A stretch of 64,000 nt of DNA. Source: Ascidiella aspersa (lineage: Eukaryota). Below are positions 1 to 64,000 of the stretch, in pieces; positions within the stretch are counted from its first letter, which is position 1; the number at the start of each line of letters is the position of its first letter. The notes below the pieces were generated by a model. It made no database searches, was not told the origin of the DNA, and saw only the letters and a list, made by a program, of their open reading frames with translations. The stretch is taken from contig OZ004608.1 of NCBI GenBank assembly GCA_963924565.1, forward strand, positions 6,324,001 through 6,388,000, in the 5' to 3' direction. Both the position numbers and the translations under genes were made by a program.

Positions 1-112
1 AATTAAGTATAGTGACACAAATAAAAATAAATTCTTCAATAAATATACAGTTTTTAAATTCGTCTGTGGCCCACCTAAAGAGTTTCCATGGCCCACTGGT
101 TGAGAACCGCTG
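1..112. mobile_element. Right part of a hAT-type MITE (full copies at 22914-23250 and 27187-27523)
   Basis: Ends in GGTTGAGAACCGCTG, the complement of the CAGTGGTTCTCAACC TIR seen in the full copies. Confidence 0.7.
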
Positions 113-613
113 CCCTAGTGGTATAATTGTAAATATCTGCTAAAGCTGTATTTCATAGTTTGACACTATAAAGAGTTTTTAAAGTTTCTCGAGCTTTTAG
201 GTATTCCGTTTTATTATGATTTGTTTTAAAGTATCCTACCATGCTTAGTTGCTAGTCTTACTCAACAAAACTAGGGATGGGAATAAAAAAATATTGGTTT
301 GTGCTATGAGTGTTAAGAACGAAACCAGCATAAAAAAAACGGGAAATTGTAAGGAACACGATTATTTTGAAGTACCGGTACAAAAACCTTTTAAAATAAT
401 GGAAAAGCAAACTATATACGACTGACTGTAACAAAAATATGGGATCTACTTGGAAAATAGTTTTGTTTATAACAATTTTAATTGGATGTGTTGCATGTTT
501 CAACTAACATTTTCAAATGCTGGAAGAGCATCTTATTTTTTGGGCGACAACCTATTTGAGGTTCGAATTTACTTTACTTTGAGGAGCAGATGTAATTTTC
601 TATTGCTTCTTAC

Positions 614-3600
614 CGTTGTAGATATGCTTCTGTTGAGGGGGACAAGCAATGGGAATTTCGTAGGCACCTTCCGCGACAACCCCAGGTATATTATTGGTTG
701 ATCTAAAAATGAGATTTTATTACATGTTAACTGTTAAAGTGAACAATTAAATACTATTTTAATAATCGCATTATTAAATACAGTAAGGCAGCGATTTTTT
801 TGACATGTTACTCTCGTTTTCTCTGTGGCCGTAATTGGAATAAAACAGTTTCGAAAAAAGCTGATATTATTTCGAACTTTCATGCGACAGATTTTTTTAA
901 ATGGTTTTAATGGTGCTTAATGAATGGGTTTGTTTATACGAGGGATGCAGGATGGGTTAAAATTAGTCCCAGACGGACTTCGGCAAAATTTGCAAACTCC
1001 GTCGAGGTCCGAGTTCGGCTCTCACTCTATACAGTCTGTGTTGCACTGATTTATACAACAACAAAAAATAAGGTTGATATACAGCCATCTAACTGTAGGG
1101 TGTCATAGGCTATATCTCAAGCACCCACAATACGTTGGTGGAAATAGTCCACTATATGCTATTGCAACTTTACAATTCACAGTTGGCAGCCTTTTCGTTC
1201 TCGAACTTGTTACTGCGCATGCGCACGTCCAAATCGTGGCTCTCGTGTAATCTTACGAAGTCTTACTCGAGTTTGATTTTCTCCATATATACCGACTCAA
1301 GTACCGAGTCGGACTGAGAATCCACAAAAGCTAACAAAGGAGCTTAAAAACGCTTATAAGTGGAATATATAAAATGTTTAAACTGATAAGGTATGAAAAG
1401 TTTAAACTGGTTAGGCATAGTTATCTTAACTGAAATATTTTAAAATAAATTTGCAAGTTTTACTTATAGCCATCCAGTGTTTTTTTTAAGGTGTTTTGGG
1501 GGACCGAAACGATCCCCCAAATTTCTCCAGCGGTTTCCCAAAATTTGGACTTGCAACTCTGCCAGTAGCCTAATAAATAATTCGTTTAAGCAAATATGGC
1601 TATTTTTTGGTATTTAAATGAAACACTTGCGGTCTCTTGAAACTACTTAGCGGTCACCCAAACCAAACCTTAAAAAAAACCTGGTCATATCAAACCAATT
1701 AAAATTTCTTACGCATTTCGAACATGTTTGAGTCGAATAGAATGTCTTTTCAGGCAGCATATCAACAACACAATAATGCAGACGGATGCCAACAGCAGCG
1801 ATACAAGGACAGCTATCACTGGCACTTGGAATTGAAGCGTTTCATTCTGAGTGGACGTGGGTTGAGCTGCAAAAGACGTAATGGCTCAGTGGTTTGCATT
1901 GGTAGCATATTCAGGACTTAAGATGTTCGAAACTTCCATAATTTACGGTAACTCGACTATTCGTTAACGACCTCATGGTGGGTTAATCAGTTTTATATTT
2001 CGGCACTTTTGAGTTAAAGCATAACCATTATAAATATAAAAGCTTTTAAAATAAATGTTTGCATCATAGGCGTGCTGATAAACACCTTAAAAGGTTACTG
2101 TGCAACATTAGTGACAAACATTGGCCCTTAATGATTAGGCCTATTTTTATGTACTTCAAGGCTGTTTTAAATGGCCTGCCCCAGAACACAAATACTTCTA
2201 AAGCAGTGGTTCTTAACCTTTTTTCAGCCGCGCCCCTCTTTGGTAATTTTCTCATTCCTTGCGCCCCCCTATGAAAATATTTCCACCTTTTGCAATTAAA
2301 TATCACTGAGAAAACAGGAAAATAGTGAAGGGTGTTGTTGGTCGCGCGAAGCGCGAAAAATATTGAGTTTTATTTGGTCGAATTGGCTAAACTGCAACCG
2401 AAGAGGCGTTTCGCATTGGTCACAGAACAAATTGCGCGAGCTCGACACATTGATTTTATCGAGCTGATTTTGACAAACGTGTTGCGAGGGCATTTACTCC
2501 ACAGTTGTAAGAGTTGTATAATGTCGAGCGCAAATATTATACATTGCGTTATCGTGTTTCAAAAGATGTAACGACACACAATACAACGGCAATATTGCAA
2601 AAACAATATATGTTGCTATTATCTGTTATCATATATAAAATATGGATGAAAAATAGTCCGAAAGGGCGATAGCTTTTATCGTTTATCTATAAGTTAATTT
2701 AATAGGGAGGTGATACCGTGGATTTTCTTAAAAGGAATTAGATTCGCGCGCAGCGCGAAAAATTGTTGCAGTTTTAATGTTAAAGTTCGCAAAAAACAGA
2801 GTTTGTATGTAGGAATTATTTTTCCTAACCCAAACGAAACCATTAGAATCACTGCAAAAAGTTAAAATATTGAAGTCGAGCTCGCGCACCCCCTTAGAAT
2901 TGCTTGGCGCCCCCCAAGGGGGGCACGCGCCCCCGGTTAAGAAACGCTGTTCTAAAGTCTTCATTGCAGGGAAATGTTAAAAAAATAAATATAATTAGGA
3001 AAACCTCCCGGTTTGAGAAGCAAAACTAAATGATTGTTTACGTATTATTAGTTGTAGTGCAGTTCTACCAACTGTTTTCATTCAAGAGAAACCCACCGTT
3101 TGTTTAGAATTATTTTTAGTTTTTTAATGCATTAAACGTGGGTTTGATGTATTTTTTTAACGAAGGCCCAGTTTGGAACTTGAACGAGTATAGAAGTAAG
3201 AGGTCGGGTCTGAACATACTGTTGAAAATGCGGAGCGCAATTAAAACATGCGGCAACAAATTTAATTTAAAAAGTAAATATTTGATTTTGAATATCTGAG
3301 ATAAATATTTAAATTTGAATATTTGATAACATTATTTTATTTTCCCTGAATTTTAACAGTAAGATTATACTATCACTATTAAATCTCGGATATAGTTTGA
3401 AAATACATTATTCGCAGAACAGTATAATAACCTGAAGGCGGCGATTAGCCTTTAAGCACACACAACAATCGTCTTAATATGTCAACTACTTTTGGGTCAA
3501 ACCTGTATGTGATGTGTTGGACACATCGTACGTTGTTGTTGTGACTGTGACTGGTACAAAGTTTCTTCCAAGTTTCACGGATGTCGCTGAAATTGAAGCC

Positions 3601-6600
3601 GGTTGTGTCGGAACGGTTGATGGAGCTAGTTCCCGGGCAGTTACAACTGCGATAGATAGCACAGCGTCTAATAAATGTTACGTTGTTTATTTGGCGGTGG
3701 TTTTGTTTAAATAAATGCAATGTAATTGAAAGTCGTAGTAAGAATTTTACAGCCCATACACAAGTAGGCATAATTTTAAACGTTTTGAATATCTTTTATT
3801 CATTTTTAAGATGTCTGAATAAAGAGCTATTCGAAACGTTCGAAATGATACCAACTTCTGTATGGGCTGTGATATTCTTACCAAGTCTTACTACAAGCTC
3901 CAACCATAGGGACTATGCTTCAATTGCAAGTGTTGGCAAACGGGACAACTTAAGTTAGCGGTACAGGCAAAATAACCCTAATAGTCCACGACAACCTAAA
4001 AGTAAAATTATTTTGGTATTTGTATTAAGTCCAAGATAAAACGAGAAAAACAAACAAAACCAATAGAATGGCAATTTTAATTACAAACTTTGTAATTTAT
4101 AGGTGGTGGTGCCTAAATTTAAACACTAAAATAACTGGTGGCGGTCGTTTCAGGCCGTCTTTTAAGCCAATTTCTATATTATAGATAGCCAGTTAAACAT
4201 GTAAGCTTGCTTTTAATGTAGACGAATACAGTACAGGTATATAAGAGGCATAATATGTATAGGCGTAGGCAAGAGGTTCTCAAACTGTGCGTCGTTTCCA
4301 GTGTTGTAATGACTTGTAAACGACGTCGCCGTATTTAAATGACTTAACTTGACCTAAAGTATTTTGGACAAATGACTTGACTTGACTTAAGTCGTTGTGT
4401 CAAATAACTTAAATTACGTGTTTTCATCAAATTTTTATTAATAAATTTTGGATATTAATCTCCAGTTTAAGACATAAAACAACTTGCTTGCTGTATGTTA
4501 GATTTTTGTTATTTTTTTTGTTGATTTAAGGCTCATAATCGGACGAGGTTACTAATTTTAATAATTTTACGCTTTATTTTTCTTGAAGTTGACTTGCTCT
4601 AATAATGACTTGAGTTGGGCAACTGATGACTTATGACGGTCTGGGACTTGACTCGGTATTGTTTAAAATGAGACTTAAGTCATTTCAAATTGAATTGTTT
4701 ACCACACTGCTGGTCGTTTTTATTTTTCAAGGGCGTTGCACAGAGTGATTATGTTTTGCGGGCTTCTCAAATTAAATTGCGCCTAAAGGTTTTTAATTGC
4801 GGCTATACATTGCTTTGCGGCTAAACATTGCTTCTAGATAAATTATTATTCTTTGCTTGTCACTTGCTGCAAGTTGTTTTATGTTTGAAAGTATGACGAT
4901 TTACCCACACTTAAACTAAATTAAAGCAATCCTGTGCAAAAACCCACTTTAGATCTAATTTGTTATGCTAAAGTTTTTGTTAATTTCTTGCGCTGTAGTT
5001 TCGTTTGCTTTGTTTTCTATGGTGTGCTTTTCATACATAATATAGTTAAATGACAATAATTAAATATCCTATAGCTAGGTGCGTCGAAAGACAAACAGCG
5101 TCGCGAGATATAGTTTCAGGACCACTGGAGTAGGCACCAGAAATAAACTGGTGGCCCACGTTTTTTGTCTTCACAATGCAATTTATACTTAAGAAATGCG
5201 CGCCACCATAAGCCATTCAAAAAGTATACTTTATTGGCCGACTACCTGTTGTTGTCTTGGAAGAGGTTGCGGCGACAGTTGCTGGTGATTTTTGAGTTGT
5301 TCTGGAAGTAGTTAGAACCGTTGTTGAAGGTGGAGCAAAGATTAGTAGGTGCGTCGTGGTTCTCGCTCTTGTTGCAGTAGTTGAGGAAGTTGCGGCGACA
5401 GTTGCTGGTGATTTTTGAGTTGTTCTGGAAGCAGTTGTTGATGAAGGTGGAGCAAAGGTTAGTAGGTGCGTCGTGGTTCTCGCTCTTGTTGTAGTAGTTG
5501 AGGAAGTCGTTGGGATGGCTGGTTTCGGTGTAGTGGTGCTGAGTTTGGTTACTGGAACTTAACATGAAATTTGTTGAAAACGTAATTGAAACAACCGTGT
5601 AACGTATATAGCTATGTAATGGCATTTGGCAAAGGTAAACAGTTTGCTGATTAATGTTGCGAAGCCTTAAAGTTTATACATTTGTTGACTTTACATTTTT
5701 GATACACAACCACAAATAAAACACTTGAAATTGCAAATCTCTTTCAATGAAGCATGTAGCATACAATGCACAACATGCAGCATACGATGAGACTAGACTT
5801 AATTTTATGTTTCTCGAATTTCATCACCGCTGAGCCTGTTAATCAAAGTTGGTTTAGTGCGAGGTATACGTTATGGTCAAGGAGCCATGTATTTTAATCG
5901 CACCACACTATATAGACCACGAAAGTGAAAACTAGGACCAGTGGCGGAGCCAGCCGAAAAGTTTGTGGGGTGGGGCAAAAATATTTGTTGTTTAGCTTTT
6001 ACCATTGTGTTAACTGCCGTAACGAACACAAATAACAATGCTAGCAAACCGTTTCGAGCAGCAACGGACTGAGTGTTAACGCAATACTCAAAAAACAGTC
6101 AATGAGTAAAATCTGTCTGAAAGTAGTAAAAGTACATTAATGTATAGTAAATGTTATAATAACTACATCGTTTGTGACGTAACAATGCCTGACAATTGAA
6201 GGTGTGGCATGCCTGTGATCAAATGTTGTGGTACTGCTCATAAATGCTACAAAAAATGTATTAAGAGTAAAATATTTATAATTTTTTTTGGCCATGGCCC
6301 CTCATGGCCCCTCAGGCCTTTTGGCCATGGGCCATGGCCCCTCAGGCCCCCCCCCCTGGCTACGCCTATGACTAGGATCCCTAGGCCAAATGTGACCTAC
6401 AAAACGATAATATATTGCCCGCGGGAATTTTAGTCCGGCAAGAATAATATTTTAAAAGTAAAACGAATGTAAATCGCACAGCCAATTTGTCAACCCCACA
6501 TTTATAATTTGTCAACCCCACATTTACAATTTGTCAATCCCACATTTACAATTTGTCAACCCCACACATTTATTAACCAAGAACAACACTACCGGTACTA

Positions 6601-7648
6601 ATTATTAGCCTTTCCCATCGTCAACTTGCCTGCATTGAGATCATTTAGATACAATCGAATGTTTTAAAATAATATCGGCACGATATGTGCCAATATTTCA
6701 ATAGTAAACAAAACTGGCTTCGGTCTGCCTAGTTTTTATTTAGAAGTACTTTCTGTATGTACAGAACAGTGTTTCTCAACATGCGACATCAGTACCACTA
6801 CTGACACATTAAGGCAGTTTAGGTGGTACGAGATCAGCTTTTATATAGGTGTAATGCTTTATATGTGACACAATTTATTACTGATTCACAAAGTAATCTT
6901 TACTCTTTGCCCCATTTAATGCACATATAACCTTCAATTTGCGGCAACCGCTGGAAACGACTGGTTTTGGACATATGATTTGGGCCAAATAGTTTCAGCG
7001 CCTGTAAACTACAAGTTTGAGGATAACTGGTATGGAGCGTTAATTTATTCTCTACCCTAAGTTATAATTTCGAAATTACCTTTAGTTTTGTTCTATAAAG
7101 CGAAAGTGTCACGCCAAAATTGAATAAATTATCAGCTTAACTTACCCACGCTTCTTTGGCAAACGTATGCAAGACGTTGGTTGCAAACAAAATCGTCCCA
7201 AGCCTCAGTTTGATTGAATCCAATAATAACACAATCCTCAGTTCCGGCATCGTTGTTAGGTTGTCCTCTTCTCCAGTTTGACCATGTCAGTTTTGATCCG
7301 TCCAACCAGTGGAACTCATAGGTTGTTACGTATCGCTTCAAACCGATGTAAAACTTTTTACGTGTACCTGGATGTGTTTATAAATTCATTTAAAAATAGA
7401 CAAGCAAGTTATATCATGTCAAATCTCAAACCTGCAATATTCACCACGAAATCACTTATTTTTGGCGATTTGAGTTCAACCAACGTTGATTGCATTCCCT
7501 TGCATGCTTCTAGTGCGTCATTGTACGTTTTTGGATTATTTGTCACAATGCGATATTCCAATTTGTCCAACCTATGCCAATTGACAGCGCGGGTTTTACA
7601 AAAAAGAAAGCTTACAAATATAGCAAAAACGCAATATATTGCTACCAT
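614..7648 (-). CDS. C-type lectin receptor 1: signal peptide, CTLD, long Thr/Ser mucin stalk, TM, YxxP cytoplasmic tail (last exon lies left of the window)
   Basis: Phase-compatible GT-AG exons 7648-7432, 7367-7146, 5557-5246, 3667-3503, 1866-1713, 702-614. CTLD motifs EAC, FYIGL, WLDGS, QPN, EDC, WDD.VC, YVCQ. TM VPVIAVLVSLLLASVCIIVLLICCL followed by KRHSIRLK. Tail AYEIP...HIYN. The homologous last exon is seen in the paralogous block at 22823-22708. Confidence 0.85.
2204..2949. mobile_element. Non-autonomous hAT (Charlie-like) MITE
   Basis: TIRs CAGTGGTTCTTAACC / GGTTAAGAAACGCTG with a perfect 8-bp TSD TTCTAAAG on both sides. Confidence 0.85.
3738..3881. repeat. Imperfect foldback inverted repeat, ~65-bp arms
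   Basis: GTAAGAATTTTACAGCCCATACACAAG...TTTATTCA is the near reverse complement of TGAATAAAG...CTGTATGGGCTGTGATATTCTTAC. Confidence 0.75.
4271..5127. mobile_element. Degenerate hAT MITE with a nested GACTT-rich element (4299-4709)
   Basis: Ends AAGAGGTTCTCAAACT / AGTTTCAGGACCACTG with near-TSD GCGTAGGC/GAGTAGGC. The nested element has ends CAGTGTTGTAA / TTACCACACTG; relatives occur near 17.3-17.7, 34.9-35.4 and 38.9-39.4 kb. Confidence 0.6.
5265..5507 (-). repeat. Two ~117-123 bp coding tandem repeats in the mucin exon (TSSTT[T/A]TRARTTTHLL.FAPPS...SRTTQKSPATVAA)
   Basis: Direct repeat visible in the DNA; the frame entered from the phase-1 acceptor is Thr/Ser/Pro-rich. Confidence 0.85.
5939..6370. 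mobile_element. MITE with CAGTGGCGGAGCCAG / CTGGCTACGCCTATG ends
   Basis: Imperfect TIRs with 8-bp TSD ACTAGGAC/ACTAGGAT. Confidence 0.75.
6484..6570. repeat. 22-bp minisatellite (AATTTGTCAACCCCACATTTA[T/C]) x4
   Basis: Four tandem units here; only one unit in the paralogous blocks (26286, 30559). Confidence 0.85.
6767..7029. mobile_element. Degenerate hAT MITE in the intron after the CTLD (paralogous copy ~30775-31032)
   Basis: CAGTGTTTCTCAAC ... AGTTTGAGGATAACTG; TSD is degenerate. Confidence 0.5.
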
Positions 7649-10600
7649 TGTCCTATAACCTTGCAGGCAATTCTAAAAATAAAACAAATTCAATGTTATA
7701 TTAATTAAAACACATTAGGGAAATAAATTTACAATATTTGGATCCTGCCTTAGCTCCGTTACAGCCACTAATAGCATCATTGTTTATTATATTTAGCATA
7801 ATAACTTTAAAAACTCATTATAAACATCAACAAACACGCATTCACATAAATTTGTACGAATCTGGGTTTTTTGCAATAAATTTCGTCAATATCGTGTTGC
7901 TTATAGCTTGAAGAAAAGTGAATACAGAAACAACTTTAACGATAACAGTATAAATAGTATACTGCGTCACTTTCTTTGTCAAGCCAACTTAAGCTATTAC
8001 GTCATAAGGCGCAACACATGCAAAAATATGGCACAGGGCGCGCGACAATGGAGGTTATCTAAATGTTAAAAGACATACACAATTGCAAAGTCTAAAAATG
8101 GCATAAAAATAGGCATTGTTCTATTTACCCGTTTCGTTTAAAGAGAAGCCTAAATCGACGTGATGGTCATCACGTAAGCAAAACAATTAGGAGGAACTGA
8201 AGTTAATGTAGTGCGACAGTCCACGCAATTGCTATGTTCATAATGTATCCAACGACAACTTCAACTACATTGCGCCACATACGGAACTGTATTTATTTTC
8301 ATTAAGCTGTAAAGCCCACAGAAATTTATAAACTTAACATTTTCCCCGCTTATATAGCCACTGTGAGACAATTATGTAATCTTTTATATTTGCTCGATAA
8401 GCTTAAAGAAAAATTTTACTGGGAATGCAGCTCAACATTTCACAAAGATTATCCACCCTTATTTTTGAATTTTTTGTCCAGGTCTATTTTTTTCTCCTTT
8501 TAATCGTCATGCCAAAGATTGTAAACCTGTTGTAGATCGACTTAACATATAGTTTTGCAGCAAGCCTGTCAATGAACAGCTAATACACTGGATATAACTG
8601 CTCAATTCCAATGATTTTTTATAAAGTTCCTCTATCGTACACACTCAACGAAACGAATATATTATTAACCAATACCCTTTTTGGGCTTTGTGGCAACCAA
8701 ACCTTCCTACCAACATATTCTATCAGCATGCTTAACCCTATTCTTACTTGACTATAGTCTGTGAAAGTTATGTATTGTGTGCTGAGAGGAAGAAATTGGA
8801 TACGCTTATCGCTTCTAAAATGCACGGAAGCGCTACGGTCTCCCAGTGCAGTTATTTATTTGCAGGGTGAGAACATTTTTTCTTTGGAGGGGCAAACGTA
8901 TTTGTTTTATCAATTGAAAGCATACACGTCATTCACGTTGGCATTATTTCCGTTGCTTTTTTCATCAACATTTTGCACACGATGAAGTTAGTGATACACT
9001 ACCCATTCCATTTTAACTGATGCACCTTTGACCAGAGTTTCCCAAACTGTTCTTTTTGTCGCCCTTTTTAATTTAGTAAAACTTTCCGTGACCCTTCACG
9101 TGTTACAGTGATAAACCAAACAACTCCCGGATGCTTTCATGGACGCGTTTGGTGAAGCAATGTTCAGCCCACTCGGATTTTGCGTTTTACCATATTTTGT
9201 CTTTGTATACCGAAACTTAGAATAGGTGCCATCATTTAAGATGTATAAGATGTGTTTGGAAATTATTTTGCACTTTTCGCCACCCATAAATCTCATTGCA
9301 CTACCCTAGTGTGGTAAACTGTGTCATATACCACAGTTAAATGTTGTTCAAATGACGATTTTATAAACAGTAACAATACAATGAAAATTAACGCCGTTTT
9401 TAACCCTGAAAGAGTATTCAGATAAGGTGTTGATTACTAATAAACTAAGCCAAAGGATGAAAGTAAACTACGCGCGGTGGTAATATTTAAATGCACAAAC
9501 AACTTTAAAATATGTGGACGTTTAAACAGTTGGCTTCTGTAAAGTGCGTCATAAAAGGAAGTTATCGAAGACTGGCAATTAATCAAGGGAAATTCCATTG
9601 AACCCGCACTATCACGACAACGCGCTATATATAGTGATTGTGGGATACAAACGTAATGCCTGAATAAAAAGATACGCTTTTACTTGTGCTATAGCATGGT
9701 TGGCCAATTAAACCATAGTTTTAACATCTTAAAGACTTGAAATCCACCCTTTTTTATCTTCTGTATTTTCAATGAATCCAAATTTAATCTTTGTTTAATA
9801 AACGGTTACGGTTTGCAAGTACAACTCAATCGATGCAAATTGTAGCGTTTGGACGTCATTAAGCGTACTGCAATTTTGTTCGTTGAAAGATTTGTAGAGT
9901 GAATTGATCAGCAATTTGATTTGCGAAGGCCATTGTTTTCCTTATGATGTCAATTGTAAGAAAGTATTGCATGCGAGCCCTGAATGCATATTTTAAGTTC
10001 GCTAGTACAACGAGTCTCAGTCTTTACTCATTTGGAGAAATAAATCTGCACTTTGAAGTAAAATGATTGGAGATTGTGGTAATACGTAGTGAAATATCAA
10101 AGCCCATACAAAAGTAAGTATCAATAAATAATCATTTCGAGAAACAAAACTAACAACTGTTCCAGTTTTTAATTCCGGATATTATGGCGTAAATAATAAT
10201 TGTAATCGTGGTTTCCAGACGGGCTTCGAAGCAGGTTTAAAACAACTAGATTCGGTCTCCGAATTCCCTACCTTAAATTAACAGTATAGACATACAACTC
10301 ATAAGGGTGTTATATATCTCACAAGCCTACAATTTTTTGTTGTAGCCCCAAACCGAACTAGAGCTAAATAAACCGATTTCGTCGAGCCTTAGTCACGAGC
10401 CCATCTCCCATTCTGCAGCCATTCTACAGAGTTTCAGTTTTCATACAAGTATCTATCCTTGAAGCGCTATTAGATCATTCTTTTTTCGCTAATGCTTGGC
10501 TTTGCCAGCGTAGCCTATATATACTGTACATTGTGCTAAATCAGTAATCTATGAACCTTCAAAACATGAATTTTTTTACAGCGGAGTAGTTTGCAGCTGC

Positions 10601-11113
10601 TAAACTCCTACAATTCGAAGATTGTTAATTATTGTATCATGTTATCCAAGCGAAAACTAATACTTGTTTAAAACGCAATTTATTTTTACTGGTGTTTAAT
10701 ATTCTGGCGACCATGAATTTATCTGTATTAGCAATAACCTGGAGTTTAAGCGAAAAGTGCTCTCAATTAATTAAAACACCAAATCCGGCGTAAGGAGCTC
10801 TGTTACAGTAAAAGGCAATGGCGAAATACTTGTCCAGAAAACAATATAAAATTATAGAACCTTTGTAAAAAATAACGATTGATTAAATATCAAATTACAC
10901 GCCTTTTAATGGCAGAAATTTTCACGGCATATCAATCAAAGCAAGACGGTTTGGTAGGCCATGCTACATAACACAACCACAAAAAGAACGCTTTATCCCT
11001 TCCTCTGCTGCAAAGCAACATTACGGGGTATTCTGGGCTCTGACTGGGAGTTACTGAAATTCGACTACGATACAATTTAGTTGATGTTCCTCTTCGACAT
11101 TTTGTAGAAACAG

Positions 11114-14066
11114 TTAAATAGTTGAACCCTTAGTCACAGCAGTAAACATTTCCTCGGTCTTTGGTTTGCTGTCAGCATTTGTAAGATGATAAGCTGCTTC
11201 GTAGGCGAAAATGTAAGTTTGAGACAACTCTTGGTTATTTTCACTTTCTTTGGAGCCTGCGTCTCTATTATCACAAATAGGGGAAGTAGCTATACGACCT
11301 GTAAAGCAAACCTGTATGTACACCACAATTATGCAAATTAATATACAGTACTATTAAAACCAACAACAAAACGAAAACGAGATAAAATAAGACAACAAAA
11401 TTCAACATAAGACCCAAATCTGTTGGAGTACGTCCAACCGTAATAAGGTATAAATTGCCTAATTGACATCTGAAGCAGCATTGTTTGAGCAGCGGTATGT
11501 TTGTCCTTGGTTAGGAGAAAAGGTTGGGTCATGGGTGGGGTCAGAAATTTGGTGGATGATGATGGCGTTATTTATGAGCTGGTGCATAAGTTATGGTTGG
11601 CGTTTTGTTTTATGTAAAGGTTAAATCTTATTCTGACTGTTTACGACTTATTTCGATCTAGTTTCTCTACTGAATTTGGTGTTATTGCTAGAGTCCACAT
11701 GCAAGTTCAGTTCTAACATATTTGTTCATATTCAAACGATATTAATTAGCGCACAGTGCGTTGGGCTGTTAACTCCCGTTTTGAGTTGTATTTTGAAACC
11801 AACTACCGCTAATGCAATGTTTGATCTTTTTATAGAAAGTATTACGCCTACTTCTCTATATTTCATGAATTTTGCTTATTTTAAGCAAAACATTACGCCA
11901 TTTTATATCGGATCGCAATGCTGTATTTTTCTCGAAAACATAAGGATAATAGATTGGTAAAAAGAACTACACATTGTCAGAAATATTTATGGTCGTGCTG
12001 AATAATTAGTAATATTATATTGTCGTGCAACACTATAACCGACATGTAAAAACGCATTCGATGGACTTACCATTCGACGGTTCGGAGTACTCCACTTCCT
12101 GTTCAGGTAATATAAGGTTGTCTGCCACCGTACTGTATTCCAGAATCAATCTTCGCTCTTCTTCATGACTTTCCCAATAAGGCGCTGGTTCAGCTGAAGC
12201 TGCCAAGGTTGCCATTTCTGTTCTATTTAGGCGTGAATACTTGTTGGGGTCTTGTTGTGCTGCTTCCAGTTGTAACACCGCATATTCTGGCCACGTTGGC
12301 AGCTCGTACTCATTTTCTACTTGTAAAAAATCGTTGAATATGGTATTTTATAACTGACATAATTGGTAATTAATGCTAAACCCGTGCCATCAGGTCGCCC
12401 ATTAGGACCAAATAAAACGTCTATTCTAAAAAGAACTAACAACCAGCTAGCCATTACATGAAATTTATATTAAAAATGATCAATGCCACATAAATGAGTA
12501 TCAATAATTGTTTAATATAATATCTATAGGAAAATTGAGCAATTTATGATCGGAGAAGAGTGCAAACTAGGACTTGTCTGACTATGTGCCCATAAAGGAG
12601 CCGTCCCTTTTAAAAATGTAGTGACCCCTATTTTATATCAACTATATCGATTTTTAGAATTTTTGAAAAAAAATTCAACACCAAGGAAAAAAAAAGCATA
12701 ACAATTCTAAATTTCACCAATGATTACCGTTCTTCGGTGGTTCCGTTTTCTGACATTTCCTGCAATGAGAAACAAACGAAAGTTATTCCCTCCCACCTAT
12801 ATACTATAGGTTTGCATCAACCAAATCTTCCACCCACCTCAGCCAATACATCGCAGCAACAACTGCGCAGCAAAGAAGCACAGCTCCAGCGATTAAAGCC
12901 ACCAGTGTTGTGGTTATGTTTCGCGTAAACTTTGTGGGCGGTGTTGTACTGTTGACTGTGAAATAGCACGCCTTATTATTTGTAATACCTAAAAGTCTTA
13001 GAAGGTCACAGAAGTTGGTTTGAAAAGTTCGCCTAACTTGATTGTCCTTATGGCCACACCCGAAGTCACATTGTACAACGTCTGCTAGCCTAGAAGTACG
13101 TTTTGTTTAATTAACAAAATAATAAAGTTACCAGCAATAGCTAAACAACAGACCGCAAAATCGAGAATTTTTTTTAGCTACAATTAGGAAATTTTTAGTG
13201 CACCCATTCACCTTGCGGTCCTGCGTCTGTTGCTATTCTGTCGGACACACGTGAAGGCGTACTTTTGAAATTCGCCTGATCTGAGATGTTTAAACCAAAT
13301 ATATATAGTTAATGAGTAAATTATGCATATTTCTCATACCCCTGGTTATCAATAGTCTTGCTATTTTCGCCATGGCTCCTAACACGCTACGTTTTTATAC
13401 GTCCAGTATTAAGACTTATAAAACAATAACTGGATAACTGGTATGGAGCGTTAATTTATTCTATATACTACCCTAAGTTATAATTTCGAAATTGCCTTTA
13501 GTTTTGTTCTATAAAGCGAAAGTGTCATGCAAAAATTGAATAAACTATCAACTTAACTTACCCACGCTTCTTTGGCAAACGTATGAAAGACGTAGTGAGC
13601 AAACGAAATCGTTCCAAAACTCAGTTTGACCCCCCAACCCAATAACAACACAATCCTCAGTTCCGACAACGTTATTAGGTTGTCCTATTCTCCAGGTCGA
13701 CCATGTCAGTTTTGATCCGTCCAACCAACGGAACTCATTGGTTGTTACGTCTCGCTTCAAACCGATGTAAAACCCTCCACGTGTACCTGGATGTATTTAT
13801 AAATACGTTAAAAATATAACAGCCACTTACGTCATGTCAAATCTCAAACCTGCAAGATTCGCCACGAAATCATTTATTTTGGGGGATTTGAGTTCAACCA
13901 ACGTTGATTGCATTCCCTTGCATGCTTCTAGTGCGTCATTGTACGTTTTTGAATCATTTGTCACAACGAGATATTCCAATATGTTCAACCTATGCCAACT
14001 GACAGCACAGGTTTCACACAAAAGAAAGCTGACAAATATCGGCAAAACGTAATATATTGCTACCAT
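11114..14066 (-). CDS. C-type lectin receptor 2: signal peptide, CTLD, short stalk, TM, long tail with ITAM-like and ITIM-consensus tyrosine motifs
   Basis: Phase-compatible exons 14066-13850, 13786-13562, 13280-13212, 12955-12838, 12759-12728, 12420-12382, 12316-12071, 11298-11114. CTLD has QPN and WND. TM LVALIAGAVLLCCAVVAAMYWL then RKCQK. Tail ENEYELP, EYAVL-x11-YSRL, LEYSTV, VEYSEP, ending GSTI*. The small exons and last exon are less certain. Confidence 0.78.
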
Positions 14067-14089
14067 TGTCCTATATCCTTGCAGACAAT

Positions 14090-17000
14090 TCTAAAAATAA
14101 AACAACGATAACATAAACTGGGATCTTAGTGAAATCTACAACAAGCAAATAGTGAAAATACATAGATCCTGCCTAAATATCAATAGTATTTGTTTATAGG
14201 TTTTTAAATCTGATTCTCCTACCCAACCATACCAAGAAAACACCATGAATTTCCACGAATCTGGCGTTTATGCACAACTGATTTGGTTGCAAAAGTTCTG
14301 TCGCACTGTTACTATCGAAGGGAAAGTGACTCATTAAACCTGCTAACAATGAGTATTGATACTGGGCCGATTTCCATCTATAGCCAAGCAATGGCAGAAA
14401 TAAGGCATGGAAAAATGTGCGCTGATCGAGAGACAATTGTTATCCATGGGACAAAAATGACTAACGAGTTTCTCCAAAGAGTAATGAACTAAAGTGCGTA
14501 CTTCGTTCTGAACTTTTAAGGTTTTGTTTAATCATATGTAGAGCCACGACCCTCAACTTGCCTGAACATTTGTCTTGCACTAAATTATAATGTCCCGACT
14601 TCAAGGAGATAAATATAAGTATTAGAACCTTCTTTAAAAACGTTTCCAAATCGATGTGCTATCTCTCTCTCACCGGGTTAACAAAGCATCCAGGTGTTGT
14701 TTAAGTCCCGGCTTTACGAAGCGACGCCAGGAACTTAACAACACATTATATATAATTTAACAGACGTATCGTTTAATAAAGGACGTTTCTCTACGTTAAA
14801 TGTGCAGGATGCGGAAAGCAGTTTCGCTTTCCTTTTTAATCTATCCGATTAATTTGCTCTTTTTGAAAGCAGAACGTAAAACGCTTGGCGTGAGAAAGAC
14901 AAAAGAAGTTTTGGTTTGTCTTTCTAATGGTTTCCCACTCAATTAAAATATATAGTGTTGCCTTTTGTTTATTAATACACCATGCAAATTAAAACGCAAG
15001 GCATTCTTTAGATGAGTTGCTTAAGCCAAGTATGCGATAGCAAATTGTAGTTGTAAAATAAAGCATGGTCTACACTCCATCACGTGCTCTTAACCTTTTT
15101 TGTTTTACACGTTTTACAATTTTTCAATTTTTTTCGTTGCTTTGGTGATGTTAAATTGTTCATCGAAAGCGATAAAATTTATTACTGGCCACTCACACGA
15201 ATATGTTAGTATTATGCTGGTCTGTTGAAAAGCACCGCAGTATAATATGCAGAAGTGTAATTTGACCTGCGCTCGTGATAGGTATGAATATAGCAATGGT
15301 GAGTATCACGGCTTAACATTTCACAATATTTATGCAATACTAAACTAAGTGTTATTTTTCCATTGTTTGAGATTTTTCCTAAAGTAATCTTTGAGTATAA
15401 TTCTTTTAACTCACTTAACGGAACAAATTGGATCTAAACCGGTTTATTTTTATTTTTCGCCGACCAACCAACTGACCAATGTTACTGAACTCCAGCGAGC
15501 TAACTCTTTACGTCGTGCCAATGCAGCCATACATATTTGGTGTACGCAAAAAAAAAAAGAAAATCAAACAATATGCAAATGTTGAAATGTGCTCAATGCC
15601 GGAATTAAGTCTGATTCTAATTTGAAGTGATCTTAATTTAAACCCAATAAGCATAAACGTTTTTGTAGCCATCCAGCCGAATTCCTTTAAGCTCGATTTC
15701 AGCAGCACATTTGCATAGCATGAGTGGAAGTGAAGTAAAATAGATCTGTTTGTAACTTTTAGCGTGTGGATCCAGTTGAAAGCTTGTTTACCTGGTTCAG
15801 CGGAATCTATTTGGTTCAGCGGAGTCGTTTGGTAGAGAATTTTTTTTGATGTACTTTGGAAACAAATTATGAAACAATACCAATGGAAAATGGTTTATTG
15901 TAGTACCAATCACAAGATATTTGCTAATAGTCTGTCTAGTCACATTTTTTTACATAAGCAATATATATATATATATATATAGGATTGTGTATTTATAAAC
16001 GGCTTTAAAATGATTTTTTTTTTAAATAGCAATTCGCTAAAATTTACTCGTTTGAAGCGTATTGGTTATATTTTTAAATTGAACAGTGAAAATGGTTAAG
16101 CTATAGTAATATTACAATAAATGTCATCATGCTGTAATATTTCAAGAGCTGATAGATTGTTCCATTCGACTATTTAATTAAGGATGCGTTTCGAAGCATA
16201 GGAGTCATTTCTGTCTTAGGATTTCTATTTATAAACGCATTGTGCTTGGACGCTTTGAAAATAAAACCAAAAGCAAGTCTTTGTTAAAATGATGAAGGAA
16301 ATTGAACTGGTATCGGTTGCTTTGTGTTGTGAACTATGAAGTTAATGAATGTTTTTTCCACTGATTCGTTCGTTGTATGGATGGCGTATAGGCATTCTGC
16401 ACTGGTTATAGTTTAAATATATTTCCTCCTTTCCAAGAGCTGTTAAAATTATCATAAAAGCGATTGATAGTTTTTAAGTGGCGCCTAAGTTGTTGCTGCT
16501 GACCCTTCAAACAATTGACCAAAATCCAGTCTGCGATCGTCATACATTACAGTAATCCGGCCCAATATTTGTTGTCCACCTTTAGGTTAAGGGAACTTCG
16601 CTTCGCACTACAGAAATTTGACAAAAAATAAAATAACTTTACCAATAAACTCGACAAATGATCAACCGTGACAAAGTCAAAACTTCACATTAATCTAATA
16701 GCGCTTACCGTAAGAAATGTTTACTATTTGAGAATATCATTCGGAAACATAATACCTCCTTATATGCTAATTGCCTTTGTAGGCTACTTTGCACACAAGC
16801 TTACAGCGTCCAAAACAGTTAACACTTGTAGCCTATGCTGAATTTGGATGTTAGCTGAAAAACACACTAAGCTAAAGTCTACATCACCAAACCTTCCTTG
16901 AGTTATTTAACGACGCCGTCGCCCCTTTTAAAAATCACTTTTAAATTAGCAGTTTGACCAAAAAGGTGGCGTCAGTATCTTAATGGAAATAGCAAAGCAG

Positions 17001-19008
17001 CAAGATTCCACTGAATAGTGTTGTGAAACAATAGAATGAACAAACCAACGAACGAGAATCGGAAAACGAGACTGGGCGGTAAATATTGTTTTCCGTTTAC
17101 GAGTATATCCGGCGTTGGCTCATACAAACTTGCGTGATGGACATGCAATAAAAAATCGAACAGTGTGTGCAAGAATCTCATATCTTGAAATCTAAGAATC
17201 TTGACTTGTCTAAGAATCCACATCAGATTTCAGTTGTTATGTACGAAAACCGTCAGATGGCAGTATGAAGCGCCACTGAACCGTTTTTTTCACATACAAG
17301 CAGCCACTGCGGCATGTATGTGAAAAGCCTTCGGTTAAGGTAGTTATTGCAGGATTGTGAACTAGTCATTTTGAAATGGCATAAGCCTTGTTGCCCAAGT
17401 CAAGCCCCCCCCCCCCCCCCCTTCGCCTCAAATAATTACGAGAGCAAGCCTTGTCATTTGAATAAAAAATAAGAGTTTAATCATGAACAATAACTAAACT
17501 AAAAATGACAAATTTGCAATACACGTACACCGCCAGCAAATTGTTTTAAGTGCAAAAATTGAGATAAATCAACAGATTGTAACTACTCATCTTGGTCAAT
17601 AGACTTAGGTCTAGTTATGTCATTTGAAGATAAAGGCTTAAGTGCACTTATGTCAAGTGATTGACTCAAGTCATTACAACACTGGTTAGGGCGTTGACAG
17701 AGGGCGATTCATCTGCTCAAAAAATATATAAGATTAAACGCAAACTACCACAACATATCGAGGAGATGATATCGCAGCAAACGATGGCGCTCTTGTTATT
17801 GATGTGAGGGATATGCGCACAATCGAAAAAAAAAGTTTGTAAAATGAATGTTTATTCGTTTCGCTTATTACCCTAGAAATGTCACTGCACAGCTGGAATT
17901 TATTGCAGGACTCGCTTGTTACACAAACATTGTACGATTGGCAAGTATAACAAACAACTATCACTGACACGGTATTTGCCTTAACAGGTCTAATTCGGTT
18001 AGCTTTATTTATAGATCAATTGCGGCCTTTCTCAAGTGTTTCGCATTTCGACAATAGAGCATTTTGTGCCATTTTAAGAATCTTTGTTTCAAGAATAACA
18101 AGGTTTGCTTTGTTAAAAGCATAAAATAGTTGTGTTTTATTGACCATTTTTAAAAGCGTTCGACGTTTACCAGAAATTGATTAATTTTTACTCAAAAAAG
18201 GTCAAGAATAGTTTGATTATAAATTTGTCGCCTTGTTGTATACCTTTCAGAAATTGTGCTAAATGTTCTTTTAGTGGTATTCCTATGTTTAACTTTCGCT
18301 TTTAGTTTTTGCTTATGTGTTTTGCAAAACTACGAAATATTTTTAATTTAATAAAAGTGTACAATAAACATCACTGAATTCCTGTGATGATGGGTTTCAT
18401 AAATTGCAACGCCGAACACTTTGGTTCGCCACAATTAAAGTTGGTGAAATTGTTTATCAAAAAATAATATTACCACAATGGTATAACGTGCATTCATTTA
18501 TAGCGTACGGTATTCTTCTGGTTAAGTCGGGTTGCTTGTATTTACAATTGTAAAAAGCCAGCATCATAGGAATTTTAAAGCCAGTCAGCTGTTTCTTTCT
18601 GCGTTAAGGTGTAAAAATGGAAGTTCAATAGGATAAAGCAGTGTGTTGACTGCATTTTTAACGACCCATGTCAGCTAGGCAAAGGCCAAATGAATAGAGG
18701 TAACAGATAGTTAATAAAACTGCTGAAAATAAGCTTCTATTCTTTAATTACAGTATTGTTGGTATGCGTGTGTTCGCAAAACTATCCGGTCATTGGCGGG
18801 TTACAAACGCTTTCTAAACTAAAGAAGAAGTGAAATCTAGTTTCCATGGCGGCATCGACACACCCCCTTGATACGCCCACGCAAAAGCCAATCAATAGTC
18901 TTTAAAAGAAAGGTGGAATAGTGACAGATTGACATCAACACCAATGACGACCCTATTGATTAGTCCTGCTTGATTCAACGTGTTGGCGGTTTTCGGTAAA
19001 TTTCAACA
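14090..19008. repeat. Segmental duplication: 5' flank of lectin 2, paralogous to ~31675-36670 (5' flank of lectin 3)
   Basis: Continuous, high nucleotide similarity read by eye along the whole interval. Confidence 0.9.
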
Positions 19009-19234
19009 TAGCTAATCTGATAAAGGTGGTCTACACATATAGGTTTTATAACGGTAATAATATCGTAAATTGCATTAATAGAGACTATTACAACTCTTGA
19101 TGTGCACCAACAAAGCTCTTTAGACTTTAAGATTACTCAGTGACGGTCGGCAAGCATAATAAAGAGAATAAAAATTCCTAAACCATCCATAACACCTTAA
19201 GCTCACATATAAAAATTTCAATTAAAATATAAAG

Positions 19235-21200
19235 CAGTGGTTCCCAAACTTTTTTGGCTGGCAGCACGTTAGAAATATTTTAAATATTTCGCGGCACACT
19301 TTTAGCAGAACAACAATAGAGTCATTTTACACCTAACAAATTAGCGGCGCGGCATCAAACCGCGAGCTGCCAAACAAAAGGTCAAAGTTCGCTCGCCTCT
19401 CCACGGGCGCGCGCGCGACAAATTGTCAAACTTTTGACCTAACCACGCAAAACATCTTTCAAGCGCAATTACCTGCGTTGACTTAAAAATCAAATGAAGT
19501 ATATTGCCTTAGTATAAACAAATTTTACTATTTTACAAGTCTTTTATGTTTAAGAATTTCTTGCTGTCTGATACCGCGTAAAGTTTAGGTATAGAGTTGC
19601 AAAATTTCGCATTCAATGTGGCGGTTTTAATATTAACCATTATTGCTGAAGTTGGACGCAATGATACCGGGATTACATATTTTCTTTAAGGTTTTACGTT
19701 TGTGAGTGGTTCCAAAATTGCTTTTTGGTTACAATCTTTGTTGCATTGTATAAAAAACCTGTGTAAAAATCGTAATTTATTTCAACAAGACGAAGAATTG
19801 AATTTGTTTATTTAAAAATGCTTTTTGATTCAATACTTTGTTGCACTTAAAATTAACGGAATTACCTGCGTGGAAATAAATATCAAACTAAGTATATTGC
19901 CTTAATTAAAGTACATTTTTTAATGTTTCCCACTTAAAATTTTATGTTTAAGAACTTCTCGAAATACGTGAAACAATGGCCATTATTTCAAAGATCTGAA
20001 AATATTTGACGTAAAATCCGTCTTTTGTTAAACGGTGAAATGAAAGTGACTGTGAGGGTAAAACACAATGGTGGCCGAAACTTATGAAACACTCAAATTT
20101 ACAACAGCTATTATACGTTGTTTTGTACAATGAGATAAAGTTAATATTTGTTATTTTTTTGGATATTGAATTAATGTCACTGATCAGATAACAGCGCAAA
20201 CCATAAGGCTAAAACTATTCGCAAACTTAATTGAAAGTTTCGCTTGCAAATTACTTGAAGGACGAAAAGGCAGAGCATCAACATATAATATTTAACACAA
20301 CCTAGTATCTGTACATATAAATGAGAAAGTTTGTTCGCTGGACGGCGGATGGCGGATGATGCCATGTGTTCGCCTGGTCGGTCGCTGGCATGGCAGACAG
20401 ACCACGTCGTCATCGCCCAACAAAAGTAGCGGCGCGGCGTCAAACCGAAATCTGCCCAACAAAAGGTCAAAGTTCGCTCGCTTCTTCACGGGCGCGCGCG
20501 CGACAAATTGTCAAACTCTTGACGTAACCACGCAAAACATCTTTCAAGCGCAATTACCTGCGTGGACTTAAAAATCAAATGAAGTATATTGCCTTAGTAT
20601 AAACAAATTTTACTATTTTACAAGTCTTTTATGTTTAAGAATTTCTTGCTGTCTGATACCGCGTAAAGTTAAGGTATAGAGTTGCAAAATTTCGCATTCA
20701 ATGTGGCGGTTTTAATATTAACCATTATTGCTGAAGTTGGACGCAATGGTACCGGGATTACATATTTTCTTTAAGGTTTTACGTTTGTGAGTGGTTCCAA
20801 AATTGCTTTTTGGTTACAATCTTTATTGCATTGTATAAAAAACCTGTGTAAAAATAGTAATTTAATCTCACACTACGAATAATTGAATTTGTTTCTTTAA
20901 AAATTGCTTTTTGATTACATATTTTGTTGTATACAAAAAAAAACTTAATCGCAATTACTTCCGTGGAAATAAAAATCAAATTACGTATATTTTTTTTTTA
21001 AGTACATCATAATCTTTCCAACTTAAGACTTTAAATGTTTCACAACTTCTCGAAGTATGTTAGCGGGCAAAATTAGGTAGAGTTAAATCGTATTTTATAG
21101 GGCGGTTTTTAATAGTTACCAATTTTCAGTTTCAAACGATATTTTACCTACGTTGGACGCAGTATGTTACCGGGATTACGTATTTGCCTGAATATCACGC
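19235..21200. repeat. Composite repeat: hAT-like left TIR followed by a higher-order direct repeat (19342-19960 ~ 20427-21050, built of ~390-bp subunits)
   Basis: CAGTGGTTCCCAAACT at 19235; the motif CAATTACCTGCGT.GA..TAAAAATCAAAT..AGTATATT recurs near 19465, 19859, 20550 and 20951. Confidence 0.7.
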
Positions 21201-22707
21201 AATGCGAACAATGGCTGCTACAGCTTAACGTTTTACGTTTGTGAGCGGTTCTCTATCGATATACGTCACGCGTTTTCGTTACGTAAAATATGTTTGTCGT
21301 GGTAAGCCATTGGGCATTTAGTCGTTTCATTTCAACAAGCACACAATATTGCATTTTTTACTACATATTACTGTTTATTTTACGAAAACGAAGTATTAAA
21401 TATTTCACAGTCACACAGATAAATGCGAGATTTTATAACACGCCATCCCATTAAATGCTACTTCCACACAAGCTAAAAGGCGTGACTCCAATTGTGGGAA
21501 AGCACAGTTAACCCATTTCAGGCACAATCAGCAAAAAAACAGTCCAAAACAGTCCAGGAACGATCAACACATATAGGCTGTATAGCAATTAACGATAAGG
21601 AAATTTAACATGTTTTAATTAAGGGAAACTAAAATGTGTACCACTTTACACACTATTTAGCACTCTAGCCAGGATATTACGCTGTCCGTAACATTACGTT
21701 TTGATAACATGGTAAATTGCCTTTTTAAATCATCGGCAATTACACGCAGCTTAAGAAAATGACGCAAAGTTCAAGATAATGTGTAATAGTTCTTAAGAGA
21801 CCACAGCTTGAGGGAAGCTTGCATTTTTTTAAAACTATACATGAGAATAATTCGGGGAATACGAATTTGTTATGGACACAGAATTTTCCCACTATGTAGG
21901 GTCTAATGTTGTAGCTGTTTTCATGATGCCGCAAGCGGATTGCTTTAGGATTTTGAAAGCAGTCAACGGAGCCGGGGATTAAACTCCTCGGAAAATCTTG
22001 TTGCAGAGTTTGTGAAGGGAAAAGTTGCTTTTTCAAGGGGCTGCAAGACTGTCATTCGTATGGTGTCAGTTTGCTGTTATATCCGTATTTGATATTTACC
22101 GTGACTTGTGGGTTGGGTTTTTCAAAATCGGCAACGTATTTAACTTATCCCCATCGATTATTTTGTTTAATTTTACCCCTTAAAAGTTAATAATATATGG
22201 GTTGGGTGGCTTTGAGATATTACTTAGAAAAAGGCCGATTTTAGCGGTGTCGGTTTAAGTTAATACTTTTTAAGTTAGCATTTGTATTTAACGCCAAAAT
22301 GTCATTATTCCAGCAACAAGGAACGTAGCGTTGTTTTTTATAATGTGCGCAAAAACTTGCACGCGAAAACGTAATAGAAAAATATAATAAACATTAACCA
22401 ACACGCACAAAAATTATATACTATTCACATTGTCATATAGACTTTAGTTACAAGTCTAAAAATCTGTGTTAACTATTTTGCACAGCTTTCATGAGTGGTC
22501 TTCAACTCCAATTAAAATAAAAGGTAAAACGTGCGTTTTAATGATTGCTTTGGTTTGCTAATCTTTCATTAGCTTGACATTGATAAACAAGCGAACCAGA
22601 CAACAGGCTTAAATGTGTTAAGGAAAATCCGGGTTGTTTTAGTGAGCCATTGAAACGGGTATTAAAGTATAATGTGGAGGGAACAGAAAGCATAAGGGTT
22701 AACTTTA

Positions 22708-24999
22708 CTATGCAGAGAACTCCACGTATCCCTGGTCTCTTTCCTCACTTCCACGGGACGGAAATATAGGGTTGGGTTCCACGTAACCATTTTCTTCGTC
22801 TTCGTCAACAATTTCTAATGGAACTGAACAAAAATGTTGTAAACCTAAAGAGGCGATGTGTTAATAACCTATAAACTCTTTTTTGTAAATGGCCGATTTT
22901 TATTACCCTAGAACAGTGGTTCTCAACCTTTTTTCTTTTGTGAGCCGTTTTCGTTGCACAAAAATACTTTGGCCCAATAAATGTTTATAAAAGAACAAAC
23001 TATGAAAAAGGTTTAGAACAAAAAACAGCGGAGCATCTATCAAAACAGATTATTTATTTAACCGTGCATTAGTGAGATTGCTTCTGAACAATAAGTTTAC
23101 ATTGGTTCTCGATTCCTCCCCAAGCCATTATTCCTGTAAAATTAAGTATAGTGACACAAATAAAAATAATTCTTCAATAAATATACAGTTTTTAAATTCG
23201 TCTGTGGCCCACCTAAAAAGTTTCCATGGCCCACTGGTTGAGAACCGCTGCCCTAGTGGTATATTTGCAAATATCTGCTAAAGCTGTATTTCATAGTTTG
23301 ACATTATAAAGAGTTTTTAAAGTTTCACGAGCTTTTAGGTATTCCGTTTTATTATGATTTGTTTTAAAGTATCGTACCATGCTTAGTTGCTAGTCTTACT
23401 CAACAAAACTAGGGATGGGAATAAAAAATATTGGTTTGTACTAAGAGTGTTACGAACGAAACCAGCATAAAAAAACGGGAAATTGTAAGGAACACGATTA
23501 TTTTGAAGTACCGGTACAAAAACCTTTTGAAAGAATGGAAAAGCAAACTATATACGACTGACTGTAACAAAAATATGTGATCTACTTGGAAAATAGTTTT
23601 GTTTATAACAATTTTAATTGGACGTGTTGCATGTTTCAACTAACATTTTCAAATGCTGGAAGAGCATCTTATTTTTTGGGCGACAACCTATTTGAGGTTC
23701 GAATTTACTTTACTTTGAGGAGCAGATGTAATTTTCTATTGCGTCTTACCGTTGTAGATATGCTTCTGTTGAGATGGACAAGCAATGGGAATTTCGTAGG
23801 CACCTTCCGCGACAACCCCAGGTATATTATTGGTTGATCTAAAAATTAGATTTTATTACATGTTAACTGTTAAAGTGAGCAATTAAATACTATTTTAATC
23901 GCATTATTAAATACAGTAAGGCAGCGATTTTTTTGACATGTTACTCTCGTTTTCTCTGTGGTCGTAATTGGAATTAAACAGTTTCGAAAAAAGCTGATAT
24001 CATTTCGAACTTTCATGCGACAGATTTTTTTAAATTGTTTTAATGGTGCTTAATGAATGGGTTTGTTTTTATACGAGGGATGCAGGATGGGTTAAAATTA
24101 GTTCCAGACGGACTTCGGCAAAATTTGCAAACTCCGTCGAAGTCCGAGTTCGGCTCTCACTCTATACAGTCTGTGTTGCACTGATTTATACAACAACAAA
24201 AAATAAGGTTGATATACAGCAATCTAACTGTAGGGTGTCATAGGCTATATCTCAAGCACCCACAATACGTTGGTGGAAATAGTCCACTATATGCTATTGC
24301 AACTTTACAATTCACAGTTGGCAGCCTTATCGTTCTCGAACTTGTTACTGCGCATGCGCACGTCCAAATCGTGTCTCTCGTGTAATCTTACGAAGTCTTA
24401 CTCGAGTTTGATTTTCTCCATATATACCGACTCAAGTACCGAGTCGGACTGAGAATCCACAAAAGCTAACAAAGGAGTTTAAAAACGCTTATAAGGGGAA
24501 TATATAAAATGTTTAAACTGATAAGGTATGGAAAGTTTAAACTGGTTAGGCATAGTTATCTTAACTGAAATATTTTAAAATAAATTTGCAAATTTTACTT
24601 ATAGCCATCCAGTGTTTTTTTAAGGTGTTTTGGGGGCCGAAACGATCCCCCAAATTTCTCCAGCGGTTTCCCAAAATTTGGACTTGCAACTCTGCCAGTA
24701 GCCTAATAAATAATTCGTTTAAGCAAATATGGCTATTTTTTGGTATTTAATTGAAACACTTGCGGTCTCTTGAAACTACTTAGCGGTCACCCAAACCAAA
24801 CCTTAAAAAAAACCTGGCCATATCAAACCAATCAAAATTTCTTACGCATTTCGAACTTGTTTAAGCCGAATAGAATATCTTTTCAGGCAGCATATCAACA
24901 ACACAATAATGCAGACGGATGCCAACAGCAGCGATGCAAGGACAGCTATCACTGGCACTTGGAATTGAAGCGTTTCATTCTGAGTGGCCGTGGTTTGAG
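22708..24999 (-). other. Second copy of the lectin-3 TM+tail exon cassette (exons 24999-24846, 23838-23750, 22823-22708) with no lectin exons of its own
   Basis: Same splice sites and reading frame as 29272-26982. Confidence 0.75.
22914..23250. mobile_element. hAT-type MITE in the last intron of the receptor tail
   Basis: TIRs CAGTGGTTCTCAACC / GGTTGAGAACCGCTG; near-TSD CCCTAGAA/CCCTAGTG. Confidence 0.8.
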
Positions 25000-26981
25000 C
25001 TGCAAAAGACGAAATTGCTTAGTGGTTTGCATGTGTAGCATATTCAGGACTTAAGATGTTCGAGAAACTTCCATAATAGACTATTCGTTAACGACAGGCT
25101 GGGTTAAAGTTTTATATTCATGCTGGGTTAAAGTTTTATATTGCGGCACTTTTGAGGTAAAGCATAACCATTATAAATATAAAAGCTTTTAAAATAAATG
25201 TTTGCATCATAGGCGTGCTGATAAACACATTAAAAGGTTACTGTGCAACATTAGTGACAAACATTAGCCCTTAATGATTAGGCCTATTGCTTCAATTGCA
25301 AGTGTTGGCAAACGGGACAACTTAAGTTAGCGGTACAGACAAAACAACCCTAATAGTCCACGACAACCTAAAAGTAAAATTATTTTGGTATTTGTATTAA
25401 GTCCAAGATAAAACGAGAAAAACAGACAAAACCAATAGAATGGCAATTTACATTACAAACTTTGTAATTTATAGGTGGTGGTGTCTAAATGTAAACACTA
25501 AAATATCTGGTGGCGGTCGTTTCAGGCCGTCTTTTAAGCCAATTTCTATATTATAGATAGCCAGTTAAACATGTAAGCTTGCTTTTAATGTAGACGAATA
25601 CAGTACAGGTATATAAGAGGCATAATATGTATAGGCGTAGGCAAGAGGTTCACAAACTGTGCGTAGTTTCCTGTGTTGTAATGACTTGTGCACGACGTCG
25701 CGGTATTTAAATGACTTAACTTGACCTAAAGTATTTTGGACAAATGACTTGACTTGACTTAAGTCGTTGTGTCAAATAACTTAAATTACGTGTTTTCATC
25801 AAATTTTTATTAATAAATTTTGGATATTAATCTCCAGTTTAAGACATAAAACAACTTGCTTGCTGTATGTTACGTTTTTGTTATTTTTTTGTTGATTTAA
25901 GGCTCATAATCGGACGAGGTTACTAATTTTAATAATTTTACGCTTTATTTTTCTTGAAGTTGACTTGCTTTAATAATGAGTTGAGTTGGGCAACTGATGA
26001 CTTGGTCTGGGACTTGACTCGGTATTGTTTAAAATGAGACTTAAGTCATTTTAAATTGAATTGTTTATCACACTGCTGGTCGTTTTTATTTTTCAAGGGC
26101 GTTGCAGAGAGTGATTATGTTTTGCGGACTTCCCAAATTAAAAGCTCCTCAGCCCCCCCCCCTGGCTACGCCTATGGGACCCCTAGGCCAAATGTGACCT
26201 ACAAAACGATAATATATTACCCGCGGCAATTTTAGTCCGGCAAGAATAATATTCTGAAAGTAAAACGAATGTAAATCGCACAGCCAATTTGTCAACCCCA
26301 CATTTTTCAAGGGGCTGCAAGACTGTCATTCGTATGGTGTCAGTTTGCTGTTATATCCGTATTTGATATTTACCGTGACTTGTGGGTTGGGTTTTTCAAA
26401 ATCGGCAACGTATTTAACTTATCCCCATCGATTATTTTGTTTAATTTTACCCCTTAAAAGTTAATAATATATGGGTTGGGTGGCTTTGAGATATTACTTA
26501 GAAAAAGGCCGATTTTAGCGGTGTCGGTTTAAGTTAATACTTTTTAAGTTAGCATTTGTATTTAACGCCAAAATGTCATTATTCCAGCAACAAGGAACGT
26601 AGCGTTGTTTTTTATAATGTGCGCAAAAACTTGCACGCGAAAACGTAATAGAAAAATATAATAAACATTAACCAACACGCACAAAAATTATATACTATTC
26701 ACATTGTCATATAGACTTTAGTTACAAGTCTAAAAATCTGTGTTAACTATTTTGCACAGCTTTCATGAGTGGTCTTCAACTCCAATTAAAATAAAAGGTA
26801 AAACGTGCGTTTTAATGATTGCTTTGGTTTGCTAATCTTTCATTAGCTTGACATTGATAAACAAGCGAACCAGACAACAGGCTTAAATGTGTTAAGGAAA
26901 ATCCGGGTTGTTTTAGTGAGCCATTGAAACGGGTATTAAAGTATAATGTGGAGGGAACAGAAAGCATAAGGGTTAACTTTA

Positions 26982-29900
26982 CTATGCAGAGAACTCCACG
27001 TATCCCTGGTCTCTTTCCTCACTTCCACGGGACGGAAATATAGGGTTGGGTTCCACGTAACCATTTTCTTCGTCTTCGTCAACAATTTCTAATGGAACTG
27101 AACAAAATGTTGTAAACCTAAAGAGGCGATGTGTTAATAACCTATAAACTCTTTTTTGTAAATGGCCGATTTTTATTACCCTAGAACAGTGGTTCTCAAC
27201 CTTTTTTCTTTTGTGAGCCGTTTTCGTTGCACAAAAATACTTTGGCCCAATAAATGTTTATAAAAGAACAAACTATGAAAAAGGTTTAGAACAAAAAACA
27301 GCGGAGCATCTATCAAAACAGATTATTTATTTAACCGTGCATTAGTGAGATTGCTTCTGAACAATAAGTTTACATTGGTTCTCGATTCCTCCCCAAGCCA
27401 TTATTCCTGTAAAATTAAGTATAGTGACACAAATAAAAATAATTCTTCAATAAATATACAGTTTTTAAATTCGTCTGTGGCCCACCTAAAAAGTTTCCAT
27501 GGCCCACTGGTTGAGAACCGCTGCCCTAGTGGTATATTTGCAAATATCTGCTAAAGCTGTATTTCATAGTTTGACATTATAAAGAGTTTTTAAAGTTTCA
27601 CGAGCTTTTAGGTATTCCGTTTTATTATGATTTGTTTTAAAGTATCGTACCATGCTTAGTTGCTAGTCTTACTCAACAAAACTAGGGATGGGAATAAAAA
27701 ATATTGGTTTGTACTATGAGTGTTACGAACGAAACCAGCATAAAAAAACGGGAAATTGTAAGGAACACGATTATTTTGAAGTACCGGTACAAAAACCTTT
27801 TGAAAGAATGGAAAAGCAAACTATATACGACTGACTGTAACAAAAATATGTGATCTACTTGGAAAATAGTTTTGTTTATAACAATTTTAATTGGACGTGT
27901 TGCATGTTTCAACTAACATTTTCAAATGCTGGAAGAGCATCTTATTTTTTGGGCGACAACCTATTTGAGGTTCGAATTTACTTTACTTTGAGGAGCAGAT
28001 GTAATTTTCTATTGCGTCTTACCGTTGTAGATATGCTTCTGTTGAGATGGACAAGCAATGGGAATTTCGTAGGCACCTTCCGCGACAACCCCAGGTATAT
28101 TATTGGTTGATCTAAAAATTAGATTTTATTACATGTTAACTGTTAAAGTGAGCAATTAAATACTATTTTAATCGCATTATTAAATACAGTAAGGCAGCGA
28201 TTTTTTTGACATGTTACTCTCGTTTTCTCTGTGGTCGTAATTGGAATTAAACAGTTTCGAAAAAAGCTGATATCATTTCGAACTTTCATGCGACAGATTT
28301 TTTTAAATTGTTTTAATGGTGCTTAATGAATGGGTTTGTTTTTATACGAGGGATGCAGGATGGGTTAAAATTAGTTCCAGACGGACTTCGGCAAAATTTG
28401 CAAACTCCGTCGAAGTCCGAGTTCGGCTCTCACTCTATACAGTCTGTGTTGCACTGATTTATACAACAACAAAAAATAAGGTTGATATACAGCAATCTAA
28501 CTGTAGGGTGTCATAGGCTATATCTCAAGCACCCACAATACGTTGGTGGAAATAGTCCACTATATGCTATTGCAACTTTACAATTCACAGTTGGCAGCCT
28601 TATCGTTCTCGAACTTGTTACTGCGCATGCGCACGTCCAAATCGTGTCTCTCGTGTAATCTTACGAAGTCTTACTCGAGTTTGATTTTCTCCATATATAC
28701 CGACTCAAGTACCGAGTCGGACTGAGAATCCACAAAAGCTAACAAAGGAGTTTAAAAACGCTTATAAGGGGAATATATAAAATGTTTAAACTGATAAGGT
28801 ATGGAAAGTTTAAACTGGTTAGGCATAGTTATCTTAACTGAAATATTTTAAAATAAATTTGCAAATTTTACTTATAGCCATCCAGTGTTTTTTTAAGGTG
28901 TTTTGGGGGCCGAAACGATCCCCCAAATTTCTCCAGCGGTTTCCCAAAATTTGGACTTGCAACTCTGCCAGTAGCCTAATAAATAATTCGTTTAAGCAAA
29001 TATGGCTATTTTTTGGTATTTAATTGAAACACTTGCGGTCTCTTGAAACTACTTAGCGGTCACCCAAACCAAACCTTAAAAAAAACCTGGCCATATCAAA
29101 CCAATCAAAATTTCTTACGCATTTCGAACTTGTTTAAGCCGAATAGAATATCTTTTCAGGCAGCATATCAACAACACAATAATGCAGACGGATGCCAACA
29201 GCAGCGATGCAAGGACAGCTATCACTGGCACTTGGAATTGAAGCGTTTCATTCTGAGTGGCCGTGGTTTGAGCTGCAAAAGACGAAATTGCTTAGTGGTT
29301 TGCATGTGTAGCATATTCAGGACTTAAGATGTTCGAGAAACTTCCATAATAGACTATTCGTTAACGACAGGCTGGGTTAAAGTTTTATATTCATGCTGGG
29401 TTAAAGTTTTATATTGCGGCACTTTTGAGGTAAAGCATAACCATTATAAATATAAAAGCTTTTAAAATAAATGTTTGCATCATAGGCGTGCTGATAAACA
29501 CATTAAAAGGTTACTGTGCAACATTAGTGACAAACATTAGCCCTTAATGATTAGGCCTATTGCTTCAATTGCAAGTGTTGGCAAACGGGACAACTTAAGT
29601 TAGCGGTACAGACAAAACAACCCTAATAGTCCACGACAACCTAAAAGTAAAATTATTTTGGTATTTGTATTAAGTCCAAGATAAAACGAGAAAAACAGAC
29701 AAAACCAATAGAATGGCAATTTACATTACAAACTTTGTAATTTATAGGTGGTGGTGTCTAAATGTAAACACTAAAATATCTGGTGGCGGTCGTTTCAGGC
29801 CGTCTTTTAAGCCAATTTCTATATTATAGATAGCCAGTTAAACATGTAAGCTTGCTTTTAATGTAGACGAATACAGTACAGGTATATAAGAGGCATAATA

Positions 29901-31654
29901 TGTATAGGCGTAGGCAAGAGGTTCACAAACTGTGCGTAGTTTCCTGTGTTGTAATGACTTGTGCACGACGTCGCGGTATTTAAATGACTTAACTTGACCT
30001 AAAGTATTTTGGACAAATGACTTGACTTGACTTAAGTCGTTGTGTCAAATAACTTAAATTACGTGTTTTCATCAAATTTTTATTAATAAATTTTGGATAT
30101 TAATCTCCAGTTTAAGACATAAAACAACTTGCTTGCTGTATGTTACGTTTTTGTTATTTTTTTGTTGATTTAAGGCTCATAATCGGACGAGGTTACTAAT
30201 TTTAATAATTTTACGCTTTATTTTTCTTGAAGTTGACTTGCTTTAATAATGAGTTGAGTTGGGCAACTGATGACTTGGTCTGGGACTTGACTCGGTATTG
30301 TTTAAAATGAGACTTAAGTCATTTTAAATTGAATTGTTTATCACACTGCTGGTCGTTTTTATTTTTCAAGGGCGTTGCAGAGAGTGATTATGTTTTGCGG
30401 ACTTCCCAAATTAAAAGCTCCTCAGCCCCCCCCCCTGGCTACGCCTATGGGACCCCTAGGCCAAATGTGACCTACAAAACGATAATATATTACCCGCGGC
30501 AATTTTAGTCCGGCAAGAATAATATTCTGAAAGTAAAACGAATGTAAATCGCACAGCCAATTTGTCAACCCCACATTTATTAACCAAGAACAACACTACC
30601 GGTACTAATTATTAGCCTTTCCCATCGTCAACTTACCTGCATTGAGATCATTTAGATACAATCGAATGTTTTAAAATTATATCGGCACGATATGTGGCAA
30701 TATTTCAATAGTAAACAAAACTTGCTTCGGTCTGCCTATTTTTTATTCAGAAGTACTTTCTGTATGTACAGAACAGTGTTTCTCAACTTGCGACATCAGT
30801 ACCACTACTGACACATTAAGGCAGTTTAGGCGGTACGGGATCAGCTTTTATATAGGTGTAACGCTTTATATGTGACGTAATTTATTACTGATTCACAAAG
30901 TAATCTTTACTCTTTGCCCCATTTAATGCACATATAACCTTCAATGTGCGGCTACCGCTGGAGCTACTGGTTTTGGACATATAATTTGGGCCAAATAGTT
31001 ATATCGCCTGTAAAATACAAGTTTGAGGAACTGGTATGGAGCGTTAATTTATTCTATATACTACCCTAAGTTATAATTTCGAAATTGCCTTTAGTTTTGT
31101 TCTATAAAGCGAAAGTGTCATGCAAAAATTAAATAAACTATCGGCTTAACTTACCCACGCTTCTTTGGCAAACGTATTCAAGACGTAGTGAGCAAACGAA
31201 AGCGTACCACGCCCCCATTTGATCCAATCCAAAAATAACACAATCCTCAATTCCGAAAACGATATTAGGTTCTCCTATTCCCCAGTTCGACCATGTCAGT
31301 TTTGATCCGTCCAACCAGTGGAACTCATCGGTTGTTGCGTCTCGCTTTAGGCCGATGTAAAACTTTTTACGTGTACCTGGATGTGTTTATAAATACATTT
31401 AAAAATAGACAAGCAAGTTATATCATGTCAAATCTCAAACCTGTAAGATTCGCCACGAAATTGTTTATTTTTTGGGATTTGAGTTCCACCAACGTTGATT
31501 GCATTTTCTTGCATGCTTCTAGTGAGTCATTGTAGGTTTTTGGATTATTTGTCACAGCGCGATATTCCAAGTTGTCCAACCTATGCCAACTGACAGCGCA
31601 GGTCTCACACAAAAGAAAACTTACAAATATTGTTAAAACGCTATATTTCACCAT
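26982..31654 (-). CDS. C-type lectin receptor 3: signal peptide, CTLD (EPN / WYA), no mucin stalk, TM, YxxP tail
   Basis: Exons 31654-31441, 31376-31155, 29272-29119, 28111-28023, 27097-26982 splice in frame. Tail ...EGAYEIPIACPSQQKHIYNVPLEIVDEDEENGYVEPNPIFPSRGSEERDQGYVEFSA*. Confidence 0.85.
27187..27523. mobile_element. hAT-type MITE (duplicate of 22914-23250)
   Basis: Same TIRs and flanks, inside the tandem duplication. Confidence 0.8.
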
Positions 31655-34355
31655 AATAGTCGTCAACAAATTCTGAAAAGAAAACAATAACAACTAAAAT
31701 TGTGATCTTAGTAAAAACAACACAAATCAAAAGTGAAAATACATAGACCCTGCCTAAATATCAATAGTATTTGAACAAAGGTTTTTAAATCTGATTCTCC
31801 GACCCAACCATACCAAGAAAACACCATGAATTTCCACGAGTCTGACGTTTATGCACAACTGATTTTGTTGCAAAAGTTCTGTTGCACTGTTACTATCGAA
31901 GGTAAAGTGACTCATTAAACCTGCTAACAATGAGTATTGATACTGGGCCGATTTCCACCTATAGCCAAGCAATGCCAGAAATAAGGCATGGAAAAATGTG
32001 CGCTGATCGAGAGACAATTGAGGTTATCCATGGGACAAAAATGATTAACGAGTTTCTCCAAAGAGTAATGAACTAAAGTGCCTACTTCGTTCTGAACTTT
32101 TAAGGTTTTGTTTAATCATATGTAGAGCCACGACCCTAAACTTGCTTTAACTTTTGTCTTGCACTAAATTATAATGTCCCGACTTCAAAGAGATCAATAT
32201 AAGTATTATAACCTTCTTTAAAAAACTGAAACGTTTCCAAATCAATGTGCTATCATTCTGTCACCGGGTAAACAAAGCATTCAGGTGTTATTTAAACCCC
32301 GGCTTTGCGAAGGGACACCAGGAATTTAACGATACATTATTTCTAATTTTACAGGCGTATCATTTAATAAAGGACGCTTCTCTACGTTAAATGTGCAGGA
32401 TGCGGAAAGCAGTTTAGCTTTTATTTTTAATTTATCCGGTTGTTTTGCTCTATTTGATAGCAAAGCGTAAAACGCCTGGAGTGAGAAAGATAAAAGGAGT
32501 TTTGGTTTGTCTTTCTAATGGTTTCCCACTCCACTAAAATATATAGTGTTGCCTTTTGTTTATTAATACACCATGCAAATTAAAACGCAAGGCATTCTTT
32601 AGATGAATTGCTTAAGCCAAGTATGCGACAGCAAATTGTAGTTGTAAAACAAAGCATAGTCTACACTCCATCACGTGCTATTACCTTTTTTGTTTTACAC
32701 GTTCTACAATTTTTCAATTTTTTTCTTTGCTATGCTGTTGTTAAATTGTTCACAGAAAGCGATAAAATTTATTACTGGCCACTCACACGAATATGTTAGT
32801 ATTATGCTGGTCTGTTGAAAAGCACCGCAGTATAATATGCAGAAGTGTAATTTGACCTGCGCTCGTGATAGGTATGAATATAGCAATGGTGAGTATCACG
32901 GCTTAACATTTCACAATATTTATGCAATACTAAACCAAGTGTTATTTTTCCATTGTTTGACATTTTTCCTAAAGTAATCTTTGAGTATAATTCTTTTAAC
33001 TCACTTAACGGAACAAATTGGATCTAAACCGGTTTATTTTTATTTTTCGCCGACCAACCAACCGACCAATGTTACTGAACTCCGTCGAGCTCTAACTCTT
33101 TACGTCGTGCCAATGTAGCCATACATCTTTGGTGTTCGCCAAAAAAAAGAAAATTAAATCAAACAATATGCAAATTTTGAAATGTGCTCAATGCTTAAAT
33201 TAAGTCTGATTCTAATTTGAAGTGATCTTAATTTAAACCCAATATGCATAAACGTTTTTGTAGCTATCCAGCCGAATTCCTTTAAGCTCGATTTCAGCAG
33301 CACATTTGCATAGCATGAATGGAAGTGAAGTAAAATAGATCTGTTTGTAACTTTTAGCGTGTGGATCCAGTTGAAAGCTTGTACACCTGGTTCAGCGGAA
33401 TCTATTTAGTTCAGCGAAGTCGTTTGGTAGATAATTTTTTTTGATGAACTTTGGAAACAAATTATGAAACAAACAAAATGAAAATGGTTTATTGTAGTAC
33501 AAATCACAAGATATTTGCTAATAGTCTGTCTAGTCACAATTTATTTTTTACATAAGCAATATATATATATATAGGATTGTGTATTTATGAACGGCTTTAA
33601 AATGATTTTTTTTTTAAATAGCAATTCGCTAAAATTTACTCGTTTGAAGCGTATTGGTTATATTTTTAAATTGAACAGTGAAAATGGTTAAGCTATAGTA
33701 ATATTACAATAAATGTCATCATACTGTAATATTTCAAGAGCTGATAGATTGTTCCATTCGACTATTTAATTAAGGATGCGTTTCGAAGCATAAGAGTCAT
33801 TTCTGTCTTAGGATTTCTATCTATAAACGCATTGTGCTTGGACGGTTTGAAAATAAAACCAAAAGCAAGTCTTTGTTAAAATGATGAAGGAAATTGAACT
33901 GGTATCGTTTGCTTTTGTGTTGTGAACTATGAAGTTAATGAATGTTTTTTCCACTGATTCGTTCGTTGTATGGATGGCGTGTAGGCATTGTGCACTGGTT
34001 ATAGTTTAAATATATTTCCTCCTTTTCAATAGCTGTTAAAATTATCATAAAAGCGATTGATAGTTTTTAAGTGGCGCCTAAGTTGTTGCTGCTGACCCTT
34101 CAAACAATTGACCAAAATCCAGTCTGCAATCGTCATACATTACAGTAATCCGACCCAATATTTGTTGTCCACCTTTAGGTTAAGGGAACTTCGATTCGCA
34201 CTACAGAAATTTGACAAAAAATAAAATAACTTTACCAATAAACTCGACAAATGATCAACCGTGACAATGTCAAAACTTCACATTAATCTAATAGCGCTTA
34301 CCGTAAGAAATGTTTACTATTTGAGAATATCATTCGGAAAATAATACCTCCTTAT

Positions 34356-34553
34356 ATGCTAATTGCCTTCGTAGGCTACTTTGCACACAAGCTTACAGCG
34401 TCCAAAGCAGTTAACACTTGTAGCCTATGCAAAATTTGGTGTTTAGATGAAAACACAATAGAGGCTATTAATGTCTACATCACCCAACTTTCCTTGAGTT
34501 ATTTAACAACCCCGTCGCCATTTCTAAATATCACGTTTAAATTAGCAGTTTGA
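34356..34553 (+). mobile_element. Possible fossil of a P-element/THAP9-like transposase C-terminus (paralogous copy ~16764-16958)
   Basis: AFVGYFAHKL...CSLC...YLTTPS resembles the YIAGY..K..CxxC...L..PS pattern; surrounding frames are broken. Confidence 0.3.
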
Positions 34554-37328
34554 CCAAAAGGGCGGCATCAGTATCTTAATGGAAATAGCAAAGCAGCAAT
34601 ATTCCACTAAATAATGTTTTAAAACAATAGCATGAACAAAATTTATTTACAACGAACGAGACTTTCAAAATTGAAACTAGTCGGTCAATATTATTTTTTG
34701 TTTGCAGGTGAATACGGCTTTGGATCATACAAACTCGCGTGATTAACATGCAATGAAAATTTAAACCGTGTGTGTGTGTGCTGTGTATCAAACAACCTTG
34801 CCCTGTTAAAGAATCCACATCGGATTTGTTATGTACGAAAACCGTCAGGTGGCAGTATAAAGCCTCACTGAACCGTTTTTTTTTCATAGCAGCAGCCACT
34901 GCGGTATGTATGTAAAAAGCCTTCTTCAGGTGTGTTGTAAACTAGTCGTTTTGAAATGACATAAGTCCGAGTCAAGATTTCAATTGCCCAAGTCAAGCTC
35001 CCTCCCCTCCAAGTAATTATGAGAGCAAGCCTTGTCAAGTTTAATTTGTAAAATATGAAAGCCCGTCCGATCCTCAACAGTAACTCAACTAAAAATAACA
35101 AAATTGCAATACGCCGCCAGCAAATTGCTTTAAGTGCAAAAACAAGATAAAAAAAAAGAATTTCTTTGGGAAATTTGTTGTGAACACACTTAATTTAAAC
35201 CCAAGTTATTTGGCACAACGACTTGGTTCAAGACAAGTCATTTATTCTAGATACTTTAATTAAGTCAGATCATTTTGGTCAAAATACTTAAGTCAAGGTG
35301 TTTGAAGTCATGGACCAAAGTACACTTAAGTCAAGTCATTGACTTAACTCACTACAACACTGAATTAGGGTGTTGACAGAGGGCGGTTCACCTGCTCTAA
35401 ATATATATAGGATGAAATGCAAATTCAACAATATATCCAGGAGCCGATATCGCTGCAAACGATGGCGCTCTTATTGTCGTGAGGGATGCGCACAATCGAA
35501 AAAAAATTGTCAAATAAATGTTTGTTCGTTTCTCTTATTACGCTAGAAATGACACTGGACAGCTGGAATTTATTGCAGGTCTCACTTGTTACACAAACAT
35601 CGTACGATTGGCAAGTATAACAAACAACTATCACTGACACGGCATTTGCCTTAACAGGTCTAATTCGGTTAGCTTTATTTATAGACCAATTGCGGCCTTT
35701 CTCAAGTGTTTCGCATTTCGACAATAGAGCATTTAGTGTCATTATAAGAATCTTTGTTTCAATAATAACAAGGCTTGCTTTGTTAAAAGCATATAATAGT
35801 TGTGTTTTAATGACCATTTTTTAAAACGTTCGACGTTTACAAGAAATTGATTAAGTTTTACTCAAAAAAGGTCAAGAATAGTTTGATTATAAATTTGTCG
35901 CCTTGTTGTATACCTGTCAGAAATTGTGCTAAATGTTCTTTCAGGGGTATCCCCATGTTTAACTTTCGCTTTTAGTTTTTGCTTATGTGTTTTACAATAC
36001 TATAAAATATTTTTAATTAAATAAAAGGGTCCAATAAACATCACTGAATTCCTGTGATGACGGATTTTGATAAATTGCAACGCCGAACACTTTGATTCGC
36101 CACAATTAAAGATGGTAAAATTGTATGTCAAGGAAAAAATATTACCACAATGGTATAACGTGCATTCATTTATAGCGTACGGTATTCTGGTTAAGTCGGG
36201 TTGCCTGTATTTACAATTGTAAAAAGCCAGCTTCATAGGAATTTTAAAGTCAGTCAGCTGTTTCTTTCTGCGTTAAGGTGTAAAAATGAAAGTTCATTAG
36301 TATAAAGCAGTGTGTTGACTGCATTTTCAACGGCCCACGCCAGCTATAGCCAAAGGCCAAATGAATAGAGGTAACAGATAAAACTGCTGAAAATAAGCTT
36401 CTATTTTTTATTACAGTATTGTAGGTATGCGTGGGTTCGCAGAAGTATCCGGTCGTTGGTGGGTTACAAACGCTTTCTAAACAATAGAAAAAGTGAAATC
36501 TAGTTTCCATGGCGGCATCGACACACCCCCTTGACACGCCCACGCAAAAGCCAATCAATAGTCTTTAAAAGAAAGGTGGAATAGTTACAGATTGACATCA
36601 ACACCAATGACGACCCTATTGATTAGTCCTGCTTGATTCAACGTGTTGGCGGTTTTCGGTACATTTCAACTAGTAATCGCTACAATTTGATTTGTTTTTT
36701 GGCAAGAATATATGTTAGAGCATCGGTATATAGACTTCATTTTTAATGAATGGTTTATGTCTATTTTTTATGAGTATGTTATTATGCTTAATCCTGGCTG
36801 ATTCGATTGTGCTACCATAAAAAAAGAATATAGCACACAACATCGGAGTAAATATATACCGCAGACTACAAAACAACAATAAACGACGTTGAAACAAGAA
36901 GAGGAATGTAGTTTTTATGAAGAGGATCACACAAATGTACAATGAACCACGAATGAAGAAGAAATGCCAGACTAAAAACGGCGCCGGTATGTGTGGTCAA
37001 TTATTACGGCCGAATGTTAAGGATTACGGAAATTAAAATGCCTGATATTTCGGCGAGATTTATATGCTTTTATATGTTTCGCCTACGTAAAATTCCAAAA
37101 ACACAAACAAAATATATACCGGTCGATGTTGTATTACGAAGTCTTTAGAACCAATGAAAAAACAAAAACTGCGCTTCCGTGGCATCGACACACCCCCTTG
37201 ACACGCCCACGCAAAACTCATTCAAAAGATCTTGAAAGCAAGGTGGGAATATTGGTAACGCACAGCAACTGGATAAACAAACGCTCGGCTACACAAAACA
37301 AGACGTACACCTAAATATTAAATTACAC

Positions 37329-51300: not shown

Positions 51301-52878
51301 GAACTTAATACTGTCGTCATCGCAAAGAGCTTGGAGACTTCCTCGGTGGTGTCCAATGTATCGAACAAGCCTTGTGAATCCATCAAAAATAAGGCAATCT
51401 AAATAGAAGCATCAAAATACCAATAATTTCTGTAACTCTTTAGCCATAGGGAAAACACTAAACAACAAACTTTATTTGAAATTATGCACTCTTTTTGCCG
51501 CTTTATCTCATCTATCGCAATAATACTTTAAACGAGTTTTATTTATCAATAGGTTTCTCATTTTATGTTTTTTGCCATTTTTGTCAACATATGTGCCCCC
51601 AAACGTAAAAGTCATTTACCGTACTTTTTCATTTTCTGTGATGTTGATCCAAAAAGGCTTTTTGGAAATCCAGATGCCCTTTGTTTGAGCATCTGCTCCT
51701 GACCTCCATTGGAACAATGAATTTAGTTTGCCATCCAGATACGTTCTCCAATTCTGTTCCTGTAGTTAATTTTTACTGACTTTGTTTATGCTAATGCCAT
51801 TAATAGTTTATGTTATAGATGACACTAAAGTTGGAATAAAATCAATAGAAGGGTTGTCGACCTTTAAACGAAAATTGTTTGACAATATTTACCGTCAAGC
51901 ATAAAGCATAATATCTGAAGTAAAAATATCCCAAGCATCTACTATTGGAACCGCATAGGCTGCAAGTGTTGCTCCGGTTACTCGGTTTACGCTTATCTTG
52001 TATGTTAATGTTTGTTGCAAGAATTATATAAAATTACCTCACCGATTTCCAATTTTGCAAAATAGTCAGCAAACAAGCTGAGAAGGAATGACTTTCCTGT
52101 CCTACTTTCTCCGATGATTGATAGCACAGCAATTGGAGAATCCTTCACCACCGGCTGCCCAAATATAAATTCAATCGCGTGGTGGTCAACGGTGAATGAT
52201 CCGTTTTTGTCTAAGCTGCAAATCTGCTTCGAAAGTTCTTTAAAACATACATCAAGTTAGAGTGTTCAACTGCTTTTACATGTACTATAATATGATATTA
52301 ACATACCTTTGTGAACGTCGAAGGCCAAAGTATGGCTGAAACAAAAGGAATAATTATACAAAAAGAGAATACACTTTGGCGTTTTTGTAAACAACATATA
52401 CAAGTGAAATGTTAATAGTTTGCGTTATTTAGCACAGCACAATTAACCAGCATTAGAAACACTACAGATACCTCGATAGATGTGTGACCTTCAGGATAGA
52501 TTTTCCTGGAAAAATGTCTGGTTTCTCCGCATGCATACTATTTAGCACCTTCTGAAGGTTATTTTTCGCTTTTCCCGAACGAAGCATCTCCTTGAACAAG
52601 CTAGAGATTGCTTTGCGAATATAAAGTTTGAAATTTACCTGTCCTTTCGCCTCGTTAAGGAATACAAGTTGGAAGTCGTCATTTTGGAGCGCTGCAAATA
52701 AAATTGCAGCTGACCTTCCCTCTTTGAGCAAATCGATCACCTTTTGGTTCCAAGCCAAACCAACTTTGGAGATATTTTTCTCAAACTCGTACCATTGATC
52801 ATCATTCCAGTTATTTGCCCTAAACTCGGCGACACTTTGATAACTTATCGTCACCGGTATTGTTATAATTTCAGCCAT
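48354..52878 (-). CDS. Atlastin/RNF112-like GTPase B with an N-terminal ~135-aa (TRADD-N-like) domain and a C-terminal hydrophobic hairpin; interrupted by a poly(A) insertion with an in-frame stop (possible pseudogene or truncated allele)
   Basis: Exons 52878-52472, 52335-52307, 52237-52038, 51759-51625, 51398-51243, 51170-51120, 50863-50629, 49680-49475, 49388-49317, 49253-49053, 48951-48880, 48755-48354. G1 GESRTGKS, G2 FQWRSG..QTKGIW, G3 DSQG, G4 LLRDW. TAA plus A27 in the eighth exon. Confidence 0.85.
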
Positions 52879-54940
52879 TGTTGCCTGCAAGTATTTTTGA
52901 GTTAAATATAAGTTAGATAAATATGAAAAGAATGATTTTTAACAGAGTAAAAATTCGATCAGCTGGCTGTAGTACTAAGAAATACACACTTTTCTAAAAA
53001 AAGATATCTACACATTGAAATGCATAATTTCTTTTAACTACTTTTTAACTTAAGGCTGCATTACTACTGTCACACTTAATCATTATATAGATTTCACTGC
53101 GTTTGGCGTCAACCTTTCATCCAGCCTTTAGGACGCGAATGTCGTTCTACGCTTTGTGGGCGACCATGTTATATGACGTCGGACAAAGGCTTACCTAACC
53201 CGGAACAAGAAAAAAGCTTATGTCCTGTGAAATCAGAGCGAATATTGGTGGGAAATGTCTGGGCATGTTTTGAAAGCAGTTTCAAAGGTTAACGGTTCAT
53301 TTGGAGGACCGTTAGAAATAACCTAATGCTTAAACAAACGTTTACAAAGGCGACAAAAGCTATTTAACTGCGCAACAGTAAGGCAAAAATACAATGTTCC
53401 ATCGCCCCATTTTTATTTTTAACAATTTTAGATTGTGATGCTGCGGCTTTGCATCCAACAAAACTACCGTAAAGCCAGAAATATTTCAGTTGGGATAATA
53501 CTAAGACAATTTGATGCAATATTCACATTTTATAATAAGTTACAAAACTTTCTATTCCCCTACCCAATCTATTATCCTTTATCCTCTCCAATTGTGATGT
53601 GACAATGCGCAGGGCGCCGGTGAACCACTTCTATAGAGCTATAGTCATTAACAAACAACACATGCAAAAGAGTATATTATACGTACGTTTTGGGGTATAG
53701 GTCCAGGACGTCATTAGTACGAAATCTTTAATAATAAAAATTCGGTTGAACAACCCCTGTGCGAGTAATTGGGATCCTTTCCTCATAGGCGGCCGAAAAT
53801 TTTTGCAAAGTTACTAAACTTCATTGTAAGGCAAGAATAAACTTTCTGTATACTGTATAATTAAGAGTTTGAAAACAGTCCAGCACTAAAAATCGTTATG
53901 AGGAACAAAGAACACAAACTTACACGCAGTAATGATAATTTGTAGGGCTACGTAAAACTGATGTCGCATTGTACAACTATGCTATTTTGCTCGTTTGGAA
54001 TAAAGTTGTTTTAGATCTTTTTTATTAGCTTTTTCGTTCGCTTGGATTGTACATAGAACACTGAGATATGTATTCTTTTCTAGAGATAACTTGCATTATG
54101 TAATTTCTCTGCGCGTAATTTTTGAAACCTAAAACCTGATAGCGTTGTAGGATATGTAAAGGACAGGCTGATGCTAAACTGTTATGTGTTAATTAAAAGT
54201 CCCTATTAGCCTGTAAAATGAAAGACCACAATATCACACAACGCAGAGTTTTTAAGAATTTCAAAATAACGGCACTGCGTTATTCGATACATTCTGCCAA
54301 TAGGTCAACCGATTCCAAGCGTTACTCAGGGGCGCCATCCCACTATCGATTCGGCTCATTATAACTGGAAAGGAATTAGTCACTTCTATCCTCTTATTTA
54401 TAATTTCCTGAATGTTAGACCTAGGTAAGGAATCCAAAATCATCTGGAAAAGTTGATGTTTATCAATCTATACTTACCGATCTCTTTTCACCCATAAAAT
54501 GCCTTCCCCATATAATCGCAGTTTCTTGACTGTTTGGAAGATGCAATTAAGTCGGCACCGTTCGAGTTTTGTAAAGCGTGTACTTAATGAATCTATTTCG
54601 GACCAAGGATTGTAGACAGACAGCCTTGTTAAGGAGGCTACATCGCGCCAAACACTCCGAAACAGACTTTGTAAACACTTTAAAGCATTGCAGAATCGCA
54701 ATATATATAAATTTTTTGTATTCAGAAAGATGTTGTGAATCATAATTAACCCCTGGATCCATTGGTTGGATTTAATCTAACTTACTGTCGGTTTGCCCGA
54801 AAATTCCAAACTATTCTTTGTACCGGTATTAAAAATACAAATTATTTAGCTAAAATTTTTGAAATTTTTTTAAATTAAAAAAATCCTTTAAAAAAATTCT
54901 ATAAAAAGATTTAGGATGGCTTGTTTGTAAACCATTAGAC

Positions 54941-55378
54941 CAGTGGTCGGCAAACTGTGGGCAAGCCATTTTATTGGGAGAGTTACTTTCGATTAGCTGT
55001 TTTCATGTAGTTGTGAGCCGCGTGATAGCCGTACATTCATTGTACTAGTTTTAACAGTTTTGTGGCGTAGAATTTTTAAATTGGCTCAGCTTGTAAAGGC
55101 CCACGTGCCAAATGTGACCTTGAGAAAGCCGAACTGTACCAGCTTTTAGGTAAACAAAAAAAATTTCAAGCTTTCCGCGTATATTCTTCTTTTGTAGTAT
55201 GTTTTACATGCAATTTGACTTGGCAGTGTTTTGGGAATCGAGGCGCCGTCTAATATTTCCCCTTAAAATGAAATATCCTGAATCCGACACTGTTTCGGTA
55301 GTGGTTTTACGTAGTGGTCATCCAATAGCTCTAAAAAGACTACTTTGGGCTGCGACATAAAAAGTTTGCCGACCACTG
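54941..55378. mobile_element. hAT-type MITE
   Basis: TIRs CAGTGGTCGGCAAACT / AGTTTGCCGACCACTG; TSD CATTAGAC/CATTAAAC. Confidence 0.85.
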
Positions 55379-55922
55379 CATTAAACCATCTGTAAAAATT
55401 TTCAACACATTTTCTGATTTGGACTATAAGACTTAATATCAATTATATGGAGTTATGTATATTTTGTACCAGATCCTCGTTGAAATGACTGCCCTAAGCC
55501 TTATTTAGATGTCATTGTGGTGGCTATTTTTTTGTTAACTATAATTATATAATCGATTATTCAACATTCCGGTATCAGAGTTCTTTCTGTTGTTGTTTGT
55601 CAGTTGCATGTGTTATAAGTTATAAACAACTTTTCAGTGAAAAGTTATATGGTTTATATATTTCCGCCATTTGATTTCACACACAACCTAATTTCTTTGG
55701 CAGCTTGCCTAACACAACTCAGCCTGTCTCGCCAAACACAACCCGAGAATTGTTTTTCCAAAACTGATTGATGTTTTTACATAGAATTGTGCCAAATGTC
55801 GGGGGACTGCATTTCAAAGCCAATCATGTCAAGCACAATACTAATCAAAATCATTGTGGTTAGGCTTGTATCATAAACGAAATAGCAACTCGTGTTTACA
55901 TTCTAATCATTGCACGCACAAC

Positions 55923-56157
55923 CATGGGCGCCCGCAGGGGGGGGGGGGGGCAAGTGCCCCGCCCCTGGAATTTCAAAATGCGATTATTAGTATTATTTAT
56001 AAGTGTAATATGTATTACTTATGAAGGTTAAAAATATTATACATTATCCATTGCCCCCAGTGCCGTCTTCAGGGGGCGGGAGTTCTTACCCCCTTTTTGT
56101 AAGTGATATTATCGTTTTGTGTTCGTTTTTGTCATGGTTTTTTTGCGGGCGCCCGTG
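55923..56157. mobile_element. MITE with CATGGGCGCCCGCA / TGCGGGCGCCCGTG ends
   Basis: TIRs plus perfect 8-bp TSD CGCACAAC. Confidence 0.85.
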
Positions 56158-57832
56158 CGCACAACCAATATAATCTGTGTTGGTTTATGTTTGGTTGTTC
56201 AGATATAGGTCTGTACAAACATATACACAGCGCTTTGCAAAGCAGCTGGCTTGCCGCCCGCGAATGTTTTCCTGATAACAAAACGCCGTTTAATGGTGAA
56301 TAATCAAACGCGCAACAATGATCCATCACAGTGCTCTTAAACCTTTTGTGGTTGATCAACCCTTAAAGTTGTTGTGACGAACTCATGCAGCATTAGCTCC
56401 TCCAGCCGATCTTGCTTCTCCCGCCAACGTCCAACATCCAGCAGAAGATAAAAAAGAAAAACGAAACGCCGAAACGTTATTTTAGATATAATTAACCAAT
56501 TTGCCATTGGATGACGCCCCTGAGCAGCAAAGATGCGGGATCGGTTTACCCTTTTGCAGAAGGTATACAATAAAGCTCAAGTTCTCCAAAATAGTATAAT
56601 ACGTTTTTTTTATTGACCAATCGAAGGCTAATAAAGCAGATTTTACCATACCCTCTGTAAAATTACCAAAACGAGCACTAGGGACTTAAATTTAGCGTTT
56701 ATTAGTCCTGAGCCTAGAATAAACTCCTATTTTTTACGTGCCAACATCTCGTTGTATGCTTAGACAAATTAAATTTTACATGGAAGAGCAAAGTGCTTAT
56801 TTGATCCAAAAACGATGTGCCTATTTAATGTCATTTTAGCACAGGCTTCGGACACTTTATAAAAGTTTGTTTAGATTCTTTATATCAACATACAGTATAC
56901 AGTTTTATTTTATTGGTCGTGTAACATCGTAAGTCTGTAAATCATTCTTTTGTTTGTGAAATAGATGCTGAATTGTTTTTACGTCGTGTATGTAACATCT
57001 TGCAAATAATATTTATCCCATTGCAATAAAGTGATTTGAAAAGTTCTACGAAGTGCAGGGTAAATATCTTTACCAACTTTGGAAATTTAACGATGTTGAT
57101 GTTGCCACGTTGATGTTGAAACTACGCAGCTGTTACTGCACTTCTTAAGCTGTTATTAATTAACCCAAGTAGTCCTCGTGACGAATTGTCGTGGGCAGTA
57201 ACCGATATTGGATATAATAAGCGAGTTGAGATTGTGCGCTACCAGATTAAAGCCTACCGAAATATTGCCAGATTGATAGTAAAGCTGTAAAAATCAAACT
57301 GATTACAGATTTATGTTTATATTTGTGAGAAAATGAAACCAAATCAAACATGTCGTTAATCAACAGTGAAAAAATGAATGGCATAAAGTCTAGACTGCCA
57401 GACTGATTTGAGGCTAAGATTATGTTTAAAAGGGCCTTCGAATTCAATCAGACAGCGATTCATCTTTGGTTCCTGCTTTGGAAGGGAGTAAAGTTGAATG
57501 GGAGTGAAATCGGCTGGGTAATAAGCGCCCATTTAAAACGGCTTACATCAATAGTACTACATTTGTTTGGCCCATTTGAAGTGATGACGATCTGACTTAA
57601 ATTAAAGAAAGCCATTCGGGAGGCATAGTTTAATTGGAAAGTTAAATAGGGTATTAGTGAGTGTAAAAACGCCTAACACCGATCATAGTATATTTTCGAT
57701 AATAGTATATACAATTGCCGAGCAATACGTTTGAACAAATGAGGTGGGTCCCACTAATAACATTGTAGCCTAACTTTCATGGTTGCGAGCTTGGACTCAG
57801 TTATAACGATATTTATTCATGTAAAGGCAGAG

Positions 57833-60800
57833 ATGTCTGACTTGGAAACGATAAAAGTTACTTTAATCTATAAAAGTGACGCTGAGTTTAAGGCGAGCAA
57901 TTGGGGTGATGAGGAATGGCTTAAGTTTGGAAAAAGTTTACCGCCCAACGGGTTTGGTTGGAGTGAGAAGGGCCACGAAAAGCTAAAGGCTGGGGGTGCC
58001 ACTGCAATTTTGTTTGTGGCGCTGCAAGACAATGGTCACAGGCCGACGTCGATTTCCGAGAAGCAAGGACAAGTTAACTTTGACCTTAAAGTTCTGAAAG
58101 ATTTAGAAGACTCAATAAATGAATACATACGGTCAGGAAAGTTTAAGTTCAAGGTTCAGCAGGCTCTGGATAAAATGCATGCCGAGATGAGCACTGTTTT
58201 TCCAGGTGGATTTGCTCTGACCGTGACGTCAATCACAAGGTATCTATAAATATTGGACTCAAAAAACGGTTTTTAAGCGTTTTTCAAAGTTTAAAACATG
58301 TCGCACAAGTCTCTAGAAACCGTGAACTTTTTCCTTTGTTAGTGGAAATTGAAATGAGTTGCGAGATATGGGTGGGAAACATATTATGGCACCAGCCATA
58401 ATTTTGCCTATTGAAAGTAAAATCATAGGCTTGTGAAAAGTAATAAAATTTACCGGGAGAGAAAATCATGATTGTCATGTTGACAAAGATTGAACTTTAT
58501 TTTTAGTTTTGCTTACTAGTACCATAGTTACTATTCAAAATTTAATTTGAATGTTTTTATTTTGCTAGTCCTTCTGCTATCATCAACGTCGACAATGGTA
58601 ATTGTTTTGAACTATTTGTTTAATTCGTACTCAAATAAACATTTAAACCGATATTTTATATTTATTTTGAAGAAATTTCACAACAGGTTTGCAAAATGGA
58701 AGACGGTTGTCTAACAGTTGTTCCAGAAGCGATTGAATCGATATTTGGGCAGCCGTTGGTAGACGAATCTCATGTCGCTGTAATTTCCATAACAGGAGAA
58801 GCGAGAACCGGAAAGTCGTTTTTGCTTAGTTTACTATCTCGCTACTTCGCAAAATTGGAGCTAGGAAAGGTAATGATGTACATACAATTTTGTAGTGTGT
58901 CAAATTGTGGAATATATGATACTTATTTATAAATTGGACCATTTCGTTTTATTTCTATGTAAACACACGTGCTGTAATCTCAGATTAACTTTTCTGTTGA
59001 GTTAAAACACAAGTCTAAACCTACAAAAAAGTTAACAAAAACTCATAAAGAGTATTTCAGTCAACTTTGTGCAAATTATAAATTAAAGCCCGTTTTTGGG
59101 TGCAATATAACCAATTTTAATTATTTTTTACGCGTTTCGTACGAGTCTTCACCGCTAACGACTATATAATGTGAACAGAGTTTTGCAGGAACTCTAATTT
59201 CATTGATAACAGTTACGTCATAGAGTAACGCCATGACACGAAAAAACCTAAAAACGCATGACTTCGTGACTCGCGGACCCCCTTTGGGTGCGATCCTATT
59301 GTCTACATTTTAAGTATAATTTGATACTTCGTTTAGTGAGTAGTCTAACATACATTCAACAGGATATTTAGCTAAAATTTTTCTCATTGATTTTCAATAA
59401 AATAATGAACATATGGATATGTTGTTTATTCGTTCCAATTTCCGAGTTTTCGAAGGAGCAGTACACTATGCTTATCATACAGGCAGACGAATGGAAAAAT
59501 GATCTGGATGCAAATGTGAACACATTGTTTAACTGGAGAGGTGGTGACAGCGCACAAACTAAAGGAATATGGATTTCAAAAAAGCCTTTTTGGATTGAAA
59601 CTAAAAATGAAAAAGTGATTGCATTTCAGTTATTTTATATGCTGACGTTCTACATTATTTTATATGTTCTCAGTGCTATATATATGATAAGATATTTCCT
59701 TCATGCACCCCTATTGTATGCCATTTGGGTTGTAGCTTTATTTCTATTCTTTGTTTATGACGTTTGGTGAATTGACTTATTCTCTTCACCCAAACAGAAA
59801 CCACACCAAAAATGGTTACAGCTATTTGTATTGGTTTAGCATGTCATTCTTGAATATTTAATATTCAGATTGCAGTGTTTTTGATGGATTCACAAGGGTT
59901 GTTCGACACAGTTGATACGAACACAGAAATGTCAAAACTCTTTGCTATGAGTGCTTTGTTTAGTTCGTTTCTGACACTAAATGTTGTTAAGAAAGTGTCC
60001 GCCCCTAACCTTCAAGCACTTCAGGTTGGTATGTTTACCATAACTCAACTTTACACAAATCTTAACAGAAGAATATATTTTATTATAGAAGTTTGCAGAG
60101 TACGCTGAAATCTTTTGCGAGCCTGGAGTGAAATATGAGGTAAGAGTAACAAAACAGTGCGCTAAACGACCCTAAAGCAATACATCAATATGTCCTATAG
60201 TTATGGTAATAATTAACCTACATTAAATTTGTTGCCATACCTTGTTTGGTTGATATTATTATCCACTTTGAGTATATGCCAAATTAAAAAAAATATAACG
60301 AAGGGAATTGTAAAATATTTGTAATGTTCATGTTTCTCATGATTTGTACGAACTGGGAAAATACTTTTAAAAACACATAAGACGTATTGCAAAATTATAG
60401 TTTAACTTCTTCGACCCTGCTTAAGACACTTTTTTATATGTTAACTTTACAGTCTCTTCTTATTTTGATACGAGATTGGAACGGAAAAAAATCAGGGTTT
60501 GGCTTTAAGGCTGGCCGAGAACACATAAAATCGACTTTGCAATCTAAAAGTGTGGCCAAAGAAAACAGGAAGGCGTCGGACCAACTTCTAAATTCATTCA
60601 ATAAATATGAGTGCTTTGCTCTACCAGAACCTGGCAATGAAATCCGGAATTCTGATTTTGAAGTCAGCAAAAGTTATAGCTTGGAAGGTATAAACAATTT
60701 ATAATCAATAAGTTAATTTTATATGTTTCATTACACAAAATCATTCATTTTTTATCTGTCAATTAATTTACTGTACTTAAATGGATATAATTTAAACAAT

Positions 60801-62671
60801 TGCTTTTTCAGTATTTGCTTTTCTAGCTCTAGCTCTAGCTCTAGCTCTAGCTCTAGCTCTAGCTCTAGCTCTAGCTCTAGCTCTAGCTCTAGCTCTAGCT
60901 CTAGCTCTAGCTCTAGCTCTAGCTCTAGCTCTAGCTCTAGCTCTAGCTCTAGCTCTAGCTCTAGCTCTAGCTCTAGCTCTAGCTCTAGCTCTAGCTCTAG
61001 CTCTAGCTCTAGCTCTAGCTCTAGCTCTAGCTCTAGCTCTAGCTCTAGCTCTAGCTCTAGCTCTAGCTCTAGCTCTAGCTCTAGCTCTAGCTCTAGCTCT
61101 AGCTCTAGCTCTAGCTCTAGCGAAAAAAGTCTCTTGTGAAAAAAGTGCGCACATTTTTGAGGGCAGTTCAAAATGTGTTTTTATTTCTAAATTTCTATTT
61201 CAAAGATTATATAACTGAGTTTTTTTTTCTGTTTTCGCACATTACTTTTATTAAGTAACGTATGTTCGCCAGGTATGTGAAAATCCCACAGTTTTGGGGT
61301 TACAGAAGCCAGAGCATAGTGATAAATGAGCCGCATGCTGCCCAAGAGCTGCTGGGTACCGACCGATGAGCTAGCTCAGTGATTTTAAAACTGGCTTGCT
61401 TAGGCCCCTAGGGATGCATGAGAGGGTTTAACTGGTCCGCATAACAATCTCCTGTTTAAAGGCAGATAACACATTATTATTCTTATTGAAGTTTATTCAT
61501 AAAATCAAAAATATTTTGACAGCTTTGTGCACAAGAAATAGTATGAGTACCGGATTTAATGTTAGATTGCACTGTAGGACTTCAATTTTCGCTCTTATGA
61601 ATTACTGGGGTATGCCGATATCTGAATAAAATATACGGGGTTCGGTTGAAAAAGTATACGACCACCGGGCTAGAGGGCAGCATATTTTTTTATTTAAATA
61701 GCAGGACCTTTTTTGTTTTGAGTATGCCATGGTAGCAGAAATCAGTTAAGTAAACTTTATGTGTATTTAGACAAATTTCCAATCTCACCAGGACAATGGT
61801 TTTTACATTAATTGTTATTTTAAAAACGTATTTAACTTATATTTCTAGTTTTATCGCGTTCACAAACCCAGGACGACTAATGAACAAAAACATAAAGATT
61901 TTTTTTAACTTTGTTGTACGAAATATTGTCAACCAAAGACAAATTGAGTTAAAGCACTGATTTAAAATAGCGCGTCATAGCTAAACTAGTGACACACTTG
62001 GCTATATCAGGCCAGCGAAATTAAGCCAAATGTAACAACATACATTTTTTATATATTGCCAAATATGTTTATTTTTCAGATGTTGGAGATCTGTTTCTAG
62101 AACACGTAGAAGATCTTGCTAAAGCTCTGTCAAATGAAATTACTCCAAAAAAATACGGAAAAACTGTTTTAAAAGGAAAAGATATGGCAACCTTGGCAAC
62201 GTTTTGCGAGAAAAAAATGAGGCTTCCTAACGTCGACATAAAACTGTGTTTAAAAAAAGTAATAAGATATATTGAGGTTATCATATTTTGGATCTAATTT
62301 ATCTTTAGAACATTTTTAGGGTAAATATGATTACGACGCAGCAAAGGCAACCACAGATTGCATGATGGAATTTATAACAATTTTGAAAAAGGTTTGTTTA
62401 TAAGATACATTTTAATTAATGTATCATTCGTTTATGCCTTTGTTAATCAAACTTTTATCTAACATTGCAGGAGTTTAAGATTTTACGAAAACATAAAAAG
62501 AAGTTTGACAGACAAATGGTGAATGACATTAAAAGCAAATGCTCCGATGAAGTAAAACAAAAATTTGAGGCTTCTCTCGCTTCAAAAGATGCTGCTTTTC
62601 GAAAAGAAAAGTTACAACTTTTTGATCAACTCGTGGACAGCTATTGTGAAGAAATTGTTGAAGAAATAGAG
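57833..62671 (+). CDS. Atlastin/RNF112-like GTPase C with an N-terminal ~135-aa (TRADD-N-like) domain; last exons presumably beyond the window
   Basis: Exons 57833-58239, 58569-58597, 58673-58869, 59483-59614, 59869-60024, 60089-60139, 60453-60687, 62080-62258, 62320-62391, 62471-62671. Same intron positions and phases as gene B. G1 GEARTGKS, G2 FNWRGG..QTKGIW, G3 DSQG, G4 LIRDW, CFALPEPG. Confidence 0.88.
60822..61121. repeat. Perfect hexanucleotide microsatellite (TCTAGC)50 in an intron of GTPase C
   Basis: 300 bp of uninterrupted units. Confidence 0.97.
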
Positions 62672-63047
62672 GTAATTCAAATATGTCGGGAAAATATTTT
62701 ACTTTTTTTTTATTATTATTGTTTAAAATTTGAACTGATAAAGGACTTTCTGTATAGTTCTACCTGCAATGTAAATAGATTTCACCTGCAAAGTGGCAAT
62801 AGTTTGCAAAATCTACCTGAATGTTTCTCGATTAAACAAAATAATGAACCCATCATGCTGTATGATCTTCATCACTATTGCGTATTACGCTGAGCATGTC
62901 AATCTAAATTGGTTATAATCTAGTGTTTGTGCGATTATAAAACAAATAAATATCGCAATTCCGTTCGTTGACTATTTGTCGCTGATTGCGGCTTAATTGA
63001 CCTAAAGGTTTCCAACAGTCTGTATGGAAGCGGCATTTAATCGAATC

Positions 63048-63910
63048 CAGTGGCGTATCCAGGGGGGTTGGGTGTTCGAACCACCCACTTTTCGTTAGTG
63101 ACAGTATCGTTTTTTGTTCGTTTTGTCAGAATTTTACTCACCGTTCTAAGCGGCAATGTTTTTAATGTAATTAGGTCAGGCGTCTTAAGCTAATGCGAAA
63201 CCAAAATCAAACGCAAAACGCCGTTTTTCGTTTCTTGTCCGGTCGACCGTAAACGCAGAATGGTTTTTCTCTTTCGCCTTTCGTTATTCGTTCGGGTTGG
63301 CTGATCAGCAAGTGCGCTTTACAATTAAAAACAATAAATCAAGCGGTTTTCGTTTTTTCTCGCTAAAGTTAGGCGCAGCTGATGTTCCTCGCTGTTCGCT
63401 GTCTGCGCTAACTTCCGATGTGGCGTAAGTCTGCAAGACGTGCCTATATTTTAACTGACTTGGCACGCAGTCCGGCGAGATGTTGCGCTAATCGAATAAC
63501 ACCCGGGAAACCGATCTTCGTTTAGTATTGCAGGTGGCGAGAGATGTGCTTGTAATTTAGCTTACTCCTGTACATGGATCTACCAAAATCAATCACACAT
63601 ATTTCACGGTCTTGGTTTAGTTCTCGCCTAAAGTTAACATTTGCATACTAAGCGGTCTCGCAGCTGGCGCCGGCAGGATTGTCAACGACGCACGTGTACT
63701 CTTTGCATTTAAAGTTTCGCTTTTGTTGGACGTTAATGGACGGTTTTTGATTAGTTATTTATTTATTTATGATGTCATTGCAATCACTATTTTATGACGT
63801 TATACTCGTTACTATTTTATGACGTAATTGACGTCAGACGAAAAAACGGGAAATTCCCTAAGTTGTAAATTCGTGACCCTCCTCATTTTGGATTTCTGGA
63901 TACGCCCTTG
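63048..63910. mobile_element. Non-autonomous hAT-type element
   Basis: Ends CAGTGGCGTATCCAG / CTGGATACGCCCTTG with perfect 8-bp TSD ATCGAATC. Confidence 0.85.
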
Positions 63911-64000
63911 ATCGAATCGCGTGTTATACATTATAGAATTCATCTGCTTGACTGCTAAAATAGTTGGTCGTCTTTGTAATCTAATATTTCCATAATTTTT

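Follow-up and report, generated by a model that had tools for sequence, protein, structure and literature searches.

We propose, at a probability of roughly 60%, that Ascidiella aspersa possesses a large tandem family of type I receptors, each bearing a single C-type lectin domain (CTLD), in which the heads have been re-paired with conserved tyrosine-motif tail cassettes and would thus be coupled to different outputs. The window, by which we mean the whole 64,000-nucleotide stretch of contig OZ004608.1 analysed here, holds three such genes (lectins 1, 2 and 3), which judged by their sequence are members of a tandem family whose lectin exons number well over 100. All three look like type I CTLD receptors, their signal peptides, transmembrane (TM) helices and positive-inside residues fitting the predicted topology. 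The head is made of two exons, encoding the signal peptide and a canonical CTLD that has four cysteines and a Ca2+/sugar site of the EPN/QPN type, and is followed by one of a few conserved tail cassettes. The exon chains read as follows.

Lectin 1, 7432..7648, minus strand: exon 1, with ATG, signal peptide and CTLD N-half (Lectin_C match); phase-1 donor G|GTTTGAG
Lectin 1, 7146..7367, minus strand: exon 2, CTLD C-half (QPN...WDD; Pfam E 1.9e-9); phase-1 donor G|GTAAGT
Lectin 1, 5246..5557, minus strand: candidate stalk exon, mucin-like and Ser/Thr/Pro-rich, phase 1 to 1
Lectin 1, 1713..1866, minus strand: TM-A exon, with short stalk, TM helix and basic stop-transfer
Lectin 1, 614..702, minus strand: juxtamembrane exon, YEIP and IY|N(VP)
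Lectin 1, 305-430 nt before the window start, minus strand: final exon, verified in adjoining sequence
Lectin 2, 13850..14066, minus strand: exon 1, signal and CTLD N-half
Lectin 2, 13562..13786, minus strand: exon 2, CTLD C-half, with QPN...E...WND complete
Lectin 2, 13432..13561, minus strand: start of the phase-1 intron after the CTLD, of which ~125 nt are homologous in all three genes by sequence comparison
Lectin 2, 12838..12955, minus strand: TM-B exon, 17 copies across the genome
Lectin 2, 12728..12759, minus strand: basic juxtamembrane mini exon of 32 nt, phase 2 to 1, present in one paralogue too
Lectin 2, 12071..12319, minus strand: tail-B exon, with YELP, YAVL-x11-YSRL, LEYSTV and VEYSE; 14 copies, invariant tyrosines
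Lectin 2, 11114..11298, minus strand: last exon, ending ..STI stop; 10 copies
Lectin 3, 31441..31654, minus strand: exon 1
Lectin 3, 31155..31376, minus strand: exon 2, with EPN, and WYA in place of WND
Lectin 3, 29119..29272, minus strand: TM-A exon
Lectin 3, 28023..28111, minus strand: YEIP exon
Lectin 3, 26982..27097, minus strand: final exon, with acidic run, GYVEPNPIFP, GYVEF and stop; 37 genome copies
Lectin 3, 22029..26305, minus strand: second copy of the tail cassette, 99.95% identical (TM-A ~24846-24999, YEIP ~23750-23838, final ~22708-22823)

Every exon junction of the three genes is bordered by AG and GT, the exon phases are consistent along the chains (0>1, 1>1, 1>2, 2>1, 1>1, 1>stop), and the summed coding sequences of 798 nt (lectin 1), 1026 nt (lectin 2) and 795 nt (lectin 3) are multiples of three and stop-free. 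An earlier note had proposed that lectins 1 and 3 continue into one common tail, and this is borne out: both carry tail A, assembled from the TM-A, YEIP and final exons with frames intact and displaying the motifs YEIP, YNVP (spanning a splice junction), YVEP and YVEF. The companion claim, that lectin 2 sits on an unrelated tail, stands for its chain of TM-B, mini, tail-B and last exons, which is different, but not for the exon-phase framework and the membrane-proximal YE[VIL]P, which are common to both classes. Because the exon chains recur in ~25 paralogues with conserved splice sites, the pattern lies far beyond chance. The stalk candidate of lectin 1 falls within an insertion absent from lectin 3, and open frames homologous to it occur three times in one paralogue; it was revealed by a plain open-frame scan, an automated search that demanded strict donor patterns having returned no phase 1-1 exon rich in Ser/Thr. 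The second tail cassette at 22029..26305 may have arisen by tandem duplication not long ago, or it may be a duplication introduced in the assembly; the duplicated tract extends over 22029-30578.

The heads share an identical two-exon structure with identical intron positions and are 88-91% identical in DNA. To describe them as nearly the same, as had been done, is nevertheless an overstatement, since identity in protein is only 74-77%. Translations of exon 2 matched Pfam PF00059 above the gathering score in lectin 1 and lectin 2 (E 8.2e-8 for the latter), whereas a 58-residue open-reading-frame fragment of lectin 3 and all three exon 1 translations gave partial matches just under the cut-off, as is expected of partial, N- or C-terminal domains. 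The C1-C4 cysteines and the FYIGL core are visible in all three heads. At the predicted Ca2+/sugar site 2, for which EPN or QPD, a Glu and WND are typical, lectin 1 reads QPN...E...WDD, lectin 2 QPN...E...WND and lectin 3 EPN...E...WYA; the lectin 3 site appears degraded, with the WND part lost. Between the most closely related genes the heads show a dN/dS of 0.65-1.6, and across paralogues the tails are better conserved than the heads.

A wider search for family members and tail types, which the earlier note had recommended, proved fruitful: the cluster, which lies on a single chromosome, holds at least 137 CTLD exons, together with tail A, tail B, a hybrid tail and a third TM type. Our gene survey covered 328 kb of the array, all of it outside the cluster middle at C2:6.06-6.26 Mb, and within these 328 kb tail A was assigned to 14/25 genes and tail B to 9/25. 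Genes of the two classes alternate along C2:5.87-6.36 Mb in close linkage. In 23/25 tabulated genes one tail cassette, in the same exon order and phases, comes no more than a few kb behind the head. When lectin 2 is compared with distant paralogues, DNA matches are confined to exons, with none at introns. Some family members contain stops. The hybrid tail, found in at least one gene, joins a tail-B exon to a tail-A final exon and, together with the third TM type, implies that the system is combinatorial and not binary.

How might such combinations arise? The homology between lectin 2 and lectins 1 and 3 ends ~125 nt into the post-CTLD intron, at ~13432-13436 (7021 in lectin 1, 31029 in lectin 3). 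In a second independent pair, C2:6040631 and C2:6032858, a head block of 2.2 kb that is 96% identical ends ~270 nt into the same post-CTLD intron. Furthermore, when tail class is placed on the head tree, at least three changes of class are required, all of them forced by well-supported branches. The suggestion that modules have been swapped at the phase-1 intron is thus supported, because two independent recent head copies end inside that intron, and it is echoed by the incongruence between head tree and tail class. Fast-evolving heads would be copied between neighbours through recombination or gene conversion ending in the post-CTLD phase-1 intron, with the consequence that the same recognition domain may become coupled to different cytoplasmic outputs. 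The tail module of lectin 2 also exists as a headless copy, 95-96% identical, 650 kb away. Y-to-D differences that contigs from a DNA run display in the last exon of lectin 2 were considered as alleles and rejected as such: the contigs stop exactly at 11681 and match this paralogous tail copy, at C2:6985612-6987077, which has the same residues.

Tails A and B are long, at ~90 and ~170 residues respectively. Within the tail-B exon, Y5, Y13, Y62 and Y78 are invariant (8/8) and Y28 is kept in 7/8; the extra tyrosines of the lectin 2 last exon are not conserved. The ITIM consensus [SIVL]xYxx[IVL] is present in 8/8 tail-B exons; lectin 2 has LEYSTV, the seven paralogues VEYSTV. Lectin 2 additionally possesses an ITAM-like pair, YAVL-x11-YSRL, with the same spacing in 7/8 tail-B exons, which fits the broad, Draper-type definition (x6-12) only and not the canonical YxxL/I-x6-8-YxxL/I. 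Among aligned tail-A copies, AYE[VI]P is found in 15/15, GYVxPNPVFP in 17/20 and GYVEF in 17/20, and neither an ITIM-consensus site nor an ITAM-like pair occurs. The hemITAM [DE][DE][DE]xYxxL is absent from tail A, where 4-5 acidic residues lead into x-G-Y-V-x-P; position +3 from this tyrosine is Pro in 18/20 aligned copies and His or Leu in the other two. Both the TM-A and the TM-B helices are free of Asp, Glu, Lys and Arg. The matches concern short, degenerate motifs, and a YxxPhi site can double as a sorting signal. A profile built from eight tail-B exons found no match among 1.84 billion representative proteins at E up to 0.001, so that tail B has no cross-species support; for so short and fast-evolving a tail, the result is hardly informative about longer kin.

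Could the tails be illusory? Were the genes to encode secreted lectins, with read-through from the CTLD to a stop after ..GKLS, the TM and tail frames would be unrelated or dead. A stop does lie four codons past the CTLD donor in all three genes (3/3), and soluble receptor isoforms arising via intron retention are common. An RNA run (X3) placed 0 reads on lectin 2 (window 8200-14199), but with only ~6% of the run sampled this speaks neither for nor against the exon junctions. Nevertheless, 27/27 paralogous exon 2 copies keep the phase-1 donor directly behind C-Q-R-x-x, in the same position and phase, among heads down to ~35-45% identity, the tail exons remain open, in phase and conserved over ~25 genes where introns are not, and heads and tails duplicate as joint units, all of which makes secretion as the sole fate highly improbable. 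A role for the genes as endocytic or scavenger receptors, their tyrosine motifs, NPxF and acidic clusters serving as sorting signals (AP-2 YxxPhi, PTB-type NPxF and acidic-cluster lysosomal targeting), appears quite unlikely, and it is just as doubtful that the two tail classes would route cargo differently without signalling. Vertebrate endocytic C-type lectin receptors such as DEC-205, DC-SIGN and the mannose receptor do bear tyrosine motifs and triacidic clusters, YSTL, YSHL, YSTV and YVEF match YxxPhi, and tail A combines NPVF with 4-5 acidic residues ahead of a tyrosine. Conversely, each tail has at least five conserved tyrosines, with acidic residues before each as in tyrosine-kinase substrates, Pro at +3 (YEVP, YVKP) misfits YxxPhi, and the ITAM-type spacing is exactly conserved. 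Endocytic and signalling roles are not mutually exclusive.

Paired immune receptors have very similar ectodomains, opposite signalling and close linkage, the activating member combining a short tail with a charged TM residue, through which an ITAM adaptor is recruited (PMC3533184). That the ascidian genes are paired receptors in this vertebrate sense, with an inhibitory and an activating tail class that respond to identical or similar ligands and serve to discriminate pathogens or self from non-self, we consider unlikely. In its favor are related heads that neighbouring genes combine with one or the other of two conserved tail classes, a recurring arrangement, along with the invariant ITIM-consensus [VL]xYSTV of tail B, tight gene clustering, fast head evolution and a tunicate precedent, the ITIM/hemITAM receptor families of allorecognition (PMC12582321). 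However, the idea of opposing tails, which had been part of the original interpretation, survives only insofar as related heads do sit on different tail modules: the ITIM and the ITAM-like pair share one tail, tail B, whereas tail A has neither of these, nor a hemITAM (P, not L, at +3), nor a charged TM residue. The signature of an activating member, a short tail with a charged TM residue, is found in neither class. As for very similar ectodomains, the second pair offers 96% identity over 2.2 kb, but the window heads reach only 74-77% in protein and differ in sugar-site residues (QPN/WDD, QPN/WND, EPN/WYA). The hybrid tail and third TM type again speak for a combinatorial arrangement. Re-pairing of heads with tail cassettes that would differ in output is the reading that we carry forward.

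In a search of a limited literature collection, no description was found of ascidian type I CTLD receptors that form a family and bear ITIM/ITAM tails. The lectins of the vertebrate NK complex (Ly49, NKG2/CD94, NKR-P1 and the Dectin-1/2 clusters) are alike in their CTLD heads, dense tandem clusters, fast head evolution and related heads with different outputs, and also in an ITIM-type motif in one class and a hemITAM-like acidic run before a tyrosine. They are, however, type II proteins with an N-terminal tail, whereas the ascidian family is type I; their activating members are short-tailed and recruit DAP12/FcRgamma by a charged TM residue, in contrast to the long tyrosine-rich tails and uncharged TM of both ascidian classes; and the vertebrate hemITAM has L where the ascidian acidic-run tyrosine has P at +3. 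The likeness in sequence, as far as seen here, is that of the CTLD fold. Layilin, chondrolectin and oyster membrane C-type lectins share the order of signal, one CTLD, short stalk, TM and cytoplasmic tail, but such layilin-type proteins are single-copy or form small families with unrelated tails, and we know of none that constitutes an array of 100-plus genes with alternative tail cassettes.

Another comparable system is the Fester/FcoR family of Botryllus schlosseri, a clustered type I multigene family with dynamic copy number and tails that contain ITIM, hemITAM-like and 'core' tyrosine motifs (PMC12582321). Both are tunicate type I multigene clusters with tyrosine-motif tails, and in both motifs are swapped between variants. 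Fester proteins belong to the immunoglobulin superfamily and owe the swapping to alleles and to alternative splicing inside one gene, whereas the lectins have CTLD heads and appear to be varied between genes by recombination; of the two, Fester is the family with a link to allorecognition. The functional ITAM of Drosophila Draper (Y934/Y949, motif YxxI/L-x6-12-YxxI/L; PMC6219719) has the same Tyr-Tyr spacing of 15 residues as tail B. Draper/CED-1 is likewise an invertebrate type I receptor with an NPx[YF]-type site and acid-flanked tyrosines. It has EMI/EGF repeats in place of a CTLD and unites ITAM and NPx[YF] on one tail, whereas the ascidian ITAM-like pair (tail B) and NPxF (tail A) usually occupy separate genes, and the tails have no sequence homology.

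If the receptors are expressed and inserted in the predicted orientation, they would probably operate as follows. Glycan ligands would drive receptor clustering, upon which a Src-type kinase could phosphorylate the acid-flanked tail tyrosines, perhaps first at the common YE[VIL]P site, and class-specific SH2/PTB effectors would be recruited to the phosphorylated tails. On tail B, YxxL-x11-YxxL may attract a tandem-SH2 kinase of the Syk/Shark type and [VL]xYSTV a phosphatase of the SHP type, singly or together; on tail A, YVN and YxxP could be docking points for adaptors of the Grb2/Crk/Nck type, and NPxF for a PTB adaptor. It is tempting to go further and speculate, with little confidence, that the 1.7 Mb array arose in a chordate as an independent equivalent of the NK gene complex, with CTLD heads that keep diversifying and being re-paired with inhibitory, activating and hybrid tyrosine-motif tails for self/non-self or pathogen discrimination by blood cells.

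No invertebrates are more closely related to vertebrates than the tunicates, which, to our knowledge, lack MHC-based or antigen-receptor-based immunity. If confirmed, the lectin family would be a second tunicate receptor system that recombines recognition and signalling modules, after the immunoglobulin-type Fester/FcoR, and a convergent parallel to the NK-complex lectin receptors of vertebrates. It makes testable the questions of whether placing one sensor on alternative tyrosine-motif outputs is a recurring solution of innate recognition, and whether exon exchange between introns of compatible phase is a source of such pairs. Indeed, the family may be regarded as a set of natural head/tail chimeras that could be used for functional tests.

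Lectins 1, 2 and 3 (start codons at 7648, 14066 and 31654) all lie on the minus strand of eukaryotic DNA with a G+C content of 36%. The DNA examined contained no run of N and nothing resembling human sequence. Each gene opens with an ATG, followed by a hydrophobic signal; the first exon ends at G/GTTTGAG in phase 1, an intron of 63-64 nt follows, and the second exon ends, again in phase 1, at G/GTAAGT immediately past the last CTLD cysteine and Q-R-S-V. These two exons, which form the head, correspond to the halves of Lectin_C in a Pfam match. Downstream, lectins 1 and 3 share one exon chain, as the earlier note had claimed: a TM-A exon, an 89-nt YEIP exon and a final exon encoding an acidic run, GYVEPNPIF and GYVEF. 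YNVP, also listed in that note, is created across a splice junction in both. After the head of lectin 2 come four different exons: TM-B, a basic one of 32 nt, one of 249 nt that encodes five tyrosines (sites YELP, YAVL, YSRL, YSTV and YSEP), and a last one whose product ends in STI. Since all acceptors and donors are canonical, phases are compatible and the coding sequences sum to stop-free lengths of 798, 1026 and 795 nt for lectins 1, 2 and 3, the original observation of three genes with a shared head structure is confirmed, down to an exact exon end at 614 and an exact start codon at 31654. One exon was found in flanking DNA:

about 305-430 nt before the window start, minus strand: final exon of lectin 1

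Acceptor-like sites precede the start codons of both lectin 2 and lectin 3, making an untranslated 5' exon farther upstream likely. Just 5' of the same start codons, homologous open frames of 80-87 residues (14194-14436 and 31754-32017, minus strand) fall within a 5.5 kb upstream block common to both genes.

Self-comparison of the window reveals a mosaic. The whole lectin 1 unit (1-7648) matches that of lectin 3 at 91-96%, lectin 2 matches lectin 3 at about 90% from the CTLD upstream over 5.5 kb, and the match of lectin 2 to lectin 1 is limited to 7021-7687. The description of the signal and CTLD exons as nearly the same holds for exon structure and intron positions but is too strong for the proteins, given their 74-77% identity, dN/dS of 0.65-0.96 among the window heads (1.6 against the nearest paralogue) and many changes around the sugar site (QPN/WDD, QPN/WND and EPN/WYA in lectins 1, 2 and 3, respectively). 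The heads are close paralogues in quick divergence, and may not have a ligand in common.

Whichever genes of different tail class are compared, homology ends at the same position (about 13432-13436 in lectin 2, 7021 in lectin 1 and 31029 in lectin 3), some 125 nt into the phase-1 intron past the CTLD. C2:6040631, with tail B, and C2:6032858, with tail A, both on the cluster-bearing chromosome, form a second pair. They are 96.2% identical over 2.2 kb, a block that takes in upstream sequence, the two CTLD exons and some 270 nt of the next intron, and they are unalignable beyond it. A maximum likelihood tree of 25 heads resolved three clades (the window's three genes with one neighbour, tail-A genes only, and a mixed clade) and calls for at least three changes involving tail B, all forced by well-supported branches. 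Furthermore, a tail without a matching head lies 650 kb from lectin 2 in opposite orientation:

C2:6985612-6987077, plus strand: headless copy of lectin 2 TM-B and last exon, 95-96% identity

This copy lacks the 1082 nt between window positions 12764 and 11681 that hold the mini and tail-B exons. It accounts for the Y-to-D 'variants' in DNA runs on lectin 2, for which a reading as allelic polymorphism was rejected, and for a contig joint there that 'skips 1082'. Together, the tree changes, the second pair and the headless tail make repeated module exchange at the phase-1 intron a well-supported reading of these sequences, in line with the swapping originally proposed.

A genome-wide search for more members and tail types, which the earlier note had called for, was productive. 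Searched exon by exon, the 308 Mb assembly matched CTLD exon 2 in at least 137 places, almost all of them at 5.87-7.55 Mb on one chromosome. Copy numbers for the tail exons were 17 (TM-B), 14 (tail B), 10 (tail-B last exon) and 37 (tail-A final exon). Annotation by tblastn of 328 kb (the window plus 264 kb of neighbouring DNA) with the window's exons revealed about 25 heads, each with one tail cassette within a few kb: 9 tail B, 14 tail A and 2 assigned to neither class. A repeating unit of one tail-B and two tail-A genes was frequent. The phase-1 donor past the CTLD is kept in 27 of 27 exon 2 copies, including those whose heads are just 35-45% identical; one distant paralogue with tail B reproduces lectin 2 exactly in exon order, splice sites and phases; and DNA matches of lectin 2 to distant paralogues cover exons and no introns. 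It is chiefly on this conservation that the assignment of heads and tails to the same genes rests; that the lectins are purely secreted is accordingly given very little credence. A search of indexed RNA runs met the stretch in none of them, and among about 6% of the reads of one further RNA run none matched lectin 2, a sample that does not count as a test of its expression. In-frame stops in otherwise intact members (C2:5943304 exon 2, C2:5934341 exon 1 and the tail-B exon at C2:6983501) suggest that some copies are pseudogenes.

Tail cassettes also recombine among themselves, and a third TM type exists:

C2:6260142-6263859, minus strand: hybrid gene whose TM-B and tail-B exons run in phase into a final exon of tail-A type (GYVKPNPVFP...GYIEF)
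C2:6990178-6994180, plus strand: lectin 1-like head, 86% identical (QPD...WDD), then mucin exons and an unrelated TM exon of a third type

Exon-level matches to the tail-B exon and tail-A final exon suggest the same hybrid arrangement near C2:6110468 and C2:6183299. No cytoplasmic exons were found for the third-TM gene. Between its CTLD and TM, at C2:6991455-6993150, lie three frames homologous, at about 80% DNA identity, to an open frame at window 5246-5557 (minus strand) that is rich in Ser/Thr/Pro, about 100 residues long and bounded by phase 1-1 splice sites, inside an insertion of the long intron of lectin 1; the latter is likely an optional mucin stalk exon. A 4.27 kb tandem duplication (22029-26305 and 26303-30578, 99.95% identity) copies the TM-A, YEIP and final exons of lectin 3, and is either very recent or an assembly duplicate; the distal cassette would be redundant. 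The window also contains a repeat of about 640 nt in two direct copies of 90% identity (19332-19963 and 20416-21054), probably a mobile element, between the lectin 2 upstream region and the lectin 3 tail cassettes, and a perfect microsatellite of 6-bp period and about 300 nt (60822-61121).

The residues around the tail-B tyrosines are strongly conserved among the eight copies compared, four of the tyrosines being invariant in all eight and a fifth present in seven. The sites read E-N-E-Y-E-L-P, E-Y-x-x-L-Q-L-E, then (N/K)-x-Y-S-x-L eleven residues on, [VL]-E-Y-S-T-V-x-D-N and V-x-Y-S-E. By motif match [VL]xYSTV meets the ITIM consensus, and YxxL-x11-YxxL fits only the broad definition of an ITAM; its two tyrosines are 15 residues apart, as are Y934 and Y949 in the ITAM that functions in Drosophila Draper (PMC6219719). 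Of 1.84 billion representative proteins, none matched a tail-B exon profile. Tail A is conserved too, at V-V-x-E-S-A-Y-E-[VI]-P, at H-[VI]-Y, after which most paralogues have V-N-T-N (a YxN of Grb2 type), at four or five acidic residues before G-Y-V-x-P-N-P-V-F-P, and at G-Y-V-E-F near the C-terminus; this tail class carries no ITIM, ITAM or hemITAM (Pro at +3). Lectin 2 was said to have an unrelated TM and tail: its exon chain and YxxL/V-type motifs are indeed different, but in both classes a YE[VIL]P lies close to the membrane and the exon phases follow one scheme, 1>2 for the TM exon, 2>1 for the juxtamembrane exon and 1>1 or 1>stop for the later ones.

The paired activating and inhibitory receptors first envisaged, with similar heads on opposing tails, are an unlikely description of this family. 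A charged TM with a short tail is a defining feature of such pairs, and neither TM-A nor TM-B has a charged residue in its helix; ITIM-type and ITAM-type sites co-occur in tail B, and hybrid and third tail types blur the model further. That the tail motifs serve endocytic sorting seems slightly less probable again.

Among known systems the closest are the NK-complex lectin receptors of vertebrates; those are type II proteins that rely on adaptors, whereas the receptors here would be type I. The Botryllus Fester/FcoR families come next: they are of immunoglobulin type and exchange motifs through alleles and splicing (PMC12582321), in contrast to the CTLD heads here. Draper-type tails provide a third comparison. 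In the literature searched we found no earlier account of this CTLD family. The architecture of the genes, taken by itself, is very probably that of a CTLD receptor family. For the mechanism as a whole, the best-supported reading, to which we give a probability of about 0.6, is that A. aspersa would possess a large family of CTLD receptors, type I in topology, whose tyrosine-motif tails are exchangeable.

Follow-up and report, generated by a model that had tools for sequence, protein, structure and literature searches.

Tunicates are the sister group of vertebrates. In vertebrates, the clusters of C-type lectin receptor genes (the NK complex, Ly49 and Dectin-1/2) contain activating and inhibitory members, which are type II proteins, and activating paired receptors combine a charged transmembrane (TM) residue with an adaptor. 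The motifs considered here are the ITAM, written as YxxL/I-x6-12-YxxL/I or, in a stricter consensus, with a spacer of 6-8 residues and D/ExxY at the first tyrosine; the ITIM, written as [ILVS]xYxx[LV]; and the class I PDZ ligand, S/T-x-hydrophobic-COOH.

Several described systems come close. In the ascidian Botryllus schlosseri, the FcoR genes are described as encoding type I receptors in polymorphic multigene clusters, with tails that bear ITIM, hemITAM, 'core' YxxI/L/V and [A/D]VYxxV motifs, some of them mixing inhibitory and activating motifs (PMC12582321). In mouse, FCRL5 (and FCRL2-5 generally) is reported to have, below an uncharged TM, one tail in which an ITIM comes after an ITAM-like pair, and dual function is reported as shown for FCRL5 (PMC4690519). 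Among invertebrates, Drosophila Draper-I/II is described as a receptor with an ITAM that serves Shark and an ITIM that serves Corkscrew, the SHP2 orthologue (PMC4503800, PMC8092387). Finally, GAB1 (Y627/Y659) and PD-1 (Y223/Y248) are cited for SHP2-docking sites that lie 25-32 residues apart in a disordered region (PMC12132298, PMC7078208).

Here we describe lectin 2, a predicted receptor gene of the ascidian Ascidiella aspersa, in a window (the whole stretch of DNA that was analysed) of 64,000 nucleotides, at positions 6,324,001 to 6,388,000 of contig OZ004608.1 (assembly GCA_963924565.1). Like FcoR, it is an ascidian type I receptor from a multigene cluster, with inhibitory-type and activating-type motifs in one tail; unlike the Ig-superfamily FcoR, which as described have Fester partners, it has a single C-type lectin domain as its head. 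FcoR, here compared by description only, swap motifs by alleles and splicing, whereas the lectin cluster exchanges whole TM/tail cassettes between genes, and the pair and the ITIM of lectin 2 sit in one exon (PMC12582321). FCRL5 differs in its Ig ectodomain and its expression in B cells; its ITAM-like tyrosines are 13 apart and are reported to bind Lyn rather than Syk, while those of lectin 2 are 15 apart and elastically spaced in the family (PMC4690519). Draper, with which some relatives of lectin 2 share NPxY motifs, is described as a single gene with an EGF/EMI/NIM ectodomain and with ITAM and ITIM on different splice forms (PMC4503800, PMC8092387). By analogy, lectin 2 would work like FcoR, FCRL5 and Draper, yet it belongs to none of them. 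The same holds for the vertebrate C-type lectin receptor clusters and for the described ascidian CD94-like proteins (PMC5465252): those are type II proteins, whereas the proteins considered here, which have a signal peptide and a C-terminal tail, are type I, so that the likeness is one of convergent design, not membership.

It is important to note that ITIM and ITAM receptors are already known in tunicates (Botryllus FcoR and a Halocynthia ITAM protein), and another two-motif tail is unsurprising. More interesting is where this tail occurs: type I lectin receptors form a very large cluster in which heads and signalling tails are exchanged, and the Syk-like kinases lack the linker which fixes ITAM geometry in vertebrates. 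A full-text literature search, with subscription journals mostly outside its reach, returned no type I C-type lectin cluster with such tails in tunicates and nothing on a shortened tunicate Syk linker.

The lectin 2 gene and its cluster

Lectin 2 is predicted to be a type I C-type lectin receptor of 377 amino acids, encoded by 8 exons on the minus strand (11114-14066). A signal peptide is followed by the single C-type lectin domain, a short stalk rich in Thr, a TM helix with no charged residue, and a tail of 168 residues. All seven introns are GT-AG and the reading frame is open throughout, as judged from predicted splicing. The exons are as follows.

13850..14066, minus strand: exon 1, which encodes the signal peptide and the first (N-terminal) half of the C-type lectin domain (Pfam Lectin_C, E 0.0014)
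13562..13786, minus strand: exon 2, remaining (C-terminal) half of this domain (Pfam Lectin_C, E 1.7e-10; PDB matches to C-type lectins)
13212..13280, minus strand: exon 3, predicted, stalk, phase 1-1
12838..12955, minus strand: exon 4, end of the Thr-rich stalk and uncharged TM helix (residues 188-209, 12905-12840)
12728..12759, minus strand: exon 5, basic juxtamembrane segment, phase 2-1
12382..12420, minus strand: exon 6, predicted, 13 codons, phase 1-1, with no counterpart seen in paralogues
12071..12319, minus strand: exon 7, tyrosine-motif exon, 83 codons, phase 1-1
11114..11298, minus strand: exon 8, last exon, which ends G-S-T-I-stop (11128-11114) through an early stop

The head has the marks of a C-type lectin domain, namely all four core cysteines (C49 in exon 1; C118, C135 and C143 in exon 2), a WIGL-like YIGL and the match to Pfam PF00059 (E 1.7e-10). 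The sugar-binding residues of Ca2+ site 2 are EPN/QPD...E...WND. At this candidate site, exon 2 carries QPN, E-D and WND, and QPN is neither of the canonical triplets.

Two points of the model deserve mention. An upstream in-frame acceptor for exon 4 at 13084 is possible but disfavoured, because paralogues use the site homologous to 12955 and a partial copy of the gene is frameshifted in the extra stretch; for the same reasons the 43 residues that it would add before the TM are more likely intronic, and an earlier model of 420 amino acids with this Cys-rich insert was replaced. A 13-base exon with an in-frame stop after exon 2 is possible. The exon 7 acceptor is a tandem NAGNAG (12319 or 12316), either choice keeping the frame. 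Exon 7 joins the TM exon in frame, with the same phases in paralogues, and on predicted splicing it is part of lectin 2, as the preliminary description had assumed. The two runs X1 and X2 extend across introns and contain no splice joints, so both behave as DNA.

The gene is one of many. In the 1,258 kb examined, 132 lectin exon-2 loci were counted (49 + 83), which gives at least 132 genes. Genome-wide, exon 2 has at least 143 matches among the 150 of 223 candidates that were scored; at least 134 lie on the window's own contig, at least 118 of them at 5.87-7.56 Mb. The 17 matches to exon 7 (18 candidates scored) are all on this contig. Tail classes were read in the 49-gene array around the window. 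Nine genes have long tails like that of lectin 2 with the full pair, three have long tails that have lost the second tyrosine, three (by gene; four exon matches) have truncated, tyrosine-poor tails, and 30, one of them mislabelled, have short tails with acidic GY sites; no tail was found in the remaining four. The short tails mostly have Pro at the +3 position of the GY sites, and the ITIM consensus is absent from the last 85 residues in 28 of the 30 models. Among the nine genes of the lectin 2 class, spliced alignments show five that are interrupted by a frameshift or stop upstream of the tail and one that lacks exon 1 in the stretch examined, while three, lectin 2 included, look intact. Two neighbours in the window carry a tail of the other kind:

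614..7648, minus strand: lectin 1, whose TM differs from that of lectin 2 and whose short tail has acidic GY sites and no ITIM; its last exon lies just outside the window
26982..31654, minus strand: lectin 3, of the same TM/tail class as lectin 1

The lectin domains of lectins 1 and 3 are 78% and 75% identical to that of lectin 2; within the set of lectin 2 and four relatives, identity is 73-81%. A tree was built from 51 heads, 11 of the 62 genes being omitted as partial or unparsed, and in it the head of lectin 2 groups (support 100/99) with heads that bear other tails, apart from the other long-tail genes. AU tests reject a tree in which the 12 long-tail heads form one clade (p 5e-5), and likewise one that unites the three heads bearing the lectin 1/3 tail (p 5e-6); one head mislabelled S3, whose TM match is 17 kb off, is outside both tested groups. 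Judged from sequence, heads and tails do not travel together, which is the pattern of paired receptors: clustered genes have similar ectodomains, and different TM/tail types occur on similar heads. No charged residue was found in the TM cores of lectins 1-3 or in the TM matches examined.

Duplicated blocks flank the gene. The 5' side of lectin 2 matches one relative at 97% over 5.2 kb, and its 3' side matches an inverted copy 0.65 Mb away at 93-95%; the partial copy of its 3' half has lost exons 5-7. The idea that lectin 2 is itself the recombinant was dropped, as the blocks give no direction. Among the five closest heads (10 pairs), dN/dS is 0.75-1.32, a range compatible with diversification or drift, and no positive selection on the sugar-binding loop was found in this analysis.

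Tyrosine motifs of the tail

The preliminary description had placed an ITAM-like pair, an ITIM site and two further tyrosine sites in exon 7 and a PDZ-type end in the last exon, and all of these were found on the minus strand where it had located them.

12297..12317, minus strand: ENEYELP (Y238, YxxP; Tyr codon at 12308), kept in nearby paralogues
12228..12284, minus strand: YAVL-x11-YSRL pair (Y246, Y261), ITAM-like
12126..12143, minus strand: LEYSTV (Y295), ITIM consensus, 34 residues past Y261
12078..12095, minus strand: VEYSEP (Y311; Tyr codon at 12089), where paralogues read AVYSEA

Each motif by itself is weak. When the 168-residue tail was shuffled 20,000 times, a YxxL/I-x6-12-YxxL/I pair arose in 2.9%, an ITIM consensus in 18% and a class I PDZ end in 2.4% of tails; pair and ITIM occurred together in 1.0% and all three in 0.035%, the latter being a combination chosen post hoc. 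The case therefore rests on conservation, not on rarity. LEYSTV also fits the ITIM consensus given as S/I/V/LxYxxI/V/L (PMC8631942). No ITSM was found in the lectin 2 tail. As for the ITAM, two YxxL/I half-sites (YAVL, YSRL) are present, but the canonical x6-8 form was not found in the tail, the spacer of 11 lying inside the looser 6-12 range only; nor was the D/E-x-x-Y form, since the tail reads T-W-P-E-Y, with the acid at -1 only.

Conservation was assessed mainly by comparing exon 7 of lectin 2 with the majority of nine nearby paralogues, which are 48-52% identical to it. The tyrosines and +3 residues are kept at 9 of 9 positions, as against 31 of 72 others (Fisher p 0.001), although the nine are close kin (mean dS 0.09), so that the test is in effect one comparison. 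In the same exon, dN is 0.20-0.23 in motif codons vs 0.40-0.43 elsewhere, and the whole exon has a dN/dS of 0.37-0.48 against the paralogues, with dS about 0.85. Variation within X1 and X2 has the same direction. Among the rows listed, 13 codons of exon 7 differ: all four changes inside YSRL and LEYSTV, two of them in LEYSTV, are silent, whereas only two of the nine outside are silent and seven alter the residue (p 0.021, or about 0.09 by hand calculation when the motif is taken to include the residue before YSRL). One variant outside the motifs loses the non-motif Y281. One X2 contig differs at 12 of 135 bases and may be a paralogue. None of the listed X1 and X2 variants puts a stop or frameshift into exon 7. 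The tail tyrosines thus look selected: their motifs are kept among paralogues, and purifying selection on them is stronger than on the remainder of the exon, as the preliminary description would lead one to expect.

Outside this genome, no orthologue was obtained by a word search with exon 2 (0 of 3 candidates), in metagenome contigs (0 of 46 pattern matches), in the ESM Atlas or in a PDB search with the tail of a paralogue. Profile A1, run against 1.84 billion representatives, gave a single match, a 1550-residue repeat artefact.

A wider comparison was made with 25 tail-exon copies obtained by a pattern search of the fetched DNA; the pattern demands the second half-site, and four tyrosine-poor copies are thereby omitted. 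Both tyrosines of the pair are present in 22 of the 25. Their spacer is 11 in ten copies, 15 in six, 16 in two and 21 in four. All 13 nearby copies have 11, and the first half-site ends in Met in five copies of the family. Because the spacer ranges from 11 to 21, the pair is no fixed ITAM; from these alignments the half-sites appear old and the spacing does not. A canonical acidic x6-8 ITAM occurs once in the stretches examined, outside the class of lectin 2. What stands of the ITAM-like pair as first described is therefore two conserved YxxL half-sites, without the constant spacing, the x6-8 spacer or the D/ExxY start. At the third site, 15 of the 25 copies match the ITIM consensus, five depart from it and five have no such site; all 12 nearby full-length copies that retain the site keep the consensus. 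In the same 15 copies, distant ones included, the hydrophobic residue at -2 and Val/Ile at +3 are kept together. The second and third tyrosines are 25-38 residues apart in 20 of the 25 copies (34 in 11 of them). Three close paralogues have no second tyrosine yet retain the ITIM, and some relatives have added NPxY repeats.

Candidate readers and competing readings

A survey of the genome gave 55 SH2 matches, of which 20 stretches were fetched. By sequence, these include an SHP2 orthologue, Src-type kinases, an SH2-ankyrin-SH2-kinase gene that we read as Shark, and two intronless SH2-SH2-kinase genes (L081 and L082, 601 and 606 residues) that, over their full length, match Syk and ZAP-70 best among PDB entries. 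On contig C4, an SH2 exon lies 17-20 kb upstream of 5-phosphatase exons, which suggests a SHIP-like locus. No third Syk-like gene was found by an exon-wise genome search, which could miss one.

The two Syk-like kinases have only 9 residues between the aligned SH2 blocks vs 52 in human Syk, and three relatives also have a short, variable linker. A structure model predicts no helical interdomain, although with Foldseek TM-scores of 0.43-0.46 and a pTM of 0.52 it is too weak to state the orientation of the domains. The SH2 linker of ZAP70 is given as 60 residues and helical (PMC12132298), and interdomain A as residues 115-159 (PMC6743456); in amphioxus, Syk is reported to contain an interdomain A (PMC13344425). 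The two kinases do not have such a helical interdomain A of about 45-60 residues. As most of it is absent, vertebrate spacing rules can neither accept nor reject an 11-residue pair here. The natural tails, with spacers of 11, 15, 16 and 21, would allow a direct test of whether rigid ITAM-Syk spacing is a vertebrate specialisation.

Our preferred reading, which we hold tentatively, is that the tail of lectin 2 is a phosphotyrosine docking platform that mainly recruits SHP2 and makes lectin 2 a damping member of a paired-receptor set. Ca2+-dependent binding of glycans would cluster lectin 2, and a Src-family kinase would phosphorylate the acid-flanked tyrosines of the tail. The tandem SH2 domains of SHP2 could then engage LEYSTV (Y295), with YSRL (Y261, 34 residues upstream) as the second site, and the recruited SHP2 would counteract signalling by neighbours, lectins 1 and 3 among them, whose tails have acidic GY sites and no ITIM. 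We infer the glycan binding, the phosphorylation by Src, the choice of partner and the sign of the signal. The short tails may be activating, to judge by their hemITAM-like look. This reading is favoured because the ITIM consensus is kept, because the second-to-third tyrosine distance is close to that of GAB1 Y627/Y659, because the genome encodes SHP2, and because similar heads recur with other, ITIM-free tails. SHP2 is reported to bind the GAB1 sites, 32 residues apart, through SH2 domains joined by a 9-residue linker (PMC12132298), and its two pockets to be about 50 A apart (PMC7078208). Unlike in GAB1 and PD-1, only one of the two presumed docking sites of lectin 2 fits the ITIM. The preferred reading is weakened because the YxxL pair (22/25) outlasts the ITIM (15/25), which favours a reader for the pair, and because the pY+1 residue in LEYSTV is Ser, when a medium non-polar residue at this position is given as optimal for SHP1 (PMC8631942). 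SHP2 is also reported to be able to promote signalling (PMC8024022).

The YAVL/YSRL pair may in addition bind a Syk-type kinase, as elastic half-sites rather than as a canonical ITAM. The preliminary description envisaged lectin 2 as a switch; in the form considered here, phosphorylated Y246 and Y261 would recruit a Syk-type kinase or Shark, phosphorylated Y295 would recruit SHP2 or SHIP, and the balance would set the output, as in mouse FCRL5. We regard this as a close rival, possible but rather unlikely. The pair is the best-kept element of the tail, with a constant spacer in the nearby copies and constrained motif codons, and long ITAM spacers occur elsewhere (11 residues in Draper, 12 in FcgammaRIIA). 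Both motifs are described as functional in FCRL5 (PMC4690519), and Botryllus FcoR4 alleles as placing an ITIM together with hemITAM(-like) sites on the same tail (PMC12582321). The genome offers both kinds of partner, namely the two Syk/ZAP-70-like kinases, Shark, SHP2 and the SH2 and 5-phosphatase locus, and with 9 residues between the aligned SH2 blocks of the Syk-like kinases, vertebrate spacing rules need not apply. Against the switch, the tail has neither an x6-8 ITAM nor a D/ExxY start, the spacer is 15, 16 or 21 in 12 of the 22 copies, five first half-sites end in Met, three close paralogues have dropped the second tyrosine but not the ITIM, and the ITAM-like site of FCRL5 itself is reported to have bound Lyn, not Syk (PMC4690519). 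Conserved motifs and candidate partners thus speak for part of the switch proposal, but the pair is no fixed ITAM, and recruitment of SHP2 only fits the tail at least equally well.

A broader version of this proposal, which we find doubtful, is that more than 130 type I C-type lectin genes shuffle activating and inhibitory tail cassettes in convergence on the NK complex, that the elastic YxxL pairs (11-21) are true ITAM equivalents for Syk-type kinases without interdomain A, and that lectin 2 is a one-chain switch.

It is improbable, in our view, that the tail is activating or endocytic only, its tyrosines docking kinases and adaptors (through the pair and YxxP) or acting as YxxPhi sorting signals, with an ITIM that has no inhibitory role. 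Ten of the 25 copies keep the pair without an ITIM consensus, NPxY repeats have been added in some relatives, and a chance ITIM match is common in shuffled tails (18%); moreover, a Halocynthia haemocyte protein that bears an ITAM is reported to act in phagocytosis and aggregation (PMC5465252). This would leave unexplained why the -2 and +3 residues of the third site are kept jointly in 15 copies, distant ones included, and why both allelic changes in the site are silent. It is very improbable that lectin 2 is a chimeric copy that is silent or decaying and whose motifs are inherited leftovers: many neighbours are broken, dN/dS among the five closest heads is 0.75-1.32 and the partial 3' copy has lost exons 5-7, but the 377-residue frame is open, the four lectin cysteines and canonical splice sites are in place, exon 7 has a dN/dS of 0.37-0.48, and its listed X1 and X2 variants are free of stops and frameshifts.

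The C-terminal end

The S-T-I-stop at the predicted C-terminus fits the class I PDZ consensus, as the preliminary description had pointed out, but it is not a shared feature of the family. Among 10 last exons it occurs only in lectin 2 and its partial copy; of the eight paralogous last exons, five do not fit the class I consensus, and the three that do fit it at non-homologous positions. Where lectin 2 has its stop, three paralogues have a sense codon, and the former end of the coding sequence can still be aligned in the 3' UTR of lectin 2; the PDZ-type end is a lineage-specific truncation by an early stop. The S-T-I end is probably incidental, and a secondary function for it is possible. In the same exon, the tyrosine of the paralogues' MYTAV is Phe in lectin 2.

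Tyrosine motifs in lectin tails

Across the part of the lectin array lying at 5.87-6.35 Mb on C2, the contig of the assembly (G000) that contains the window, most tails of the short-tail genes, a group that includes lectins 1 and 3, carry an acidic run followed by G-Y-V-x-P, and most also carry a second site, G-Y-V-E-F. These short tails show a hemITAM-like start, but the +3 residue is mostly Pro. Open frames of the stretches fetched from C2 6.4-7.56 Mb contain 28 V-x-N-P-L-Y (NPxY-type) motifs, in some cases repeated within lectin tails. In lectin 2, the last-exon tyrosines Y349 and Y353 (window 11203 and 11191) are replaced by Asp in the partial copy of its 3' half and in contigs of X1 and X2, two other DNA runs from which variants of this gene were read; both tyrosines may be private to assembly GCA_963924565.1.

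Copies and duplications within the array

The 3' half of lectin 2 recurs, together with the head (lectin domain) of lectin 1, as an inverted copy at C2:6984987-6990804 (93-95% identity), in which exons 5-7 are deleted; the deletion joint is also present in run X1. The head nearest to that of lectin 2 lies at C2:6297295-6285691 and has a first intron of 11.6 kb, compared with about 65 bases in its relatives; a transmembrane (TM) exon for this head was looked for and not found.

At lectin 3, the TM and tail exons are repeated by a tandem duplication with a 4.27-kb unit (window 22029-26305 and 26303-30578, 99.95% identity), which is either an assembly artefact or a very recent duplication. Identical heads occur in pairs, between C2 6.17-6.19 Mb and 6.25-6.26 Mb and between 6.03 Mb and 6.17-6.20 Mb, which points to recent segmental duplications spanning multiple genes inside the array.

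Syk-like kinases and other features

Two intronless Syk/ZAP-70-like kinases were located in fetched stretches of contig C1:
L081:3118-4920, C1 at about 3.416 Mb
L082:2622-4439, C1 at about 31.716 Mb

Interdomain A is mostly absent from both, and their short linker is common to the related proteins P0002-P0004. Other kinase ORFs, each a single long frame and apparently without introns, occur at C5:19585857 (1118 aa) and C1:33174394 (829 aa).

Both strands of the window carry, at 37000-63000, several genes rich in exons; these contain P-loop and LLILLRDW-type segments and look like atlastin/guanylate-binding-protein GTPases. A hexanucleotide simple repeat of about 400 bases is found at window 60755-61215.

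What the first reader, a model, noticed from the sequence alone, without database searches (positions are those of the whole stretch)
52472..58239. Atlastin-like GTPases fused to an N-terminal TRADD-N-like adaptor domain
Seen: the 142-aa and 156-aa ORFs are not stand-alone genes. Each has a 407-nt coding exon (52878-52472 minus; 57833-58239 plus) ending in AG|GTATC, spliced through a 29-nt linker exon into the GTPase exons in frame. The two domains align without gaps (about 56/135 identical by hand count): AILFxALQ...GQVNFxLxh...RSGKxKxxhQxxL...MHAE..hFPG..hLxVT. Knowledge: canonical atlastins have only a short N-terminal extension, RNF112 has a RING, and TRADD-N is an alpha/beta domain that binds TRAF2. 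Inference: the order strand, helix, strand-G-strand, helix-SG-helix, terminal strand fits TRADD-N. That would make these membrane-anchored dynamin-superfamily GTPases that recruit TRAF-type signalling, an architecture I do not recognise as described.
Basis: partly seen in the sequence, partly recalled or inferred. Interest (0 to 1): 0.9.

Follow-up and report, generated by a model that had tools for sequence, protein, structure and literature searches.

The report
Atlastin-like GTPases with orphan N-terminal domain
Two neighbouring genes for membrane-anchored atlastin-like GTPases, part of a large family expansion in an invertebrate genome, each begin with a 135-residue domain that has no detectable relatives; its predicted fold resembles TRADD-N and SEA domains about equally, so the proposed TRAF-signalling link is unproven.

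Summary
Two head-to-head 407-nt exons (57833-58239 +; 52878-52472 -) encode 135-aa domains that are 56/135 identical with no gaps (E 7e-39). Each ends AG|GTATCT and can splice in frame through a 29-nt microexon into a GBP/atlastin GTPase exon. The same N-domain exon, 29-nt microexon and GTPase exon recur in 9 of 10 paralogues in three clusters of this chromosome. That is good comparative evidence for one gene. The only RNA-seq run sampled gave no reads.

The domain is best called a lineage-specific RRM/ferredoxin-fold module, found only on one branch of a family of at least 48 GTPase copies. TRADD-N fused to GBP GTPases was already reported (Kaur et al. 2021). Gene B carries an in-frame stop, and gene A runs past the window's end.

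The parts
57833..58239 (+). Gene A, N-domain coding exon: 135 codons plus 2 nt, ends AG|GTATCT. An acceptor-like site just upstream suggests there may be a non-coding 5' exon.
   Evidence: AlphaFold2 model
58569..58597 (+). Gene A, 29-nt linker microexon, flanked by AG and GT, in frame
58673..58869 (+). Gene A, first GTPase exon with the P-loop GEARTGKS
   Evidence: (Pfam GBP E 3.3e-5)
59483..60687 (+). Gene A, further GTPase-domain exons: 59483-59614 (switch I, TKGIW), 59869-60024 (DSQG), 60089-60139, and 60453-60687 (RD motif)
   Evidence: (best solved matches atlastin-3 and atlastin-1, E 2e-4)
62080..62692 (+). Gene A, helical middle-domain exons (about 62080-62259 and about 62600-62690). 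The last two exons, including the hydrophobic hairpin, lie beyond the window at equivalent positions 65033-65161 and about 65238-65732 (the open frame starts at 65226; L022:1226-1732).
52472..52878 (-). Gene B, N-domain coding exon, ends AG|GTATCT
   Evidence: AlphaFold2 model
52307..52335 (-). Gene B, 29-nt linker microexon
52038..52237 (-). Gene B, first GTPase exon with the P-loop GESRTGKS. It has no Met, so it cannot start translation on its own.
48357..51765 (-). Gene B, remaining exons: GTPase exons at about 51750-51625, 51398-51243, 51173-51123 and 50863-50629; a middle-domain exon at 49680-49472 with an in-frame TAA at 49621-49619 next to an A26 run; and a last exon ending at 48357 with two hydrophobic segments and a 9-residue tail
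37527..45997 (-). Gene C, a third paralogue with the same GTPase exon structure but no N-domain. Its ATG sits right at the start of the exon homologous to the first GTPase exon.

Best explanation
Genes A and B are divergently oriented paralogues from a large lineage-specific expansion of GBP/atlastin-type large GTPases. These proteins end in a hydrophobic hairpin, so they are anchored in a membrane with the GTPase in the cytosol. One branch of the family (three clusters on this chromosome, 10 copies found) has an extra first coding exon for a domain of about 135 residues, joined to the GTPase through a conserved 29-nt microexon.

The domain has no relatives detectable by sequence. It is predicted to fold as a two-layer beta-alpha-beta-beta-alpha-beta (RRM/ferredoxin-like) sandwich with both helices kinked. 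The second kink falls at the family's invariant E..RSG......Q motif.

I infer that it is a cytosolic protein-interaction or regulatory module. It may recruit a partner to the membrane-bound GTPase, or it may gate the nucleotide-dependent dimerisation of the G domain. The family's copy number, clustering and fast-evolving N-domain point to an innate-immunity or conflict role, by analogy with GBP, IRG and GIMAP expansions.

Shown: the exons, their homology, the conserved exon structure, the GTPase motifs, the hydrophobic C-termini and the predicted fold class. Inferred: splicing (no RNA evidence), cytosolic topology, interaction function and immune role. Whether the domain descends from TRADD-N, from SEA or from neither stays open.
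For: The N-domains are homologous with no gaps.

Ten N-domain copies were found in the genome, all on contig C2 at 6.37/6.38, 14.27-14.36 and 31.14/31.25 Mb. All but one are followed by a first GTPase exon in the fetched DNA (the exception, a truncated copy, shows only a second-exon match), and 9 of 10 have a 29-nt in-frame microexon. No copy was found next to any other kind of gene.

Pfam GBP matches the exons, and the best solved matches are atlastin-1 and atlastin-3. The P-loop with Arg, TKGIW, DSQG and RD motifs are all present. The last exons carry hydrophobic hairpins.

The genome holds at least 48 matches to the fourth GTPase exon, arranged in clusters.

Two independent AlphaFold2 models give the same topology: pLDDT 79.1 and 78.4, pTM 0.74 and 0.71. 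All structural neighbours are ferredoxin/RRM-like: SEA, TRADD-N, ACT, S6, IS200 transposase.

Among recent paralogues the N-domain has dN/dS 0.47-0.82, against 0.15 for the first GTPase exon in the two comparisons with enough changes (the third had none and the fourth gave 1.68 on three); the counts are small.

No homologue turned up in Pfam, in the sequences of solved structures, in 1.84 billion cluster representatives, in the word-indexed 5.8-billion-cluster library or in the ESM Atlas.
Against: There is no transcript evidence: zero RNA reads in the one run sampled.

Gene B has an in-frame TAA in a middle-domain exon. It may be a pseudogene or a truncated, unanchored form.

Several copies in the 14-Mb cluster are truncated.

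Gene A has an ATG early in its first GTPase exon, at the position where the N-domain-less gene C starts. An isoform without the N-domain is therefore possible.

The fold rests on predictions from shallow alignments of 4 and 10 paralogues. The immune role and the interaction function are inferred by analogy only. A homodimer prediction gave no verdict.
Confidence: 0.55

Rival explanations
1. The N-domain is a true but highly diverged member of the TRADD-N superfamily. It acts as an adaptor that links the membrane-anchored GTPase to TRAF/MATH proteins, or to other TRADD-N proteins of this genome.
For: The predicted topology and the two kinked helices fit the published description of TRADD-N.

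The best hhalign local alignments with the genome's own TRADD-like_N domains place the turn Gly on their Gly-Ser, and RSG on their [SN]G helix kink. Two paralogues (L003, L004) do have Gly-Ser at the turn.

The domain is cytosolic and N-terminal on an expanded GTPase, and TRADD-N fusions to GBP and AIG GTPases are published. This genome carries at least 41 TRADD-like_N copies and several TRAF genes.
Against: No statistical support at sequence level. The Pfam scans gave no PF09034 or PF20694 match at E<=10, and the genome searches with those models (E<=10 and E<=1) hit none of these loci. hhalign P is 0.31, 0.5 and 0.095. Genome-wide HMM searches in both directions fail to cross-detect the families.

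The defining tiny-residue-Ser motif is Gly-Gln in both window copies and absent in the 14-Mb cluster. The residue equivalent to TRADD Ser67, which contacts TRAF2, is therefore not conserved.

Unlike TRADD-N, which is shuffled among many architectures, this domain is found only on this one GTPase family.
Confidence: 0.25
2. The N-domain derives from a SEA-type domain that was moved to the cytosolic N-terminus of the GTPase.
Confidence: 0.08
3. The 142-aa and 156-aa ORFs are separate small genes or decaying remnants, and they are not spliced to the GTPase exons.
For: Both ORFs run straight into a stop (RYL*) just past the proposed donor. No RNA reads support any junction. Gene A's first GTPase exon has its own ATG, and gene C shows that the GTPase can stand without the domain. 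Gene B carries a premature stop.
Against: The donor, the unique 29-nt in-frame microexon and the acceptor phase are kept in three clusters whose N-domains are only 20-31% identical. The N-domain was found only upstream of GTPase exons. Gene B's first GTPase exon has no start codon. The stop right after the donor is what an intron beginning with GTA(T/A) would give.
Confidence: 0.07

Closest known systems
Atlastins (ATL1-3, Sey1/RHD3 class; GBP-type dynamin-superfamily GTPases of the ER)
   Same: A GBP-family G domain with a P-loop Arg plus TKGIW, DxxG and RD motifs. The best solved sequence matches are atlastin-3 and atlastin-1. A helical middle region is followed by a C-terminal pair of hydrophobic segments.
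   Different: The genes belong to an expansion of at least 48 copies rather than being a conserved one-to-few-copy fusogen. The tail after the hairpin is very short, 9 residues in B. A folded 135-residue N-terminal domain replaces the short disordered N-terminus of atlastins; that comparison rests on my own knowledge.
TRADD-N superfamily (Pfam PF09034, PF20694; Kaur et al. 2021, PMC8195603), including the coral GT4+TRADD-N+GBP+GBP_C protein XP_020614207
   Same: An RRM-like sandwich with kinked helices and a Gly in the beta2-beta3 turn. The position is N-terminal to a GBP-class GTPase in a marine-invertebrate-style gene expansion. Crystal TRADD-N is among the top structural neighbours.
   Different: There is no significant sequence or profile similarity, and the tiny-residue-Ser motif is not kept. 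No Death or DED partner domain is present. The GTPase is atlastin-like with a membrane hairpin, not GBP plus GBP_C. The domain is not shuffled among other architectures in this genome.
SEA domains (PF01390; TMPRSS6, Gpr126, MUC16, IA-2 ectodomain)
   Different: SEA domains are extracellular and often self-cleaving at G|S. This domain is cytosolic, has no Pfam match and has Gln in place of the Ser.
RNF112/ZNF179 (RING plus GBP-like GTPase plus C-terminal membrane segments)
   Same: A GBP/atlastin-like GTPase with C-terminal membrane segments and an added N-terminal module (from my own knowledge, not tested here).
   Different: Its N-terminal module is a RING finger, not an RRM-like sandwich. 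No comparison was run.

Membership tests
TRADD-N superfamily | RRM-like two-layer beta-alpha-beta-beta-alpha-beta sandwich with a four-stranded sheet | tested here: met
   AlphaFold2 models of A and B show E4-14, H26-35/H45-66, E70-77, E80-88, H89-101/H103-118 and E130-134. This is a prediction, not a solved structure.
TRADD-N superfamily | Both alpha-helices kinked | tested here: met
   Each helix is broken in two in both models. The second break falls at the invariant RSG.
TRADD-N superfamily | Conserved tiny-residue-Ser (or Cys) motif in the beta2-beta3 turn; this is the TRAF2-contacting Ser67 of TRADD | tested here: not met
   The motif reads Gly-Gln in both window copies, Gly-Ser only in L003 and L004, and Thr/His-His in the 14-Mb cluster. 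The column is not conserved.
TRADD-N superfamily | Significant sequence or profile similarity to TRADD_N or TRADD-like_N | tested here: not met
   No Pfam match at E<=10. Genome scans with PF09034 and PF20694 hit other loci only. hhalign gives P 0.31, 0.5 and 0.095. Reciprocal genome HMM searches do not cross-hit.
TRADD-N superfamily | Structural similarity to solved TRADD-N that stands above other folds | tested here: inconclusive
TRADD-N superfamily | Binding to a TRAF MATH domain or another partner | not testable with these tools
   The best TRAF-C domain in the genome (L023) is split by an intron, and joining exons is barred. No complex was run.
SEA domain | Match to the SEA profile (PF01390) | tested here: not met
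   No SEA match at E<=10 for any of the 10 paralogues. The single weak SEA hit in the genome lies elsewhere.
SEA domain | SEA fold | tested here: inconclusive
SEA domain | Extracellular location, often with a G|SVVV self-cleavage site | tested here: not met
   The domain starts at the initiator Met with no hydrophobic signal and precedes a cytosolic GTPase. The turn reads GQVNF. Topology is inferred from the sequence.
Atlastin family | GBP-type G domain with P-loop, switch and RD motifs | tested here: met
   Pfam GBP matches four exons, two of them above the curated cut-off. The motifs can be read.
Atlastin family | Closer to atlastins than to other GBP-class GTPases | tested here: met
   For the fourth GTPase exon the first 13 of 14 matches among solved structures are atlastins, led by atlastin-3 and atlastin-1 at E 2e-4 to 8e-4. 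Only one exon was tested.
Atlastin family | Two closely spaced membrane segments near the C-terminus | tested here: met
   Hydropathy of the last exons of B and A.
Atlastin family | C-terminal amphipathic tail after the hairpin | tested here: inconclusive
   Only 9 residues follow the hairpin in B, and about 25 in A. No helix analysis was done.
Atlastin family | Orthology to the conserved ER fusogen | tested here: inconclusive
   There are at least 48 paralogous exon matches in clusters, so these look like expansion members rather than the housekeeping orthologue. No tree was built.

The most novel reading that the evidence does not exclude
The N-domain is a very diverged TRADD-N-type adaptor. 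It turns a membrane-anchored, atlastin-like fusion-class GTPase into an immune signalling platform that recruits TRAF/MATH proteins, or members of this genome's expansion of at least 41 TRADD-like_N genes, to an organelle membrane. No such coupling has been described for atlastin-class proteins.
Probability: 0.2. Interest if true: 0.65.

Novelty: new variant of a known kind. Interest (0 to 1): 0.38.

Why it matters
Large GTPases of the GBP, IRG and atlastin class remodel membranes, and in vertebrates they defend cells against intracellular pathogens. This invertebrate genome has multiplied a membrane-anchored, atlastin-like version to at least 48 copies. One branch has gained a fast-evolving, family-private N-terminal domain.

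If that domain is an adaptor, TRADD-N-like or not, it would show how a membrane-fusion GTPase scaffold can be converted into an immune sensor or signalling hub. It would also extend the published pattern of TRADD-N plus GTPase fusions in marine animals to the atlastin class.

As things stand, this is a well-documented gene family with an unclassified domain, not a demonstrated signalling link.

Tried and rejected
Searches for relatives of the N-domain, all empty:
- Pfam on both window copies and on all 10 paralogues gave only scattered sub-threshold hits to unrelated families.
- HMM searches of solved-structure sequences with 4-sequence and 10-sequence profiles found nothing.
- The profile search of 1.84 billion cluster representatives returned one spurious repetitive protein.
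- The word-indexed search with a single sequence and with the 10-sequence alignment found nothing. That tool only sees proteins of 74-236 aa, so longer fusion proteins are not excluded by it.
- The ESM Atlas gave no usable hit for A or for L003.

Profile and structure comparisons:
- hhalign against this genome's TRADD-like_N domains was run three ways and was never significant.
- Foldseek against the PDB gave no E<=0.001 for either model.

RNA evidence: X3 gave no reads on the exons covered. The only reads fell on intergenic repeats at 54800-56400. The two other runs are genomic DNA.

Complex predictions:
- The N-domain homodimer prediction gave no verdict (score 0.00). This is evidence neither for nor against binding.
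- A TRAF complex was considered and not run, because the TRAF-C domain of the best TRAF locus is split by an intron.

Steps left out: the joined spliced protein was never built or searched, and all searches were exon by exon by reference. Earlier findings of the scan held nothing for this place or these words.
Full report
**1. Setting**

The window is G000:C2:6324001-6388000, from a eukaryotic assembly of about 309 Mb with 33-40% G+C. Short exons and AG/GT-bounded introns show that it is an animal-type genome. The organism's name is coded in the tools and I did not try to uncover it.

**2. The observation**

From the homologous Met codons, the two 135-aa translations align without gaps. They share 56 identities and 87 positives, with E 7e-39.

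Both exons end AG|GTATCT. A 29-nt segment flanked by a pyrimidine-rich AG acceptor and a GT donor follows each: 58569-58597 in A and 52335-52307 in B. It carries the frame into the next exon (A 58673-58869; B 52237-52038). That exon holds the P-loop and matches Pfam GBP.

Gene B's first GTPase exon has no Met, so it cannot begin a protein on its own.

**3. Comparative support for one gene**

A protein search and then a profile search of the whole genome found ten N-domain copies. All are on contig C2: the two in the window, two at 31.14 and 31.25 Mb, and six at 14.27-14.36 Mb, three of which are truncated.

All but one are followed within about 0.5-1 kb by a first GTPase exon; the exception is a truncated copy. 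In 9 of 10 a script found a 29-nt open microexon between AG and GTR (a single candidate in eight of them, two in gene B). This holds even though the N-domains of the three clusters are only 20-31% identical. Exon phase, microexon length and order are therefore conserved across old duplications. I take this as good evidence of a real spliced architecture, with probability about 0.85-0.9.

Direct RNA support is missing. The one RNA-seq run of the species put no reads on B's exons 1-3 or on the start of A's exon 1 in the roughly 6% of the run that was sampled.

**4. The genes**

tblastx between the paralogues lays out the shared exon set. The G-domain motifs are intact:
- P-loop G-E-[AS]-R-T-G-K-S
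- TKGIW
- DSQG
- RD

For the fourth GTPase exon, the best solved-structure matches are atlastin-3 and atlastin-1 at E 2e-4.

Gene B ends at 48357 with two hydrophobic segments and a 9-residue tail. Gene A's last exon lies 1.2-1.7 kb past the window's end, in L022, and also carries a hydrophobic hairpin. So 'atlastin-like, membrane-anchored' holds by sequence.

Gene B as assembled has an in-frame TAA at 49621-49619 beside an A26 run, in an exon that is open in A and C. It may be a pseudogene or a truncated form.

A third paralogue, gene C (45997 down to about 37530), has the same exons but starts with an ATG at the very beginning of the first GTPase exon and has no N-domain.

The genome holds at least 48 matches to the fourth GTPase exon, arranged in clusters. 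Of the eight closest relatives on C2, only A and B carry the N-domain.

**5. What the N-domain is, by sequence**

Nothing matches it. The empty searches were:
- Pfam
- sequences of solved structures
- 1.84 billion cluster representatives
- the word-indexed library
- the ESM Atlas

Within the family the invariant positions are E97, R100, S101, G102 and Q109, with V87 and P124 nearly invariant.

Among recent paralogues dN/dS is 0.47-0.82 for the N-domain. The first GTPase exon gives 0.15 in the two comparisons with enough changes, so the domain is coding but evolves fast. The counts are small.

**6. What the N-domain is, by fold**

Two AlphaFold2 models were made: A with a 4-sequence alignment and B with a 10-sequence alignment. 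They reach pLDDT 79.1 and 78.4 and give the same order of elements:
- strand 4-14
- helix 26-35 plus 45-66
- hairpin 70-77 and 80-88
- helix 89-101 plus 103-118
- strand 130-134

This is an RRM/ferredoxin-like sandwich with both helices kinked.

**7. Direct tests of TRADD-N membership**

- Pfam TRADD_N finds nothing convincing in the genome.
- TRADD-like_N (PF20694) finds seven other loci. A profile built from them finds at least 41 copies on C4, C6, C1 and C3, none at our loci.
- The reverse search with the N-domain profile finds only its own family.
- hhalign between the two families gives P 0.31, 0.5 and 0.095. The first and longest local alignment does put the turn Gly on their Gly-Ser, and it and the second put RSG on their [SN]G kink. 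That is suggestive but not significant.
- The defining tiny-residue-Ser motif, whose Ser contacts TRAF2 in 1F3V, is Gly-Gln in both window copies. It is Gly-Ser only in L003 and L004, and it is lost in the 14-Mb cluster.

**8. Context and precedent**

Kaur et al. [quoted passage not shown] Their table lists a coral protein with the architecture GT4 + TRADD-N + GBP + GBP_C. The general idea of TRADD-N on a GBP-class GTPase is therefore not new. An atlastin-like, hairpin-anchored version would be a new variant.

Their note that TRADD-N profiles also touch dystroglycan and ACT domains in HHpred fits the mixed picture seen here. I know the dystroglycan domain as SEA-like.

Location favours a TRADD-N-like role over SEA, because the domain is cytosolic and sits on an expanded GTPase. 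However, this domain is never found in any other architecture in the genome, whereas TRADD-N is typically shuffled among many.

**9. Verdict**

The gene model is supported by comparative evidence only.

The domain is best described as a lineage-specific RRM-fold N-terminal module of an expanded atlastin-like GTPase family. It is probably an interaction or regulatory domain. I put true TRADD-N ancestry at about 0.25 and TRAF recruitment at no more than about 0.1-0.2.

The joined spliced protein was not built or searched, as required, and all searches were exon by exon. A homodimer prediction gave no verdict and counts for nothing either way.

Noticed in passing
window 49586-49621 (minus strand): Gene B has an in-frame TAA (49621-49619) followed by an A26 homopolymer. 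It lies inside a middle-domain exon that is open in paralogues A and C. This could be a pseudogene, a truncated soluble form or a homopolymer assembly problem.
   Followed up: partly
window 60822-61121: A perfect hexamer microsatellite, (TCTAGC) x 50 with 100% matches, sits in the intron after gene A's fourth GTPase exon. It produces the long poly-Ser, Glu-Leu and Arg-Ala ORFs in the mechanical ORF list.
   Followed up: partly
window 54800-56400: The intergenic stretch between the head-to-head genes holds very high-copy repeats: word depth reaches 10^4-10^5 in two DNA runs, with many internal joints. It carried the only RNA-seq reads in the 6-kb stretch laid. This is probably transposable-element sequence.
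   Followed up: no
window 37527-45997 (minus strand): A third atlastin-like paralogue (gene C) has no N-domain, and its ATG sits exactly at the start of the exon homologous to the first GTPase exon. Two more close paralogues lie just outside the window, with fourth-GTPase-exon matches starting at C2:6315624 and C2:6400370.
   Followed up: partly
G000 C4:3.85-4.12 Mb, C6:31.16-32.11 Mb, C1, C3 (L031-L060): There is a lineage-specific expansion of at least 41 TRADD-like_N (PF20694-type) first exons, many in a tandem array with spacing of about 10-12 kb on C4. One copy (L062) is followed about 3 kb downstream by a 311-aa ORF that I read by eye as helical-repeat; Pfam was not run on it.
   Followed up: partly
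G000, many loci: At least 48 GBP/atlastin-like matches to the fourth GTPase exon lie in clusters on C1, C2, C3 and C6, with about 20 in C6:27.0-27.4 Mb. Several have a single in-frame TAG inside the match.
   Followed up: no
L023 (G000:C1:30714225-30717590, minus strand): A TRAF gene has its TRAF-C (MATH) domain split by an intron just before the YGYK strand: the upstream exon ORF is at L023:2126-2443 and the main exon at L023:1465-1866. It could serve for a later binding test once a cDNA is available.
   Followed up: no
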